In this document: in pieces, positions 1 through 64,000 of the stretch
How positions within the stretch are numbered: the first letter of the stretch is position 1
Layout of the letters: each line of letters opens with the position of its first letter
The notes under the pieces: generated by a model
Databases searched by the model: none
What the model saw: the letters and a program-made list of their open reading frames with translations, nothing else
What the model was told of the DNA's origin: nothing
NCBI GenBank assembly: GCA_053919585.1
Contig: CM132788.1
Strand: one strand, 5' to 3'
Length of the DNA stretch: 64,000 nucleotides
Source of the DNA: Euprymna scolopes
Taxonomy: Eukaryota
Program-made: the position numbers and the translations under genes

Positions 1-722
1 TCGACTGAAAATGCAAATTAAGCTGGAGAAGGTAAAACTCACTCCGGCAAATTTCAACGACAGGTTGGTGAAAGTTTCGCGACTGTAGATTGAATGGAGC
101 AAATCTTGAGTTCTTTTTATGAGTTTGCTTAGGTTTCAAGGATTTTGGGTGACCTGAACAAACAGACATGCATCGGACCACCTAGAATAGGCTAGTTAGG
201 CAGTTTTGTTCGATTTTTAACTTAGCTAAAGTTATGCACGTTATCATCGTTCCATACCCCTTTTAGTTTGCCCCGGTCCCATCACCCGTTTTTTTTTTCT
301 CCCACCTCTTTTGGTTAAATACCCCCCACTCCCGGCCCCATTAGGTAACGGATAGACTTTTGTCAGTTATGTAGGCCATTTTTGTGGCGTTTTCAATAAA
401 GTTTTTGAGGGACCTACATCTTTTCGACTGACAAAACTTTCGGCCTGCAACAATTAGTAGTGAGGGGGGTTCCTTTACCAAACCACTTTTTCATCTGTAA
501 AGCTCGTTCGTTATTGTAAAGATTTATCCCCAACCCCCCACATCATGTATATATATATTTGTAATTTTCGGTTTTAAATAGGATGTCCTGAGTGATTCTG
601 ATATTTTGGTGAAAGTCTAGTTAACGTTATGTTAGATAGGTCAACATTAACCCCCACTCTCCTTTTTCGGCCTTGTGCCACATTTTTATAGTGAATTTTT
701 ATTTTTTGCAAAATAAAAATAT
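1..722 (+). mobile_element. 3' end (ORF2 C-terminus and 3' UTR) of Tx1/L1-clade family A, truncated by the window start
   Basis: Colinear with the reverse complement of 48904-49650: translates RLKMQIKLEKVKLTPANFNDRLVKVSRL, shares UTR blocks, and ends TTCGGCCTTGTGCCACATTTTT...AATAAA. Confidence 0.9.
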
Positions 723-1039
723 TTACCCCCATTAGGAGTCAAACATTTTACAAACTTTTTTTTTTTTTTTTTTTTTTTTTTAAACAAAGTTACTTAATTG
801 CTTTTATTCTTAAAACAAGGTTATTTTTTGTTTTTAAAATGTGTTCCATGTGAAGCCCCTACTCAACAACACAAAATTGTTTTTTTCTTTTTAAAGTTTA
901 AAGTTAAAGACTTACTGCATCTTTCAAATAGATGTGCTTCATGGGAATCTTCTCTAATAATTTAAAATGCTAAGAAATGAAAATTTCATTTTCTTTGAAA
1001 TCCTTTCATTTTTTATATTTTAAATATTGGAAAGCATAC

Positions 1040-1105
1040 AATGCGGCCCAGTAAGATTTGAATTTTTTAATGCGGCCCTTGCACTGAAAAGTTTGCCCAC
1101 CCCTA
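1040..1105. mobile_element. Terminus of a hAT (Charlie-like) DNA transposon remnant
   Basis: Two ATGCGGCCC subterminal repeats followed by AAAAGTTTGCCCACCCCTA, resembling the (C)AGGGGTGGGCAAACT-type TIR. The partner end was not found. Confidence 0.55.
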
Positions 1106-4100
1106 GATTAGAAGAATCAGATATAATAGAGTTGGAAATGAAGTAGAAATACTAAGCTGATAGATCCAATCAGACTTTTAGAATGTCAAGTCTGTTTGAA
1201 GTAAGAGCTGAAGTGGGCTGCTTAGCGACCATGAATCTTTCACGACCTACAGGTGGATCCCTGTGGCAAAGCACTACAACATCCTAAATTTAGACTTCAC
1301 TACCATATGTAGTTTTTGATAATGCTCAGCATCACCCAGTGTGGAAAAAAATTTTTTTTTTAAATCACTGAGCGTTCGAACGACAAATTAACATGTTCAG
1401 TTCGATTCGGTTCCCCAAACTTGATTGCAAGTTTTTTTTGGTTTTTTTTATAACATCTTTTTTGGGGATGAAGCCTAATTAACATAAATGCATATCAAAC
1501 TACAGATTCAATGGATAAGTCTATAATGGACAAGACTCGTTTAAATTTATGGTTTTGATTGTTACACAGCATCAAAGGGTTATTTAATGTCAAATGGAAT
1601 ACTGTAGCTTCCACAAACAGTAAGATTGGTAACATTACTTTGGGAAAACGTTACTCTCAGAATGATTTGGTTTATTGTACAGCATATCAACAATCCATTC
1701 CTCTTAGAACATTACTCTTCGGCAATAGTATTTTGTTCAAGATTGTCACTGCTTTATAGTGTATTTGAGATGAAATAATAGGGGATTTTATTATTTTTTT
1801 TTTAAGATTTAGTATGAATCTATAGATACTATGACATAAGCTTTTTGATAGGATCAAATCTCCAATCTAGCTAAAGGGCTGAAATGGACTGCTCAGCCAC
1901 CATGATCCTGTTCTAAGGTATCATAGTATGGCAATTCACGACTTACAAGTAGCAACGTTATCGAGGGAGTTTAACTCCTCTACATGGGGCTGCAGTCAGC
2001 AAATTCGTTATCCCACAAACGACAATTTAACTTAATGTTAATGCATAAGTAACGAAACTGAATCAAACAACTTGGGTTCAGCTTATCAAATTACTTGCAC
2101 TAATATCGTTGAGAAAACTATGGACTAGTTGATGCATACCTATCAGTGAAACATTACGCTAAATTAAACTCGTGTTTGCATAGCATTAAACATGGTCTGC
2201 TCAGTCGTGAAAGATTAGAAGAGCAACACAATTTCACTGCAGTCATGGAGGCGGGCTGCAGGGGTGGCATATGCCAACTTGAAACTCGACCGATGGGACA
2301 TGAAAAGGCGAGAAATTAGGTTCGATCACGTCTTAATTTGCATGAGAGAATATAAGGCTGGCAGTGAAGATGTTGGTCGAAATAAGCTCTCGAGAACTGG
2401 ACTGAACGTGTTAGAATGGAGAATGTTCGAATGCTGCCAAGAATTCAGTCCAGTTTTTTTTGTTAGAACCAAAACATCTGCAAGTATCCCAGCAATCTTC
2501 ATTCTTGCCTCCATTGTGGGTTTGTTTGCAGATCTCTTGCGGGACTCACATGCCATTTACGATGGAGATGTAAGCATGCTACATAGAATTAAACAAGATC
2601 TCATGTCAAAATCGATGGGAGAGTCCATGATTTAGTCAGTAGTCTATAATGATTATATTTTTATCCATTGATGAGACTGAAATATCACTCCGTTGTAACA
2701 AGATTTAGACTCAAAGCTCCCAAGTTAGGGACTATGAACAGATGTAGTTTAACGTCATTCCGGAGAGTTATAATTCTTTAATGAGGAAGCATTTATGCCT
2801 TTCAGTAGAATATTTTTAGCGTTGTAGAGTGATAACACTCCTCACTACAGTGATGAACTAAATTACAAAAATATGGTTTAGATTTGTTTTATGGCATATC
2901 AACAATCTTATGCTGAATAAAGTTGTCAAATATAATTCTTCAGGCAGGGTAATTATTTATGCTCTTTAATGTATTGTTTGAAGAAAATTTTATTGGCGAG
3001 AGTGGAATATTAATCTTTCCAAATCTTAGTAAGAGGATGGGACGTTTCAGAAAACATCGCTTTGTATAACAATTTTCATGCACCGGACAGCACCAGATAA
3101 CCTTGCTAGTCGAAAATTCGGGTGGTCGGCGGTCGTGCGTGTTTGCCATGTGGTTTAAAAAAAAAAAAAAAAAAAAAAATCTCAGATGTACAAAAGTTTC
3201 TGTATAAGAAAAATAAAATCTCAAACGAAAAGGTTGGTTGAAATCAGAAATCGTCCCTTATGGCCATGTCTTGATTAAAGACGAATTTGAAAACATGACT
3301 TTCGATAGCAAAGATTCATATACACCTATCAAGCGAAAAAAAAAAAAAACACCAAAATGTAGATAATCGAATTAATATATGGAAATACACGACGGAAGGG
3401 GGATAGTGTGAAAGAAAATTAAATATCGATTAAGAAAGAGATAGATTTCGGAAGAAAAGGACAAAGATTCAGAAGAAAAGAGGTTAGCGAGCAGAGGGAA
3501 ATGGTAATCTCGCCTAGAGAGCAGAATCTCAATGAGATTGATTTGGAGTTCCCATAAAACTTTAGCAGATAGGATAGACTTGCATGCTGGTCTCGAAAGG
3601 GGACAAGTCAGCATTTTGGAGCTGATGGTTGTAATCTAAGCCAGAGATAGATATGAAGGAGCTAAATGAACAAACCCTTTCTTCCTCCTCAGAGAAATCA
3701 AAGAATTTAAGAGGCAAATTCGCATCTTGAAACAGTTTGTTTCAGTCCAGAAGAACATGAGTAGTTTAATTTTTCTTGCACAAATTATATCTGGAACTAT
3801 TATAGAATAATTTTTGTTTATAAGACAGTGACCTCTAAAGATTTGGATTGCTTTAATCTTCGGAAAATAATCCAGTTAATTTCTGGATCTACACTGAAAC
3901 CTGACACCTGGACTGCAACTGTTAGAGGGCCATGTTCGATCAGTGCACCTGTGAGAGAACTCCATTGATTGACAACGAATGACTAGAGTTCTGAGCATTA
4001 GAGCCGTAATTCCAGTATGTCTGGGTACGTTTTGAAAGGTGAATAAGATAAAAATGTAGCCACTGCAATTTAGGGTTAGTGCCTATGTGCAGAGGTCGAC

Positions 4101-4636
4101 AACACACCCATGCCGGCCTGCTTACACTAATTGGTCCATGACAATTGTGCGACAACTCTTAGACATGGTTATATTTGAAAACCTTACTCTTTAGCATTGG
4201 TATTTTTTGTTCTTAAAATGACTGACCCTCAGCCCACACATTCTTGTTTCTATTTGAAGGAGCGAGTATGCGATTTGGTATATTTTATTGTTATTGTATC
4301 TTGTTACCGTATATTCTGAAAGCAAAATATTTAGAAGCGTTTAGAGACCAGTTACAATGCAGATTTTTAAATTAGCATTTTAACTTGACTCATTTGGTTA
4401 CTTAGCGATAGTCTTCTGATCTTAGAGATGGATCATGTTATGCATGCAGAAAACTGGTCGATGAACTGTAATCGAACATAAAAGCCATAATCTTAGAAAA
4501 GGCTGTTGTGTAGATCTTGGGTAAGTCTTTCAAACCTTGAAACTTCCCGTTTTATTTCAGCTGTAGTAAGCTAGACAACGTGTAGATGGCTCATTGTTGT
4601 CTAAAGTAAGAGAGGGGGCTGTTGGGAAAACAAAAG

Positions 4637-4771
4637 GCTTACTTCTCAAGGTGTGCGTCTTAGGATTAAGAAAGAAAAAGAATCCAAGATGGCGCCTATA
4701 GTTTTTATAACATGGTCTTGCAAAGTCATACCACATGCATGCAAATGCGGGTTACCTGGGTTTTATAAAAG
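4637..4771. promoter_or_regulatory. Putative divergent Pol II promoter module, copy 1
   Basis: Plus strand: ATGCAAAT (4739-4746), 17 nt, TATAAAAG (4764-4771). Minus strand: TATAAAAA (4709-4702), YY1-like CGCCATCTTGG (4694-4684), donor GTAAGC (4642-4637). Confidence 0.55.
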
Positions 4772-5244
4772 CAGCTTGCATTGAGGTGGAAAAAAGCACG
4801 AGAAATCTTAATGATTGCTCATCACCTTGTTGGTTTACATTGAACTTTGGCACATGTGTTTGGACTGCTGGTACGATTTTTTGTGGAACTTTTAACGGAA
4901 AGATTTGAGAATTAATAGGTGGAATTTTTGTAAGGTGATTTGTAGCGTTTTTTATGAAGTAACTTATCGCTGACAGTTCCAATAGAGCATTTTTCCAGTG
5001 TGTTAAGCATCAATAAATAATTTAATCAGCTTTTTATTTTTAGTTCATTTGATGTCGCATCAAGTTGGAATTTTGGGAAAAAAATTTTTAAAACATTCTT
5101 AAAAAAAAAAAAAAAAAAAATTTACACATTTAACGTTTTGTATGTATTAATGATTTCTACAACCTGCGCCTCCACTTCTAGTATAATGCACTGTTCTAGG
5201 CAAGATTTAATTTTTTTATTTTCGTACTTGGGAGGGGTACTATC

Positions 5245-5420
5245 ACTTTAGGTAAGAATCAACCTGGAAATAATTCCAACTAATGAGTGAGACCAATTGG
5301 CTTTCAGGTGGAGTAAGTTCATTGCTTACTATCTCGGGTGCCCTGAGCAGGGAATGCTAACCGGGATGCTCAGGCAATTTTCTAGGCAAGAGTGCCTCTC
5401 CTTTAAGGAAGTTTTCTTTG
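5245..5420 (+). repeat. Unclassified dispersed repeat with splice-donor and Sm-like motifs, copy 1 of 4
   Basis: GGCTTTCAGGTGGAGTAAGTTCATTGCTTAC...GGGAATGC...TGCTCAGGCAATTTT...GAGTGCCTCTCC aligns with 19585-19770, 15815-15920 and 63580-63680. Confidence 0.7.
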
Positions 5421-5557
5421 AAAAAAAAAAAAAAAAAAAACTTTGCTTTCGAAAGTATTACAGACATTTCTAACCTGGAGATTTCCCAGTTGTAAGACCA
5501 AGAGATGAAGCAAATAAACTTGAACCAAACAGTGCTGATCGGGTCCCTATTAAATGC

Positions 5558-6158
5558 GACCTTCAACGCCTCGGAGTGGATATATGCTGCTTGCAGGAGA
5601 CCTACTTTATTCCTAGTGATTATCAGGATGTGCTGCTTAGAGACTCAGCTCTATTCAGCATATTTTGATGACCACTGGGGGGGGGGAGGAGAGGCTCCTG
5701 GCTAGTTAAGCACATTCTTAATGTGTCGTATGTCCTGGTATTTGTAAATCCTGAAAGAAGGCTGTGCATTGTAAATCTTACCATAAAGGATGTAGCATTT
5801 CGATTTATTAGGGTTTATGCACCCAATAACCATACTGAGCTGGTTTCTTTTGGAGGGGAGGCGGATTGAGCCCTGTATGAATACGTCCCATTGGACAGTT
5901 CTAGGAGACTGGAACGCGGTACTGGATGCCGATTTAGATCGGGGGGGGGGGGTTAACTCCCCCAGAACTACTAACCAGAACTGGGATGTTAAAGCATTGA
6001 GATTTTATCGACGAGCGATCTGGTCAATAAATTTTGAAATGCAAAAACCCGGAGACATAGTATGGATTTAGACAGGTAGATGCAGCTCTGATCCAGTTCA
6101 GCTCTCGAGTTATGTCGATCGGTTCTCCAAGTTTTCACAGTATAGTTTATTCAGATCA
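5558..6158 (+). pseudogene. Decayed APE endonuclease fragment of Tx1 family A
   Basis: Translates DLQRLGVDICCLQETYFIPSDYQDVLLRD, VLGDWNAVLDADLDRG, KPGDIVW and QLSSYVDRF, matching ORF 51781-52659; frameshifted. Confidence 0.9.
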
Positions 6159-6249
6159 GACTCTTTTGGAGCAATTTGCATAAGTGACTTAATGCCAATC
6201 ACCCACTATTACTTGAGAGGCTAGGTATAAAAAAAAAAAAATTTAACTT

Positions 6250-9200
6250 TCGACAGAAGAGTCTGGAAAAATTTACTGAAAGGAATGAAAACACTTCTCA
6301 CCTCTGCTACCTAATTTTCTGCAAAAAGAAAGAATATTCTCCAGGGCAACCGTTTTGGAAACTACCAAACTGATATGAGTATTACTAATATTTGCAATTA
6401 TAATTGAGTATAATTTGTCTTTGAATGCAATAACTTGGTCTTAATTGCCTTCATTCAAAAAACGGAAGGTTCTATAAATTTCCAAAAAGTTAGAAATAAG
6501 AAAAGTTCCAAAGTGGTTAAAAAGACAAATTCCCGGGTCATTTTACAGCAAAAAATTTGAAAGAAACAAAAATGACATTTGATTTGAACTGCTAAACAGC
6601 GAGAAACGAGTCCCTCCTCTAAAAAAAACCCCCAAAAACTTTCAGATTGGTTTGAACTTGAACAGATTGTTTCCTCAAAGGATTTACCTCGAGGACATTA
6701 AATCATTTAATGGCTATTAAGGAAGACTAACATGGGATTTAGTAAATACCTTTTGGGAGAACAAGAGGCTGAGGACATGACTGTCAGATGTGAGAGAAGT
6801 TACGAGCTACCCATATAAGGAAGGTTACCATGTACTTTAATAGCCTATTGGCAACAGGATAAACAAACCCTTATTACTTGTGTAAAAAACGAGAGCCATT
6901 GACGATGAATATCTAAAATTAATTATTGGAATGAGGTAATTAATACCTTTATGCAATAGAAATTGATATTAAGGACTAAGAAAGCTTGAAACTAGAATTA
7001 GACAATGGGTGTGGGCAGATATAACTAATGAAGATGTCAAAACTCCAACTGACTTAATGAAACCATAAGTGAGGGAAAACCACCTTTAAATTCTACCAGA
7101 TTTTCTGGAAAGGAAAAGGATAAGTTTGCTTTCCACAATTTTTTTTATTCAGTTTAACAATGTTATCAATTCTAGGAAAAGAATGTCGGATTCTGCTAAA
7201 CTATCTTATTTCCTTGGATATTTAAAGTAAGCCATTTGTCAATAACTGATACAAACTATAAAGATGTTTTAATTTTAAGATTTTAGATAAAGAATTTGAC
7301 GAAACTAATATATTGAAAGCCATGCCGAGTGATGAACATGATCCAGAATTTATAAATATCTGAAATTAAGGCCTACTTATGAGTTAGAATATAAAATTGA
7401 TTTTTTTTTTTTTTGAAGAGGGTTCTTCCGGAAATTTTAATCACTTTATGACTAAACTTCCCAAAATAGTTGTAAAAGAACTAAGTTAATTATTCCTGCT
7501 GAAAGCAAATATTTGAGAACCATAGGGCTGTTTTGAAAACTAACTAGTATCTGGAAGAAATGTTAAAAGGAAAAAATTCACGTGCCTATGAATTTAAAGA
7601 GTTTTAAAATACAAAAGATAACTGCCTATGGTGCAAAATTTCGGAGTACGAGCTGATAAGGCCTTGTATAAACTACGTGCCTCAGGACACTTTCAGAAAG
7701 TGAAATATACCCTAGTTTGTCAGAAAAAAGTTACGGTACTCACCTTCCTGCAGCTTCTGACGGAAATGCTTGGGACTAAGAAGCGAGTGCCTTACTAAGG
7801 ATTATTTTTATTTGCAATCAATGTCCCGTGGCACACGTCTTTTTGGCTGTTTCTTCTTCGCTTCCACAGCTCATGTACATGTTGCATTTCCCTATTAAGA
7901 TCCTTTCGGATCTATTTCCCTGAAAATTACCGGACCTTGGTACAGGAGTTTATTACACGAGGTCACAACATCGGCAATCTGTTGCAAGAAAATTAAGATA
8001 AGGTATTTCTCTTATCCGTCGTTTGCCGTTAGGTGAAATCACATTTTTTCTTCTTGCTAAGGGTCTCCCCTCCCTCTTGTGCCGATGTTTCCCACTGGAA
8101 TTCGGCACAAGTTATGAGGCTAAATTAGCAAAAATCTTAGAATTTTCATTGTGCGCAAGATGTGCTGGTTCAAGTCAATGAATCAGAATGCTATGGGAAA
8201 AGGGCTTGTTAAGGCATCCTTGCCTTATGTTAAAAAATACCTAACTTCCTTGTGTCCTACTCAAAGGGTGTTCTAACTTGTTATGCCTTGAAAAGACGTA
8301 AACATTTGTAATATGCTACCTACTCTTACCTTAAAATGTGGTCATATGCAAAGACAAGTGCGATGCTTAATAGATTGTGGTAGCCAGATCTTTATAACCA
8401 AAGGAGCTGCTCTAGTCTTATGCCAAAATTATAAAGAATTGTTCTCCGAGCATGAGAGAAAAATAAGTTAGGTGGTTGGAGGAGGGTCGGATTCGCTTTG
8501 AACTAAACAAAATCGGTGACGTTTGACTCTTGCTTATATCTACTACTGCTTCAAGTGCTTGCATGTGAATGGCTTACTATTTAAAGGATTGGTTCCATTG
8601 GGGCAGAGTGCTTAGATGACGGATTCTTTCAGTGGACCTTATTACCAATAATAGTACAGATGCACAGGTTTGTCTCCAAAACTCTTGTTCCTTTACTCCT
8701 AATCAAAACTGAGGGGCGCAATCTTGCAAAATTTCACAACCGTTGTCCTACTTTGATCTACCTACTTTTTGATGTTGGAGACTTTTTCGACAAGATTTAA
8801 TGAGTTCCATATTAAAGTTGTTTTACCCAAATGTAATGTTAGATATTAATCAGGCCTTAGCGATAAACTTAAATAGTGAATACGACAAAAATAGGTTTTG
8901 TTTTTCTGAAAGAAAAACAAAACCTATTTTTGTTATAGATATAAAAGAATAGTGTTCGCATATAAATCATCGCCCTTTATATTCAATTATGTAATGAAAC
9001 ATGTTAAGTTTTACCCAAAAGATAAATGCAGCGCAGCGAAATCTTGGGCAATAACTTAGTAACTGATATGGGGGGGGGAGTTGAAGGAAAATGAAAAGAT
9101 GACCATAGTCTTTTAATGTCCAGTCTTGCAGTTCTCGAAAAATCACGTCTTACGTGATTTTGAGGTGAGCCCGGGAACCATAAAAGCTGGAGGGTGGAGG

Positions 9201-11600
9201 AGCTTTCAGACCCGTTTACACTGAACATCGTCAGACTTTTCCGATTCAAATGAAATGAAGGATTTCAATAAAAAATGTTTTGATAGAATGTAGGAAGGTG
9301 GCTTCACCCTAAGGTTATGGATTTCCAATTCAGATGAATAAAGAAACCTAATGAAGGTTGAAGGGGTATTGGTAAATCATGACTATTGATGAAAAGGTGT
9401 TGAATATAACACCGAGAATGATAGTTTAAGATTAGCAACTTGAAAGCCTACAAAGCGGCTAGGGCTTTTTCAGATTTCCAAGGCGTATGACCCCCTTAAT
9501 TTTGCCTTGCCTGTAACCATAAAGGGCAGGGTATTAAATTGGGATCAATGTGCCTAAGGAAATAAGTGACGAAATGAAAATAACTAGAGATTGAAATGTC
9601 ATTTTCAAGAGCTGTAGTTAATGATACTGAATTCTATAGTTTACATATTCTGTGATAGAAGCTTATGGGTTCGTAATATATGCCTGCTTAAATGGAAAAG
9701 CAAGTTCGTTTTTATTTCCTTCGTTAAGAAGGTAATGAACAGTGTCAACTTTGGAACAAATGGAGAAATACTGGCATTGAAACTTATAAAAACATTGTTT
9801 CAATTTATTGATATCCAGGTGGAGGCTCAGGACGTTATAAATTTGTTAATCAAAAAAAAAAAAAAAAAAATCTAAATTTGTTAATGGAATATCAAAAGTA
9901 AACGGATTAATCAAAGCTTTTGGGGATGAATTTAAATAACGAATAATGTTTCACTATGTTTATACAGATCAAAATCCAGCTGATATGTTAAAGGAATATG
10001 GTATGGTAAATGTTTACGAAATAGGAAAGTGGTGATAAGTGTTACAAGAAAGGCCTTCCTTTTCTTGTAAGAAAAACATTACGTAAGTAAAAATGAGATT
10101 AGATTGACCAAGATTCGAACTGCGTAAGCAAGGTTTAGGAATAGGGTCAGAAATGTAATTTTCGCATTGTTCAGTTTTCACATAAAATATTTTAGATATG
10201 TTGTTTGAAAAGGAATTTAATTATTCAATTCTTTTTATGAAAACTGAGTTAAAATAAGGTCAGTTAGAAGAACGAATAGAAAATTAAAAACATTGAAAAA
10301 TAAGTTAGGTCGGAAATAGCTTAGAATTGTCTGCAGAAATGGGTTGGACATGTGCAAACCACGCATGTTTAAGCCATGTGAGTTCAGGCCACGTGAGTCG
10401 AGCACGTTCTTGGATATGTGCATGACGTCATAGAAAATGAATTCTCAATATAGTTTGCTAGTTTTAAGAGATTAGAGACTGGTAGACAGTTGGAGACACG
10501 AGAGACAGCCGACATCGTCAGAGAAGCTGGGTCCCCCTTTGGAAGCGAAGGGTTAAAGTTTTAATCATGTAGTCGACTTTTAATTCCTGGAACCATCATC
10601 ACTGCAACCGGCCGAGTGTAATAAAACACATTTTGTAACTGCGTTGTGTTGTCATTCAACAATTAAAAGGTAATGTGAAACATCCTTTATATGAACATTG
10701 TGTCCACTCGTTATAATGTATAACCCATCTAAGTAATGTGTCCCCTCGCTATTATAAGTAATGGCAGTCCCCTCCTGTGTTATAAGAACTGATAACCCTC
10801 CTCTCTACAATATGTAATAAGTCCAGACTGTAAAATGTATGTCTTATTCTCTCTTCTCCCTCATCAATATACATGTCCGTAAATATGAATGTCCCCATCC
10901 TATCTCTTTAAAAGACCCCAACTACATAACATAAGAACCAAGTTGGCTTACCAATAAATTTAAAGATTGGCTTAAATACCCTTTAATGAGCATATCCTTT
11001 GGTCATAAGAAAAGAGTAAATATTAATTTCAATCAAGTAGTTAAAACAAAAACTGGGATTTGATGTTAAAAAATATTCTGGTTAAAATAAACTGAGTAAC
11101 AAGTATGTTATTCAAACCATTTTGTAAAAAAAAAAATAAATAAATAAAATAAACTGGAAATTTATTTGAGCGAAAATTGGTTAAGGCTAATCCAGACTGA
11201 ACATTTCTCCAAAGAAATTAGCTTGTTGAAATCACAGGACAAAAGTAATATATGTTCCCACTTTGGTCTCAAATTTATAGACTCGAATGGAATTGGGATT
11301 CTTAAATGGAATCTAAAAGGAGAATAAGCAAATGCTTATTTTAACTATGAACTGTATAACCCTGTGTTATTGCTTCATATGGGAACAGGTACCACCCTAA
11401 GTATTTTGCAAAGCCAGAAATAATTGTTCAACCTGTAAAAAGGTATGCTTTTGCATATAAATATCCTAAGCATCATATCAATGTAGTAAGACCCTTCAAC
11501 CATGTTGGAATTGACTGCACAGGTCATTTTTGGGTAAGGGATGAAGTGGGTGGAGGTACAGTGAAAATGTTTGCTTTGATATTTACTCGCCTTAATATGT
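6250..11600 (+). mobile_element. Heavily decayed BEL/Pao LTR retrotransposon (gag-protease-RT/RNaseH-integrase remnants)
   Basis: In order: QFNNVINSRKRMSDSAKLSYFLGYLK (gag, ~7150-7225), MLPTLTLKCG..VRCLIDCGSQ (protease, ~8312-8390), ISKAYDPLNFALPVTIKG (~9475-9530), QNPADML (~9970), RPFNHVGIDCTGHFW...KMFALIFT (integrase, ~11490-11590). Boundaries approximate; no LTR pair found. Confidence 0.8.
10153..10661 (+). repeat. Possible solo-LTR-like insertion inside the BEL/Pao remnant
   Basis: TGT...ACA ends, short CAYGYG repeats, GA-rich tract, AATAAA ~40 nt before the end; interrupts pol between RNaseH and integrase. No TSD confirmed. Confidence 0.35.
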
Positions 11601-11609
11601 CAACTTGAA

Positions 11610-14600
11610 ATTGGAAGCGATTCAAAAGAAATGTTTAATCTTATTCGTTGTGGGCCGCCAGACAAAGTTACAAGAGCATCTATTGAAATTAACAATTTAC
11701 TGGTAACAGGATATCTGCAAGGAATTATAAAATGTAAAGGCTACAACACTTGGAACGCCTTGTTCAATACAATTAGAAACTCTGCAATATCTTAAAGTGA
11801 TGACTAACTACACCCTACAATCTGAATACATGGGAAAAAGGAGACCCACTATTTTGGCGTTTCAATTTCCGGACCACAGAGATCAGTACATTTCTCTTAA
11901 AATTGGAAAGATTGTTCCCATTCAACATAAATTGCATGAAATAGTCATTCGACATCATTCTAAACAAAGAAAACTCCAAAAATTCCATTCTTACTTGAAG
12001 TGGGGAAAGAACAATTTCCAATAATTGTAGTAGGCAGCCAGCCAACCTTCTGGTCTTATGGTGAGATTGGCTATCTCACTTCGGATTGGCCCCAGTGAAC
12101 CCAAAAATTGAGAGTATGGCAACATTTGGGGATACAGCCGATAGTAAAGGAACTCCGCAAGAAACTAAGGATGAGACCAAAGAGAACCCTGGTAAATTGT
12201 TCATGGAAAAAATAAAAACCCTGGCCGCCTGAGCTTTGAACAAATGCAGGAGGAGGCCATGTTAGAAAAGGACCCTGGCAGAGCTAAAAAAAAAAAAAAA
12301 AAAATGCACAAAAGATCAATCACCCCAATCCCTTTCCTAAACAAAGCCCAAAATTGCACCATAACTGAACCTCAGCAGTCGGACAAAATCAATAGCAAAA
12401 GCCATTCCTCCTCCCCCAGAAACAGCCTAAACTGATTCCTCTTAGCCCCATTAAACTAAATCTCGCTCTTCCCCTGTCCCTTCTACTTCTGCCACCCCCA
12501 TAATACTCCTGCATCCCTCACAAAGTCCCTACATGCACCACACCCCTATAGACACTGAAAACCCAGCAACCCCTAAGAACCCCTGGAAAAAAAAAACTAC
12601 CTCGACAAGGAAATCTGTAACAGTTGCACTCAAAATGAGCAACTATTTTAAATAGGTAGACCTTTCTAAGCTCATTGAATTCAGGGAAGTTGCTAGAAAG
12701 CCAATCGTGGACCCCAGCAATTTCCTGAAAGCTAAAAGAATAAGTTATTAAGAAAAAAGGAGGCAAAAGACTTACGGACTATGTTAGAAGCAAACAAAGC
12801 ATTTGAACTTTCACTTTTGGCTATTTTTAGAGAGTCAGACATCTGTAATTTATAAAAATCTTGTGTTGGGTGGGTCCCGGTAAAATGCATCCTTCCCTGT
12901 AAAGGATAGCCATATTAACATCTGTATGTTGGCAGTATCTCATGATGGGCTCACTGACTCAGATGGGTACCTATTTAGTCACGAGTCGTCAGCACATTAA
13001 CGACTGCAATGTTCGTTTTTGGTTCCCAACCCTAAGTCACCATACTGGATCTCAAGCTTACTTTAGGGCTAACTTGTGAAAATTTCGCTCAAGCTTGGAT
13101 CTACAGCACCTCTGAGTAAATATCTGTTGCTCACAAGAAACCCATCATTTCAGGTGACCATTTGGATGCCCTGTTTACGACATTGCACTTATTCAGCATA
13201 CTTGAATTCTCATTTGAGAAGTTTCTTGGCTAGTTAATTACTGGATGGATGTACTGTGTGACCACAAATTAAGGCATTCGTGAACCGTTTGTCATTTTCA
13301 GGAGTTTTTTTCCATGGAACCCAGTCTGTCATTAGAACAGTTCAACACCTACTTGGCTGACTTTTCATCTTTCGGTTACTGAAGCAGCTAGGTGCAAAAG
13401 GTAATATAGCAGAGGATGATGTCATTAAAGCCTTAAAGCAGATCGGCCTAAAGATTGATGGTCTGATCTATGAAATGTATTCGGTTGTTGCGCATCTTTG
13501 TTACCTTGTTAGTTTTAACTATTGGTTTTGGAACAGCTCAATCGCAATATTATATCATGGGCATTGTGAAGCTGTGCAAAAGCAAAGATAGTGGAGGTTA
13601 AATGTGATGAGAATTACTGGCTCTTAATGCTTAATGCTGTGTTAGATTTTGGCCAAGATTGCTTGTGCTAGGTAGTCTAAGCCCCGAGCAAACTTTTGGC
13701 TTGTAATTGCGCTTGTGGGTTCACTTCCTTAATGCAAACCCCACACTGATGAGGGAAGTAAATGACAAAGGATAGAGGCTATTCTGCTTATCTCAATCTA
13801 TTTTTCAAAGTTGTGCTTTGTCACAGATGCACTATATGCTTGTGTTTGAACATTTCCTTCGCAGACCAAGGGTGAATCTGGTCCTTTGTGATATCACTTT
13901 GCCAGACACTTCCTCCCTGGTAAAGTACTCCGCCTCTGCCGACAATGTAATGTGCAATGCTGAGATTAGTGTGATTAACATAGAAATCAGATTATATGAA
14001 GTGGTCACAGGCTAACATTAACTGTGACAAGGTGCCTGGACAGAAGTTTCCCATTCAGCTGGAGCGACAGGCTTTGCAAGATTCTCTGCATCTGGTTTGG
14101 TCCCCATCTTCAGCTGGAAAAATATTAGGGTTTTGAAAGTTGTTTGGTCCACAGCTAGTCTAGATTAGCAGGGAGAGTGGAGGTGTGCATACTGCACATC
14201 TATCCAATGTTTCCCTTTTTCTTAGATACATTGCTGTATTTGCAGCAGGCTCTTTTCCAGTTCTTGGGGTTGGAAAGGCCCCTATGGTCTGTCACTTATC
14301 CATCCTTCTGAAGGCGATCTGGGTATGCCAAATATGAAAATTCGTCTGCTCACACTTGATTGTCAGAGATGCAGGTTCCCTTTTGAAATTTTCATAATGT
14401 TTGTAATAAAGCGTTCAGGCCCACATTTTCGACTGGCAAATTAGATTATCTGCCACAGTTTAGTAATGGGGATGGGATCTTTTTACTAACATTTTAAATA
14501 ACATTGTGCATAAACCCCCCCCCCATTGCATATTTTCATATGGGGCTTAAGGTTATGTTTTTATGGTGACCGATGAAGGATTTATACGCTGATGGATGTA

Positions 14601-14740
14601 TAGTACGGATGCGGTATTGTGGTTATAGAGTGAAAGTAGGAACTAGCCAGCTTAGCTTAGTTAGCATTAGTTTGTCATGACCGTCCTCATTTTTGGTTTT
14701 GCACAATTTCTTAAATTTTGTATTTTTACGAAAATACATA
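11610..14740 (+). mobile_element. Decayed, internally deleted Tx1 family B copy (ORF1 remnant, ORF2 fragments, 3' UTR)
   Basis: KCKGYNTW, SEYMGKRR, QMQEEAMLEKDPG, ORF1 end GSQP* (~13035), VKYSASAD, HPSEGDLGMP. 14360-14740 matches the reverse complement of the B 3' UTR (54692-55140). Confidence 0.9.
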
Positions 14741-15814
14741 TTACCCCATTAATTATCAAAAAGTATTTCAACTTCAAATCTGAAGTTTATATAGCTCTAC
14801 ATGCAACGAGTCCTCTGGCTAGATGTTGGTTGGGACAGGTGAAGGATATCACTGGCAATCTAGCTGGATATTTGTTCTGTAGCAGTTGATAGGCGATTGT
14901 CATACACGAATGTGAACAATTGAGTGGTCCAGGTCTTCCATCACTGACAAAAGCAGCCCTACTTAGGGACAGCATTGCATTTCAAGTTGAGATGATAATT
15001 GGAGTCCAAAATTTTGCTTAATCACGATCTTCCCTTGGGAGAAAAGTGCTGGATAGCCAGTATTGTAGTCAAATCAACTGAAAAATTTTAATTTAATTTT
15101 GGAGCTTAGGTTTGTATCCTCCAAAATAATTGGACACTTGAATGCGAAACATCCATAGGTTTGCATGAACTTGACTAAAACACACATGCAGTAGTTTGGT
15201 TGGTATTAATATCTTGTGCATTCATAAAGTTCAGGTGTTTGTAGCACTTACAGTGAGACTAAAATACTTCAGCACTGAAGCAAACTTGCTTTTTAATATG
15301 GTTAGTAATTAACAAGGAAGTTTAATTTGCATAGTGCTTTGCAAAATAAACTCCCATTAGCTATTTATTTTTACTATTAACCAGTATTATTTATGCATAT
15401 TTTCAACATTGATATTTAGCAAAACGGTCCATCCAGTGCGACAAGGGGGGGGGGCACAGAAATTTTGGCTCAAGTTTTCCTGGGCAATACCTAGAAATAG
15501 GTCCTACTAGTTTTAAATGAAATGCATGAGCAAACTTCCAGATAAAAAAGAAAATTGTTACAAAACCTTCGATTGTTTAACTTTCTATTCTGCCATATTA
15601 GATTTTGTGTTAGGATTTTAAAGAATTCAAAATCCAATCAATTTAAGTTTTCACTGATAAAGTTCGACTTTGTCCCAGTTGATTGAGTAACAAAAAAAAA
15701 CAAACAAAAAAAAAAACTTAATATTTCATCAATTCGACAGATTGCACCGTTGTGACCTTTTCTGTTTAGTTTTCAGTTCTTGACGGTTCACCCAAAGCCT
15801 CGTTTCCTCACTTT

Positions 15815-15920
15815 GGACGAAGTTTAAAGCTTACTTCCTGAGGCGACATCATTATGGAACACCGATAGGGCTGCTCAGGCAATTTTGAAGTGGCTGGAGA
15901 GCACCATTTCTTGGTGAGCC
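15815..15920 (+). repeat. Unclassified repeat with Sm-like motif, copy 2 of 4
   Basis: AAGTTTAAAGCTTACTTCCTGAGGCG...GGAA...TGCTCAGGCAATTTTGA aligns with the 5.3 kb and 19.7 kb copies. Confidence 0.55.
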
Positions 15921-18008
15921 TTTCTATAGGCCTGGTGTTACATCTTCAATAGGAATGAAGTAAAAAGTTGAGTATTTCTGGTTTATGGGATTTAACGACA
16001 TGAAAGGCAGGTTTTGTATATCATTTTTATTTCGTTTGGGTGTTTTATGGCATAAACCTTTTTAATGTTATTTAATGTCAAATCTCATTACTTAACGAGT
16101 AAATGCTTTAATATTTATTCATGCTGTTTACATTGGTTGTTTTGCTTTGCAGAACATGATTGAGCTATACAAATATAAAGAAAAAATATTTGATGCATTT
16201 TCGGTCAGTAAGCCAATATCTTGATTTTTATTTATCACACAGGGCTTAGACAGGTACTACCAATTCTGATCAGAGTGGACCCAAAAGCAGTGGGAACTAA
16301 GGTCAGGACAAAGTTTTAGAGGCTAATAATCTGTGCAAAACTTGTGCCTTGGACAGATTTTATTCACTAGCAAAACAGAAGATAGTACCAAGCCTGCTGC
16401 AAAGTTCCCTCTACAGGAATAGAAAACTTCTCACTTGCCAGTATCCTATATAAAGTCACCATTCGCTCATACTAAAGTACTGGTGCAAATCTTTGATGTA
16501 CCAACTATTTGTCTTCCTCTTAGATTTAAGACCTCCCACACCATCTGTTTTACTTTGACAGAACATGTTTCGGACTTAAATGAGAAGGAGAGTAGAAAGT
16601 GGATCTCTAGTTTATTTTCAGCAGACATGTAAATCAACTTCCCTTATCTTGTCCTTTAGTCCTCACATTCCAGGTGCGATGTTTCTGACACAGAGGGAAG
16701 AATTGCTGTGTTCTGGCTCAGAAGCTATTCTAATACTTATCGTTAGCAATTCTTTTTTCCTCAAGTGGCTTCATGCCTTGTTTGGAGCGATTTCCATTAA
16801 AAAAAAAAAAAAAAATCAACCCTTTGCTGTAGTGGTCTTCAGAAAGACCGTTTCATGTCTTTGGGGGATGAATAAAAGTTTGATTTGCAGCACAAACCAT
16901 CTATAAATTTAATGCTGAGTAAAGTCGCCAAATAATTTCATAGGGAGGTAATTTTCCGAGAATACGTTGCTCATAGGAAATTTCAGTGAGAGTCGGAACA
17001 TTACTCTTTGAAAATATGACTTCCAGAAAACTATTTAGCATTAATAACCTTTATTAAACATAAGATATTCAACCACCACATCTGCCAGTGAAAAGATAAA
17101 ATCAAAAAAAGAAAAGAGTCTTAGAAGTCCAGATTAAATATGGTTGAGATGAAGACACCAGGATATGACGTGACCAGCCGATTGATCGAATCTAGTTTTT
17201 TCCAACCTCTCATTTAGCTAAGGTAAGAGCTAAAATGGAATGGCTCAGTCACCAGAACATCAACCTAAGACATAACCGATTACTACCCATAACTACATTA
17301 GTATAAAAGCTGAGAACTATTGAAATACGAGAATATACTGTTTTTAGTTCATACATATGCGTGATAATTGCAAATCTGGAAAAGGGAAAAAATTTCAAAT
17401 ACATTGCAAATATTACATACCACTTTAGCAAATCATTCGCAAACAAACAGGTTCATTGTGGGATTTTTTTGGTGGCATGTCAACCCCTTGGCTGATTGAA
17501 AGCTTACTGGGACTTTAATGTGGATTTAAATAGTTCATTTAATGAACTATTTAAATCATTAATCCATTTAAAACATAATTTAACTTTATTTAGGAAAAGA
17601 TAACATTTACATTAATATAATCTAAATGAATCAACTTATAATGATACATAATTTTACAGTAGATGTAGACCTTACCTAGTTATTTCTCTTACCATTTAAA
17701 AATGTGAGTTATCTCCCTTGAGTCCATGATGAATGTTTTGTTTTTACTTAAAGAGTGAAATAGGGTATAGAAATTGGAAATAGTGGTGAACAATGGATTT
17801 AGAGTAGGATGAAGGCAAAACGCTCCCCTGAAGTGTCAGGAGTTTAATGTAGTGCCTGGGACAAATTCTATCCAGCACGTAGCTGGTGCCACAGAAATCA
17901 AACCCAAATTGTATTTTCTGCCCCTAAGCATTTTAATAACTGAAGGAACAATATGAAAGTTTCATTTTCAGGTTTTTATCAAATCTACCAATCTAGATTA
18001 AAAATATT

Positions 18009-18041
<33 letters not shown>

Positions 18042-18094
18042 TGACCTACAGGAGACTAATTGGGTTAGCTTTTTAGCCAATCCATACAAACCTT

Positions 18095-18395
18095 AGGTTT
18101 GGAGCATAAGAACCTTATGTGGGTTATTTAAGCCGAATCAAGTTAAATGTAATCATAGGCATGTTTATATTCCAAAAATACATTCGTAGAAATTTTAAAG
18201 GCATTACTCTGAAAATATTTCCAAAAGAAAATTAATCTTTGGCATTGGTAATCTTTAACAAAATTGACCTTCAACGTTCAGTATCTGTTTGAGGGGAGAA
18301 ACTAGCTTTTGAATTTTAGAAGAAACAGATTGAAGTTTGGGGATAAATTTAGATACCAGTGCATGATGTAACCAACTGACTGGTTACATTTAAAG
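18095..18395. repeat. Abundant old dispersed repeat (probable SINE or non-autonomous element), one of many copies
   Basis: Shared blocks TTTGG..ATGGCATATCAACC..GGTTATTTAATGCC, GGCATTGGTAATCTT, CTAGTATCTATTTG and GATAC.AGGGCATGACGTGACCA recur at ~17150, 19180-19400, 26210-26600, 28450-28770 and reversed at ~31530, 36740, 42610-42950, 45180-45740. Confidence 0.6.
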
Positions 18396-19584
18396 GTCGT
18401 AAAATTTACATGGTCATTAATGCAACTAAGTGACAGACAGCTCAGCTACCAGGATCCTATTCTGAAGTATTATGGGTTGAATCCCACGGCCTACAAATGG
18501 CCCCTGTTTCGGGGAGAGGGGAGCACTTTGCATGTTGCAGTCAGAGGCAAAAATATTGACCTGAAATAAAGGGTAACTTCACACTACCCCAAATTAGTGC
18601 CTCATCAAATGTGATGTCAGGCACCATGTTTGTATAAAAATTGGTTTTGCTTTGGAATTACTGAAACTAAATAGTCGATAGTTTTCCTTGCAACAGAGTC
18701 AATTATATTACTCCTATTGCAAGGAAAACCTATTCGACAAAGTTAATGCTACTCCTACTCAAGAAAATACGTAGTTTTGTGTCCCTCCAAATAAACATGA
18801 AATTTTCCACTCAAATTTTTTTAATGAAGATCGCTAATTAGGGGAGATAATTTCAATATTAAGATTATTCAGAATTATTAAGATGCATCCATTCAAACTG
18901 TGCGTTTAGTAACAAAAACGTTATTTCAAACTTAAATGTGACCAACCGACGGATAATGGCCGACGTGGTGGAAGAGAGCAGATAACATTAAATTTGGATT
19001 CAATAAATCCGTACAAATAAATTATAGCGTGTTCATGTGCAAATAAAACCATATGATTGGTTGACTAAAGGAATTGACGAACATTTTGATGTTTTACCTT
19101 TTAAATTTGTATCAGAGTTCGAATCTCATGCAAGTCAAAGAATTTTAGCATTTGATTTGAAAACAAAATCGTAATAGGTTTAGATTAGCCTTACAGCCTA
19201 ACCCTCTATTGGTTATTTAATGCAGATTAATGTCAACTATAGTTCTATAGGTAGGATAATTATACTGCTTAATCTGTTCAACATGCCATCACCTAGTATC
19301 TATTTGGGAAGGAAAATAAAGACAAGGTTTTGAGTTTTAAGATTTAATGTGGTTAAAGTTGAACTTGTAGATACTAGGGCATGATGTAACAAGTTGGGTG
19401 GAAAAAATTCAAAATAAATTCAACCAGGTTAGAATGCAATATGGAGCATGGGAGAAGTACTTGCTAAAAACGGCAGTATTTCGAAAATGCAAGAATCATG
19501 ACCAGACGAGATATGCCTTAGAGAGTCTATCAAAATTCTGGCTTGAAGGGTCAGAGACTTGCCATTCTTTGATGCTGTTTGTAG

Positions 19585-19770
19585 ATCTGACCGAGGTAAG
19601 TTGCTTGGGTATCACCCAGGAGGTCTACCCTTCCGGGCCTTGTCACCCGGCTTTCAGATGGGGTAAGTTTATTGCTTGCTGGCCGAGGCGCCCAACCGGG
19701 GAATGACGACGGGAATGCTGAGGCAATTTTTGCGAGACGAGTGCCCCTCCTAAAGGGGAGTTTCCAGACC
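19585..19770 (+). repeat. Unclassified repeat with splice-donor, Sm-like site and 3' hairpin, copy 3 of 4 (best preserved)
   Basis: CCGAGGTAAGT...GGCTTTCAGATGGGTAAGTTT...GGCAATTTTTG...CCCCTCCTAAAGGGG. Confidence 0.7.
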
Positions 19771-19809
19771 TTATGTCACAATGCTGTGGTGGGCAGCATT
19801 TAAATCTAC

Positions 19810-22800
19810 CCATTTTACATTGGTTTGTTACACACAATTTTCCTTGCGTCTTGTTACAATTACTTATTGTCACGTTATAATTGACAGATTTTTCTACATG
19901 ATTTTGTTTATTTTTTATAAAAGTTTTGTTAAACATTTCCATAACTGTTTTTAACGGTTCAGCTATGGCTGCTTCTGCTGGCCAGATGCTAATTGATATT
20001 GAACATTATGGAAAATTAGGTCAGAAGATGCTACATCTTCCACTCCAAGCAACAACTGGAGCAACAAGCCTTCAAAACTCATGATAAATGTAACAACTCA
20101 TGCAGAGAGCCAAACAATGCCTTCATTTTGTCACAGACACCGACATCGTTTACATTCCAAAATAGAAGTCAATTTTAAAAAACGCCTAATTTTAAATGTC
20201 AGACGATAGAACAGCATCCACTGAAATCTATAATTTACTGGCGGCAGTGAGCTCTTGTGCGCAATGTGTCATAAAACGTAAAGGATATACCTGGAACACC
20301 TTGTTTAGTTCGGTAGTTGAGTGTATAGGGATCAAGAGATTATAACCAACTATATCCTGTGCCCAGAATATGAGGAAACGGAGAACCACTGTCTCAGTAT
20401 TTCACATCCCGTTCTAGGACATCACAGTGCATTTCTTTTAAAATATGAAGAAATTGTTTCTGTACAATACGAGTTTCATGGTAGATGGTCTTTTGATATC
20501 CTCTTAACCAGGGGAAATTTTACCAGCATCCAGTTCTTCCTCGAAGCGAGTGAAGAAAAACTACTATTTGGTGATTGCCCCCAGAAGACACCCTCAACGA
20601 ATCCAAAAAGTAGGTCAACATCTAAGGGGTTCAGCTGTCCGTAAAGAAACGCCAAGAGATGGCGAACCTCAAATCCGCAAAGAAACTTGGGTAACTGTTC
20701 CCAGCAAAAAGATCTCTGGCTGACTGAGCTCAGAACAAATGTGAGAGGCCACGTTAGAATATGACCATGGCAAGGCAAATACATCGAAATAGTAAATCTC
20801 AAACCCCCTTCTAAACAAATACCCAAATATAGCAACACTGAACCTCAGTTCGACAAAACCAAAACCCCATTCAATGAAAGTCATGCCTCCCCCAGAAATA
20901 AAATTGATTCCACTCAACCCAATTAAAGACAAAACCTCACTTCCCTGCTCCTACTTCCACCTCTCCCCATAACACTCCTGCATCCCTCACAAAATCCCTA
21001 CTTGTATCATGGACACCAATGGACACTGAGAATCCAGCATTCCTAAAGAGACTGAACACCCTCACTGGAAGAGGTGGGGGGAAAAAACACTACCTCCCTG
21101 GTAAGGAAATCTGCTTGATCAGCGAGGCGCAAATTCTGTACACTTTAAAAGGGGCCCGATCTATCAAAACTAATCAAATTCAGGGAGGTGGCTGAAAAGC
21201 TGGTAGATAACCCCCACAGTTTCCCTAACGCCAAGAGGATCTTCACGGTTATCCGAAAGGAGGCAAATAAAGCCTTCAAACTTCAACTATTTTTAAGGAC
21301 GCTGACATTCGTAATTAATGGAAATGTGTTCGGCAGATTCCTGGAAAGATGCCCCCTACCTGTATAGGTTAGCCACTGGACTCATTGATAATCAGATGGG
21401 TACCTATTACATCACAAGAGCCGTCGGCACACTAACGACTGCAATGTTCGTTTCTGGTTCACAACCCTAAGGCACCATAATGCTACAGCTTGCTACTGTG
21501 AATATTTAGGGCTAAGTGCCAACTCGCAAAAATTTCGCTTTAACATGAATCTGCAGCACCTAAGATTGAATATTTGTTGCATACAAGAAACGCAACCATC
21601 TTATCTAAGGTGACAATTTGGGTGTACTGTCTAAGACACATTGCGCTTACTCAGCATATTTTAATTTTCTTTTGATGTGTTCCTTGGCTAATAAGGTTTT
21701 TAGATGTGTTGTGTGACCCATGCTACAGGGAGCACACTGCATTTTGAGTGTTTCATTTGGGTTTATACACCTGATAGTCACGTTAAGCATGCTACTTTTC
21801 TTTGGGAAGTTGAGCAGTTCATGAGTACATCACAAACGATTATCTTAGCGGGAGACTGGAACATGGTCCTGAATGCCGATTTAGATCGATTTGGGTTACC
21901 TTCTAGCAGTATTAACAGATCAGGATGCTTTTTATTTTGTGAGTTTGTCGATAAGTTAGATCTTATTGAAAAATTCTGAAATTTAACGCTCCATGACTTT
22001 GGAAGGTAGGGACGGCTCTGGTGAGGTTCAACTCTCGAGTTATATCAACTGGTTCTTAGGCGAGTCGACCTAGGAGTATTAAATTGTCTAAGTTTTCACA
22101 ATATAGTTTACTCGGATCACCGACTTGTTCATGCTCGGATAAACTTAAAGCGAAGCCTAGATTGGCCGGTTACTGGAAGCTCAATGTGTTCAATATAGAG
22201 GGCTACTACTAACCTTACAGCAGGAATTGACGGAGGCTGTAAATGGTGGGTCAAAATTAAGGAAGCCATTGGTCCTTTTTTGCTAATTTTAGCAGACGAC
22301 TTAATCTAGGCAGTAAAAGCGACACTATAGTCTAGATCGAGAGGTAGAGGATGGGGATAGTGCTAGCATTAACTTGGGCTAAGCTTACTTCGTTAGCTAA
22401 AAAGCAGCACCAAGCTTTAGTGATGAGGGCTAGATTTAAAAGGATGCCTCAGGAGACAAACAGCCACAGATCTGTGTGCAAAGGAGCTTCATGCTGCTGA
22501 CAAGCATATGGCAGGTGTCACATCGCAAGATGGACGTACCCTGACCACAAAGGCATTCAGGTTTTATTTTCAAGAGCTTTTTTCCATGAAATCAGGTTTC
22601 ATTAGAATAGTTTGACATCTATTTGCTTGACTTGTCTTTCGGCTATTTAAGTAGTTAAGTGCAAAGGTAATATAAGGGAGGATATAAGTCCGGATATCAA
22701 TGTTCTGCCCTACGAAGTTTTGGCCTGCAATTTCACTTATGGGTTCAACTCTTTTATACAAACTCTGCAGTGATTGTAGAAATAATGGCAAGAGATTGAG

Positions 22801-23066
22801 GCCCTTGCTCTATGTGCGCAAGGTAAGGATGAATCTGGTCCTACATGGTATCATTTTGCCAGACGCTTTCTGTAACAGTGGTTGTAAAGAGCAATGCTGA
22901 GATTAGTGTTTTCGGTATGGGCATCAGACTATGAAAGGATAATGGGCCAACATTAACTGACAAGTCTTTGGATTTGCGCATCAGTGCCTGGAGGGAGTCT
23001 TCCTTCAGAGACCCTTTAGATGGAGCGATGGGCCTTGCAAAATATTCAGATTTGATTTTCGGCACA
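19810..23066 (+). mobile_element. Decayed Tx1 family B copy with 5' UTR, ORF1, endonuclease and partial RT; 3' part missing
   Basis: ATG at 19965 (MAASAGQ versus MAASASQ in B), ORF1 end GSQP* at 21470, CCIQET, ILAGDWN, YSDHRLV, AGYWKLN, RARFKRMPQE; many stops and frameshifts. Confidence 0.9.
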
Positions 23067-23599
23067 TTTTCTTCATTGTACCTGCTCTGTAGGACGTTTC
23101 TTAGAATATTCGTTATTTAACAATTTTCCTACATTTTGAAAAAGTATCAATACAATGGAAATACTCTTGACCATCACTTATGAAAGTCCTTTATAGAAAC
23201 TTCCTATGAACATTTTCCCACTGTTCTTCCAACCAGCCCAAAGGATGTTCACTGCCCCCCCCCCTCAACCTTGCATAATTTTTTCATTTGATCATTAGAA
23301 AACCGACGACGTGGTTACAAGCCAGAGGATATTAAAAAGTACAAATAAAATAACCTTAAAAATGCACACCGGTCGTCTATTGCTTTGCACCTGTTAAATA
23401 ATCGCCATCTTGTTTAGAACGGACTCTTGCCTTATTGAAGAAACAGTTTGACGTGTGCTTACGTTTGGAACTGTTTGCCGAAACTTTTGGATAAGATTTA
23501 TTATCGGTCACTTTTACTGGGAAATGCTGACGCAACCATTTAGCTGTTATAATTGTTATTATGAGATTGCTTCCACCTTCATGTTAAACTATGTGTATA

Positions 23600-23915
23600 A
23601 CATTGATGCAGTGGAAAACTGATAAATACTCGATTCAGAATTGACCTGTTTACGATTCTACTTCGTTTTCAGCTTTCAATCTGAAGACAATTTACATCTG
23701 AACTAGACAGACCTGATTTAAGAAACGAGTTTAATAAACGATTGTTTTCATAGGAAAGCAGCCCCGTGAAGTAAACAAAGGGTTCCACTCGAAATTCCGA
23801 GTTCGACAAGATACACCTGAAGATCGGAGGTTATATCGACCGAAACGTTGTGAAAATCACTCAAGGAGAACAGTAGTCTTATGAATACAAATAACCAATC
23901 TCAAAAATTCAGAAA
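23600..23915 (+). mobile_element. Penelope-like element remnant with degenerate hammerhead ribozyme core
   Basis: ACACCTGAAGA-TCGGAGGTTATATCGACC-GAAACGTTG (23813-23850) carries the CUGANGA...GAAA core typical of Penelope pLTRs. Stem II looks damaged; extent approximate. Confidence 0.5.
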
Positions 23916-26209
23916 CGTCATAAGCAGAATTTTAAGGTTTAAAATTAAAATGAAGGACTTGGCTCCCTTTCATTGGTAATCTATTAGCTCACTTTTCTAT
24001 AAAAAGTGAAAATCTTTTAAAATCAAGATTTGATAATAGTATTGCTTCGTGCATAATTACTGAGAAAAAGATCAAATTTATTCATCTGTTTCTGAGAGTT
24101 GTTGAACCCTCTAAACATTTTATGTTTGATATAAGCTTATATAAATGAGTCTTGCAATAGGAAGCCATTAACTTGCTGACCAAAGTATAATGGTACTGTA
24201 TGAACTGCTTTGCTCTTTACCATAAGGTCTAAAATTGTTAGTGTATAGCCTTTCGATCTTGTACTACATGTAGCCAGTGTCCTATTTATAGGAGAGTCAA
24301 TACTTTACTTTCAAAGTGTATTCTAATCTATTTTCAGTCATTAAGATTTTAAAACCGTAAAAACTTTCGATACTCTGGAACTCAACCCAGTAATTCAAAT
24401 TTGCAATGTAGTTAAAATCCTATGAGTTTTAAAGGAAGGCACTGTTCTCTTAAAATGGTTCGGTTTATGGCATAACCGTCCATTACATCTAACATTACTC
24501 TTGGAAAGGACTCAATTTGTTCACCCCAATCGACTCCTAGCCTTTTAGTAAAAAGGCTGAAAAGAAATAAGGTTGACCTTTACAAGAAACGGATTTAATA
24601 CCATTGGAAATTAAATTTATAGATACTATAGGTGAGCAGCCAAACCAGATACTTAGACATCTATCCAATGCGCCGAAATAGTCTTGCATAAGGAGGTAAC
24701 GCGATGGGATATCGTATAACTGAACATGCAGTCGCCCCCCCTCTACTCCCAACGACAAATATGTGTGAATAGTTCTGTTCTTGTTAATATTAGAACTAAA
24801 TATTAGTAGCGCATGATTTTTAACCCCCAAGGACCTGACAGCTTCCGGTCATAAGAAAAAAACTTACTCCAGCTTTCGAAGGGACTAGACCCTTCTCTGC
24901 TCCTACTAGGTATCTGACGACAGCCACCGGCTGTAACTACCTAGTAAGCAGTGAAGTCCCGAACCTTCTTTTCCTCCGAGTTTAATGCCTTTTTAAATAA
25001 ACCTTTTCCTTGTTAAGTTTAAGTGGTTTGTACGGAAAATTGTTTTTTATTAGGGAGTGCCTTAAACGCACAAATAAATTCTTAAAATACTGACTTATTG
25101 TTTAAAATTTTCAAAATTTAGTTTACGAAATAATGTTGAAAGATGTGACTAACACCTAATAAAATTATTTAATATAAGTTGTCAGTCCATTATTTATGGT
25201 AAGTAGAAGTGATACAAAGGCTATTTTATAAAAGGTAGCTAGCTGTATTAGACAATACATTAGCTAATTTCTTTTGTAAAATATTGAGAAAATTAAAATT
25301 GTTAATGACATTACAGGACTAGAGAATTACACTAAATACACTCAAGTATTTTTGGAGCAAGAATATTAACCTTAGAAAACACTCGTAAGAGGAAATCTTC
25401 CAGCATGGGGTATTACTCCCAGAAAACATTCTGTAGCATTGGCAACGACATCTAGAAGATATGGTTTCTATTAAGAATCCGATTGAATTGAACTTAGATA
25501 CTACAGCATGTGAAAATTGATTGGATCGGACCGTCAAGGTGAAGTAAAGACCAAAGTAGAAAAATGGGTATTACCGTATCGGTTTCCAATTAACATCCCT
25601 CGAAATAGCTGAAAGTTTAGACGTTATAACTAGCACTTTCGTCTTTACGGGCATCATGTCATGACACTAAAACTTCTTGCATGCCATTATATTTTAGAAA
25701 AGTTACCGTAATTTGTGCATGCAGAAAGTAATCAGACTTCATTCTATTAATACTCAGTTTCATCTCGACTCAATTATTCGATTTAAGTAATCCTTATCCT
25801 TGCGCGTTAATAAGCAGTAACAAAGAATCTTTAAGAAAAACTTTGGCAAAACAAAACTGCTTAAGTTCGCATGTGCTCTTCAGCCAAATTAAAGTCCACT
25901 TACGCCAGATGAGTTGCACAAGGAAAGAAACTGTTTGCATTTTAGGCCAAGAAGCTAGTATCTTGATTAGTATGATATCGTAGCACCAGAAGGCAAAATA
26001 GAAAGTGACAAAGTCGAAATGATTTAGGAGTGCATGCTTACAATAAGCTAATATTTCACTACAACGATGAATCATGGGAGATTGTATATTAGGATGAAAG
26101 ACTTAGGAGATATGAAACCTCCCCATAGTTAGGTCAGTATTTAAATAGGAAAATGCTCCCACCAGCGATTAATTTGCTAGTGACGTTAAATTGTTTGGAG
26201 CTATTAAGG

Positions 26210-26600
26210 TTTGGATTACGGTATATCAACCATCTATGGGTAATTTAATGCCGAATAAACCAATTCTGCGTAGGATAATTGTTACATTTCTAGACTAGAT
26301 TGCTCCAAGGCATTGGTAATCTTGGACTACGATTGACCCTTCGCCCATCGTCTTCTAGTATCTATTTGGATAAGGGTTTGATTTTTTTGGGAAGAACTGG
26401 ATTGAATACGGTTGGGGATAATCTCAGATACGAGGGAATGTGACCAATTAATCGAGTGCGGCCTAGCTGAAGTAAAGGCCGAATTCTAAAAATTCGGACA
26501 GGTATCTAGATCACATCTAGAGATATCACGATGCGCCACTCACGGCCTGCAAGTTTCTGTGTATTGCATAGGGTTGTAGTTAAGAGTTCGTTACTAAGGA
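26210..26600. repeat. Copy of the abundant old dispersed repeat
   Basis: Aligns block-wise with 28450-28770 (CGCCACTCAC.GCCT.CA.GTT.CTG...TTGCAT.G..TTGTAGTT..GA.TTCGTT) and with reversed 45180-45430. Confidence 0.65.
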
Positions 26601-27349
26601 CAGGGAGAATTTACTATTTCGTGCATAGAAACAACAAGTTTTTCCTGGGTATCCGATCTATGTCTGCCACTACAGACTGTTCTAAGGGGCATTTTTATGC
26701 ATTAAATGTGCGCATTTAGCGAGGGGTTTCGCGCCATGCTACTTTTCAGCACATTTAACCTAATACATGATGCAATACATAGTTTCCATAAGAAAAGGGG
26801 ATTTGTAGATGGCGAAGTAGTTCAGCAAAAGTACAAGTTCGCCAGTCGTGAAGGGGTTGATTACACTACATAATTCCGAGAATCCGGTCTAAACATGCAG
26901 ATTAAGCCATACAAAGTCTCCGAATGAATGCAATTTTGGGACACATATGATAGACATACGTATGATCCAATATGGCCGAAGTGTCAGGGAACGATCGTTT
27001 GATGGAAATACTGAATGATGATCTATTTTGCCCACTCTAGACAAACGTATTTAGAACCATTGGGTGGGGGGAGGCTTTTCTACAAAAATTCGGCAAGATA
27101 ACTAATAGATACACGGTGAGCATAAACCTAACCATGTTTAAATGCGTCGATCTGTATCAGCATTTCAGGTGATCGACTACAAACTTATTTATCCACAGCA
27201 AGTTTCAACAAGATAGTCTTCTAGGCAAGACCTGATTCTTTCTGAGGATGAAATAGCTCCGTCTTATATACTGGATTGTGGTCTCATTGCTGTTTATATT
27301 CATAACTTCTACATACCTCCTCTCCTTTATTTTTAAATAATTTATTTAA

Positions 27350-27476
27350 AAAAAAATAAATAAATAAATAAAATAAATAAAAATAAATAAATAAATAAAA
27401 ATTAACACATCCGGGGTACTAAAAACTCAACGGACTACTTATTATTATTATTATTATTATTATTATCATTATTATA
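27350..27476. repeat. (AAAT)n and (ATT)n microsatellites
   Basis: Direct reading of the sequence. Confidence 0.9.
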
Positions 27477-28050
27477 TTTATTTATCTTTTTAATTTAAAT
27501 AAATAAATAAATTAATTCTCTCTCTCTCAACTCAGCGATTGGTCAGAACTTTAGCAATTCAAAATAAACCGACTTCCATTAACGGTTATAAATGTAGCTA
27601 GGTTCTAGATATCTCAAATGGTTAGATTTGTTCGAGACGGATATAGGACTATCGGGGGGAAAAAAAACAAAAAAAAACTTACGATTCAACTTTCCTTCTA
27701 TATTCTTAGTATAAGGTGTTTCGATATAACTGTTTGAAGAAAAACTAAGTCGCATCCACCCATTTTTTTTTTTTAAAGGAAAATGAACAATCCATTGTTC
27801 ATTTTCCCGTGACTGTTTTCTAGTTCTCCTCCCCCCAGACGAGCACCACCCCGCTCCTGTATTCATCCTGCCGCTTGAAAAAAAACAAAAAAAAACGAAT
27901 AATCTTCCGTTTTATAAGCTAATCGTGGGTCTTTTAAAAATTACTCTGTAATTCCAAAACTTAAAACTATATCTAAATAGCGAGTGAAAACGCTGGCGAA
28001 GCGTTTTATCTTTATTTGTTACTGAAGGTGTATAATAGACTGTATAGCTC

Positions 28051-28265
28051 TACTGACCAGGTTCGACGTTGCTTAACTTTGAACCGGTGTGTCAACGTGA
28101 ATCTTGTCAGTACTAAATGGGTGACCATTTGAGACTACCAGGTGCTTTCGCTTATCCCTGCACTGTTTCCAGTCGTCCTGGACTATTCCGATTCAGGAGG
28201 GGTGTGGTTGGAGATTGCGCAACCCTTGCCTCGCATTACATGCGCAGCTGCCCTTACAGGGGTAT
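28051..28265 (+). mobile_element. 5S rRNA-derived SINE with inverted 5' half
   Basis: 28051-28101 is antisense to the 5S 5' half. From 28106 the sense strand reads GTCAGTACTAAATGGGTGACC...TACCAGGTG, followed by a non-5S body shared with 37061-37200. Confidence 0.8.
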
Positions 28266-30565
28266 ATATTCTTTCGAGATTGAATAGGCATTGATAGCAA
28301 TAAAGATGTAGAAACCAAGAAATTGGTCTCTATAATTTCTATTATAGCGAAATGAAATTCTGGTTTGTGCACATTTTTTGTATGGAATTTGAAAGTAACC
28401 GCCCCCCTCTTTCCTAGACTTAAAATTTACCCTCCTCTAACTACATGACCCTTCTGTTATTTAATACCGAATAAAATTGTCAATTCTATTGGAAAATTGT
28501 TGCTAATTTCCACACTTAGCACTAGTGACCTAGGAACACGACTAGTCCTCGATTACTGCCTTCTAGTATCTATGGATTAATTAAATTTAATACTGCTGTG
28601 ATAAACTAGATATGAGGGCATGACGTGATCAATCAGTTGATTGGATCGTTCCTATCTAACCGAAGAGCCGAATTTACTACTTGAATCCCGTCCCAAGATA
28701 TAAGCCGCCACTCACTGCCTACATGTTCCTGTTTTCGTTGCATGGATTGTAGTTGCGAATTCGTTCACCCACTCGTAGTGAAACTTAAAAGCTTTGTTAG
28801 TAATACAGTGCTTGCATATACCCCCCCCCTTCCCCCCAGCGTCGGATTGGACCGTGAAAATTTAGAATTAAACTGGAACGCAGTTTAATATGAACATTTG
28901 AGTTGATGACTATTGAAATGTCAGGGGAAAACTAGTTTTAGGTAAACCTTAAACTATCATCTGAACGGATTCCATCCACTTGAATGACTGGTTCTTACTA
29001 GAACCAATCTCTTGGCGGGTTTTTTTCTAAAGATCCGTAGGATTTTCCCTTCAAGAGATTAGGTGGATATAGTTTGAATACGTCTATTACTATATCGGAG
29101 CACCTACTTAGTCTCATTTTTAACCGGATCAATGGAAGACGACTATTCAAGATTATGTACATAACGTCTACGTATTGGAACTCTGAATTAACAGGATACT
29201 AAACTCTGCAGATTCTGATCCGCCTTTCATCTTTCGACTTAGCAGTTGGTCGGTACTTAAGCAATTAGAAAAAATCCGTGTGGCGTTGACGATTATAAAG
29301 TTTAGTTCTAAAGTACGTGAAGGAAGTTTTAGTTAAATCGTTTGAAAGACTTGTATATGATTGAACTAATTTTCTGTAATACTTTTACTATGATTTTTCA
29401 GTTACCATTAAAGTGAAACGGTAAACTGCCTTAAACTGATTTCCGACCGGACATCAAAATAGTTGTCCCCTCCCCTTTAAGGGTTGATTGAAATCAAAAT
29501 TTAGAACCAGATTACTGAAAACATTAAAACAGCCGGCTTGGTTCACTTCGCTCTAAGCCCATCTACTCCATAATAGCCGTAATTTATCTAATAACGTTTG
29601 AATAAATTGGGCCTGTTTTGTAGTTCCGGATAAGATTGACGTCAAACAGTCTGACAACCATCAGATTCATCCCTCTACTCGAAATCAATTTGAACAGGAT
29701 TCTTTTCTATAAAACGACGGGTCTTTAACCTGATTGTACGTAGTAAGTATAACGTACTTCTATAATACTCTATATAGAAGTACGAACACTGACGAAACGC
29801 TTCCCGTTTATTTACTAGGTGTATACTAGTTGCATAACTTTAGTCTGGGAAATCTTATGTTGCCTTCATGCAGAATGTATGAATACATAAGTTCCAAATT
29901 CGGTATCTAATATTATAGATGGAAATGTTTATCGTGCATAGTGTAAGAATCTCTTAATAGTTTTAAAAATACTTTACTCTCGGCTAAAGATTTCCATTCT
30001 AGTTCGCGTTTTTTTTTTTTTTTTTTACTTAAATGCCAAACGAATGTCTTTTGGACATATTCGAAAAGAGCTAAAGTTCCGTCAGTGCTGCTATAGAACT
30101 TTGAACTTCTAAAACCTACCGCCATTATTGCGTTAAACCGAGAATTGAATCCTTTTAAGTTCATAAAATTATTTGCGAGTCTTTAAGAATCCCACCCCAT
30201 GAAAATACGCTATAACAATGTCTAAAATTGAGGTATTGCCTAGAGTAAGAAGTTCAAGATTCTGCATTTGTACGGCAAAAAAATGAGCATCTTAAATACA
30301 TGGACTAACTTGGCGTATGTCTTAAAGTAGGTCGATAACCTGTGCGCGTACTGCACCCTGGCTGGCGGCTCGATTTTCGTGCATAATTCCTTTTTTCCAT
30401 CACTGGTGGGCGCTCCCAGAAAAGGTCCGTATTTCACACCTTTTCTGAATTAATTTCTGTAAAATTAGTCATGTTTTAAATGTTATATACCGATATAAAT
30501 CGAAGGCGTTCGTGTTTCGTCCAGAACAATTCTAAAATTGGTTACGATTACTCGCATTTTTACTT

Positions 30566-30637
30566 ATCGAAGTAAAACTACGTTGAACCTGATCAGTACT
30601 TGAATGGGTCGCATTGAAATGCCAGGTGATTCGCATA
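30566..30637 (+). mobile_element. 5S-derived SINE head fragment
   Basis: ATCGAAGTAAAACTACGTTGAACCTGATCAGTACTTGAATGGGT...CCAGGTG (5S A-box, IE and C-box region). Confidence 0.6.
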
Positions 30638-31159
30638 AAGATAATTTGCCTTGTCTTTCTGCCTCCATTAGTTAGTAAAGCTGCATACCATTCCGCTATG
30701 CGTTCCACAGTAGCGTTTATTCTGCATAACTGGAGAAACTAACGAAATACCTTTTGCTGTTACATGCCAAATTTTTACTTCAAATAGCAGCATTAAGTGG
30801 CAGTCCTTGGGAGCTTTCTAATTTACAAAAGGGGTCAATCGGTTATTTTATGCGTAGAAAGCTGATAGAAGGATTTTTAGATTAAAAAATAGCTTGGGTA
30901 GGTTTCAACTAGAAAATTTCACTTTCGAAATGAATAGTCAAGTTGCAGGAAAATTTGAGAATGGGATACAAATCTGACCAACTTTAAGTTGGAATGTTCA
31001 AAAAAATTTTTTTTTCAATTAAGTGGAATCTTAAGATTCTACTTAATTCGGCATCAAATAATCCATAGATCGTTGACATGCTGTAAGCTAAACCAGACCT
31101 TGTTAGTGAGGCAAATTCACCGACTACTTTTATACAGGTTCGACTAGTTACAACTATTT

Positions 31160-31375
31160 TTCCCCCGGTCTGTCTAAATCTAAACGTAGATTTCATGAAC
31201 GGTTTTTCTCAGAATTGCCCGCCTTTTTGGAACACTGTTCCTCTGGCCTGCTTCCCGGTTGAATGCAATATGGTAGCCTTCAAATCAATGTAAATTTCTT
31301 CTTGAATACTACGCTATCCCCTTACATGGATTAACTCTTATCCTCGAGTGGCCTTCGGACCTTGATAAGTGGTGA
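31160..31375 (+). mobile_element. 3' end of a CR1/L2-group LINE
   Basis: SKSKRRFHE...WNTVPLACFPVECNMVAFKS (WNxLP...FKS C-terminal motif), then tail GTGGCCTTCGGACCTTGATAAGTG; same family as 33945-34170 and 47265-47830. Confidence 0.7.
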
Positions 31376-32530
31376 AGTAGAAAGCAAACTCTCTGCTCGA
31401 CAGACTCAACTGTAGACCGTGGATAGCAACTCGTGATGTCTAAGACACTTTTTGACTGAGTTCATAGTCTGACGCGCAACATCACTTCGGTCATTATTGT
31501 GATTAAAGGGGAGTTTGGAGATGGGCATTCCATTAATCAGCTGGTCACGTCATGAGCTAGTATCAAATTACCCCCCCCCCGCCAATAAAATCTTTATCCC
31601 CCTTTTTTTCACATACTTACTAGAATGTAATTGAGTTCATAGTGTTGAACAAATTATTTCGACATTAAATAACTCTTAGCTGATACCTTCCAAAACATTT
31701 TCTGTAAGTATTAAAATACTCGTGCCTATTTCAAATTCGCATTTATATAAGTTATCGTTATTGCTTCGCTAAGTCCTACTTGAAATATTTTTAATATTAA
31801 TTTAAATACTTAATGAATTTGTATACATAAAACAATTTCTAGTTCATGGATAAATCTTAAATTTGTATCGAAATGACTAAAATGTTACTTGTAACTGAAC
31901 AGAAAATAGTCTTTTCACATCTAACTTGTAAATAGAACGCAATTTGTTAAATTCGGCACCTTTATAGAAAGGAACATTTTTAAATGAAATTGCTAATTTG
32001 TCCCGGAAATAAAACCATATTGCGAAACGGACTATTATAAAAAAACTGGCAGTCATTGAAATATCCTTCCCCCCCCCCCCAACTCATATGCCCGCGCTGA
32101 CCTTGCGACAATGTTGTGTATATATAATCAGTATATAAAAATGCGCCTTTGTACGACGTTGAATTAACTTGAAATATAGACTTTTTGGCATCGTCGTTAG
32201 AGCAACTTTTGCATTTAATTTTTAAGTATAGAATTTGGAGATTTTTCTTAAAAGTCGACCCATTTAACAATATTAAGCAAAGCTATACGGAGGGATTTTT
32301 GTAAGAACTCTACATAAAAGGAACTGAGATCGTTTCTATGTACTTCATGTATCTGGCAGTGTTTAGATAGGTTTTGTATCAGAATGTCTTCAATAAGTAT
32401 CCAATATCGAGAAATGCGATAAAGGGAACAGGCGATTTTAATCAGTTAATCCCTTTTGCAGCCCAACACCAAGTGCATTTGAAGTTTTATTACCACACAA
32501 GCAAGACCAGGCATATAAAAGATTCTTTGA

Positions 32531-32760
32531 TATGATAGGGGCGCGTTCGAAATGAGTGTTAAGAGCAATTGAACCATGTTACTTGACTTTAAAATAGTTT
32601 AATTAAACCCATTTGATTAAAAATCAACAGTAGGCTCTCTACAGTGCAATGTAGACTACAATGTCTGGAGTGCCACTGCAGAGAAGCATGTTCAGCTTCG
32701 CTCGATGGGTCTCCAACGAGAGCTTTGCCTGAAAAAACAATTTAACTGATTTTCGATGAC
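32531..32760 (-). mobile_element. Mariner-like remnant (3' TIR and transposase end)
   Basis: TA..AGGGGCGCGTTCGAAA resembles a mariner TIR; the minus strand gives YIAL*RAYC*, similar to the CIALxGDYVE* terminus. Confidence 0.4.
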
Positions 32761-33944
32761 ACATTCGTTGATCATTCAATCAGACAACGTTGAGTCTCTC
32801 TGCAAGTTTCTTTATTTCAGTTTAAGCATAGAATTTAATTTATGAAGGGAAGAGTTTTTTTTTTTTTTTTTTTTTTTTAAACATCCGAACGATTTCACTC
32901 ATAACCGAAGCTATATCCAGAAATTATTGTGAGATAAACTTTAAAATGCGTTATTGCATATTTATAGTATAACATGTCATCGTGAATTATACTATCGCTT
33001 TCCCGGGGGAGGATTACTTGGTTGAGGAACACCCTGGGAACGCAACCAGCCTCCCGGGAGAATAAACGATATTTAACGCTAGGCACATGTTGGAAACCTC
33101 AAAAACGGGTCGATATGTCGCCGGCTATGACTGGCTGGCATAGGTCGCTTCTTTGTGTCGTTATAGGCATCTTCCCACCGTCGGCATTAATGGCATGCTG
33201 AAATCGAACGCTTGTTCAAAAATAGCGAACAAATGCATTTTTATAAATATATAGTTTAAGATTTAACAATGAGCAGCATATTTTTTTAAAGACCAGTTGT
33301 AACCAGACGCATGCTATGTCGTATCCGCCGACCCCAGAATGCAAGCGTCAACTGTTTAAAACGATGAAATTATAATTCTTTCATTGAACGAGAAAAGGGG
33401 AGTGGAAGGGGGCATAAAGATTCATACAGTTTAAACATTGTTTTGTTTTCGAATGCCTCGTTGACGAGTTCTCCGGGTTTGGCTTTTCACATGGCTTATA
33501 TCGTTTTGCCTTTGTTCAATATTATAAACTGTTAATCTTGGCTTGAGTCATGTAACATTTTCAAATTACAAGCACCTGCTTAACACATCTGCACTTCACA
33601 TGTACAGACCAAGTTAGGCACAAGGTTTAATGTAGAAGGCCCCAGCTCCCTCAAAAGGGGCTACGTCATTGTGCCACAGAATGATCTAATCCTAATAGAA
33701 ATTCTGTGTAAAAAGGATCGGTTGAAACTTCAGCATGATTCCAGATGGAAAAGGAGTCGATGCTGAAATTCGTTGCGCATGACTGGTTTGTAAGCAAATG
33801 TCCTGTTAGAGAACCTGTATTTATAACGTCTGCTCTATCGTTATCATGGTAGGTGCCCGTCTGAGCTTCAATCTAGACCCCCCCATACAAAATTTTCAAA
33901 AGCACTCGCCTAGCAACAACTTTCAACAATTTTTCTCGATCTAT

Positions 33945-34170
33945 ATCTGTACCTAAATCTAAACGAATGTTCCGTGAACAGTTTTTAGAACTGCCCGACG
34001 TTAGAACTGTTCCACTAGCCTCCCTTCCGGCTTATTACAGTATGGTCGTCTTCAAGTTAATGTAAAATTCTTGAGCCGTCTCTTAACTAGTCAACTTTTA
34101 CCCAATTTCCATCACTGTGCACGCACTAATACTTATTTTCAAGTGGCCTTCGGGCCTTGATAAGTGACTC
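33945..34170 (+). mobile_element. 3' end of the same CR1/L2-group LINE
   Basis: TGTACCTAAATCTAAACG...ATGGTCGTCTTCAAG...GTGGCCTTCGGGCCTTGATAAGTG. Confidence 0.7.
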
Positions 34171-34989
34171 CCTTGTAAACATTTCCAATAGGTATGTGAA
34201 CTCTATTGTTCAATCTGAACGTAGTCCTTATTGAAATTACAGTTAAAATAAGTCGCATTATTTCGAGGATGACATTAAATGTTTTGTACAGAACACAAAC
34301 GTAGACTTTAATTGAAACTGATTTGTTTAGCGAATTTAGCCATGGCAAAGTAATCAATTTATTTAGCTACCATATTGATGTTTGAAAAATTAATGATTCA
34401 TCCTTTTGATGGCTGACGTAAGCACACCAAAGAGGTGTTTATTATTGGGCAAAATGTTCGTAAGTTCTAATTTTGATTAAATCCTAAGGGCTCGATGTGT
34501 TAAGGTTCAACTTAAGGTTTCATTTCAAGATAAAATGAACCCCCCCCTACAAACATAGGTTTACGGTAGATTGTAAGGTGACTCAATGGGGTTTTTATCA
34601 ATATATTGAAAACTAAAATGGAATTGCGAGTTCCTGCATAAGTGTATTTTAGTGTGGGATGTATGCTGTTGAGGGATCATTGAAGAGGAAATGTCATCTC
34701 AAAAGTAGACTAAAGGTTTTATGGGTCCAGATAGTTGCTTCTGATAAATCTACAAAAATGCTTTCAGGGATGAAAGGGGATAACTACGATATAAAATCAG
34801 CACTTATGATCGCAGAATAGGGACAAAAGTGAATGGGGTTTCTAATTGCATAGCAGCACAAACTAGCAAAATAAAATGAATATTTTAAGCAGTGTTTACT
34901 GTAGGTTTGAAAATCGTTCCAGACAAGGCATGAAGACACTTGAGGTATGAAAGTTAGTACTTGAAGGTCAAAAACTAGCCAGTAAGTGT

Positions 34990-35200
34990 TATATGAATAA
35001 TTTCCGACCGAGAAAACAGTAATTTCCCTTTGCCAGAAACATTTCGAATGGAATATGAGAACTAAAGGAACAAATCGGAAGAGCTACAAGGCTGCCGAAA
35101 GTGAACCCAAAATCTTTCTACTCTAGTGTTTCAATACTGTAAGATATTAAAGATAGAGGACATTTTGCAACCCTATGTTGTGATGACTCTAGAGATTGGG
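34990..35200 (+). pseudogene. Possible CR1-type ORF2 linker remnant
   Basis: KEQIGRA...KVNPKSFYS resembles the KxNPKxFxxY motif; very decayed. Confidence 0.35.
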
Positions 35201-35578
35201 GCTTTAATGAGATGCGGTTTGTGAAGACGTATAAACGTGGATGGATTAAGCCATGGATGGATTAACGTTTTTAAGCCACTTAATCAGTTTCTGGAATTTA
35301 CTTTCTAAGGAAGCTGATGCATCATGGGTGCCAACAAAATTGTCCAATATCGTTAACGTAATCTTTAATTCAGTAAGACAACACCTGGTTTGATTAGATT
35401 ATTTTAGCAGCAAAATGTTATTTTCACCGTTTTTAAACACTGAATGGGCGTCTTTCTTGTCCATTCCTCTATTTTTTGGAAACAACTGACCAATCTAGCT
35501 TTAATTTTGTATGTACCTTTAATGCAAATTATACATTAATTAGGGTCAAATATTTGTATTAATGCAAAAATGAGCAAA

Positions 35579-36215
35579 TGTAACCATATTTGTTCGAACA
35601 TGTTTTTCCTCGATATATACATACCCACATGTACACCCGCACATACACATCCTCATACATACTCACATTCATGTGCATACACACGCTAACGTACACACAT
35701 GTACGCGCACATGGGAAACGTCACTTGCCCTGAAAGGAATTCTAGACATGCGCAGTCAGAACACTCATCCCGATATAAAAGTCAACAACACTATTCAACT
35801 TGCCTCTTTCTTCCCTTTTTGCCTGGGTTCGTCAACCAGGCAAGTTCGCCGTCCATAGCTTCAAGACTTTTCCACGTGGATGACTGCTATCATGAACGCA
35901 CGGTTTTGCTGAGGCCAACACTCCCTTTCTATTTCCTTTTCTACATGCGGGACGGCCATTTCTCGTCCGCTACTTCATTCCTTTTCCACGCGTGTAGCCG
36001 TCGACGACTGAATGAACACTTGTTCCACCTTAAACCTTTTATTTTCGAAAGAAAATAAACATGTTTATTTTATCCAGCAATTGAGTTTTTGTTTCCTTCA
36101 TTCCATTCGTTTCATTATATTCTTTTGTAGCGAGTTAGGATATTTATACCCTAGTCCTCTACATATTCAACCATCAATTTTGCACAAAGCACTTATTCTG
36201 AGTTAACCGGTTATA
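35579..36215 (+). mobile_element. Probable solo LTR
   Basis: Starts TGTAACC and ends GGTTATA (one mismatch from the inverted end); CA-rich tract, TATAAAA at ~35774, AATAAA at ~36054. No TSD seen. Confidence 0.45.
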
Positions 36216-37060
36216 ACTTTTGCTAGTTTTTAATGGACATGTCATAAGATTTGGTCCGAAGATTGGCCAATATGGGCATATAGATGTCCGACCTGTTTAG
36301 TTTTCATGTTCCGTTATAACATTCTGGTTCTTTAAAACTGTTTTTAGCAGCAAAAATGTTTTTTCATTCCTCAGATTTTATAAACACCTTTTTATACTTT
36401 GTCTGCCAACGCCTCGTCCACTGACTTAATCCTTCCACCGAAATGTGTCTATTACGACAACGCCTCCACATTTCCTTGTCTATATAATACCGTTACCAAA
36501 TTTGAATTTGTAAATACTTTCTATTCAATGAAAACGTAATGTTAAACTTTAAAAATAAGTTCCACACAAGTTAATGACTGAAAATGTTAATTTCCACAAT
36601 GCCCAGACCATTTTAGTGATTAAAATGGTTCAGTGTCCAGTTAAATAAGATTATGAACTGAAAGGCTGTTATGTCGTATATAAATATCTTTTAAAGAATA
36701 ACCCTTTTAAAATGTCTTTAAATTTTGAATTAAGAATCCAATTTTATTCGGCATTAAATTTATTAAAAAGGTTAATATGCCATAAAGCAAACATGAGAAC
36801 TGGTTGGGATAAACACGAATTTTTTGTACTGTTTTTGAAAGTCTTTTCATGTAAGGCATGTAAAAAGAAATATACCCTTTCACCCTTACAAAAGAGAACA
36901 AGAGCAATTCGTCTCCTTTTGTAAAAAATATCGCTCAGAATGTAAGAACTACGGAATAAAATACAAGCCTGTGTTTACAAGACTGTCAAAAATAAACCCA
37001 AGGTTCATTTTCTACTCTTCATATTGGTTGGTGAAAGTCTCCGTTCAGTTTCAAGACAAT

Positions 37061-37271
37061 GGATACCCTGCATAAGCAAATCTATACGTGTAATTAGGCA
37101 AGGGTTGCATAATCTCCAACCACGCCTCTCCTGAACTGGCACTCCTCGCGTCTGGAAAGGAGTGGTCCAGGATCACTGGAAACCTTGCCGAGATAAGCGG
37201 AAAGCACATACAGCGCATGGAATTCCCAAATGGTCACTCATTTTAGTGCTGACCAGGCTCAACGTTGCTTA
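37061..37271 (-). mobile_element. 5S-derived SINE, 5'-truncated, with body
   Basis: Minus strand TAAGCAACGTTGAGCCTGGTCAGCACTAAAATGAGTGACCATTTGGGAATTCCATGCGCTGTATG, then body ...TTCAGGAGAGGCGTGGTTGGAGATTATGCAACCCTTGCCT as in the 28.2 kb copy. Confidence 0.8.
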
Positions 37272-38330
37272 GGAATATTGGTTACCAGCTTTCATAACTA
37301 ACGTTCGGTTTAATATCGGTCTCATAACTGAAGTGTTGATTTGATCCACTTTATTTTTTAAGTATGGTTTGGCTTTATCCTAGGTTCACCTTCCTAGGTA
37401 TTATCTCATTTATGTGCAGAAGGGTTCATTTCTGTCAGTAAGGCCACAAATTCGCCAACTGTAATCCCATGCAGAGGAATAAAGCCCCCACCACAAAAGA
37501 CTGGGCCATCTGTAGACAATAGATGATGACTCATGATGCTTTAAAACACGATTCTAATGACTGCTTGATTCTTCCACTTAAGTGCTTAAGTTAGTCTGAA
37601 GGTCGGAGAAGCCTAATCCCCTCAGTTTTTCATGTCTTGTCCAACTTCCCAACTTTATTACATCGAGTCTTCATAAAAAATTAATGCTAAAGAGTAAGGT
37701 TTGAAGACTCTTCATAGCGTAGCATTTTCTGGGAGTAATACACCCCTCTTAGATTTGTCTAACGTTAATGTTCTGTAGTTAATATTTCCACACTTAGCAA
37801 AATTCACTTTCTACAAGCAATGTATTTCTCAGAAATACATTCTAGCAATGCAAAAAATTACTATAATTTGAAAACTTCATTCTGCATCAAAACCCTTTTT
37901 TAAATGTTCATATGCCATAAAATCTAAATATACCACAAACAATTGTCGACTGACTGGTCCATTTTCTGCTACTTTTGTACCTCATTAAAGTACCCCCTTA
38001 CGGAATCTCGGTTGCTCAACCTTGTGCCATACCTTGCTGCAGTGGCAAGCATGTAAATGCTAACTGAAATTATTTGCTTACAGAACCATTAAAGTTTACA
38101 ATTGTCTTCATGCATTAGTTGTCAGTTGCCCCTCTTGTATGCACTTCTATGGAGATCCTGCTAGACTGAGGATTTGCCACTTGAAATCAAAACCCCTTAT
38201 TAATACTCTAAAAAGGATGAAGTCTACTCGAGGCTTTATTTGATTTGATCTTAGTTCTAAATCACTGTTTACTGGGAAAGGGAGAAATATTGCTAATCAC
38301 TGTTAAATCCTGTGAGCATTTTAATTTTAA

Positions 38331-39369
38331 CTAGACTACCCGTGACCCGTTGGGTCAGTATGTTATTAGCTATGGAATTAATGCGTGACACTTGCGATGT
38401 AAAGAAAATAGTTTTTTTTTTTGTTTTTTTTGTGACATAAAAAACATTTCTATGAAAGTATATTAAAATGAAAAAATAGATTTCCAAGAGTTGTTCTGTT
38501 TATAATTGTTTATTCTTAAAAAAAAACTTACAGCCATTGAATTATAAGTGGTTTGCCATACTTATAGGTAAATGTGCACGGAACAGATACCATAATACTT
38601 ATAGTTAAATTCAAATTTTGAAATATCTATCAATTTAAACATGAAAAAAAAATTGGGTCGTTGAAAACGTACAGTAAAACAATACATTGTAAAATAGATT
38701 TGTTTGTAAGAAAATTGCGTTAAAATAACTTAAACATAATATGGAAATGAACGATGTAAAAAAAAAAAATGCAGGAAGTATTAACAATTGTTTATTTGGC
38801 TAATTTAAAACGCAAAAAAAAAAATTAGGCCGTTGAAAACATACACAGTAAAAAAAAAAAATACGTTGTCAACAGATCCAAATTGATTTATTTGTAAGAA
38901 TTGCGACAGTATAGTTGTAATACAGAATAGTTGGAAAACCTCCCCTAAAGGGTCAGTATGTTATATTAGCTATGGAATTATTGTATGAGCATGACACTTG
39001 TGACGTAAAAAGTTTTTTGTGACTAACAAACATTTCTATTAAAGTATATTAAAATGAACAAAAGAATATAGATTTCTATGAGTCGTTCTGTTTATAATGG
39101 TTTATTTTTGAAAAAAAACTTACAGCTATTGAATTATAAGTGGATTTTTATCAGCCACGTGGTCTTGTAACTTTGCGTTTAGGCATGATCTGAAGGGAAA
39201 TACATTATTTCAATTTTCTTCTTCATTAGTAGTAGTAGTAGGGGAAATACATGTCAACCAGTAGGAAAAGGAGGCGTAGTAGTTGTAAAGAGAAGTAATA
39301 GTAGGCATAGTAGGAGGAGGATAGCACGCAAGCAAACAACCAAGAATGACAGTTTTAGTATTATATAGA
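38331..39369 (-). mobile_element. Non-autonomous Helitron with intact termini
   Basis: Minus strand A|TCTATATAATAC...GACCC-AAC-GGGTC hairpin, 9 nt, CTAG|T: 5' TC, 3' hairpin plus CTAG, inserted between A and T with no TSD. Confidence 0.85.
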
Positions 39370-40080
39370 TAATTATGCATTTCCCAAACCTCTTGCTCTT
39401 GACTGTAAGGTCAGTTTCTATCAATTTCCAGTTCTAGTAAAAAACTATTAATTTCAGCAAATTGACCCCCGATTCTCGACTTTCGCTCAACATTTAAGAA
39501 TGCTTGATCATTGATTTCCCAACTTTTCTATAAGTAACAATGTTTAAAAGATTTTTTTTTTTCAATTGAAAAAATGTATTTCATTTTTTATTAAATGTTC
39601 AAGTAATGTTAAATTTAATTTGCAGAATTTGAGTTACAAGCACTAATTAACGCTTGACACACTTGTGTTTGTACCAATTTTATTGCAAGCACTCGATGAA
39701 AATAAGTGTTTACTGAAATTACTTAATTTTATGCAAAGACACGATCTATAAAATCAGTTTTCAATATTCACCATGTTGAACTTAAAATTCACCCCAAAAT
39801 ATGAAAAATTCGATTACAATCAACTTTTGGAAATCAAAACCGATAGTTTACTCCTCACAATTTTAGGTTTAAGAATTATTCGATAATCTTTAACTCAAAC
39901 ATATTTTTGTGTTCTAAGAATTACAATTCCCAACTTTTTAGTACAAAATTTAATTGCTTCAGTTATGAAGACTTAAGACTATAAAAGACTAAAATACATA
40001 CTTAAAGATTATCACTGACGAACAGCAATGTTTTCTAGGAGTGACTTTATTTTACTGTTCTGGGGTAATTTTCCTACTCC

Positions 40081-40180
40081 TCTGAACGGCATAATACTTA
40101 TTAGATCACCGAAGTTAAGACACCTTCAGCCTGGTTGGTACCGGTTGGGTGACTATTTGGAAATACCAGGCGCTGTATGC
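40081..40180 (+). mobile_element. 5S-derived SINE head or 5S pseudogene
   Basis: ACGGCATAAT...GATCACCGAAGTTAAGACA...GCCTGGTTGGTACCGGTTGGGTGACTATTTGGAAATACCAGGCGCTGTATG. Confidence 0.75.
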
Positions 40181-40573
40181 AGGATGTCGACGCCTTCTTG
40201 CAAAAACTTAGTATCTCCCCTAACCTGGATATACATGCGAGTAGAAAACATTTTGGAATGTAATATTCCCTTGACATTTCCTCCAGAGGAAAGTTCAACT
40301 TGTATAGAGTGACTATTGCTGGCAGACATACATACTCCTCTCTTTAAAATTTAATTCTGGAAGTAATATGCCTACTCTTAAGATTTTGCTTTTTAAGATT
40401 AAGATTTTCTAAGAATATGAAATAATTACTCCTAGGATTCCATTTGAAAACGGCATTAATCAACTTGTAAATAGTTGATACGCCGTGAACGAAAGAATTC
40501 AGAGGTGACCTGCTTGATGATTGCTAACCCTTTCCTACAATACATCCTGTTAAGGGCTCACACCGATCTAGTA

Positions 40574-40697
40574 GATATATGGCACAATCATGTTGACATC
40601 AGTTCTCGCCAGATCATCGGAGTTAAGAAAAGTAGTCTAGCCAGTATCAGATGGGTGACTGTTTGGGAATACTAGGCACTAGATGTGCTCTTTGTAT
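40574..40697 (+). mobile_element. 5S-derived SINE head or 5S pseudogene
   Basis: ATATGGCACAATCATGTTGACA..GTTCTCGCCAGATCATCGGAGTTAAG...AGTATCAGATGGGTGACTGTTTGGGAATACTAGGC, continuing into ATGTGCT as in the other copies. Confidence 0.75.
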
Positions 40698-43649
40698 CTT
40701 GTCAGTTTCCAATTGTTTTGAACTTATTAAATTAAAACAGTGTCAAATGAAAGGTGTGGTTCGAAATGTGAAACTCTTGCCACCTGTTTCATGCACAGAC
40801 ACTCATCAGCAGTTATCAATAGTCTGTCAAAACTGAAAGGAGCCTTTTTACTTGATAAAAATAGGTTCAATGCTACCAGATTATTTAGCCATCATTCTCA
40901 CGTCTTTTTAAGTGCCTATATTTAGGTTCTTCCTTATACAAGTTGACAATAACTGACATAGTAAAAGGTAGTTGCCTGGCTTATGGACTTAGCAGTTTCC
41001 ATCTGCACAAGGATAAGATTGGCAACCATGCAAGTTCCTAAAATTTAAAAATACAACGCCCCAAAAATAAACTTGAACTGAACACATTGTGCCAATTTTA
41101 GTAATTATTACAAAAGCCCCAAAAAGGATTCCGCCATTAATCATTTCAATGTTTAAGAGTATTTATCTCATCGAAACAAATTTGCTTACAAACTGAACAA
41201 GGAGTGGTTGACATGTAATGTTGCAAGGGGTGTATCCCAAGTAATACATTTCTTTCTCTTCTGCATGCCTGAATGTGCCAATGGGTTTTAAAATGTCTGC
41301 AATGCACCTCTAATGCAAAGCAATGTCCCAAACTCCTCCCCAACTTCAAGCAACCTGCTTTGTGGAGCCCGGCACACCATTTGCATGCGTGTAGCATGAC
41401 TTCAAGATCTGAGCCCGTTTGTTAAAACTTCACAAACGCAATCTTGGATCTCTTTTTGTCCTAACCCGCAGGAAAGACAGCCACAAGGGCGTTTTAAAGA
41501 TAGGCCGTTCCTATTTTCCCATATTGAACAAGGAGTGGTGGACAGGTGTCAAAGCAGCTGGTTGAGATGTGATGGTGAAGTTGGTAGTTGTGGGGAAATG
41601 TGATTGGGTTCTCTAGGGGACCTCTATTACTTACCACAATAGCTACTTTTGATGTCTAGTTCTTATGAATAATTTGAGGCTACTGTGAAGTGGTGTTATC
41701 CTACCTGGAGGAATATTGGTTCCATTGGATAAAAGTGGTAAGATCTCCCCTCCAGGTTGCTGTTCTGTCCTTTTGTCTTCTGTACTTTGATTTGGCATAC
41801 TCCATTGCCCTTATCAGTGTTCACTTCTCTCCCATACCTCCTCCTGTCCGTCTGGTCTCCTAGAATGGTCTTCAGTGGCCCTCAAATCCTGACATCTGAG
41901 GTTTATTTCCTCTGTCAGATGTATGTCGTCCTCTGATATGAGGATCGCAACTTGGGTAAGGATGTCGCCTTTTTTCTCCACTAGGTTTGAGGCTCTTACC
42001 CTGTTAATTAATATTTCTCCTGCACCGCGTCCCCCTTTCTGAAACCCAAGTAGTTGTAGCGGTCCAGGAGCTCCTTTTTCTGCCCAACAGACAACTGGAT
42101 TTTAAATTGTTTCTTCTGGGGTCTCTTGGGCAAAATAGAACGCTAGGACCATTTTGGTCATGGACTGGTAACTGGCCTCTGAAATGGCTGTGACACCACC
42201 CTCTGTAGAAAGGTCCGTACCATTGCTTACCTTTTCCTGCTTATACTGAGCTATGGCCATCCAGTATGAATCCCTTTTTTTTTTTTTTTTTTTTTTTTAA
42301 GGAATCTTTCATGCTTGTTCATTGCCGATGACTTTTTATTGGTTATTCAAAGCTGCCTCTACCTGATAAAAGTAGAGAGGGTGCTCTCAGCCACAATCAA
42401 GGGAATGCATTAGATGGCTGGAGGAAGACAGCACACCATTTATTCACCCAAACAAATTTGCTCAATTAATTATAGCCTGAACTCTGAACAATATGCGGTA
42501 ACGATTTTGACGGTTTTACATGCTGCAATGTTATTTCTGTAAGACTTTTTACCCTGTAAAAAGGGGTAACATTCTCCCCCCCCCCTCCCCAGAAAATGAA
42601 ACCACTTTAAGTTAGGTCAGAAAGGCCTCATCTGATCAATCAGTTGGTCATTTTATGCCATAGTACCTGTAAGATAATCTCTATATTCAATCTGGTTCTA
42701 AAATTCAAGCTTATTTTTCATTAATCAGAACTTTTCCTGATACAAGGAAGTGGTGGCTGAGGAGTAATTATTTCGAGAATAAAGCTTAACATTCAAGTAT
42801 TTTGAGAGTAATGTTCATATACTCTAAAACTTCGTTTAAGAGTAATGCTTTCTAAGAATATAAAATTATCCTTCATAATAGGACTCCATTAAACAATTTT
42901 ATTGGGCATTAATAAATCTCCAATAAGTGGTTGATGTATCCAAACCATAATTTAGCTGACTTTAGGAGTGTCTACAGAATGGCGATGTTGTAGAAACCAA
43001 ACTTGGTATAGGACATTATTCAGACATTGAATGGTGACCTCAATGTTAATCTTGTACAGTTGAACATTTGTAGACTACCTTTTAGTTAAAAACGTCAGCT
43101 TAGTTATTCCCTGTGGAATTTTTGCTTTCTACATTAAGACACCTGCATTCAAATATTGCTACATCAAGGGTCGTTCATCCCTTTGTTAATGGTATTACAG
43201 TATAAGTAAATGCAATGGGTCCAATTGTACTTGATCTCAACACTATCCATTCTTTAAGCCTCACTTATTTTACATATAATCTTGTAGGATATTAAACTTG
43301 TATAACATTGAACTTCGAGTGCATGTGATTATGTAAAACAAATTATTTCAGTATTTTATCAAGAAAACTGAAGGCAGATTGAAAGGGTCTTGCAACGAGA
43401 GTATTAGCAAAAACAAAGTATCTAGTTTGTCGTCAGATGCACTTATATAGGGTCTGAGCGTTTAGGTTCTAAAGTTGTCAATTCTTCAATCAACTCTGCC
43501 CAAACATCTTTGTAGGGAAGTGTCGGCCTGTGTAGATAGCTATCCAAGATAGTTGCAATGAATACAAACTTGACCTTTAGCTTCAAACTTAATCTCTACA
43601 ACTTACTGTCGTGCTAGGTGAGATTAAGTAAATAGGAAAGCTGTTTTTG

Positions 43650-44850
43650 CGCAAACTCAATGTGAAGAAATTGTATATAAGTATCTGTTGTTGCAAAAGA
43701 GTACACAAAACCTCAGCTCACTGCAGCAGACGTCCGTCAGTACTTTCACATCCGTCCCATCTGCTCCAGTGGCCTGTTTTTATAAAAGACAGTCCTCCAA
43801 ATTTGCATACGTGTGAGCACGAGATTCTATAAGACTGCATTGTTATACAAGGCCGCAGGTGCCATCTCGGACCCTTTTCAGCATCATGACGCTGTGTCAG
43901 CAAAGTGCACACCGAGGCCGTTTAAGAGGTAAGGCTGCATTCCCACAATTTTCGCCACATCGTCTTACGTCTAAGTTTTACCAAAGTAGAAACTAGTCAC
44001 TGTAGCGATATCGGAACTTTCCTAAATACAAGGATTGTAATCTCCAAGTAGGTGAACTTGCTTGTCATTTCAAAACTGTTCCATCAGAAACTTCATTAAA
44101 GAAAATTGGATTGGCGCATTGTCTTGGTGAAGTATCCAGTTCTCACCACATAGTGGTCTTCATTCCTAAGCGATACATATCTCAACAGATGCATTCTGCC
44201 TTTAACAATTGGCAACTCCATAGTACCAGCAGAGAACATGGCACCTCATATCATCACTCCTCCTCCACAACTAGCTCTCAGAAGACTCTGAAAGAATTTT
44301 TGCATCATGCCAGTAAAATTGAAGGTAATCGGGACCATCATGATTAAATTTCTGAGAACAAAACCTTGTTCCATTCATGGTCCCCACGTTGCCTCGGTTC
44401 CGATTCAGTCCGAAGAATTCTTTTACCCGTTGCTGAGCTAATACGTTTTGGATGACCAGCCGGATTTCTTAATCATTTAGGTTGCTCAAGTGTGCACTGC
44501 CTTAGACTTTCCAATTTTGTCTGCTATTATACGAATTAACTTGGATTCCTAAATGCCAAAATCTTCCCACATCCATTTCCGTTAATTTCTTGCCTTAACT
44601 CATTTGTAAAAACAAGGATTTATAGTGATATTTTGAACCGATTGTAAAGCGTTCTTCAGTTGTCACCAAAAAACAAAGCGGCATTGTTTTCAAATGAAAG
44701 TTTTAGACAAATTTAATTTACATATTAATGACTACATTTTCTTAGTCATGAAAATTAGTTGCATAAAATTCAGGAATTAGATGTTTAGGGTTTCTAATAC
44801 TGTATATAATTGATATAACAATGCCTCATAATTTTTAGTCACTCACACTA
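43650..44850 (-). mobile_element. Decayed Tc3-like (IS630-Tc1-mariner) transposon
   Basis: Minus strand: KKLTEMDVG...IADKIGKSK near 44600, WNKVLFSE..FNHDGPD (compare FSDEKKFNLDGPDG), GGGVMI*GA. TIR-like TA-TAGTGTGAGTGACTAAAAATTATGAG at 44850. Interrupted at ~43930-44130 by an RT-like fragment (KFTYL). Confidence 0.7.
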
Positions 44851-46920
44851 TACTTAAGGAATGAGAATAGAACTAAACTCGTGTTTAGTGCTTGGCCCTG
44901 GCATTATCTGGCAGGACCTCATTTGAGGTCCAAGTCACTTGGGCATAAGGCCAGTAGACGGAAGTGGGGGTCGAGGGTCATGCTAAATAAAACTAGGTCT
45001 TTGAAAGATTTTATTTGGATTCCTGCACTGAGACTCTATCACCATAATACCTCATTCTTACCATGGCGTTTATCTACTTTAAATATCCCCAACGTATGTG
45101 CCGAATTTATGTCTGAAAAATACAAAATTGTGTACAACCCAAAGGTATTTTTTTAATAGAAAACCCTCCCAGCAAAACAAGTTGCAAGCAGTGGGTGGCG
45201 ACTTGTGATGACTTAGGAATGGATTCTTGACATTCTTCCACTTCAACCTTAACTTTAGCTGATTAATCTGATCAGGTCAGTCACGTGATACTCTATAAAG
45301 TCATACCCATCGGTATTAAATTGTTCCAAAATCCAAAACATTATTTTTCATTCTCCTTTTTCTCCCAAATAAAAATAGAAAGCCACGGCTGAGGATCAAT
45401 CATGTTAAAGATTACCAAGGATTGGTAAGGAGTGATTAATTCTAGGATTAATACCCCCCCCCCCCCGTGTAAGATTTCTTTCTGGAGAGACGTTTTCTAA
45501 GATTAATGTTTTGCATTCTCAGAAATTTCTAAGAGCGATATCTTGCAGGAATATCAATCGTTATCCTGTGCATGGTATTATAGTCCTTTCTGTTTGGAGA
45601 GGAGTATTCTCAAACAGTAATATTTACAAGGAGTGATATTTTCAAAGCAAGGTGTATTCTAAGAGCAATGTACCTCAGGAATATAAATTATCCTACTTTT
45701 AATTTATACTTGACAATTTTATTCGGCATTAAATAACTTCACTGCCAATTTTTTTTTTTTTTTTTTTTTTAGTAGGCTGCCCGTTCGTAAATTATTATAA
45801 TTTATGCAGATTTTGTATTTATTGTAGAGCCAATTCTCTACTGCTTATCATATTGTACCCAATACATAGGGGTTTGATGAGTGACTTTGGTTCCATCAGC
45901 TAGAATCAAAAGTAAAAAATTTAGCGCTTCAGCCTTAGTCATTACCATTTGAGATATCGTTACATATAAGAAATAAGTGAACCGACTTAAACCTATATTT
46001 GCACATGCATAAAAGCACTTTAAGTGGACTTACGCCTGCCGAGTTCCAATTTTGACCTTTTTAGTAGCTATTTTTAATGACTAAAAGCCTATAAAAGAAT
46101 GGTCTACAAAAAATGCAATCATTTGATCTACCTCACGCTGCTGTCCAACATTGCATTTCTGAGTAGATGCACTTTGAAAAAATCGAGACGGACAGTCAAT
46201 TTTAAATTAGATTTGAGAGGAATGTATTTTTTATAATACATTCTAAACTATTTTTAGTGAAATGCAATGTATTCAACGAATATAAATTTTCTATAGAATA
46301 AATTAAATTGAAATGTTTAAAAGCTGGACAACGCAAAAATTTAAACGAATGTTTTGTTTAAAATCAATACATTTCGACGTAACCATTTCTTTTTCAATGT
46401 TTTTTTTCTTCCGTCGCATGGTGTTACGAAATTTAAGTATCCGAATGCTGTTTTTTAATCCAATGTGCGTTTGGTATGCGTGAAGTGAAATATTTAAGTG
46501 CTCTTGCATTGATACCGTTGTTTGAATGGTAATTGATATTTAAACAAAACTTTCAATGCAGGAAAACTTCAATATTCCTACAGTCTTATATTTAACAAAC
46601 TTTATTTGGAATTCAATAACAGATGTTCGTCATAAAACAGTTTTCTTTAATTTACATGATTTCAAATAGTGACTAGGAATTGCAAAGCGATAACGAGCTG
46701 CCGAACTCGGTTAGTAACGAATAGACAAACCAACTAACCAGTCAAATTCTGTCTTTGGATTTAAACGGAGTAAATCTCCGATATTGATATAAAATTAAAA
46801 TGAATTTAACTATAAATATTCTCTAGTTTGAAAACTGATTTCAGTGGAGTTGTAAAGTTGTGTTCTGTCCTGCCTACAATCTTTTAGGCCAGCTTCAATC
46901 TTGATAATACACTTTCAATT

Positions 46921-47073
46921 CGCCGACTGTTCCTTTTACCGCTTTTATGCATCTTGCATAATCTAATTTGCATAGTTTGTATCATATGATCGTCAAATAC
47001 AAAAGCGACGTCGCCATTTTGTTTCCCCGCTCCTTAAGCGAATGAACCCGATACCTACGCTAATCAGGTAAGC
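46921..47073. promoter_or_regulatory. Putative divergent Pol II promoter module, copy 2
   Basis: Minus strand: ATGCAAAT (46973-46966), 16 nt, CATAAAAG, then AGTCGGC. Plus strand: TACAAAAG, CGCCATTTTG (47012), CAG|GTAAGC (47068). Confidence 0.55.
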
Positions 47074-47264
47074 TATGATTTTTTCCCTACAATCTTCTAA
47101 CGAAACCTTTGATAATACATGCATTGTATATGTATAATTACTCATGAGCCGCTAGGTTAAGCCATTATCACTTTAATTCGTTGCAAAATTCATAAACTGG
47201 CATGTTATCAGATCAGGCTGTAAGAAGATACTGGCTTCCTGACCTAGAATGCACTAAACTTTTA

Positions 47265-47830
47265 GTCATCACTTATCAATGGTCACTGAAAAAGAGTTAA
47301 TGAGTGCTCAGTGGTTGAGATAGCAGTGTAGTGATTGTTAGTAGTGGAAATTAGAATTTTAAGGGTACGGCTCGGCAAGAACTTTTTATACTAGACTTGA
47401 AGACGACCATGTTATAGAAAGTTGTTGCTGGAAAGTAGGGGGCAGTTCTAGGTAATGTTTGTTTATGGAATTTGCATTTAGATTTAGGTACAGTGGGGGG
47501 GGGAAAGTGATAGTGGTTGTCGCAAGACTAGTGTCATTTGTGAAAGTCATACAGGTGAGGGGCGTGACCATAGATTGAAGCTCGGACATTTAAAATATTG
47601 ATAGACAGGATTGCAATGTCTTTTCTATGGGGAAAGAGGTTGCAGTGATAAAATAACATCCCTAGTATGTTTCAGAATGGGTTTTGAACTGCAAAGATTG
47701 GTTGCGCCAAGTGGTACTTCCCCAGATGTGGCAACAGTACTCCATTTTGATGACCTATTTGGCTCTTGTATAGAGAGAGGATGCCATCAGAAGTGTGATA
47801 TTTTCTGGATTGGTAGAATGATGTAACTAT
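47265..47830 (-). mobile_element. 3' portion of a CR1/L2-group LINE (RT C-terminus and tail)
   Basis: LYKSQI..KMEYCCHIW, QPL.HRKDIA, SELQSMVTPL, VPKSKCKFHKQ, YNMVVFKSS; tail TTGATAAGTG. Confidence 0.75.
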
Positions 47831-48887
47831 TTCCTATGCTTTTGCAAAAGCAAAAACATTTTTCCTGTAAAACAACCAAACACCATTATTTAAGTAACTA
47901 TATTACTGAACTGAGCCTTCAATAACTCGAAGGGTTGATATGCCATAAAACTATAAACCGTTAAATTCTTCTTGCAGAACTAAAATAAGTTTTTCTATTT
48001 TAAGAGTAATGGTACTTTGTCTAATTTGTCGGCATAAAAGATTTCAAACTTGAATCGGTTGCTTTCTATAAATATTTGGAAACGTTAAGAACTGCTATTC
48101 ATTGAGTCAATACAGTTAGTGAGAAAACGCATAGCTGATAGATTTATTCAGTTAATTACAAATTACTTGTAATGAGAAATGAATTTATTTTCAAACATAA
48201 CTCAATCCCAGAACTGAAGTATTTTAACGTTTTTAATATATATATATATTGGTTAAACGACTTGAAGTAAACATGAAATTTTCCTTTATAACAGTTAAAT
48301 CTCTACCCGCCATTGCTCTGAACATTGATTGCTTCGTTTATTGGTGTTACATAGCATGGATAGCAAAATGCATTGCTCTGATACTGTCTTTTGTTCGTGT
48401 CTTGTAAAACAAGGGGTTCATATTTAGTGTATAACTGTTATTGTATAAAGCATGTACATGAATTGGCACAATCTTATCACACCACACTATTTTTACTGTT
48501 CATAGATTTTTCGATAAACTGGGTTAGTCAATTTTTCAATTTTTTTTTTTTTTTTTATGCAAACTAATTTCCAGGCTCCATTTTGAAATGTTAAGGTCTG
48601 ATTGTTAAACGTCAATATTGTTCAACTACGGCTTTCACTTGGTCACTGTCGATCATGTTGAGCCGGCCAGGATGAACATATCTCCCTGAGAACTTATTGG
48701 AATTGAGCAAACGATTCTAGGCACATGAAACAAAAATGTAGTAGGCAAAAAAATAATAAATGTTCTGTCAGCAACAGTACAACTTCAAAATAGTCAATAT
48801 CGCCCACCTCCAGAAGAGAGGGAATTCCTGTCCGTGATAACCGTGGTAAAAGAAGACACACTCCAATCGCCAGAAACACCCACACAC

Positions 48888-48903
48888 ACAATTTGAAGGA
48901 CAC
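48888..48903 (-). other. 16-bp target motif / TSD, copy 3 (GTGTCCTTCAAATTGT)
   Basis: Immediately follows the 3' end of element A; 15/16 identical to 54676-54691 and 61837-61852. Confidence 0.85.
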
Positions 48904-49529
48904 GAAATTTATTTTATTTAGCAAAAAATTTTTACAAAATAAAAATGTGGCACAAGGCCGAAAAAGGGGGATGGAGGTTAATGTTGACCTAACTAACATA
49001 ACGTTAACTTAACTAGACTTTTTCACCAAAATACCAGAATCACTCTGTGGACATCCTACTTTAACCCCGCAAGTTACAAATATATATACATGATGTGAGG
49101 GGTTGGGGATAAAAATCTTATTTACAAAATCGGATGAAAAAATATACAATGATAAAAAGTGGTTAGTAAAAAGAACCCCCTCACTACTAATTGTGGCGGA
49201 TAAAAAGTTTTGTGAGTCGAAAAGATGTAGGTCCCACGAAAACTAACTTTATTCAAACACAACAAAAATGGCCTACATCGCTGGCAAAACAGTTTATCCG
49301 TCACCTAAAGGGCTGGGATTGGGGATTATCGAACCAAAAGCGGGGGGAAAAAAAAACAAAAAAACGGACGCTGGGACAGGGAAAACCAAAAAAGGGATTG
49401 GGACGATGACAACACGCATACTCTAGCTAAGTTAAAAATCAAACAAAAATGCCTAACTAGCCTACTCTAGGAGGTCCGATGCATGTCTGTTTGATCAGGT
49501 CACCCAAAATCCTTAAAAAAACCTAAGCA

Positions 49530-52500
49530 ACTCAAAAAAGAAATTCAAGACCAGCTCCATTCACTTTACACAGTCGCGAAATTTTCACCCATCTGTCGTT
49601 GAAATTCACAGGAGCGAGTTTCACCTTCTCCAGCTTAATTCGCATTTTCAATCGATATTTGAAAATGAGGACAAACTGGGGAGCAGTGAAGGTCTCATCT
49701 CCGTAAACCTCCTTCTGTCACGTCGTCCAAATCACGCCTCTCATAACTGCTAGTAAACACAGAAAAACATAGCATTCTTCTTTCTTCATGGTCGGCGCCC
49801 AGTTGCAGCACGAGGAAACCGACTCCAGCACAAAAAAACGCTCGCTCAGCATGCGAACCGTGAAGCCTTCAACTAACTCACACAACGGTCGAACGATGGC
49901 GCAGTGGAAGAAAGCATGATCAAGGTCTTCCTCCCATTCTCCGCATCAGACACAATTGGGTGTCTCCGTAAGACCCGCTGCGTAAAGTCTTTTGCCGACC
50001 CAGAGGGCATTTCGTATTACCAGCCAGGTGAGTGATGCCTTGCAATTATCGAAGCAGCTCGACCCAGGCGCCCAAAGCCATATTAAGCGGCGCTCCTCCT
50101 TCGTAAAACTGAACTCCTCAATCTTTTCGTCTCGAACAGATCCCCTCACTAAGACCCGATATAGCGCCTTGCAAGACAACAGCTGGGTGTCAGAGAGGCT
50201 TTCTTTGACCCGTAGAAGAAATCTCTCGGGAGTGGAAGTACTGATAGATGGTAAAGGATCAGGGGGTAGATATGAGAATTGCATACCTCCGCCCGGCCCT
50301 TCAAAGACAGATTTCTCAAGGCCCACAAATGAGATGCGACCTTGACCGCTTCCAATACCTCCGACCAATTTTTCTCCAGCTGGAGACCAGGGCCAAACCA
50401 GACGCCGAGTAGCTTGCATGGCCCATCAGTCCAACCAAAGGGTCCCTGAAGGGGCATACCCCTCCAGGCACCGATACGTAAGCCAATAGACTTAACGTAG
50501 TTAATTATGGCCCCTGTGACCTTCGCATACCGACTTGTTTCTATGTCAACGACTCTAATCTCGGCACTGCTCGTTACAAGCACAGTCACGTCATCAGCAT
50601 AGGCGGTATACTTTACCGGGGTAGAGCCACCTGGCAAAGTAATCCCGCAAAGGACCGGATTCACCCGAACCTGGCGCAAATATGGCTCAAGCGCCAGCAC
50701 ATAACATTGGGGATAACGGACAACCTTGACGGATCGATCTTGTTAACATGAAGGGTTTCGACCTCACCCCATTCACTTCTACCATAGCACCGGGGTTGGC
50801 ATACAAGAGGCAAATCCAAGAGCGAAACTGGGGACCAAACCCAGCCGAGCGAAGAACAGCCTCTAGGTAACGATGGTCTACTCTGTCGAATGCTTTGGAC
50901 TGATCTAAATTGATCAGCGCGGCTTCTGTCGACTTTTTCTACGATCAAGCGTATCGTGTGCAAATTGTCTTGAATCGTCCAGCCCTTAACAGAACAAGTC
51001 TGTTCGGGACTTATTAGACGGTGTAAGACAACCTGCAGACGATTTGCTAAGATCTTGGCCAAAATCTTTAACTCTGTGTTTAACATCGTTAAGGGCTGGA
51101 AATTACCTATCCCATCCCCTCCATTTTTATCTTTGCGTAACAATTTAATGATCCCCCTGGTAAAGTACTGAGGTATGCACCCGTTCCTAAACCAGGAGTT
51201 AAAAAGTATGGTCAGCAAAGGGATAAAAATGGGCGACAGCCTCAAATACACCTTGTAGCGCAGACCATCTATCCCAGGGGTCTTGTCTAGCCCGACCTGT
51301 TTCAAGGCCTCAATGACTTCTTCCTCTTTTATGCCACCTTCACATCTAGCTGCTTCAGTCGCCTCCAGGCGAGGAAAGTCAGCTAAATAGGTGTCAAACT
51401 GTTCAATAGTCAGACCGGGCACCTTGGTAAAAAGTTCCTGAAAATGAGTCCGAAAACCCTCCAAGATTCCGTCGTTTGAAGTTACGGTTCGTCCATCCGG
51501 CAATGTGACACTAGCGATGTGTCGATCTGCAGAACGTCGAAACTCCTCCACACGCAGTGACGCAGCCATGTTTGTTGCCTCGTTTGGCGCTCTTTTTAAT
51601 CTAGCCCTAACTAATAATCCCTGGTCCTCCCTGTTATCCAAGGAGTCCAGTTCAGCCTTAACTACAGTATAGCTAGCACTATCCCCCTCCTCCACCGCCC
51701 TTTCTAATCTATCTTCTAGCGCCGCTTTCGCTTCTCTAGAACTACGGTTGAACCGGCGACTAAAATCAGCAGCGAAGGACCTAATGACTTTTAAGGTTGC
51801 CCCACCACTTATTCCCGATGATAGCCCCCGTCAATTCCCTCTGTATTGTTAGTAGAAGCTGTTCCCGGAAGTCCTTCACATCGAACAACGTGTTGAACTT
51901 CCAGTAACTAGTCATCCTAGGTTTAACACTATCTAAGTTTACTCGAACCCGGACAAGCCTGTGGTCCGAATAAACTATACTATGAAAACTTGGACAATCT
52001 AAAAGCCCTAAGTCGACTCTCCTAACTAAGAACCGATCGATGCAACTCGAAAGTTGCACCAGATCAGAGCCGCGTCTACCTGTCCAAGTCCATGCTAAAT
52101 CCCCGGGTTTTTCGTTCCGAAATATATCGACAAGATCAAACTTGTCGACAAAGTCTCGAAACGCTTTAGCATCCCGGTTCCGGTTAGTATCCCTTGTGGT
52201 ATTAACCCCGCGATCTAACTCAGGATCCAGGACCGCGTTCCAGTCTCCCGCTAAAACTAACCGAGACGAATTCATGAAAGGCTTGATTCGCCGAAAAAAG
52301 GAAACTAGCTCAGTACGGTTATTGGGCACATAAACCCCAATAAAACGAAATGCCACATCCTTTACGGTAACATCCAGAACGAGTAATCTTCCCCCTGGAT
52401 TTGCATAAATAGGGTCACATGATGCATCAAGAATGCGCTTAACTAGCCAGGTAACCCCCCTTGCGTGGGTATCATAATGTGCTGAGTAGAGCTGAAAGTC

Positions 52501-52659
52501 TCTAAGGAGCACGTCATGATAGTCACTTGGAATAAAGTGAGTCTCCTGTAGACAACATACATCCACACCAAGGCGTTGAAGGTCGCGTGCAACTCGAAGT
52601 TTACGAGAGGCGTCCCTCAACCCTCGGACATTTAAGCTAGCTAATCTTAAAGAAGCCAT
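49530..52659 (-). pseudogene. Family A ORF2 (APE endonuclease, reverse transcriptase, C-terminal Zn motif), frameshifted
   Basis: LASLNVRGL, CLQETH, GDWN, IDRF, YSDH; PGIDG, FQPLTMLN, YADD; C..CGE..EDLDHAFFHC. Split over ORFs 51781-52659, 50661-51695, 50149-50700 and 49946-50419. Confidence 0.95.
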
Positions 52660-52669
52660 CTTGAGCTAC

Positions 52670-54511
52670 TTAGGGTTGGGAATCCTGAACAAACATAGAC
52701 GGTGTCAAGATACTGACAGCAGTCCCCATAGACCCAGTGGTCATCTCAGTGGTGATGGACCCGTCTGGGGACAAACCGCCAATATCTAATGGAAATGTTA
52801 GTTTGAGGGCCCTATATAAAGATGGATGAACCTTTATGGGGACCCGCCCAACACATGCCTTTTTGATTTCAGTTAAATCTTTATCATTAAAAAAAGCAGC
52901 TGGAGGAAAAATGTTATATGCTGAATTTGCTTCCTCCAGCATATACCATAAGCCTATGGCTTCTTCCCGGTTTCTTACAACCGTAAGAAGCCTTCTTGCA
53001 GTTTTCTGGGTTCACTACAAGTTTTTTTTACTGTTTTAAATGCATAAAGTGCCCTATAGTCTTTTCTATTATGATTGTTCATGAGTTTCCTGTTCCGGGG
53101 TAATTTTGTAGACGTTCTTGCCTGTATAGTAGGGGAGCTTTTTTTTCCGGGATTCAGCTTCCGTAGAGGGACTTCGGGGCCTTTTTTCCCCCCCGGGGTC
53201 GCAGGAGGCAAGGGAGCAGGCGGGGGAGGAGGGGGAGGCATATCAGTTTTCATTGGGGAAAGGGGAGGGGTATTTTGAGGGGTGTTACAGGGGGTTTTAA
53301 AAGGGGATGGTTTGGGTGATTTTTTGGGGGGGGCAAGCGTTGTCATTTTTTTTTCTCTTTTTGGCAATGCTGTAGTGACAGGTGGGGGTAATGTCTTAGC
53401 TGGGGATGGACGTGTTTTTGTTGGAAGAGTCGGGAAAGAGTCGGAAAGGTTTGGTTTCTTTTTTTTTCGGTTTTGCGATCTTGGTCTAGTCGGTCTTTTA
53501 GTTTGCTTAAAACTTTAAATTTGTTGCCTCCTGGATCCTTTGAACACATTGCTTCTATTCTATCCTTCTCCAGGCTTTGTGCATAAGACTTTGGGGATGA
53601 AAGTTTTTTATTTTTCACCAATGTCCATTCTTGAGCTTTAGCTGGCGATTCCTTTGTTGTATTGCACAATTGCTCGAATTGGTCTAGTGAGAGTCTCTTG
53701 ATTGGACTTGCGTGAGTGCTTGTGACGGGAGGAGTATTGGTAGAGTCTTATGTGGCGTAACTGTACCCTATTTTGGTTGTCTGTTGCGGGCTTCGAATTG
53801 TTTGCGTTCTTTTGGGGCATGTGAAAGTGAGGTGCCCTACCTCTCCACATATCCAGCATGCTGGGCGGCGTCCGGCTACCACTAGTGGTAGTTTGTCTTC
53901 TCCTGCTTCAATATAAGGAATTTTACTGAAAGCTTCCTTATTCAGTAAAATTTCAAAAGTCCATGTTCCCTGGAAACTATCCAAATTAACACCTGTTATT
54001 TCTCCAAATTGGAGAAACGCACATAAATATTCACCAGGGACAGTCACTGGAACCTCAAAAACTGAAACTGTTGTTCTTCTTCTTCCCATGTATTCCATTC
54101 TTAATATGTGGTCTTTAGTAATAATTTCCTGTTTGGACATATTAATGCATTCCTCCTCGGTCTTGAATAGGGAATTCCAGGTGTTGTAGCCCTTACATTT
54201 CGTTATCCTTTCAGGTCTCAAGCCTGTTGTCGCGATTAGCTTTGCCACTTGTTCTTCTGTTGAACGAATTAACTTTGTCTTTCTGTCTACAACAAAGAGA
54301 AGGATAGTTTTTTGGTGATCTCTTCCAACTTTTGAAGATCCAGCTTGACACCTTTATCTGTGACAAATTCCGCACACAGCTTAGCTTTCTCAATGAAATC
54401 TTTCACGTCGATTTTTATGGCTGGAGGCTTTGTCCAACCCTGCTTTTCCATGTTATCATTGGGATTCATGTTTGGTAAAGTTTCCATCGGCGTCCCGGTG
54501 GCTGCCGCCAT
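52670..54511 (-). pseudogene. Family A ORF1 (nucleic-acid-binding protein), frameshifted
   Basis: Starts MAAATG; probable RRM-like region; CWICGEVGHLTFTC knuckle; Pro/Lys-rich linker; C-terminal block ending DSQP*; homologous to B ORF1. Confidence 0.9.
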
Positions 54512-54675
54512 CGCCGGTGGAAGCAGAAAGGAAAAATAACAGTCTTATAACAAGTAACGTAGGAGGAAGAGAAGAGAGAGGAATAACAAATTTAACAACA
54601 ATGTATAACAATAATAATAATAACAGCGCAATAAATATCGGATACGAACCACAAGAGTGATAATCAAAAGCGACC

Positions 54676-54691
54676 ACAATTTGCAGGACAC
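54676..54691 (-). other. 16-bp target motif / TSD, copy 2 (GTGTCCTGCAAATTGT)
   Basis: The only sequence separating the 3' end of B from the 5' UTR of A. Confidence 0.9.
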
Positions 54692-56398
54692 AGTATTTAT
54701 TTTCGGAAAATTTACAAAGTAAAAATCAGAAAAATTTGGCACAAGGCCGAAGATGGGGAAGGGGAAAGGACGGTCTTCTCAGACTAGTGCTAACTAATCT
54801 AACCTAACTAGTTCCTACTTTCACTCTACTTACACCATAATACCACATTCATACTATACATCCATCAGCGTATACATCCTTCATCAATTACCATAAGAAC
54901 ATCATGCCATGATAACCTAATTAAAACCCATAAGAAAGGGGGGTTTGGGAAGATAAAAATTTTATATACAAAATACAAATGAAGTATTTACAATGTTAGT
55001 AACACAAGACCCCCCCCCCCGTTGTTAAACTATGGCAGATGCACTGATTCGCCAGTCGAAAGGGTGATGCAGGTCCAAACACTTTATTTAAAGCACCTCT
55101 TACGAAAACTTCGAAAGGGAACCCGCATCTCTGGCGAATCAAGCGATCTGTCACCTAATTTGGGAGGGGAGTGGGGTTAGAAAAAAAAAAAAACTTAAAA
55201 GGGGCCTAATGATCGCTATCACACACTAGCTAGGTTATGAACAAAGAAGCCTAAATAATGGTCCTACTCTTGCCTATATCGTGACCTATTCTGGACTAAA
55301 AACGAGTCAGGGCTGACGTTCGTTCCTGTCACCCAAAATTCTTCTTCCTAAGGAACATCCAAGAACCAGTCAAGACTTGCTTCTCTCACCCGACACACAC
55401 GCGCAACTGACACCCACCTTTCAACAAAGTCTGACGGAGAGAGTCTAACTCTCTCGGCCTTGATACGATCCTTTAAATAATGACGGAAGAGTCGTATAAG
55501 GTCGAGGGGAGCGAAGTCCTCAGATCCATAGACCACTTTCATATGTGTGTTCCAGATAACACCTCTCATCACAGCTAGCAAGGTCAAACACAAATCTTTT
55601 CTGAGCCTATCCGTTGTCGGAGCCCAATTGCTACAGACATTAATAGGAACCAAGGTTAATGAGGATGTTTTTAGTATGCGGACCATGAGACCTGTAACAA
55701 ACTCAATCAGCGGCGCCACGATGCGACAAACGAAGGCGTGACAAAGTCTCGTCCTCATCGCCGCACCGTTTACAAATAGGCGAGTCCACCAAGCCAGCTG
55801 AGTGGAGTCTCTTACCGACCCAGAGAGCATCCCGAATTACCAGCCAGGTCAGGGAAGCCTCGTCGTTAGTGAGGCATCCTGACCCAAGGCCAGATTGAGC
55901 GGAGCTGCTCCTTCGCCAAAGGGAGCCTCTCACCGACGACATCCGTTACAGATCCCCTCACTAAAACCCGATATAATGCCTTTCGGGACAACAGCAGAGT
56001 GTTAGAGAGGCTTTCCTTCACTCTTAAGAGGGACTTCAGTGCGCGCCGGCACTCGCGGTAGAAGGGACATTCACCTCGGGGCAACCTGTGTGCCTCCCCC
56101 TCGGAGTAGTGCACCCCTCTCAAAGCCGGGAAGGCTTTCTTGGTGTCCTCCATCCAGAGGCAACCGTTTTCCCTATCTTGTGTGCACATTCGATCTAGAT
56201 AGAGCCGTAGCGTGTATAGCCGAATCTCCACTTTTGGCATACCTAGACCGCCTTCAGAAGGATGTAGGTAGCAGACATCGCGACAGACCTTAGGGGCCCT
56301 TCTAAGCCATAAGAAGTTGAAAAGAGCCCTCTGCAAATATAGCAGTATATCTGACGGGATTGGAAGCACTGATAGACGATAAATAGCGATTGGATATA

Positions 56399-58023
56399 CA
56401 GTGATGATCATATTTATTGGCACGGTAAAATAAAAGTTAAATTTTGTCTAATAAATTCTAAAAAAGGGATTAAATTAAAGAAAATAACAAAGTATATTAT
56501 GTATTTTTAACTGGCCTTTCCAATGCAGCAATCGGATTTTAGAAAAAATAAATAACAAAGGAACAACAAACATAATTGCAAAAAACCCTTGTTCAAAATT
56601 ATTGGCACGATTTATTTAATAATCAATTGTATAGCCTTTGGCCTTGATTACCTTCCTCAGTCGCTTTTCATAGTTTACAACCAAGTTGTTGCCCTCTTCA
56701 GTAGTAATTTTAGCCCACTCTTCCTGACAATAATCCTCCAATTGAATAAGATTCTTAGGCTTCCTTTGCATTACCCTCAATTTTAATGTTCTCCATAAAT
56801 TTTCAATTGGATTAAGGTCTGGGCTTTGTGATGGCCACTCCAAAACATTAATATGATTGTCCTCAAGCCATTTCTTAGTCAGTTTAGCCGAATGCTTTGG
56901 GTCATTATCTTGCATGAACCACCAACGACGACCAAGTGAGAGCTCTTTAGCAGAGTCTTTCAGGTTTTCATCCAATATTTTAACATAATCTTCCTTTTTT
57001 ATGCTACCTGTGACCTTAACAAGTCGCCCTGGTCCAGAGGCAGCAAAGGATCCCAAAAACATCAAACTGCCTCCACCATGCTTCACTGTGGGTATGGTGT
57101 TCTTAGGCAGGAAAGCTTCGCCAGATTTTCTGTAAATATAAGACACTTTATTATGGCCAAATAACTCTATTTTCGTTTCGTCAGTCCATAGAACACGTTT
57201 CCAGAATGCAACATCTTTATCAATATGACGTTTTGCAAAGGCTAGCCTTGCTTTCAGGTGCATAGGCTTCAATAAGGGAGTCTTTCTCGGACGACATGCT
57301 TTTAAACCAGCTCTCTTCAAAACTCTACCAACTGTATGTCAAGATACATTCACTCCAGAGGTGCTCTGTTCATCAACAATCTCCCCAACAGAGATCCTTG
57401 GGTTTTGTTTTACTTGTCGAACAATTTTCCGTTCATCTCTTGGAAAGAATTCTTTTTCTCCCTCTACCCTCTAAACTCATAACGTGGCCTTGCGATTTGA
57501 ACTTGTTTATTATGGCTCTAACAGTGGATTTGGGAAGGTTTAGCTTCTTTGAAATCTTATCATAGCCCTCCCCATTGGTATGGCATGCTATAACAAGCTT
57601 CCTGACGTCTTCGCTGTGTTCCTTAGTTTTAACCATGGCGATTGAAAATTATAATTTAGTCACTTATAATAGTTTAAATAAATCGCTATCTAAAAATTAT
57701 CTGAAAAATTATTCACTGAATTAGCGTTAAACAAGCATAATATGGCTATAAAAAAGTTCAGAAAGCACGTAAACCGGAAATTGATATTATACTGATACTA
57801 AAAGAAAAACAAAGCCGTGCCAATAATTTTGAACAAGGGTTTTTTGCAATTATGTTTGTTGTTCCTTTGTTATTTATTTTTTCTAAAATCCGATTGCTGC
57901 ATCGGAAAGGCCAGTTAAAAATACATAATATACTTTGTTATTTTCTTTAATTTAATCCCTTTTTTGGAATTTATTAGACAAAATTTAACTTATTTTACCG
58001 TGCCAATAATATGATCATCACTG
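56399..58023 (-). mobile_element. Tc1 DNA transposon (DD34E) with ~210-bp IR/DR-type TIRs and TA TSD
   Basis: TA|CAGTG...CACTG|TA; TIRs 56399-56609 and 57816-58023, each bounded by direct repeats of TTATTGGCACG. Confidence 0.97.
56616..57636 (-). pseudogene. Tc1 transposase with one frameshift (~57440) and one in-frame TGA (~57340)
   Basis: MVKTKEHSEDVRK HTH start, GRKR NLS-like segment, WTDETK, QDNDPKH, SPDLNPIENLW; 34 residues between the second D and E. Confidence 0.95.
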
Positions 58024-59887
58024 TATGTGGGTATTACACACCTCCGCTCTCCCCTTTAATGAAATGTTTCTACTGATCCACTGAAGCTGCAGACCGTACC
58101 ACTTTCAGAACCTCCGACCAATTTTTCTCCAGCTCGAGGTCAGGACCAAACCAGACGCCGAGTATCTTGCAAGGCCCATCGCTCCAACTGAAGGGGCATA
58201 CCCCTCCAGGCACCAATGCGCAAACCCGAAGACTTGTCGCAGTTAATTTTGGCCCCTGTTACCGTTTCATACAATCTGATTTCTACACCGACGACACTAA
58301 TCTCAGCACTGCTCGTTACAAGCACAGTTACGTCGTCGGCATAGGTGGAGTACTTCGCCTGGGCATCCGCACCTGGCAAAGTGATTCCGCGTAGAACCGG
58401 ATTCACCCTTAGCCTGCGCAAAAATGGTTCGATCGCAAGCACATATAGCATGGGTGATAACGGGCACCCCTTGACGAATGGACCGTGACAAACTGAAGGG
58501 TCTCGACCTCTTCCCATTTACTTCCACCATCACCGCGGGGTTAGCATAGAGAAGATGAACCCAAGAGCGAAATTGCGGCTTCGGTCGTCGAAAGACGAGA
58601 AAAGTCAGCCAAATAGGTGTCGAACTGTTCTAATGACAGACCGGGTTCCATGGAAAAAAGCTCCTGGAAATGGGATCTAAACGCCTCCAACACACCCTGG
58701 TTTGTGGTCACGGTACGCCCGTCCGGCAATGTGACACGAGCGATGTGCCTATCAGCCGCTTGCCTAAGCTCCTCTGCATGCAGTTCAGCGGCCATGTTTG
58801 TTGCTTCCTGGAGCATTCTTTTTAACCTAGCCCTAATCGCTAAGGCTTGGTGCTCCTTTTCAGCAAAGGAGGCAAGCCGAGCCCTAATTATATTAACGCT
58901 AGCACTATCCCCGTCCTCCACCGCCCGATCTAGTCTAGAGCCTAGTGTCACTTTAGCTGCCCTAGAATCTAGATTGAGTCTTTTGCTAAAGTCAGCAGCA
59001 AAGGACCTAATGGCTTCCTTAACTTTTACTCACCACTTATTCCCAATAATTGCCCCCGTCAATTCCCGCTGTAGGGTTAGTAATAGTCCGTCATGGAAGC
59101 CCTTCACATCGAACAACGACGTGTTGAGCTTCCAGTAACCGGCTAATCTAGGCTTAGGTCTATCTAAGTTTACCCGTACACGAACAAGTCTGTGATCCGA
59201 GTAAACTATATTGTGGAAACTTGGACAATCCAATACTCCTACATCGACTCACCTAACTAAGAACCGGTCGATATAGCTCAAGCGCTGTATCGAATCGGAG
59301 CCGCCTCTACCTGTCCAAGTCCACACTAAGTCACGGGGCTTTTCATTTCGGAACTTGTCGATAAGATCAAACTTATTCACGAAATAAAACGGCATCCCGA
59401 TCTCTGTTAGTTCCCCTAGATGTTAACCCAAATCGATCTAACTCGGGATCCAGGACGGCGTTCCAGTCTCTCGCTAAGATAACCATTCTAACATCTATGA
59501 ACTGCTCCATCCGCCGAAAAAAAACCAGCCAGCTCAGAATGGCTATTGGGCGCATAAACCCCAATAAGACGTAATGCCCTACCCTTTATGGTAACATCCA
59601 AAACACAGTCTTCCCTCCGGATCCAAGTAAGACGGGTCACACGACGCATCTAGAGACCTTTTAACTAGCCAGGAAACCCCTCTCGAGCGAGAATTATAGT
59701 GCGCTGAGTAAGCCTCAAAGGTCTTAGACAGTGCACCCAAATGGTCACCAGGAATAAGATGGGTTTCCTGCACACAACATATATCCACTCCGAGGTGCTG
59801 CAGGTCCAAACTCAAGCGCCATTTGCGCGAGTCGGCCCTTAGCCCTCGGACATTTAAACTAGCAAGCTTGAGATCCATGGTGGTGCC

Positions 59888-61641
59888 TTAGGGTTGGGAA
59901 CCAGGAACGAACATCGCGGTCGTGAGCATGCCGACGGCTCTCGTGAGGGAATAAGTACCCATCGCAGTATCGATGAGGCCGTCACGAGAGATACCACCGA
60001 CATGCAAAGGATAGGTTAGTTTTGCTATCCTATATAGGGAGGGGTGCATTTTTACCGGGATCCTCCCAACACAACATTTTTTAAGGTTTTTTATGTCGCT
60101 ATCTTTAAACACAAGGGGAGTGGGGAGGTTGAAGGCTTTATTTGCCTCTTCGAACATTAGCCAAAGATCCTTGGCCTCTTCTTTTTTCCGAACAACGGTT
60201 AAGATTCTTTTGGCATTTGGAAAATTAGCAGGGGTATCTACTAGTTTCCCCCCCCCACCTCCTTGAACTCAATTAGTTTTGTGAGGTCGGTTCCTTTAAA
60301 GTTCTTGTGGTTGTTAATAGCGGCTTGGTTTATTATGCAAATGTCTTTGCCAGGGAGGTAGAGAGTCTTTTTCTTGTGTTCAGGCGAGGGGGTGATGTCC
60401 ATTGCAGAATGTGTGTTTTTAGGAGATGCAAGGGGAGTGTTGTGAGTGGTCGCAGAGGTGGATGGAATGGGAGAGGAGGGTTTGTGTTTTTTTTGAAAGG
60501 CTTAAGGGTGTTAGTTTAGGCTGTTTATAAGGGACCGGAGTTGTAACTGGAGAAGGCATTTTGAGGGGGGAAGGAGTTATTGGCTTTGTAGGAGACTGGG
60601 TGATAGGGTTGGTTAGGGATTTGGGGCTTGGTTTCGGAGAAGTGGGTTTACATGGGGATTTGGGTGATGGGCGTTGAGCATCTAATTTCTTTTTTAATTT
60701 GACGACTTCGAGATATTTTTCTTTTCCGGGGTCATTTTGCAGCATTGCCTGTTCTTTCATTTGGTCCAGGCTCAGGCGTCCAGGGGTTTTTCTCCCAGGG
60801 GCGATTTGCCAGGGTTCTCCCCTGAGGATTTCGTCTGTTTCGTTGGTAGGCGGCTTGGGAACACTTTTTGATGAGGATCCCAAGTGTTGTCCAATGGATT
60901 TTTTGGTGTTTGGAGGAGGTTTTTTTAAGGGGCATTCTGACGTGAGGTGGCCAATTTCGCTGCAATTCCAGCATGTCGGTCTTCGGCCAGCCACTATTAT
61001 AGGGAGTTTCTCCTCTCCCGCCTCGGAAGAAAGGGATCGCATCGAAGTTTGCCTTATCGAGGAGGATGTCGTATGACCATATGCCATGAAACTCGTCCAC
61101 CTGCACCGAAACCATTTCGCCATATTTTAGAAGGAAGGCGCCGATGTGTTCTCCTTCAATGTGGTGAGATACATTAAAAACGGACACAGTAGTCCGACGT
61201 TTTCCCATATATTCTGATCTTAGAATATAGTTTTGAGTGATTATCTCTTTTTGTGAGATAGTTAGGCAGTCTTCTGGGGAGTTAAAAAGTACACTCCATG
61301 TGTTGTAGCCCTTGCACTTGACGATGCGCAAAGGTCTAAAACCAGCTGTAGCCAAAAGGTTGGTGATGATATCTGTGCTTGCTCTTATTACTTTTTTTAA
61401 CTTTCTGTCGACTATAAATATAGTCAGACACTTTTTTTTGGATTTCCTCCAACCTTGGCACGTTGACGATTAATCCTTTGTCGGTGACAAGTTCCAGGCA
61501 TTGTTTTGCCTTTTCAATAAATTCGTTGACGTTGATATCCACTTTCGGTGGTTTGGTCGAAGTGTTTGGCGTAGCAGTAGTGCCGTTTTCCGCTTCCAAG
61601 ATGTCGACGACAATGGGCGTTTGGCTCGCCGAAGCGGCCAT
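59888..61641 (-). pseudogene. Family B ORF1, frameshifted
   Basis: Starts MAASASQ; KCKGYNTW, SEYMGKRR, CWNCSEIGHLTSEC, SP/KP-rich linker, C-terminal block ending GSQP*. Confidence 0.9.
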
Positions 61642-61836
61642 AGCCGAACCATTAAAAAAAGACGTTTAAAAGAAAGTCCAAAAAAACAACTGTTAAAAAT
61701 AACAGTAAGACAAATGAAAGAAAAAAAAAGCGTCGTGTAGAGAAAAAAAATCCGACGGTAATAAAAATAAAAGGGTAAAAATCACTGATAGAATAACGCA
61801 CGAGACAAGAGTCAAAAGCAACTTGAAATCACAAAG

Positions 61837-61852
61837 ACAATTTGCAGGACAC
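61837..61852 (-). other. 16-bp target motif / TSD, copy 1 (GTGTCCTGCAAATTGT)
   Basis: Directly precedes the B 5' UTR and follows a predicted initiator (GGCA+1GT, A at 61853). Confidence 0.9.
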
Positions 61853-62040
61853 TGCCGACTCGTCTCTAGCCTCCTGCTTTAATAGTTGACGGGAATTATC
61901 CATTTGCATAATCACATGAGAAAGAAACGTGATTTTCCCAGAGTTGCATGGGGGTAAACGCTCATAAAAACCCCCGGACGCCATCTTGGAATTCTCTTTT
62001 CCCCCCAACCGGTGACACAACAGACGTACCCGAGGTAAGC
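61853..62040. promoter_or_regulatory. Putative divergent Pol II promoter module, copy 3 (points into the Tx1 tandem)
   Basis: Minus strand: ATGCAAAT (61909-61902), 17 nt, TATTAAAG (first T 61884), AGTCGGC, CAGT with A at 61853. Plus strand: CATAAAAA (61963), CGCCATCTTGG (61979), GAG|GTAAGC (62035). Confidence 0.6.
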
Positions 62041-62139
62041 TCTTTTTCCCCTCATTTTAGTTATTGCTACTTCTGCTACAACACACCTTCTAGAACGGCA
62101 TTCTCCTCATACTCGTGTCACATCTTTGGTTTTCTGTAG

Positions 62140-62175
<36 letters not shown>

Positions 62176-63579
62176 CAGTGCAAAAAAAAACGTATTGAAT
62201 GTCGGTAGTTCTCTTGATCTACCATTTCAAAAGCTTATATGCTCACAAATGTATGAACTTCTCTGCTGACGTCAACATACAAGATTTGCTGCAGGATTTG
62301 AAGAATAAGAATATAAAACTTTCATAAGGAAGCTGGAAAGACGAAATTTTTTTTAGATAATCCAATTTCTCTGGCAAAACTATTGAAATGGTACTACTTG
62401 GCCTTTTGGTTAGGAGCAAAGTGTAATATCTGTTCTGATACCACACTTCACCTTTTATGTCTGATTTCGGTGGAGAAAAAATCTTTCTAGATTGAGGCAA
62501 TTTTAATTTTTGTTCTTATCCAGAGTGCTTTTTTTTTTTTTTTTAGCTGGTTTTCCCCACATAAAAAAACAACCTTATGTCTAAACCCTCCTGAGGACTC
62601 CAGTAAATAGGAACAGTACTTAATCGTCCAATATCAACGTCCCTCCTTCCACTTCTCATCTTGAGAGGAGGAAGATGGAAGTGTCCCTAAAAACGTCTAC
62701 TTCATATATTAATTGGATCGTTTTCAAATTAAAAAAAATCAATATTTATCAGTTTCATTACATTTCTGACTTGATTTGGAGACACTTTTTAAGCCTGTAG
62801 ACAAACGGCAAAGAAAGTATATTTTAATCATAACATTCTTTAAGATTGGTCTTCAGTGATGCACTGCTCTCATTGCCGATGTTGGGTCTTACACCATATC
62901 AACCCCAACATGCTAGATCGCCTCCTTGAAAGCTATGTTATTTGGGTTGAAATTGCAAAAAATGTTCTGACAATCTTCAGCCTTTCTAACTTTAAGCAAT
63001 TCGCATACTACCTTTTTCCTAGACAATATCAAGTATCTAATAGATCATTGTAAAATGCGTCTACAATCTGCATAGGAGCCATTTTAAAGTAAGTGGCTGT
63101 ATCGTTCTCTCTCAAATAGCTATATATTTAATGGTCTTGCTATTGGAATATTGACTTCAGTCTGATCTGCATTAAATATATAGATTGTAAAGAATCATTT
63201 TATTACAAAACGAGTTCAAATTGAGGCTAGGTAATATTACGTTATTGCATATGAATTAGATGCATTCTCTTAACATGTGTGGCACCTTGTTCACTTTAAA
63301 AAAATTTCAACCTCTTAGGTCACAAAGTTCAATAAGATGTCTTAGTATGGGTACATTTTTTCTGCAAAACCACACGGATTTTTAGTTTTTAAAAAGGACC
63401 TTAGTTTTCAAAAAGCTTCATTTAACACTAAGAACTTTTCTATATGCTCATTTTTGCATATTTTTTTTTTTTTTATCAAAGCCATAGGCTACGGGCAAAC
63501 AGCATGGGCCATTATGAAATGGCCTTTCCCCCATTGATCAGCAGTAAACTGCTAGTCCTATTTTCTATCTCTCCAGGAT

Positions 63580-63680
63580 TTATCTTTTAGTGGTTAGTTT
63601 CAGTCTAATTGCCTGAGGCACCTTAACTGGAGAATGCTGACGAGGTTGCTTAGGCTTTTCTCGGGCCAAAGTTCTTTGTC
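63580..63680 (+). repeat. Unclassified repeat, copy 4 of 4 (degenerate)
   Basis: GCCTGAGGCACCTTAACTGGAGAATGCTGACGAGGTTGCTTAGGCTTTT aligns with the 5.3, 15.8 and 19.7 kb copies. Confidence 0.5.
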
Positions 63681-63921
63681 TAGGGTGCTTGCTCTTCAAT
63701 TCCACTTTCCTACCCTTGTCAAATAATCCTGCCATGGGAAAAAGATAAAGGGCACCTTATGACGAATTCTGAGATTAGTGAAACTGCCGATATTTAAATC
63801 AATGAAATTAAAATTTTCAAATGAATTTCCTTATTTGGTTATTACATTTTCCTCTCCAGCTGCTTTGCTGCATTTTTAAAGTCATAAAATCTTGAACCTT
63901 TGATAGCTTGTAAATACAGCT

Positions 63922-64000
63922 ATATACGGCATAATCATGTTGACACACCGGTTCCTGCTGGATCATCGAAGTTAAGCAACGTTGAACGTGGTCAGTACTA
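63922..64000 (+). mobile_element. 5S-derived SINE head (or 5S pseudogene), cut by the window end
   Basis: ATATACGGCATAATCATGTTGACACACCGGTTCC...GATCATCGAAGTTAAGCAACGTTGAACGTGGTCAGTACTA follows the 5S rRNA 5' two-thirds, with substitutions shared by the other copies. Confidence 0.75.

What the first reader, a model, noticed from the sequence alone, without database searches (positions are those of the whole stretch)
4637..62040. A divergent octamer/TATA/YY1/splice-donor module repeated three times with conserved spacing but little conservation between motifs
Seen at 4637-4771, 46921-47073 and 61853-62040. One direction: ATGCAAAT, then 17/16/17 nt, then a TATA-like octamer ending in AAAG followed by C. 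Other direction: TATA-like box, 7/6/8 nt, CGCCAT(C/T)TTG, then GTAAGC 52/56/56 nt from the start of the YY1 motif. Two copies also share AGTCGGC before the predicted start. Motif-only conservation suggests selection rather than a decaying transposon. No coding exons were found downstream. Inference: promoters of a non-coding multigene family, such as lncRNA or piRNA precursors in this transposon graveyard. The octamer-TATA pairing recalls histone H2B promoters, but no histone ORF is present.
Basis: partly seen in the sequence, partly recalled or inferred. Interest (0 to 1): 0.75.

Follow-up and report, generated by a model that had tools for sequence, protein, structure and literature searches.

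The report
Repeated promoter and leader-exon cassette
A roughly 170-base control cassette (octamer, TATA-like box, YY1-like box, pyrimidine start site, short non-coding exon with a splice donor) occurs six times in this cephalopod window; it looks like a family of duplicated gene starts kept by selection, but whether and what it transcribes could not be tested.

Summary
The spaced grammar occurs 3 times against 0.015-0.13 expected by chance.

A profile built from those three copies finds three more: c4 near 41.4 kb, c5 near 43.8 kb and c6 near 9.1 kb. c4 and c6 have mutated YY1 boxes and lost donors. Two copies face left and four face right. Spacing is 2-4.4 kb once a 13-kb Tx1 LINE stack is removed.

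Between the motifs the copies are no more alike than shuffled sequence, and the flanks share nothing. A decaying transposon or a recent duplication is therefore unlikely.

The geometry fits a Pol II promoter:
- a TATA-like box about 30 nt before a TOP/TCT-like pyrimidine initiator;
- the YY1-like box between them;
- a 38-43 nt non-coding leader exon;
- a consensus donor;
- a conserved TTCCC block.

The octamer/TATA "other direction" has no conserved product.

I read these as duplicated alternative or independent promoter-leader cassettes driving outward transcription. The product is unknown: a distant coding gene, a lncRNA or a piRNA precursor.

This scan noted comparable promoter-leader cassettes at protocadherin genes elsewhere in this genome.

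The parts
4623..4774 (-). Module c1, intact. CTGCTTTTATA 4774-4764; ATTTGCAT 4746-4739; TATA-like 4710-4701; CGCCATCTTGG 4694-4684; pyrimidine initiator 4682-4670; GTAAGC 4642-4637; TTTTCCCA 4630-4623.
4643..4680 (-). Predicted non-coding leader exon of c1 (38 nt). It runs from the C in TTC+1TTTTTC, about 30 nt after the TATA-like T, to the donor GAA|GTAAGC. Inferred, not mapped.
   Evidence: initiator consensus from PMC554972
9051..9189 (-). Module c6, degenerate. CAGCTTTTATG is kept; the octamer is replaced by ATCACGTA; the YY1 box reads GGTCATCTTTT; the donor is lost.
41355..41521 (+). Module c4, degenerate. CTGCTTTGTGG; ATTTGCAT intact; TTAAAAC; CGCAATCTTGG (C to A); donor position reads ATAGGC; TTTTCCCA is kept.
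43774..43945 (+). Module c5, largely intact. CTGTTTTTATA; ATTTGCAT; TATACAAG-type box; TGCCATCTCGG; CCCTTTTC; GAG|GTAAGG; ATTCCCA.
46939..47088 (+). Module c2, intact. CCGCTTTTATG; ATTTGCAT 46966-46973; ATACAAAAG 46997-47005; CGCCATTTTG 47012-47021; pyrimidine tract 47022-47035; CAG|GTAAGC 47068-47073; TTTTCCCT 47081-47088.
47025..47067 (+). Predicted leader exon of c2 (about 43 nt). The start is inferred and the initiator match is only partial.
61874..62052 (+). Module c3, intact. CTGCTTTAATA; ATTTGCAT 61902-61909; an extra 25 nt with a Staf/ZNF143-like TTCCCAGAGTTGCATGGGG; CATAAAAAC 61963-61971; CGCCATCTTGG 61979-61989; TTCTCTTTTCC 61992-62002; GAG|GTAAGC 62035-62040; TTTCCCCT 62045-62052.
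61994..62034 (+). Predicted leader exon of c3 (41 nt). It starts at the C of TTC+1TCTTTTC, a full match to (Y)2C+1TY(T)2(Y)3.
   Evidence: PMC554972
48888..61852 (-). Context, not part of the module. Two stacked Tx1-type LINEs, with a nested Tc1/mariner, separated by the 16-mer GTGTCCTGCAAATTGT at 61837-61852, 54676-54691 and 48888-48903. The stack begins 1-2 nt after the TSS predicted on the octamer side of c3. Without the stack, c2 and c3 are about 2.0 kb apart.
46922..46928 (-). AGTCGGC heptamer 12 nt after the CATAAAAGC box of c2. The same heptamer lies 15 nt after the box of c3, at 61854-61860.

Best explanation
The six modules are paralogous copies of one RNA polymerase II promoter-plus-leader-exon cassette. 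They were spread locally by old tandem and inverted duplication of a 2-4 kb unit.

Proposed mechanism, all inferred from sequence:
1. A POU/octamer site and a CTGCTTTTATA block lie about 85-120 nt upstream.
2. A TATA-like box fixes initiation about 30 nt downstream, at a C inside a pyrimidine tract (a TOP/TCT-type initiator).
3. A YY1-like box, CGCCATCTTGG, fills positions -17 to -7.
4. The transcript opens with a 38-43 nt non-coding exon that ends in a consensus donor.
5. A conserved TTCCC element follows the donor.

c1, c2, c3 and probably c5 are still under selection. c4 and c6 are dead copies.

The two left-facing and four right-facing cassettes would start long spliced transcripts that run outward through transposon-rich DNA. 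They act either as alternative first exons of genes beyond the window ends, or as starts of non-coding precursor RNAs.

Shown here: homology, motif-only conservation, conserved spacing, and the absence of any coding or RNA-family sequence.

Inferred only: the transcription start, donor use, direction and product.
For: - The grammar is far above chance.
- A profile of c1-c3 independently recovers c4-c6, and a six-copy profile finds nothing else in the window.
- Motifs are 70-93% identical while spacers equal shuffled controls. Spacings are conserved: 13-17, 38-69, 41-58 and 3-8 nt.
- The two degenerate copies carry point changes exactly in the YY1 box and the donor, as dead paralogues would.
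- The TATA-like T lies 29-31 nt before a C that matches the ribosomal-protein/TOP initiator consensus (Y)2C+1TY(T)2(Y)3 in c1 and c3 (consensus from PMC554972).
- Donors are CAG|GTAAGC, GAG|GTAAGC, GAA|GTAAGC and GAG|GTAAGG.
- No conserved sequence exists on either flank, at DNA or peptide level. The duplicated and retained unit is therefore just promoter plus exon 1.
- The intact copies are the outermost ones of each array (c1; c2 and c3), and the decayed ones are innermost (c6; c4).
- The LINE and DNA-transposon copies that lie inside the proposed outward transcripts are all antisense to them: 94-718 and 5528-6188 on +; the Tx1 stack and Tc1 on -.
- Earlier notes of this scan report comparable promoter-leader cassettes at protocadherin genes of the same genome (not tested here).
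Against: - There is no expression, chromatin or start-site evidence of any kind.
- No acceptor or downstream exon was identified.
- CpG observed/expected is raised only at c2 (98th percentile) and mildly at c3. It is not raised at c1.
- The YY1-like box lies upstream of the predicted start. In mammalian ribosomal-protein promoters YY1 sites lie downstream.
- The initiator match in c2 is partial.
- Genome-wide copy number is unknown, because this genome could not be searched.
- The antisense-transposon count is small (about 4-5 events, two of them in one stack). Two short SINE-like pieces at 62393-62575 and 63922-64000 are in sense orientation.
Confidence: 0.55

Rival explanations
1. One reading: compact bidirectional promoters of a non-coding family, in particular the entry points of a piRNA or lncRNA cluster. 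The YY1/TOP side fires outward and the octamer/TATA side fires inward, and transposon remnants are turned into antisense small RNAs. This overlaps the best explanation as one of its two product options.
For: - No coding sequence lies on either side.
- The window is mostly transposon debris.
- All six Tx1 copies point towards the window centre: + in the left half, - in the right half. The proposed outward transcripts would therefore carry them antisense.
- This matches unistrand clusters, which have discrete promoters, are spliced, and hold antisense transposon remnants (PMC10643416).
- Octamer-N16/17-TATA spacing is strictly kept in c1-c3.
Against: - Antisense LINEs are equally expected in introns of ordinary genes.
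- The Tx1 copies at 11.6-14.7 kb and 19.9-23.1 kb lie between the two arrays, outside any YY1-side transcript.
- The octamer side has no conserved initiator, donor or product.
- No small-RNA data could be consulted.
Confidence: 0.22
2. The cassette belongs to a mobile element. It might be the promoter-bearing 5' end of a LINE, LTR or other repeat family, for example an L1-style internal promoter with a YY1 box read in the octamer direction. The motifs would then be kept by selection on the element, not on the host.
For: - On the octamer strand the box reads CCAAGATGGCG, the orientation of the L1 5'UTR YY1 site (my own knowledge).
- A full-length Tx1 starts directly after the octamer-side start of c3.
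- Six copies in 64 kb of transposon-rich DNA.
Against: - Tx1_B and the four older Tx1 copies have no module in front of them. c2, c4 and c5 have no Tx1-like sequence behind them.
- The Tx1 piece near c1 is an isolated endonuclease fragment behind an unrelated SINE.
- The copies share no termini, flanks or body.
- Neutral copies this diverged could not keep 8-11-mers intact.
- A related Tx1 locus from a public assembly has no module.
Confidence: 0.13
3. The modules are promoters of small RNA genes: snRNA-type or Pol III type-3 (a PSE/octamer plus TATA at rigid spacing), spliced-leader RNA genes, or a snoRNA host.
For: - Rigid 16-17 nt octamer-TATA spacing.
- Tx1-clade LINEs typically home to small RNA genes, and one sits at +2 of the octamer-side start of c3.
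- A short exon followed by a donor resembles a spliced-leader RNA.
- A TOP-like start resembles the non-coding snoRNA host genes gas5 and U17HG.
Against: - Rfam finds no family at gathering score. Only chance-level hits appear near the modules.
- The sequences downstream of the octamer side are unrelated.
- The leader exons are not conserved and no Sm site follows the donor, so these are not SL RNA genes.
- Only one weak C/D-box-like candidate exists (45205-45272), and a single such match in 128 kb of scanned strand may be chance.
Confidence: 0.05
4. The modules are non-transcribed cis-elements (enhancer or insulator clusters), or a chance co-occurrence of common motifs.
For: No direct evidence of transcription was obtained.
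Against: - Chance is excluded.
- A conserved consensus donor at a fixed distance, and TATA-to-initiator geometry, are not expected of enhancers.
Confidence: 0.05

Closest known systems
Ribosomal-protein / 5'TOP gene promoters, including the non-coding snoRNA host genes gas5 and U17HG (Perry 2005, PMC554972)
   Same: - A TATA or A/T-rich box at about -25/-30.
- A start at a C inside a pyrimidine tract matching (Y)2C+1TY(T)2(Y)3.
- A YY1 site close to the start.
- A very short first exon that separates the control sequences from the body.
- Little conservation beyond about 200 bp.
   Different: - The YY1-like box lies between TATA and the start, not downstream of the start.
- No GABP or Sp1 sites were noted.
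- There are six clustered paralogous copies instead of single-copy genes.
- No translation-related gene or snoRNA was found downstream.
- The start site is unmapped.
Histone H2B (and divergent H2A-H2B) octamer-TATA promoters
   Same: An ATTTGCAT/ATGCAAAT octamer lies a fixed 16-17 nt from a TATA-type box, within a compact region that could fire both ways.
   Different: - There is no histone ORF and no histone 3' stem-loop anywhere in the window.
- The sequence downstream of the box is not conserved between copies.
Promoter and non-coding leader-exon cassettes of clustered protocadherin genes in this same genome (earlier notes s1-259195 and s1-244856); vertebrate clustered Pcdh/UGT1A variable first-exon arrays
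   Same: - A short conserved promoter/leader module repeated in tandem in one orientation.
- A YY1-like motif and, in c3, a Staf/ZNF143-like motif.
- Spacers that are free to diverge.
   Different: - No coding exon follows any copy here.
- The leader is about 40 nt rather than about 310 nt.
- The motif set differs (octamer, TATA-like box, TOP-like initiator).
- There are two arrays in opposite orientation.
Promoters of unistrand or bidirectional piRNA clusters (Drosophila flamenco-type, PMC10643416; mouse pachytene clusters)
   Same: - A discrete Pol II promoter.
- A spliced precursor.
- A transposon graveyard whose LINE copies lie antisense to the proposed transcript.
- Two arms transcribed away from each other.
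   Different: - No small-RNA evidence.
- Several duplicated promoters per arm.
- A different motif set (no Ci or A-MYB type site identified).
LINE-1 5'UTR internal promoter with YY1 box
   Same: A CAAGATGGC-type YY1 box lies close to a transcription start. A LINE sits directly next to one copy.
   Different: - The cassette is not part of the Tx1 elements of this window.
- It has a TATA-like box and a splice donor.

Membership tests
TOP/TCT-type Pol II promoter | Transcription starts at a C within (Y)2C+1TY(T)2(Y)3, about 25-30 nt after a TATA or A/T-rich box | tested here: inconclusive
   The sequence geometry fits in c1 (C at 4680) and c3 (C at 61994). It is partial in c2, c4 and c5 (consensus). 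The actual start site is unmapped.
TOP/TCT-type Pol II promoter | Drives a gene of the translation apparatus or a snoRNA host transcript | tested here: not met
   No coding exon and no Rfam snoRNA lies downstream within the window. There is one weak C/D-like candidate only. Exons beyond the window cannot be excluded.
Histone H2B-type octamer/TATA promoter | Octamer 10-20 nt upstream of the TATA box | tested here: met
   16-17 nt in c1-c3.
Histone H2B-type octamer/TATA promoter | A histone ORF and a 3' stem-loop downstream | tested here: not met
   No histone-like ORF appears among the 107 ORFs of at least 75 aa. No histone 3' element was found at Rfam gathering score.
Transposable element (LTR, TIR, SINE, or LINE 5' end) | Copies align end to end, with shared termini, flanking body, or target-site duplications | tested here: not met
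   Only about 170-200 bp are alignable, and the spacers are saturated. No flank similarity at DNA or peptide level. There is no consistent link to Tx1 bodies.
Transposable element (LTR, TIR, SINE, or LINE 5' end) | High, dispersed genome-wide copy number | not testable with these tools
   This genome is not in any searchable collection. A metagenome pattern scan gave only chance-level hits. The one related locus I fetched has no module.
snRNA-type / Pol III type-3 small RNA gene | A conserved small RNA immediately downstream of PSE/TATA | tested here: not met
   The downstream 350 nt are unrelated between copies. No Rfam hit.
Spliced-leader RNA gene | A conserved leader exon followed by a donor and an Sm site | tested here: not met
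   The leader exons are at background identity. No RAUUUUGR-type Sm site follows the donor.
piRNA cluster promoter | Strand-biased 24-32 nt small RNAs arising downstream | not testable with these tools
piRNA cluster promoter | Transposon remnants predominantly antisense to the precursor | tested here: inconclusive
   The Tx1 and Tc1 copies inside the proposed units are all antisense. But these are few events, two SINE-like pieces are in sense orientation, and the same bias occurs in ordinary introns.
Alternative first-exon array of a flanking gene | All the donors splice to one common downstream acceptor or exon | not testable with these tools
   A common exon would lie outside the window, and no reads were available.

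The most novel reading that the evidence does not exclude
The window is the core of a cephalopod bidirectional non-coding (piRNA-type) cluster. Its two arms are each launched by an array of duplicated TATA/YY1/TOP-like promoters with a spliced leader exon. A site-specific Tx1 LINE has landed at the inward-facing octamer/TATA start of one cassette and may borrow it for its own transcription.
Probability: 0.15. Interest if true: 0.75.

Novelty: new variant of a known kind. Interest (0 to 1): 0.45.

Why it matters
If the cassettes are active, they give a compact, sequence-defined core promoter for a cephalopod: an octamer, a TATA-like box, a YY1-like box, a TOP-like initiator, and a leader exon with a donor. 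Almost no cephalopod promoters have been dissected, and usable promoters are needed for transgenesis.

The array form raises a testable question. Promoter plus exon 1 was duplicated without any gene body. Three or four live copies sit beside dead ones. This could be promoter choice among alternative leaders, or multiple entry points into a transposon-rich precursor RNA.

It also bears on how a site-specific LINE may exploit a host start site.

If the cassettes are inactive, this is only a small relic family.

Tried and rejected
- **Rfam and tRNA scans.** Rfam at gathering score over the whole window and ARAGORN found nothing. E-value scans around the modules gave only chance-level hits, plus a U2-like piece and a 5S-like piece that are repeats.
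- **Coding exons.** ORF lists, Pfam on 29 ORFs, and tblastx between the six inter-module units found no conserved peptide.
- **Coding on the opposite strand.** I tested a start at the ATG inside CCAAGATGGCG. The ORFs are only 11 aa (c2), 31 aa (c1) and about 50 aa (c3), and the spacer length differences are not multiples of three. Rejected.
- **Flank homology.** blastn with word size 7 and Smith-Waterman against shuffles found none on either side.
- **snoRNA host idea.** One C/D-like candidate only.
- **Module as the Tx1 5' end.** Rejected by mapping all Tx1 pieces.
- **Extending beyond the window or sampling the genome.** The window's ORF is not on record. The word search found only a 92%-identical 1-kb Logan contig and relatives of about 55% identity in ENA. 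One fetched locus has no module.
- **Metagenome pattern scan.** Five loci, three of them independent. These are chance-level hits that do not share the rest of the cassette.
- **CpG-island test.** Inconsistent between copies.
- **Literature.** Searches found no description of this motif set in cephalopods.
Full report
**Observation**

- In c1 (4637-4774, minus-oriented), c2 (46939-47088) and c3 (61874-62052) an ATGCAAAT octamer lies 17, 16 and 17 nt from TATAAAAG, CATAAAAG and TATTAAAG, each followed by C.
- On the other strand a TATA-like box lies 7, 6 and 8 nt before CGCCAT(C/T)TTG. GTAAGC begins 52, 56 and 56 nt after the start of that box.
- AGTCGGC is shared by c2 and c3.

Against 200 second-order Markov shuffles:

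| Pattern | Found | Expected |
|---|---|---|
| CGCCATYTTG | 4 | 0.2 |
| Octamer-N20-90-GCCATYTT | 3 | 0.015 |
| GCCATYTT-N35-60-GTAAG | 3 | 0.13 |

**The family is larger than reported**

An nhmmer profile built from c1-c3 alone recovers three further copies (read):
- 41341-41523 (+), E 8.5e-9
- 43772-43943 (+), E 3.7e-6
- 9192-9090 (-), E 2.5e-4

A six-copy profile finds nothing more in the window.
- c5 (43.8 kb) keeps most features: CTGTTTTTATA, ATTTGCAT, a TATACAAG box, TGCCATCTCGG and GAG|GTAAGG.
- c4 (41.4 kb) keeps the octamer and the post-donor block. Its YY1 box reads CGCAATCTTGG and its donor position reads ATAGGC.
- c6 (9.1 kb) is further decayed.

c6 and c1 face left. c4, c5, c2 and c3 face right.

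The spacings are 4.4 kb on the left, and 2.4, 3.2 and 2.0 kb on the right. The last figure is taken after removing the 12.9-kb Tx1 stack at 48888-61852.

A fourth CGCCATCTTG at 23403 has no octamer or donor. It lies in the decayed tail of a Tx1 copy, and I take it for chance.

**Nature of the conservation**

I anchored the copies on five blocks: CTGCTTTTATA, ATTTGCAT, CGCCATCTTGG, GTAAGC and TTTTCCCA.
- The blocks are 70-93% identical between copies.
- The spacers are 0.50-0.59 identical, which equals shuffled controls for most pairs. Only c1-c4 stands out, at z = 5.
- Spacing is kept: 13-17, 38-69, 41-58 and 3-8 nt.

The blocks were chosen because they are conserved, so the contrast is somewhat inflated. 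The independent recovery of c4-c6 and the chance calculations do not depend on that choice.

Nothing outside about 200 bp is shared.
- blastn with word size 7 and tblastx between the six downstream units gave only low-complexity hits.
- Smith-Waterman scores of the 350 nt on the octamer side equal shuffles.

This rules out a recent segmental duplication and a neutrally decaying transposon. It is the pattern expected of old paralogous regulatory elements with live and dead members.

**Anatomy and proposed mechanism**

On the YY1 side the geometry is that of a TATA-directed Pol II promoter.
- In c3 the T of CATAAAAAC lies about 30 nt before the C of TTC+1TCTTTTC (61994).
- In c1 the T of TATAAAAAC lies about 30 nt before the C of TTC+1TTTTTC (4680).
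- Both match the ribosomal-protein/TOP initiator consensus (Y)2C+1TY(T)2(Y)3 (PMC554972).
- c4 and c5 match in part, and c2 less well.
- The YY1-like box then occupies about -17 to -7.
- The block CGCCATCTTGGAWTCTCTTTTYC is the longest conserved stretch.

The predicted first exon is 38-43 nt.
- It has no ATG in c1 and c3.
- It ends in CAG|GTAAGC, GAG|GTAAGC, GAA|GTAAGC or GAG|GTAAGG.
- A TTYCCCWAYA block follows 3-8 nt later.

Upstream lie the octamer and, 13-17 nt further, CTGCTTTTATA. Between the octamer and the TATA-like box several copies carry E-box/ACGTG-like sequences. c3 has an extra 25 nt with a Staf/ZNF143-like TTCCCAGAGTTGCATGGGG.

All of this is inference from sequence. No transcription start or splice was observed.

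**The "other direction"**

The octamer-N16/17-TATA arrangement is real and H2B-like. But what follows it differs in every copy, and no histone ORF, histone 3' element or small RNA is present.

The block is as well explained as an upstream element of the YY1-side promoter. Divergent initiation remains possible and untested.

**What the cassettes drive**

- No coding exon, conserved peptide, tRNA or Rfam family lies in any unit.
- The ATG inside CCAAGATGGCG on the opposite strand opens ORFs of only 11 aa (c2), 31 aa (c1) and about 50 aa (c3).
- Same-orientation cassettes are only 2-3 kb apart with nothing conserved between them. The duplicated and retained unit is therefore promoter plus exon 1.

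Two versions fit:
- (a) Alternative leader exons that splice to genes lying beyond the two ends of the window.
- (b) Independent starts of non-coding precursors.

In favour of outward transcription in either version:
- The intact copies are the outer ones of each array.
- The LINE and DNA-transposon copies inside the proposed transcripts are all antisense to them. These are Tx1 pieces at 94-718 and 5528-6188 on +, and the Tx1 stack with its nested Tc1/mariner on -.
- That bias is known both for introns and for unistrand piRNA clusters, which have discrete promoters and are spliced (PMC10643416). It therefore does not separate (a) from (b).
- The number of events is small.

**Relation to the Tx1 LINEs**

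The stack begins 1-2 nt after the start predicted on the octamer side of c3. It is punctuated by GTGTCCTGCAAATTGT three times.

The cassette is not part of Tx1.
- Tx1_B and the four older + strand copies (94-718, 5528-6188, 11607-14700, 19944-23063) have no cassette in front of them.
- c2, c4 and c5 have no Tx1 behind them.
- The Tx1 fragment near c1 sits behind an unrelated poly(A)-tailed SINE.

Whether Tx1_A borrows the c3 octamer/TATA start is open. That question belongs to a neighbouring finding.

**Comparison with known systems**

- The closest functional analogue is the TOP/ribosomal-protein promoter type, which includes the non-coding hosts gas5 and U17HG. It differs in the position of the YY1 box and in copy number, and no such gene was found here.
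- The arrangement resembles the promoter-leader cassettes that earlier notes of this scan report for protocadherin genes of this genome, which those notes call a cephalopod. I did not test those notes. They differ in motifs, in leader length and in having coding exons.
- Membership in the H2B-promoter, snRNA/Pol III, SL-RNA and transposon classes fails on tested features.

**Limits**

- The genome is not in the searchable collections.
- A metagenome scan for the grammar gave only chance-level hits.
- CpG observed/expected is inconsistent between copies.
- Literature searches found no prior description of this motif set in cephalopods.

**Verdict**

This is a real six-member family of promoter/leader-exon-like cassettes kept by selection. 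It most likely supplies duplicated Pol II starts for outward, spliced transcripts.

The product and the activity are unknown. Interest is moderate, and it would be higher if the piRNA-cluster or promoter-choice versions are confirmed.

Noticed in passing
window 48888-61852 (16-mers at 61837-61852, 54676-54691, 48888-48903, minus strand): Two different Tx1-type LINEs are stacked head to tail, with a Tc1/mariner nested in one of them. They are separated by the same 16-mer, GTGTCCTGCAAATTGT. The upstream junction falls at +2 of the TATA-predicted start on the octamer side of module c3.
   Followed up: partly
window 94-718, 5528-6188, 11607-14700, 19944-23063 (all +): Four older Tx1 copies or fragments lie in the left half, all on the + strand, while the two young copies in the right half are on -. 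Two of the old copies end just before ACCCC(C)ATTA (near 720 and 14741), a flank different from the 16-mer beside the young copies.
   Followed up: partly
window 62393-62575 (+): A decayed U2 snRNA-like sequence (Rfam U2, 26.7 bits, E 0.008, below gathering score). It fits the U2-headed SINE family reported in earlier notes on this genome.
   Followed up: no
window 63922-64000 (+) and 40575-40633 (+): A 5S rRNA-like sequence cut by the window end (Rfam 5S, 32.5 bits, E 0.0003). A 79%-identical 61-nt relative lies at 40.6 kb. These are probably 5S-derived SINE copies or 5S pseudogenes.
   Followed up: no
window 45205-45272 (+): The only sequence in the window with a C box (GTGATGA), a D' and a D box (CTGA) and a 5-bp terminal stem. 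It lies in sense orientation between c5 and c2. It may be chance, and rRNA complementarity was not checked.
   Followed up: no
window 2219-2632 (+): A 138-aa open frame with a weak match to cytochrome b558 alpha / p22phox (Pfam PF05038, E 0.003, 17.6 bits, below the cut-off of 25). It has no match among solved structures. It may be a decayed retrocopy or spurious.
   Followed up: partly
window 5299-5440 (+) and 19649-19763 (+): Two copies of a short repeat, 73% identical. The first ends in a 20-nt poly(A), so this looks like a SINE. Long poly(A)/poly(T) runs recur at about ten places in the window.
   Followed up: no
window 61925-61943 (+): c3 alone carries a Staf/ZNF143-like TTCCCAGAGTTGCATGGGG between the octamer and the TATA-like box.
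   Followed up: no

What the first reader, a model, noticed from the sequence alone, without database searches (positions are those of the whole stretch)
48888..61852. Head-to-tail stack of two different Tx1 retrotransposons punctuated by one 16-bp target sequence
Seen: on the minus strand the order is motif-B-motif-A-motif, with motif GTGTCCTGCAAATTGT at 61852-61837 and 54691-54676, and GTGTCCTTCAAATTGT at 48903-48888. Nothing else separates the elements, and A and B are clearly diverged families with different UTRs. Established: APE-type elements make TSDs, and several Tx1-clade families are sequence-specific for U2, 5S, tRNA-array spacers, microsatellites or DNA transposons. Inference: two families independently hit the same site, each insertion regenerating the target. 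The target matches none of those classes that I can recognise.
Basis: partly seen in the sequence, partly recalled or inferred. Interest (0 to 1): 0.9.

Follow-up and report, generated by a model that had tools for sequence, protein, structure and literature searches.

The report
Two LINEs stacked in one LTR
Two dead Tx1-type LINE retrotransposons sit head to tail in the same 16-bp spot, just after the predicted transcription start of a solo LTR in a cephalopod genome, and the LINE group lands about 33 bp downstream of TATA boxes in four LTR-type repeats, so it may borrow their promoters.

Summary
Three copies of the 16-mer (one with a mismatch) bracket element B (7145 nt, with a nested Tc1) and element A (5772 nt), and nothing else lies between them.

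The target is now identified. It is the first 16 nt after the TATA/initiator of a 406-nt LTR ("LTR-1") of a 4.6-kb gypsy-like retrotransposon. At least 1284 empty copies of the site exist in the 5.9-Gb genome. In the window the LTR is solo.

B-type elements occupy this exact site at six loci, with unrelated DNA beyond the LTR at the five loci whose downstream flanks were read. These are repeated targeted insertions with a 16-bp duplication. A is the only A-type copy there. Its family (over 1000 copies) normally inserts at CCCCATTAG in another LTR.

B's sub-lineage also uses two more LTR families. In all four target repeats the duplicated bases start 32-34 nt after a conserved TATA box. The LTR-1 B copies carry a 17-nt leader copied from another LTR, starting where that LTR's transcription start is expected. 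This points to promoter borrowing.

Tx1 families that target LTR retrotransposons, 16-bp duplications and stacked insertions are already published (PMC4494074). This is therefore a new member of a known kind, with an interesting promoter-proximity rule. Two earlier notes of this scan cover the same window; their ids and what I made of them are in the full report.

The parts
61853..62080 (-). 5' part of the solo LTR-1 (U3). It begins TGTAGCAG at 62080 and has a TATA-like box TATTAAA at 61884-61878, which reads TATAAAA in intact copies. It ends with the CA at 61854-61853, the predicted initiator.
   Evidence: blastn against the intact element in L032 gives 95% over 62080-61830. The LTR pair is aligned. 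All 30 sampled LTRs carry CTATAAAAGCAGG 32 nt before the motif.
61837..61852 (-). Target-site duplication, copy 1 (GTGTCCTGCAAATTGT).
54692..61836 (-). LINE B, 7145 nt and dead. It has an ORF1 zinc knuckle, an APE endonuclease and an RT. It lacks about 0.5 kb of RT and holds a nested Tc1. Its tail ends ...CCGAAAATAAATACT with no poly(A).
   Evidence: Pfam; comparison of A and B. The other LTR-1 B copies are 6.07-6.11 kb.
61820..61836 (-). The first 17 nt of B, CTTTGTGATTTCAAGTT. This is a leader copied from another LTR (LTR-3): 4 nt of flank plus that site's 13-bp duplication GTGATTTCAGTTT. The LINE body proper starts at GCTTTTGAC.
   Evidence: All five full-length LTR-1 B copies share it. LTR-3-resident copies read TTG(C/G)TT GTGATTTCAGTTT GCTTTTGAC, and their tails are followed by GTGATTTCAGTTTGGGATT.
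56396..58026 (.). Nested Tc1/mariner DNA transposon, 1631 bp, with terminal inverted repeats of about 200 bp starting (A)TACAGTG. The transposase remnant is on the minus strand.
   Evidence: DDE_3 and HTH_Tnp_Tc3_2 in 57338-56619(-); inverted repeats I1-I3.
54676..54691 (-). Target-site duplication, copy 2, shared by the 3' end of B and the 5' end of A.
   Evidence: L072
48904..54675 (-). LINE A, 5772 nt and dead. It has an APE endonuclease, an RT, frameshifts, and a deletion near 50226. Its tail ends ...GCTAAATAAAATAAATTTC with no poly(A). It is the only A-type copy at this target in the genome.
   Evidence: Pfam; genome censuses; 95-97% identity to the A' family; RNA reads diverge on both sides of 50225/50227.
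48888..48903 (-). Target-site duplication, copy 3 (GTGTCCTTCAAATTGT, one G>T change).
   Evidence: All RNA reads from other LTR copies show the unmutated base at 48896.
48726..48887 (-). 3' part of the solo LTR-1 (the rest of R, plus U5), ending ...TTTGTTTCA at 48726.
   Evidence: blastn gives 98% over 48903-48726. RNA reads from other copies diverge exactly at 48726 (table 7).
48721..48725 (-). Downstream half of the LTR's own probable 4-5 bp integration duplication: TGTGC here against TGTGT at 62085-62081. This fits a solo LTR formed by LTR-LTR recombination.
   Evidence: Read directly. No internal LTR-element sequence occurs anywhere in the window.

Best explanation
A 4.6-kb gypsy-like LTR retrotransposon left a solo LTR at this locus. 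Two Tx1-type LINEs then entered the same spot of that LTR one after the other by target-primed reverse transcription.

The bottom strand was nicked right after the CA of the predicted initiator, 32 nt after the first T of the TATA box. The top strand was nicked 16 bp further on. Each insertion is therefore flanked by the same 16 bp, and each leaves an intact copy of the target for the next element. That produces motif-B-motif-A-motif. This part is shown by the junctions, the empty sites and the recurrence of B.

B belongs to a small sub-lineage of a family of about 2000 copies. The sub-lineage lands on GTG...T|G sites 32-34 nt downstream of TATA boxes in at least three LTR families (LTR-1, LTR-3 and LTR-4).

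Inferred: because it lands about 15-17 nt after the LTR's start site and in the sense orientation, the LINE is transcribed from the LTR promoter with a short leader. The 17-nt LTR-3 leader carried by all LTR-1 B copies is the trace of this.

A is a one-off from a different large family whose usual target is CCCCATTAG in a fourth LTR type (LTR-2). It most likely arrived either through B-lineage proteins acting in trans on an RNA that shares the conserved 3' block, or through a weak secondary activity of its own endonuclease. Both options are inferred.
For: Target identity:
- The motif occurs 1667 times with up to 1 mismatch, against 39 for the control.
- 30 of 30 sampled sites have the window's outer flanks, and there are 1284 empty 28-mers.
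- Pairs 4.17 kb apart are 99%-identical LTRs around PR-RT-RNaseH-IN genes, with a polypurine tract before the 3' LTR.
- Only the two LTR halves are present in the window.

Recurrence of B:
- Five 5' junctions read motif|CTTTGTGATTTCA(A/G)GTTGC, at C5, C6, C19, C24 and C31.
- Five 3' junctions read AATAAATACT|motif, at C6, C19, C24, C31 and C46.
- The copies are 95.5-97.9% alike, yet their downstream flanks share only the 160-168 nt of remaining LTR.

A is unique at this site. Its 3' 300 nt and its endonuclease region match the A' family at 95-97%, and that family sits in 6.1-kb arrays at CCCCATTAG.

The 16-bp duplication also flanks A, whose RNA had no reason to carry LTR-1 sequence. The stagger is therefore set by protein and DNA, not by RNA homology.

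Other targets of the B sub-lineage:
- LTR-3 has 239 empty sites, LTR-like pairs about 6.0 kb apart, and a 13-bp duplication.
- LTR-4 has 774 copies, nine 3' and five 5' junctions, and one element bracketed at C24:286375/292469.
- None of the 28 copies with the exact B-type 5' end follows CCCCATTAG.

TATA rule: the distance from the first T of the TATA box to the first duplicated base is 32 (LTR-1), 33 (LTR-3), 34 (LTR-2) and 32-34 (LTR-4). For LTR-4 I predicted this before looking, and it was then found.

Precedent: Tx1 families that prefer LTR retrotransposons, a 16-bp duplication, tandem insertions sandwiching a duplication, two unrelated target regions for one family, and trans-mobilised partners are all described in PMC4494074.
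Against: - No transcription start was seen. In four poly(A) RNA-seq runs nearly all reads over the motif continue into U3, and no pile-up of read starts occurs at 48903. Depth was low and 5' ends are poorly sampled, so this neither confirms nor excludes the start site.
- In LTR-2 the LINEs lie antisense to the LTR. A polypurine tract AAAAAAGGGGGG abuts TGTAAAATG, and the nearest RT gene in L032 lies on the opposite strand. The TATA box there would have to work as an antisense promoter.
- B's endonuclease region is no closer to the other LTR-1 copies than to the family at large (all 96-97%). A lineage-specific endonuclease change is therefore not demonstrated.
- The mode of A's arrival is not tested.
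- The assembly of the stack was not checked against long reads.
Confidence: 0.72

Rival explanations
1. One reading: families A and B each evolved, independently, an endonuclease specific for this 16-bp sequence.
For: Both elements are flanked by exactly the same 16 bp. Tx1 endonucleases can be sequence-specific, as described for Tx1 in the introduction of PMC4494074.
Against: A is the only A-type copy at the motif. Its endonuclease region is 96-97% identical to more than 2000 candidate copies, including copies in arrays whose members end at CCCCATTAG. The B family at large also sits elsewhere, and its LTR-1 sub-lineage uses other sites too.
Confidence: 0.08
2. The landing place is set by the promoter rather than by a DNA word. 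The LINE complex is tethered to, or guided by, a TATA-bound initiation complex and nicks at a fixed distance of about 32-34 and 44-48 nt from the TATA box. This would resemble the way Ty3 or Dictyostelium TRE elements use Pol III factors.
For: Four target repeats with dissimilar duplicated sequences (CCCCCATTAG, GTGATTTCAGTTT, GTGTGGAAAGT, GTGTCCTGCAAATTGT) all place the first duplicated base 32-34 nt after the first T of a conserved TATA box. One of the four was predicted in advance. About a quarter of B-type tails have diverse flanks.
Against: - The three B-lineage sites share |GTG at the left end and T|G at the right end, which suggests sequence recognition.
- Insertions are concentrated in a few repeat families rather than spread over TATA promoters in general.
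- The same pattern arises if only copies that land behind a promoter can go on to breed (selection).
- The upstream context of the diverse off-target insertions could not be read.
Confidence: 0.15
3. The several B copies in LTR-1 are not independent LINE insertions. One B-bearing LTR was spread passively, by retrotransposition of its LTR element or by segmental duplication.
For: All five full-length copies share the same 17-nt leader and the same junctions, as copies of one locus would.
Against: - Flanks diverge exactly at the LTR's 3' end in all compared copies, so this is not segmental duplication.
- A 6-kb insert 17 nt into R, carrying its own AATAAA, would block or be lost in LTR-element replication (inference from the strong-stop transfer mechanism).
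- None of the compared copies continues into LTR-element internal sequence downstream, and the window copy is solo.
- The stack in the window needs re-targeting in any case.
Confidence: 0.04
4. The stack is an assembly artefact that joins two separate LTR-resident LINEs.
For: Repeats of this kind are hard to assemble. The junction could not be confirmed in independent runs: only 4 sampled words, with shares of 0.25 or less.
Against: A and B are only about 73% identical, so a collapse is unlikely. The motif|A 5' junction exists nowhere else in the assembly, so there is no second locus to have been mis-joined. LINE and SINE stacks around a regenerated target are common in this genome and in a related species' contig.
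Confidence: 0.02

Closest known systems
Crocodilian Tx1-Mar families with SINEU, and Tx1-8_Crp / Tx1-4_AMi (Kojima 2015, PMC4494074)
   Same: These are Tx1-clade LINEs that insert at defined positions inside other transposons. A 16-bp duplication is reported (AGGTTCCCATCAGCAT), along with tandem insertions that sandwich a duplication. Related families use two target regions with no recognisable similarity. Short partner elements share the target. Two families prefer specific LTR retrotransposons. Co-transcription from the flanking transposon is proposed.
   Different: Here the host is a cephalopod and the targets are four LTR-type repeats. The sites lie at a fixed 32-34 nt from a TATA box, and a transduced leader gives direct sequence evidence that transcription started in the previous target. 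The paper's main text, as far as I searched it, does not say where in the LTR elements the crocodilian families insert.
Tx1L in Tx1D of Xenopus laevis (as summarised in PMC4494074)
   Same: The type member of the clade. It is a LINE that inserts specifically into another transposon. Its ORF2 is the best Swiss-Prot structural match to the B-like RT.
   Different: The target there is a non-autonomous piggyBac-type DNA transposon, not an LTR. Only 23% identity over the aligned RT and C-terminal half.
Keno, Kibi and Koshi, other target-specific Tx1 families (as listed in PMC4494074)
   Same: The same clade, showing sequence-specific insertion into multicopy targets.
   Different: Their targets are U2 snRNA genes or microsatellites. 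No RNA gene was found at any target here (Rfam).
R2 elements in 28S rRNA genes
   Same: They work alike in one respect: a site-specific LINE without a promoter of its own that is co-transcribed with its target (cited in PMC4494074).
   Different: R2 has a restriction-like endonuclease and belongs to another clade. It depends on Pol I and a self-cleaving ribozyme. Here the presumed driver is a Pol II TATA promoter of an LTR, and the leader is kept.

Membership tests
Tx1 clade of non-LTR retrotransposons (L1/Tx1 group) | ORF2 with an N-terminal APE-type endonuclease followed by a reverse transcriptase | tested here: met
   Exo_endo_phos and RVT_1 occur in that order in both A and B. The related-species copy L086 adds zf-RVT at the C-terminus.
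Tx1 clade of non-LTR retrotransposons (L1/Tx1 group) | RT closer to Tx1 than to L1 or other clades | tested here: met
   An AF2 model (pLDDT 88) was made of the RT and C-terminal half of a B-like ORF2 from L086, which is 79-91% nucleotide-identical to B. Foldseek against Swiss-Prot ranks P14381 Transposon TX1 first (E 1e-25, TM 0.77, 23% identity). Three L1 ORF2 proteins follow (E 6e-22 to 4e-21, 16-18% identity), then R2 and R1. By sequence, the best solved structure is human L1 ORF2p (E 4e-52), far ahead of R2. No RT tree with reference clades was built.
Tx1 clade of non-LTR retrotransposons (L1/Tx1 group) | Target-sequence preference with target-site duplications, which is frequent in the clade but not universal | tested here: met
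   Searches show recurrent, precise junctions at four repeat-borne sites.
Tx1 clade of non-LTR retrotransposons (L1/Tx1 group) | Placement within the clade by RT phylogeny (RTclass1-type analysis) | not tested
The names of database homologues were uninformative.
Ty3/gypsy-like LTR retrotransposon (the target, LTR-1) | Two near-identical direct LTRs (TG...CA), a polypurine tract before the 3' LTR, and the gene order PR-RT-RNaseH-IN | tested here: met
   In L032 the LTRs are 99% identical and 4169 bp apart. GGGGGGAG lies before the 3' LTR. RVP, RVT_1, RNase_H, Integrase_H2C2 and rve occur in that order.
Promoter-dependent (co-transcribed) site-specific LINE | The transcript starts in the flanking target, upstream of the LINE | tested here: inconclusive
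   For: the 17-nt LTR-3 leader on all LTR-1 B copies begins 27-30 nt after the LTR-3 TATA box. Not seen: read starts at the LTR-1 site in RNA-seq. No 5'-end data were available.

The most novel reading that the evidence does not exclude
This cephalopod Tx1 group is a promoter-capturing LINE. Its lineages home to the first 15-17 transcribed bases of LTR-retrotransposon promoters, always 32-34 bp after the TATA box and across at least four unrelated LTR-type repeats. They hop between LTR families while carrying a piece of the previous host's leader. In the strongest form, the initiation complex itself, rather than a DNA word, guides the nick.
Probability: 0.3. Interest if true: 0.8.

Novelty: new member of a known kind. 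Interest (0 to 1): 0.55.

Why it matters
Site-specific LINEs are studied as natural models for safe, targeted gene insertion. Two open questions are how they change targets and how promoterless copies get transcribed.

This genome offers a compact natural experiment:
- closely related LINE copies (96-97% identical in the endonuclease region) sit at four different repeat-borne sites;
- all four sites share one geometric rule relative to a TATA box;
- one lineage still carries the leader of its former host.

If the rule holds, it shows one class of retrotransposon systematically parasitising the promoters of another. It would also give a tractable system for asking whether target choice lies in the endonuclease or in the transcription machinery. 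As a catalogue entry it is ordinary: another target-specific Tx1 lineage, with decayed copies at this locus.

Tried and rejected
1. Small-RNA gene as target. Earlier notes on other pieces of this genome describe U2-targeting Tx1 elements. Rfam found nothing at gathering score in the window. It found no snRNA in seven loci with stacks and short partner elements at E up to 0.01, and nothing around either target in L032. My by-eye resemblance of the shared 3' block to U2 is therefore dropped.

2. Direct start-site evidence from RNA. Only contig-level runs held the LTR. Raw poly(A) reads (X35-X38) laid on 48720-54719 showed no start pile-up at the motif, which is inconclusive. They did confirm the LTR end at 48726 and showed that the A' family is transcribed.

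3. Independent support for the B-A junction from other runs. There were too few sampled words to tell.

4. First structure model (P0004, endonuclease plus RT). pLDDT was 47, so it was unusable and was not searched.

5. Clade assignment from database names. All close homologues are unnamed cephalopod proteins, and the Atlas names were generic.

6. My own early idea that the main target CCCCATTAG is also the sense-strand start of R of its LTR. This is rejected. The polypurine tract and the neighbouring RT gene show the LINEs are antisense to that LTR. Only the TATA distance survives.

7. A as a chimera with a B-type 5' head. The alignment shows instead a 16-nt duplication-like extension of A's own head.

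8. Fetching the upstream flanks of the other B copies. Pattern searches with embedded N were used instead.

9. Complex prediction was not used, because no protein-protein claim is made.

Full report
**The observation**

The 16-mer GTGTCCTGCAAATTGT occurs on the minus strand at 61852-61837 and 54691-54676. A copy with one mismatch lies at 48903-48888. There is no other match in the window with up to two mismatches, against 0.03 expected.

Between the copies lie two LINEs on the minus strand.
- B (61836-54692) has an ORF1 zinc knuckle, an APE endonuclease and an RT.
- A (54675-48904) has an APE endonuclease and an RT.

Both are dead, broken by frameshifts and internal deletions. B also holds a 1631-bp Tc1/mariner element at 56396-58026 with long inverted ends.

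A and B are related but distinct. They share 65-75% nucleotide identity in ORF2, their UTRs are largely unalignable, and they share a conserved 3' block, TTCGGCCTTGTGCCA. Neither has a poly(A) tail.

**What the target is**

The motif is strongly over-represented in this 5.9-Gb genome: 1667 hits with up to one mismatch, against 39 for the reversed control. All 30 sampled sites are empty sites with the window's outer flanks...CTATAAAAGCAGGAGGCTAGAGACGAGTCGGCA|motif|GTGTGTGGGTGTTTCTGG. A 28-mer spanning both sides occurs 1284 times.

Many sites come in pairs 4.17 kb apart. In L032 these pairs are 99%-identical 406-nt LTRs (TGTAGCAG...TTTGTTTCA). They flank protease, RT, RNase H and integrase genes, and GGGGGGAG precedes the 3' LTR. 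This is a small gypsy-like element.

The motif starts 32 nt after the first T of the TATA box and directly after a CA. This is where a TATA-driven start site is expected, so the motif is essentially the first 16 nt of R. This is inferred from the sequence.

In the window only the two LTR halves are present (62080-61853 and 48887-48726), with no internal sequence. They are bounded by TGTGT and TGTGC. The LTR is therefore solo.

**Is the site hit repeatedly?**

For B, yes.
- Five 5' junctions genome-wide read motif|CTTTGTGATTTCA(A/G)GTTGC, on C5, C6 (this window), C19, C24 and C31.
- Five 3' junctions read AATAAATACT|motif, on C6, C19, C24, C31 and C46.
- The elements are 6.07-6.11 kb long.
- Their last 1.5 kb are 95.5-97.9% alike, but downstream they share only the 160-168 nt of remaining LTR and then diverge.

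These are separate loci, not duplicated segments. Passive spread with the LTR element is unlikely. A 6-kb insert 17 nt into R, with its own AATAAA, should abort or be lost in LTR replication, and none of the compared copies continues into internal LTR-element sequence.

For A, no. Its 5' junction and its 3' junction with the motif are unique to this window.

**The families behind A and B**

A's last 300 nt are 95% identical, and its endonuclease region 96-97% identical, to a family with over 1000-2000 candidate copies (A'). That family forms 6.1-kb head-to-tail arrays and ends at a different target...CATA|CCCCCATTAG|GAGTCAAAAACATTTTACA. Short partner elements of about 380 nt that share the LINE 3' block stack there too.

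That target lies 20-30 nt inside the 5' end of another LTR (LTR-2, about 1950 first-look candidates). The LINEs are antisense to it. A polypurine tract AAAAAAGGGGGG abuts TGTAAAATG in four loci, and in L032 the nearest RT/RNase H gene is on the opposite strand.

B's endonuclease region is also 96-97% identical to about 1900 candidates, and apart from the three LTR-1 copies the 40 scored ones lie at other places. B-type tails are followed by three kinds of sequence:
- TACCCCATTA (17 of 43);
- GTGATTTCAG... (13 of 43);
- diverse sequences (the remainder).

**The B sub-lineage and its leader**

The true 5' end of the B type is GCTTTTGACTCTTGTC. Of the 28 exact copies of this 5' end, none follows CCCCATTAG. 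They follow GTG-type sites instead.

- **LTR-3.** The site reads GCTAACTGGAT-TATAAGA-G-GGATGGAGTGAACTGAATTTTGGTT|GTGATTTCAGTTT|GGGATT. There are 239 empty sites and many pairs about 6.0 kb apart, which I read as LTR pairs. The duplication is 13 bp.
- **LTR-4.** The site reads ...TATAAAA-GAGCCGTCTTCTTTATTTTGGGCGT(CA)|GTGTGGAAAGT|GCAGAGAG. There are 774 copies, with pairs 3.5-3.85 kb apart. I found nine 3' and five 5' junctions, and one 6.09-kb element bracketed on C24.
- **LTR-1.** This is the window's target.

The 17 nt that all LTR-1 B copies carry before GCTTTTGAC (CTTTGTGATTTCAGGTT) equal four bases of LTR-3 flank plus the LTR-3 duplication. The founder RNA was therefore made from a copy resident in LTR-3. 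It began 27-30 nt after the LTR-3 TATA box, where a start site is expected. This is sequence evidence that these LINEs are transcribed from the host LTR's promoter.

**A geometric rule**

The distance from the first T of a conserved TATA box to the first duplicated base is 32 in LTR-1, 33 in LTR-3 and 34 in LTR-2 (on the LINE's strand; the box is conserved in about 1550 copies). For LTR-4 I predicted 32-34 before walking upstream, and found it.

The LINE body starts 44-48 nt after the TATA box in all four. Chance is an unlikely explanation. By my estimate, a TATAA pentamer in a 3-nt window has a probability of about 0.01 per target at 36% G+C.

Two readings remain. Either selection keeps only lineages whose site lies behind a promoter, or the initiation region itself guides the nick. 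The three B-lineage sites share |GTG on the left and T|G on the right, which favours recognition of a short DNA word plus selection.

**How A got there**

A is flanked by the same 16-bp stagger, although its RNA had no LTR-1 homology. The stagger is therefore a property of protein and DNA.

A's own endonuclease gene is of the A' type. The two live options are trans-mobilisation by B-lineage proteins, for which the shared 3' block gives a handle, and a weak secondary activity of A'-type enzymes. I cannot separate these.

**Classification**

The close protein homologues that carry an organism name are all from cephalopods (Acanthosepion pharaonis, Argonauta hians). By sequence, the best solved relative is human L1 ORF2p.

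A confident model of the RT and C-terminal half of a B-like ORF2 from a related species' contig (L086) matches the Xenopus Tx1 protein best among reviewed proteins, ahead of three L1 ORF2 proteins. L1-Tx1 elements are known to be expanded in coleoids (PMC8967140).

**Comparison with the literature**

Kojima 2015 (PMC4494074) describes crocodilian Tx1 families with these features:
- insertion at fixed positions of a mariner element;
- a 16-bp duplication;
- tandem insertions sandwiching a duplication;
- two dissimilar target regions;
- partner SINEs sharing the target;
- two families preferring LTR retrotransposons;
- a proposal of transcription from the flanking transposon.

The present case is therefore a new member of that kind. 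What I did not find described is the constant TATA distance over four LTR-type targets and the transduced leader that documents a hop from one LTR family to another.

**Limits**

- RNA-seq gave no start-site signal.
- The stack was not verified with long reads.
- The LTR nature of LTR-3 and LTR-4 rests on pair spacing alone.

**Earlier notes of this scan**

- Note s1-259190 suggested promoter hijacking at this site. My results agree and extend it.
- Note s1-259255 proposed that an older copy at 14741-14756 is followed by a transition-related version of the same target. That sequence, TACCCCATTAATTATC, is a variant of the LTR-2 target, not of this motif.
- Notes on U2-targeting Tx1 elements elsewhere in the genome (for example s1-279846) led me to test for U2 here, with a negative result.

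Noticed in passing
window:56396-58026: A 1631-bp Tc1/mariner element is nested in B. It has inverted ends of about 200 bp (98% complementary over 181 nt) and a DDE_3 / HTH_Tnp_Tc3_2 transposase remnant.
   Followed up: partly
window:336-751 (+): A 5'-truncated LINE tail or short partner element sits at the main target of the group. It is bracketed by CCCCATTAG and followed by GAGTCAAACATTTTACA.
   Followed up: partly
window:14650-14760 (+): An older, diverged LINE tail is followed by TACCCCATTAATTATCAAAAAG. This is a variant of the LTR-2-type target, not of the 16-bp motif.
   Followed up: partly
L035:1090-1470, L046:694-1470, L054:1830-2213 (G000 loci): SINE-like units of about 380 nt begin (C)TGATGGGGAAGGTCTCCTAGCGGCTTCGGCTGCAGGGAGACAGG and end with the LINE 3' block and tail. 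They are stacked one to three deep behind LINEs at CCCCATTA. No Rfam family matches them.
   Followed up: partly
L086:1-9250 (contig of a related species, ENA ERZ26051807): A LINE-LINE-short-element stack has junctions TA|CCCCGCCGACT and TA|CCCCTCAAAATC. The middle LINE has a nearly intact ORF2 in two frames. A 5S rRNA gene lies 1.2 kb further on, at 10379-10499(-).
   Followed up: partly
window:48920-52720: Poly(A) RNA-seq reads of three runs cover the 3' two-thirds of A at 92-99% likeness. They come from other, expressed A'-family copies, and coverage is 3'-biased. Most pairs have the first mate on the minus strand, and A>G is the commonest difference (47-52 places against 30-33 for G>A). 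Library strandedness is unknown, so the sense of the transcripts and any RNA editing remain open.
   Followed up: no
G000:C46:23.7-56.6 Mb: About ten B-type copies at the LTR-3 site share identical flanks (TTGCTT|GTGATTTCAGTTT|GGGATT) on one chromosome. This suggests that a LINE-bearing segment was amplified there.
   Followed up: no
L036:1814-1825, L054:1817-1830; L032:3334-3344: The heads of A' LINEs and of the short partner elements begin (T)TCGTCT. The same heptamer lies just upstream of their target in LTR-2 (CCATTCGTCTCATA|CCCCC). This could be an old leader remnant or a coincidence.
   Followed up: no
G000:C8:157474703, C9:78426501, C19:35764792, C22:57124750, C27:100218190: Five single exact motif copies are followed by T or A instead of the LTR's G or B's C (one search lists seven such sites; the other two form a pair on C27). 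They could be LTR variants or other insertions, but could not be read.
   Followed up: no

Follow-up and report, generated by a model that had tools for sequence, protein, structure and literature searches.

A LINE family of Euprymna scolopes has inserted, in sense orientation, immediately after the predicted transcription start of six hardly alignable promoter contexts, which belong to LTR retrotransposons or, in the case of the sixth context, to a putative one, and it apparently borrows their promoters. This was found by following up a predicted promoter within a 64,000-nt stretch of contig CM132788.1 (assembly GCA_053919585.1), hereafter referred to as the window, where two LINEs, B and A, lie in tandem on the minus strand. 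The promoter block upstream of LINE B, originally taken for that of a host transcript, is the U3 region of a solo LTR from a family with at least 1352 candidate copies in the genome.

The promoter block upstream of LINE B belongs to an LTR retrotransposon

Inspection of the minus strand showed ATGCAAAT at 61909-61902, followed by 17 nt, by the TATA-like box TATTAAAG at 61884-61877, and by GGCAGT, whose A at 61853 lies 31 nt after the first T of the box. Thus, the observation on which the original prediction rested was confirmed, as were its coordinates and spacings. The 16-mer that had been proposed as the target, which follows GGCAGT, occurs three times on the minus strand (61850-61835, 54689-54674 and 48901-48886, allowing up to 2 mismatches), whereas shuffled sequences gave an expectation of 0.05 matches and 0 of 100 shuffles reached 3. 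However, two corrections were necessary. Firstly, judged from the 3′ junctions and from uninterrupted copies, the duplicated unit is GTGTCCTGCAAATTGT (61852-61837, 54691-54676 and 48903-48888), which is shifted 2 nt upstream of the frame first proposed and starts one base after the predicted +1. Secondly, the TATTAAAG of the window is a mutated copy, as the family reads TATAAAAG.

To determine the nature of the flank, we searched the 5.9-Gb genome with it. The 226 bp upstream of LINE B are not unique DNA: the search returned at least 1352 first-look candidates on many contigs, and the whole 230-bp flank was 97% identical in all 40 copies that were scored. Most copies continue past the target into about 160 bp that the window holds 13 kb away, after LINE A. 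The uninterrupted unit is about 401 bp in length, starts with TGTAGC, ends with GTTTCA and is flanked by 5-bp duplications (AAAGC, CCTTT, CGTTC and AAGTT in other copies, all perfect; TGTGT/TGTGC in the window). Pairs of this unit lie 4.17 kb apart. One such element of 4573 bp (locus L031), bracketed by AAGTT, carries two 401-403 bp repeats, each 99% identical to the reference copy of this LTR, which enclose a gag with two zinc knuckles and a 1015-residue pol with protease, reverse transcriptase (RT), RNase H and integrase. A polypurine tract, AGGGGGGAG, lies directly before its 3′ LTR; the sequence after the 5′ LTR was read but was not matched to any tRNA. The window therefore holds a solo LTR of this family (62080..48726), here termed g1, which is interrupted by LINEs B and A and organized as follows, all features being on the minus strand:

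62081..62085, upstream copy (TGTGT) of the 5-bp target duplication of the solo LTR; its downstream partner, TGTGC, is at 48725-48721.
61853..62080, U3 of the g1 solo LTR, from TGTAGCAG to the predicted +1 A at 61853, containing the octamer (61909-61902) and the TATA-like box (61884-61877).
61837..61852, first copy of the LINE target-site duplication (GTGTCCTGCAAATTGT), the first 16 nt after the predicted +1 of the LTR; it is present once in uninterrupted LTRs and three times in the window.
61813..61836, fossil leader of LINE B, consisting of CT, then TTGTGATTTCAAGTTG (the tag of another LTR family, g2), then CTTTTG.
54693..61812, body of LINE B, from ACTCTTGT to GAAAATAAATAC; degenerate, with a zinc knuckle in ORF1 and a foreign block of about 1.6 kb at roughly 56396-58025; its 3′ terminus was defined from 136 genomic copies.
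54676..54691, second copy of the target-site duplication, preceded by one extra T at 54692; the same AAATAC-T-GTGTCC junction occurs in the other g1-context copies.
48904..54675, LINE A, a second subfamily with broken ORFs, with an AP-type endonuclease at 51781-52659 and the start of the RT at 50661-51695.
48888..48903, third copy of the target-site duplication (GTGTCCTTCAAATTGT, one mismatch).
48726..48887, the rest of R and U5 of the same solo LTR, ending with GTTTCA and 96.6% identical to LTR positions 228-401.

Other identities of the flank were considered and rejected. A small-RNA gene (an snRNA or a spliced-leader gene) was suspected at first, since an Rfam search of the window gave a weak U2 snRNA-like match at 62393-62575 (+; 26.7 bits, below the Rfam threshold) and a partial 5S rRNA match at 63922-64000 (+), cut by the window end, both just beyond the LTR; this was discarded once uninterrupted copies proved to be a 401-bp LTR. 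Similarly, the flank is not a promoter module of the LINE itself, because empty LTRs and complete gag-pol elements exist. A chance match in AT-rich DNA was also considered, as the G+C content of the window is 35-44% and the box in the window is imperfect. However, this is contradicted by the conservation of the block in the scored copies, by the family reading TATAAAAG, which is the only TATA-like box in the 401-bp LTR, and by the recurrence of the same layout of TATA-like box and tag in five further contexts (see below); we regard it as all but excluded.

Both LINEs have broken ORFs. In protein-domain searches, Exo_endo_phos was found at 51781-52659 and the start of RVT_1 at 50661-51695 in LINE A, and a relative on a contig of a related assembly (L063, from ENA ERZ26051807) has Exo_endo_phos, RVT_1 and zf-RVT; this L063 contig starts inside the LINE. 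Protein hits carried no clade names, the best named ones being from the cuttlefish Acanthosepion pharaonis, and hits in a protein atlas were annotated as hypothetical proteins. L1-Tx1 LINEs are reported in coleoid cephalopods (PMC8967140, PMC13282606), and an N-terminal AP-type endonuclease followed by an RT, together with target-specific insertion into a repeated sequence with target duplication, is in line with the Tx1 clade. The Tx1 label used here thus rests on architecture and behaviour only. The foreign block inside LINE B encodes, in an ORF at 56616-57320 (minus strand), a Tc1/mariner-type transposase fragment (DDE_3 plus HTH_Tnp_Tc3_2) and has no counterpart in the related LINE on L063.

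The same spacing recurs in six promoter contexts

Next, we asked whether the position of LINE B is shared by other copies in the genome. A similarity search gave thirty loci with B-type 5′ ends, which fell into five upstream contexts (g1 to g5) plus one tandem case. Each context is a discrete repeat that starts with TGT and holds a TATA-like box, and the five upstream sequences are only 38-54% identical to one another. Empty copies of each repeat end exactly after a family-specific tag; same-strand pairs 4-6 kb apart occur for g2, g3 and g5, and an integrase domain lies upstream of g4. The distance from the first TATA base to the LINE core ACTCTTGT was 53 nt in g2, 51-54 in g3, 52 in g4, 49-50 in g5 and 72 in g1, the latter because of the extra tag. 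A pattern search that does not depend on similarity ranking found 28 B-type cores against 1 control match; all 28 lie behind such a box or in tandem, and a sixth context, g6, was added, for which LTR status is putative. In total, all 58 intact B-type 5′ ends examined were in sense behind a TATA-like box or in tandem behind another LINE, and none lay behind a single-copy (host gene) promoter.

Further, a pattern search on the LINE 3′ end found 136 copies against 1 control match. Of the 100 that were listed, counted by eye, 42 continue into one of the six tags, 42 have a longer 3′ tail (classes P, g7 and g8), so that their insertion contexts were not visible, and 16 are singletons. Although g7 and g8 looked like further targets at first, they always follow the LINE 3′ end and have no empty copies, and they are therefore longer 3′ tails. 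These junctions, together with the 5′ ends, fixed the left edge of the duplication: with the first TATA base counted as 1, it is at 33 in g1, g2, g3 and g4 and at 32 in g5 and g6. The duplications are 14-18 bp long, at one site per family. The bases at the nick differ between families (GGCA/GTGT, TGCT/TGTG, GCGA/CAGT, TTCA/CTTA and AAGG/CATT, with the slash marking the nick) without a consensus, whereas the right edge usually follows TTG or TG, which matches the LINE’s own 5′ end. Thus, the insertion position follows the distance from a core promoter element and not the local sequence.

We also examined the independence of these insertions. Ten near-identical copies in g2 LTRs on one contig (C46; loci L044-L053) share 1.3 kb of upstream flank, which includes a tandem repeat of about 60 bp, and were counted as segmental duplicates of a single insertion. 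After removal of this cluster, the 5′ loci have unrelated flanks, with 5 for g1, 6 for g2, 2 for g3 and 4 for g5. Four further copies, all those in g4, sit in 3′ LTRs, as does one of the two g3 copies, where promoter use is less obvious. The 5′ LTR of the g3 element whose 3′ LTR holds a LINE (L040) matches 13 nt beyond the tag into the LINE 5′ end (contig C8:72138044-72138252), which could be the remnant of a second insertion or of a deletion. The otherwise hardly alignable LTRs (g1-g6; loci L002, L044, L040, L054 and L058, and copies from the pattern search) share short motifs, namely TGT(A/G)G at the 5′ end, CTTACCT 20-50 nt in, an E-box-like CA(C/T)GTGAT and, in g1, g4 and g6, the octamer ATGCAAAT 17-22 nt before the TATA-like box.

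Thirty-nine other A-type 3′ ends stop matching before the tag, so that LINE A of the window is an unusual insertion into the g1 LTR. The exact A-type core 14-mer is rare, and one extra A-type copy sits 46 nt behind a TATAAAAC.

Copies in g1 retain the tag of a previous LTR family

All five g1-context copies, including LINE B of the window, carry the g2 tag between the g1 tag and the LINE core (61834-19 in the window), preceded by CT. Uninterrupted g2 LTRs contain TTGTGATTTCAGTTTG directly after their TATA-plus-31 nt. The first retained base corresponds to position 31 after the g2 TATA, two bases upstream of the g2 duplication, which implies that the progenitor RNA began in the g2 LTR at the canonical distance; this is indirect sequence evidence, from predicted starts. 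The start of transcription at the U3/R border is predicted from the TATA spacing and from these fossil tags. In addition, the 3′ junction of g1 copies keeps one extra T, which matches the first base of the g2 tag. In a tree of 29 copies, which are 92-95% alike, g1 forms one clade (support 100/98) that sits among g2 copies and the context label changes at least six times, although the deeper branches are weakly supported. Two g6 copies carry a g3-like fossil tag. Head-to-tail arrays of at least three or four full-length LINEs at 6.1-kb spacing, separated only by the 18-bp tag CATTCTGAAGTTAGATTG, were found on two contigs (C20:77483456-77495736 and C41:37603636-37615907).

RNA data

Since a start of transcription near 61853 had been put forward as a test of promoter use, we examined RNA data, all from one mollusc species. 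Contigs from poly(A) RNA cover the LTR family at high depth, reading from the polypurine tract into U3 and from U3 through the uninterrupted target, which makes expression of the LTR family plausible, although DNA carry-over in these libraries cannot be excluded. However, in two contig sets the depth was zero across the tag-to-LINE junction (61796-61826), and no chimeric LTR-to-LINE contig or read was detected. The only raw run, of poly(A) RNA, gave 12 reads and no pile of read starts.

Interpretation of the insertion pattern

Taken together, the interpretation originally proposed, that the elements insert in sense at about +17 of a host transcript and that the front copy is transcribed from the host promoter with the target at its 5′ end, is partly supported. 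The target lies immediately after a canonical TATA-to-start spacing, the LINEs are in sense and their body joins about 17 nt into the predicted transcript, and the leader tags are indirect evidence that progenitor copies were transcribed from the upstream promoter. A host gene promoter, however, is not supported, and the target is a multicopy transposon sequence, as is typical of Tx1-like elements.

In the explanation that we favour, with moderate confidence, LINEs B and A are AP-endonuclease LINEs of the L1/Tx1 type that home to the first 14-18 bp of the transcribed region of the LTR. The first-strand (bottom-strand) nick would fall one to two bases after the predicted transcription start and the second 14-18 bp further on, giving a sense insertion flanked by a duplicated tag. 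The copy next to U3 would then be transcribed from the LTR promoter, so that its RNA would start with the tag and, as the LINE’s own AATAAA lies 4 nt before its 3′ end, would probably also end inside the downstream tag. These terminal tags, together with the endonuclease, would guide new copies into further LTRs of the same family and into regenerated targets, which would produce head-to-tail stacks, and occasionally a lineage would jump to another LTR family, again at the start site. The identity of the LTR, the duplication, the sense orientation, the fixed distance from TATA in six contexts, the fossil tags and the stacks were established by the analysis, whereas the actual use of the LTR promoter, RNA-guided homing and the reason why the nick sits at the start site are inferred.

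Other mechanisms were weighed against this view. The position at the start site might be incidental, the LINEs homing by endonuclease specificity and RNA-DNA homology only and using an internal promoter in their own 5′ UTR. This would be in line with the association of each sublineage with one LTR family, with the insertions in 3′ LTRs, with the absence of chimeric RNA in the data examined, and with Tx1-type elements that target other transposons without any promoter logic (PMC4494074). We consider it unlikely, since six contexts share the same 32-33 nt distance without a consensus at the nick, all insertions examined are in sense, and the g2 tag carried by g1 copies begins at the predicted g2 start, 2 nt upstream of the g2 duplication, suggesting that the progenitor RNA began in the LTR and not in the LINE. 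Priming of reverse transcription of LINE RNA by the minus-strand strong-stop DNA of the LTR element, whose 3′ end is the complement of +1, would mean that LINE-bearing LTRs are made during replication of the LTR element. It would explain a junction exactly at the first bases of the transcript in unrelated families without any consensus at the nick, and the g4 and g3 copies do sit in 3′ LTRs of full elements. However, this is very unlikely, as the arrays and the stack of two different subfamilies in the window fit repeated chromosomal insertion, many copies sit in solo or 5′ LTRs with unrelated flanks, and no second LINE-bearing LTR appeared beside the g4 copies among the top-scoring hits.

A further possibility, compatible with the favoured explanation and refining it, is that targeting is guided by the core promoter, the LINE machinery measuring about 31 bp from a TATA box, either from TATA-bound TBP or the Pol II pre-initiation complex or by reading the box itself, and nicking the template strand at +1. 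This would be a Pol II counterpart of Ty3 or Dictyostelium TRE5-A at Pol III genes. The fixed distance, within 1 nt, and the differing bases at the nick speak for it, while the lack of any single-copy promoter among the 58 intact 5′ ends, the family specificity of the sublineages and the insertions in 3′ LTRs speak against it, so that it remains doubtful. If true, this would be the first LINE that reads Pol II transcription start sites, with LTR retrotransposons as its preferred prey and a 5′ leader formed by a stack of tags recording each captured promoter. Selection of founders that landed behind a promoter could also contribute, but alone it does not explain a precision of 1 nt.

Relation to known systems

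Tx1-clade LINEs that target other transposons include Tx1L in the piggyBac element Tx1D, Tx1-Mar in Mariner-N4_AMi, and two crocodilian families, Tx1-8_Crp and Tx1-4_AMi, which are reported to prefer LTR retrotransposons (PMC4494074). They share with the present elements an AP-endonuclease LINE with a precise, family-specific target inside another multicopy transposon, target duplications and stacks, and that paper also raises the idea that transcription may depend on the flanking element. Its main text does not say where in the LTR retrotransposon those families insert; here, the site is the first 14-18 bp after the predicted start, always in sense and at the same distance from TATA in six contexts, with old leader tags retained. 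In the open-access literature searched, we found no description of a LINE tied to the start site of LTR promoters or of stacked leader tags.

SLACS, CZAR and CRE1 insert into trypanosomatid spliced-leader RNA genes, between nt 11 and 12 of the mini-exon (PMC5814959), and transcription is reported to start at +1 of the interrupted gene (PMC3447711). This is the same promoter-borrowing logic, and sense insertion within the first ~20 nt of a multicopy transcription unit, with the start predicted, was also found here; however, those elements have a restriction-like endonuclease of the CRE group and target a host RNA gene, whereas here the endonuclease is AP-type, the target is the LTR of another retrotransposon and there are several target families. 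R2 and R1 in rRNA genes likewise need no promoter of their own, being co-transcribed with a multicopy target, and read-through target sequence helps precise priming (PMC4494074), but those insertions lie deep inside a Pol I transcript, in a single conserved sequence. In Dictyostelium, TRE5-A integrates at a set distance from Pol III genes (PMC5391098). Yeast Ty3 does so as well. In these systems the position is also set by distance from a core promoter rather than by the local sequence, but they depend on the Pol III machinery and on demonstrated protein contacts, whereas here only a positional rule at TATA-type promoters of LTRs was seen and no host-gene promoters were hit. HeT-A, a LINE at Drosophila telomeres described as promoting in tandem, relies on a promoter supplied by the element upstream of it in a head-to-tail array; that promoter lies in the 3′ end of the same family, while here it is the U3 of an unrelated LTR element, touched only by the front copy of a stack.

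How LINEs without a strong internal promoter secure transcription, and how site-specific LINEs change targets, are old questions, and this young lineage gives a sequence-level record of both. If the favoured reading holds, the LINE would be a parasite of another retrotransposon’s promoter, and an insertion at +17 of a 5′ LTR should also shut that LTR element down. The system would be a tractable one for testing whether target-primed reverse transcription can be steered by a promoter complex rather than by DNA sequence. Repeat annotation of large cephalopod genomes would also need care, because LTR-LINE-LTR chimeras of this kind will confuse automatic classifiers.

Other LINE 3′ ends

Two older LINE 3′ ends in the window, at 447-727 (+) and 14555-14756 (+), are followed by (A)TTACCCC(C)ATTA. 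The same motif, followed by about 6 variable nt, then CCAAAATATTGCAACA, then unique flanks, follows 24 of the 100 sampled LINE 3′ ends genome-wide, and it looks like a longer 3′ tail of another subfamily and not a variant of the 16-bp target. On L063 (8815-9215), a short element downstream of a LINE ends with the same tail as the LINE (GGCCTTGTGCCAAA...ATCTACCCCTCAAAATC) and is possibly a SINE mobilised by this LINE group.
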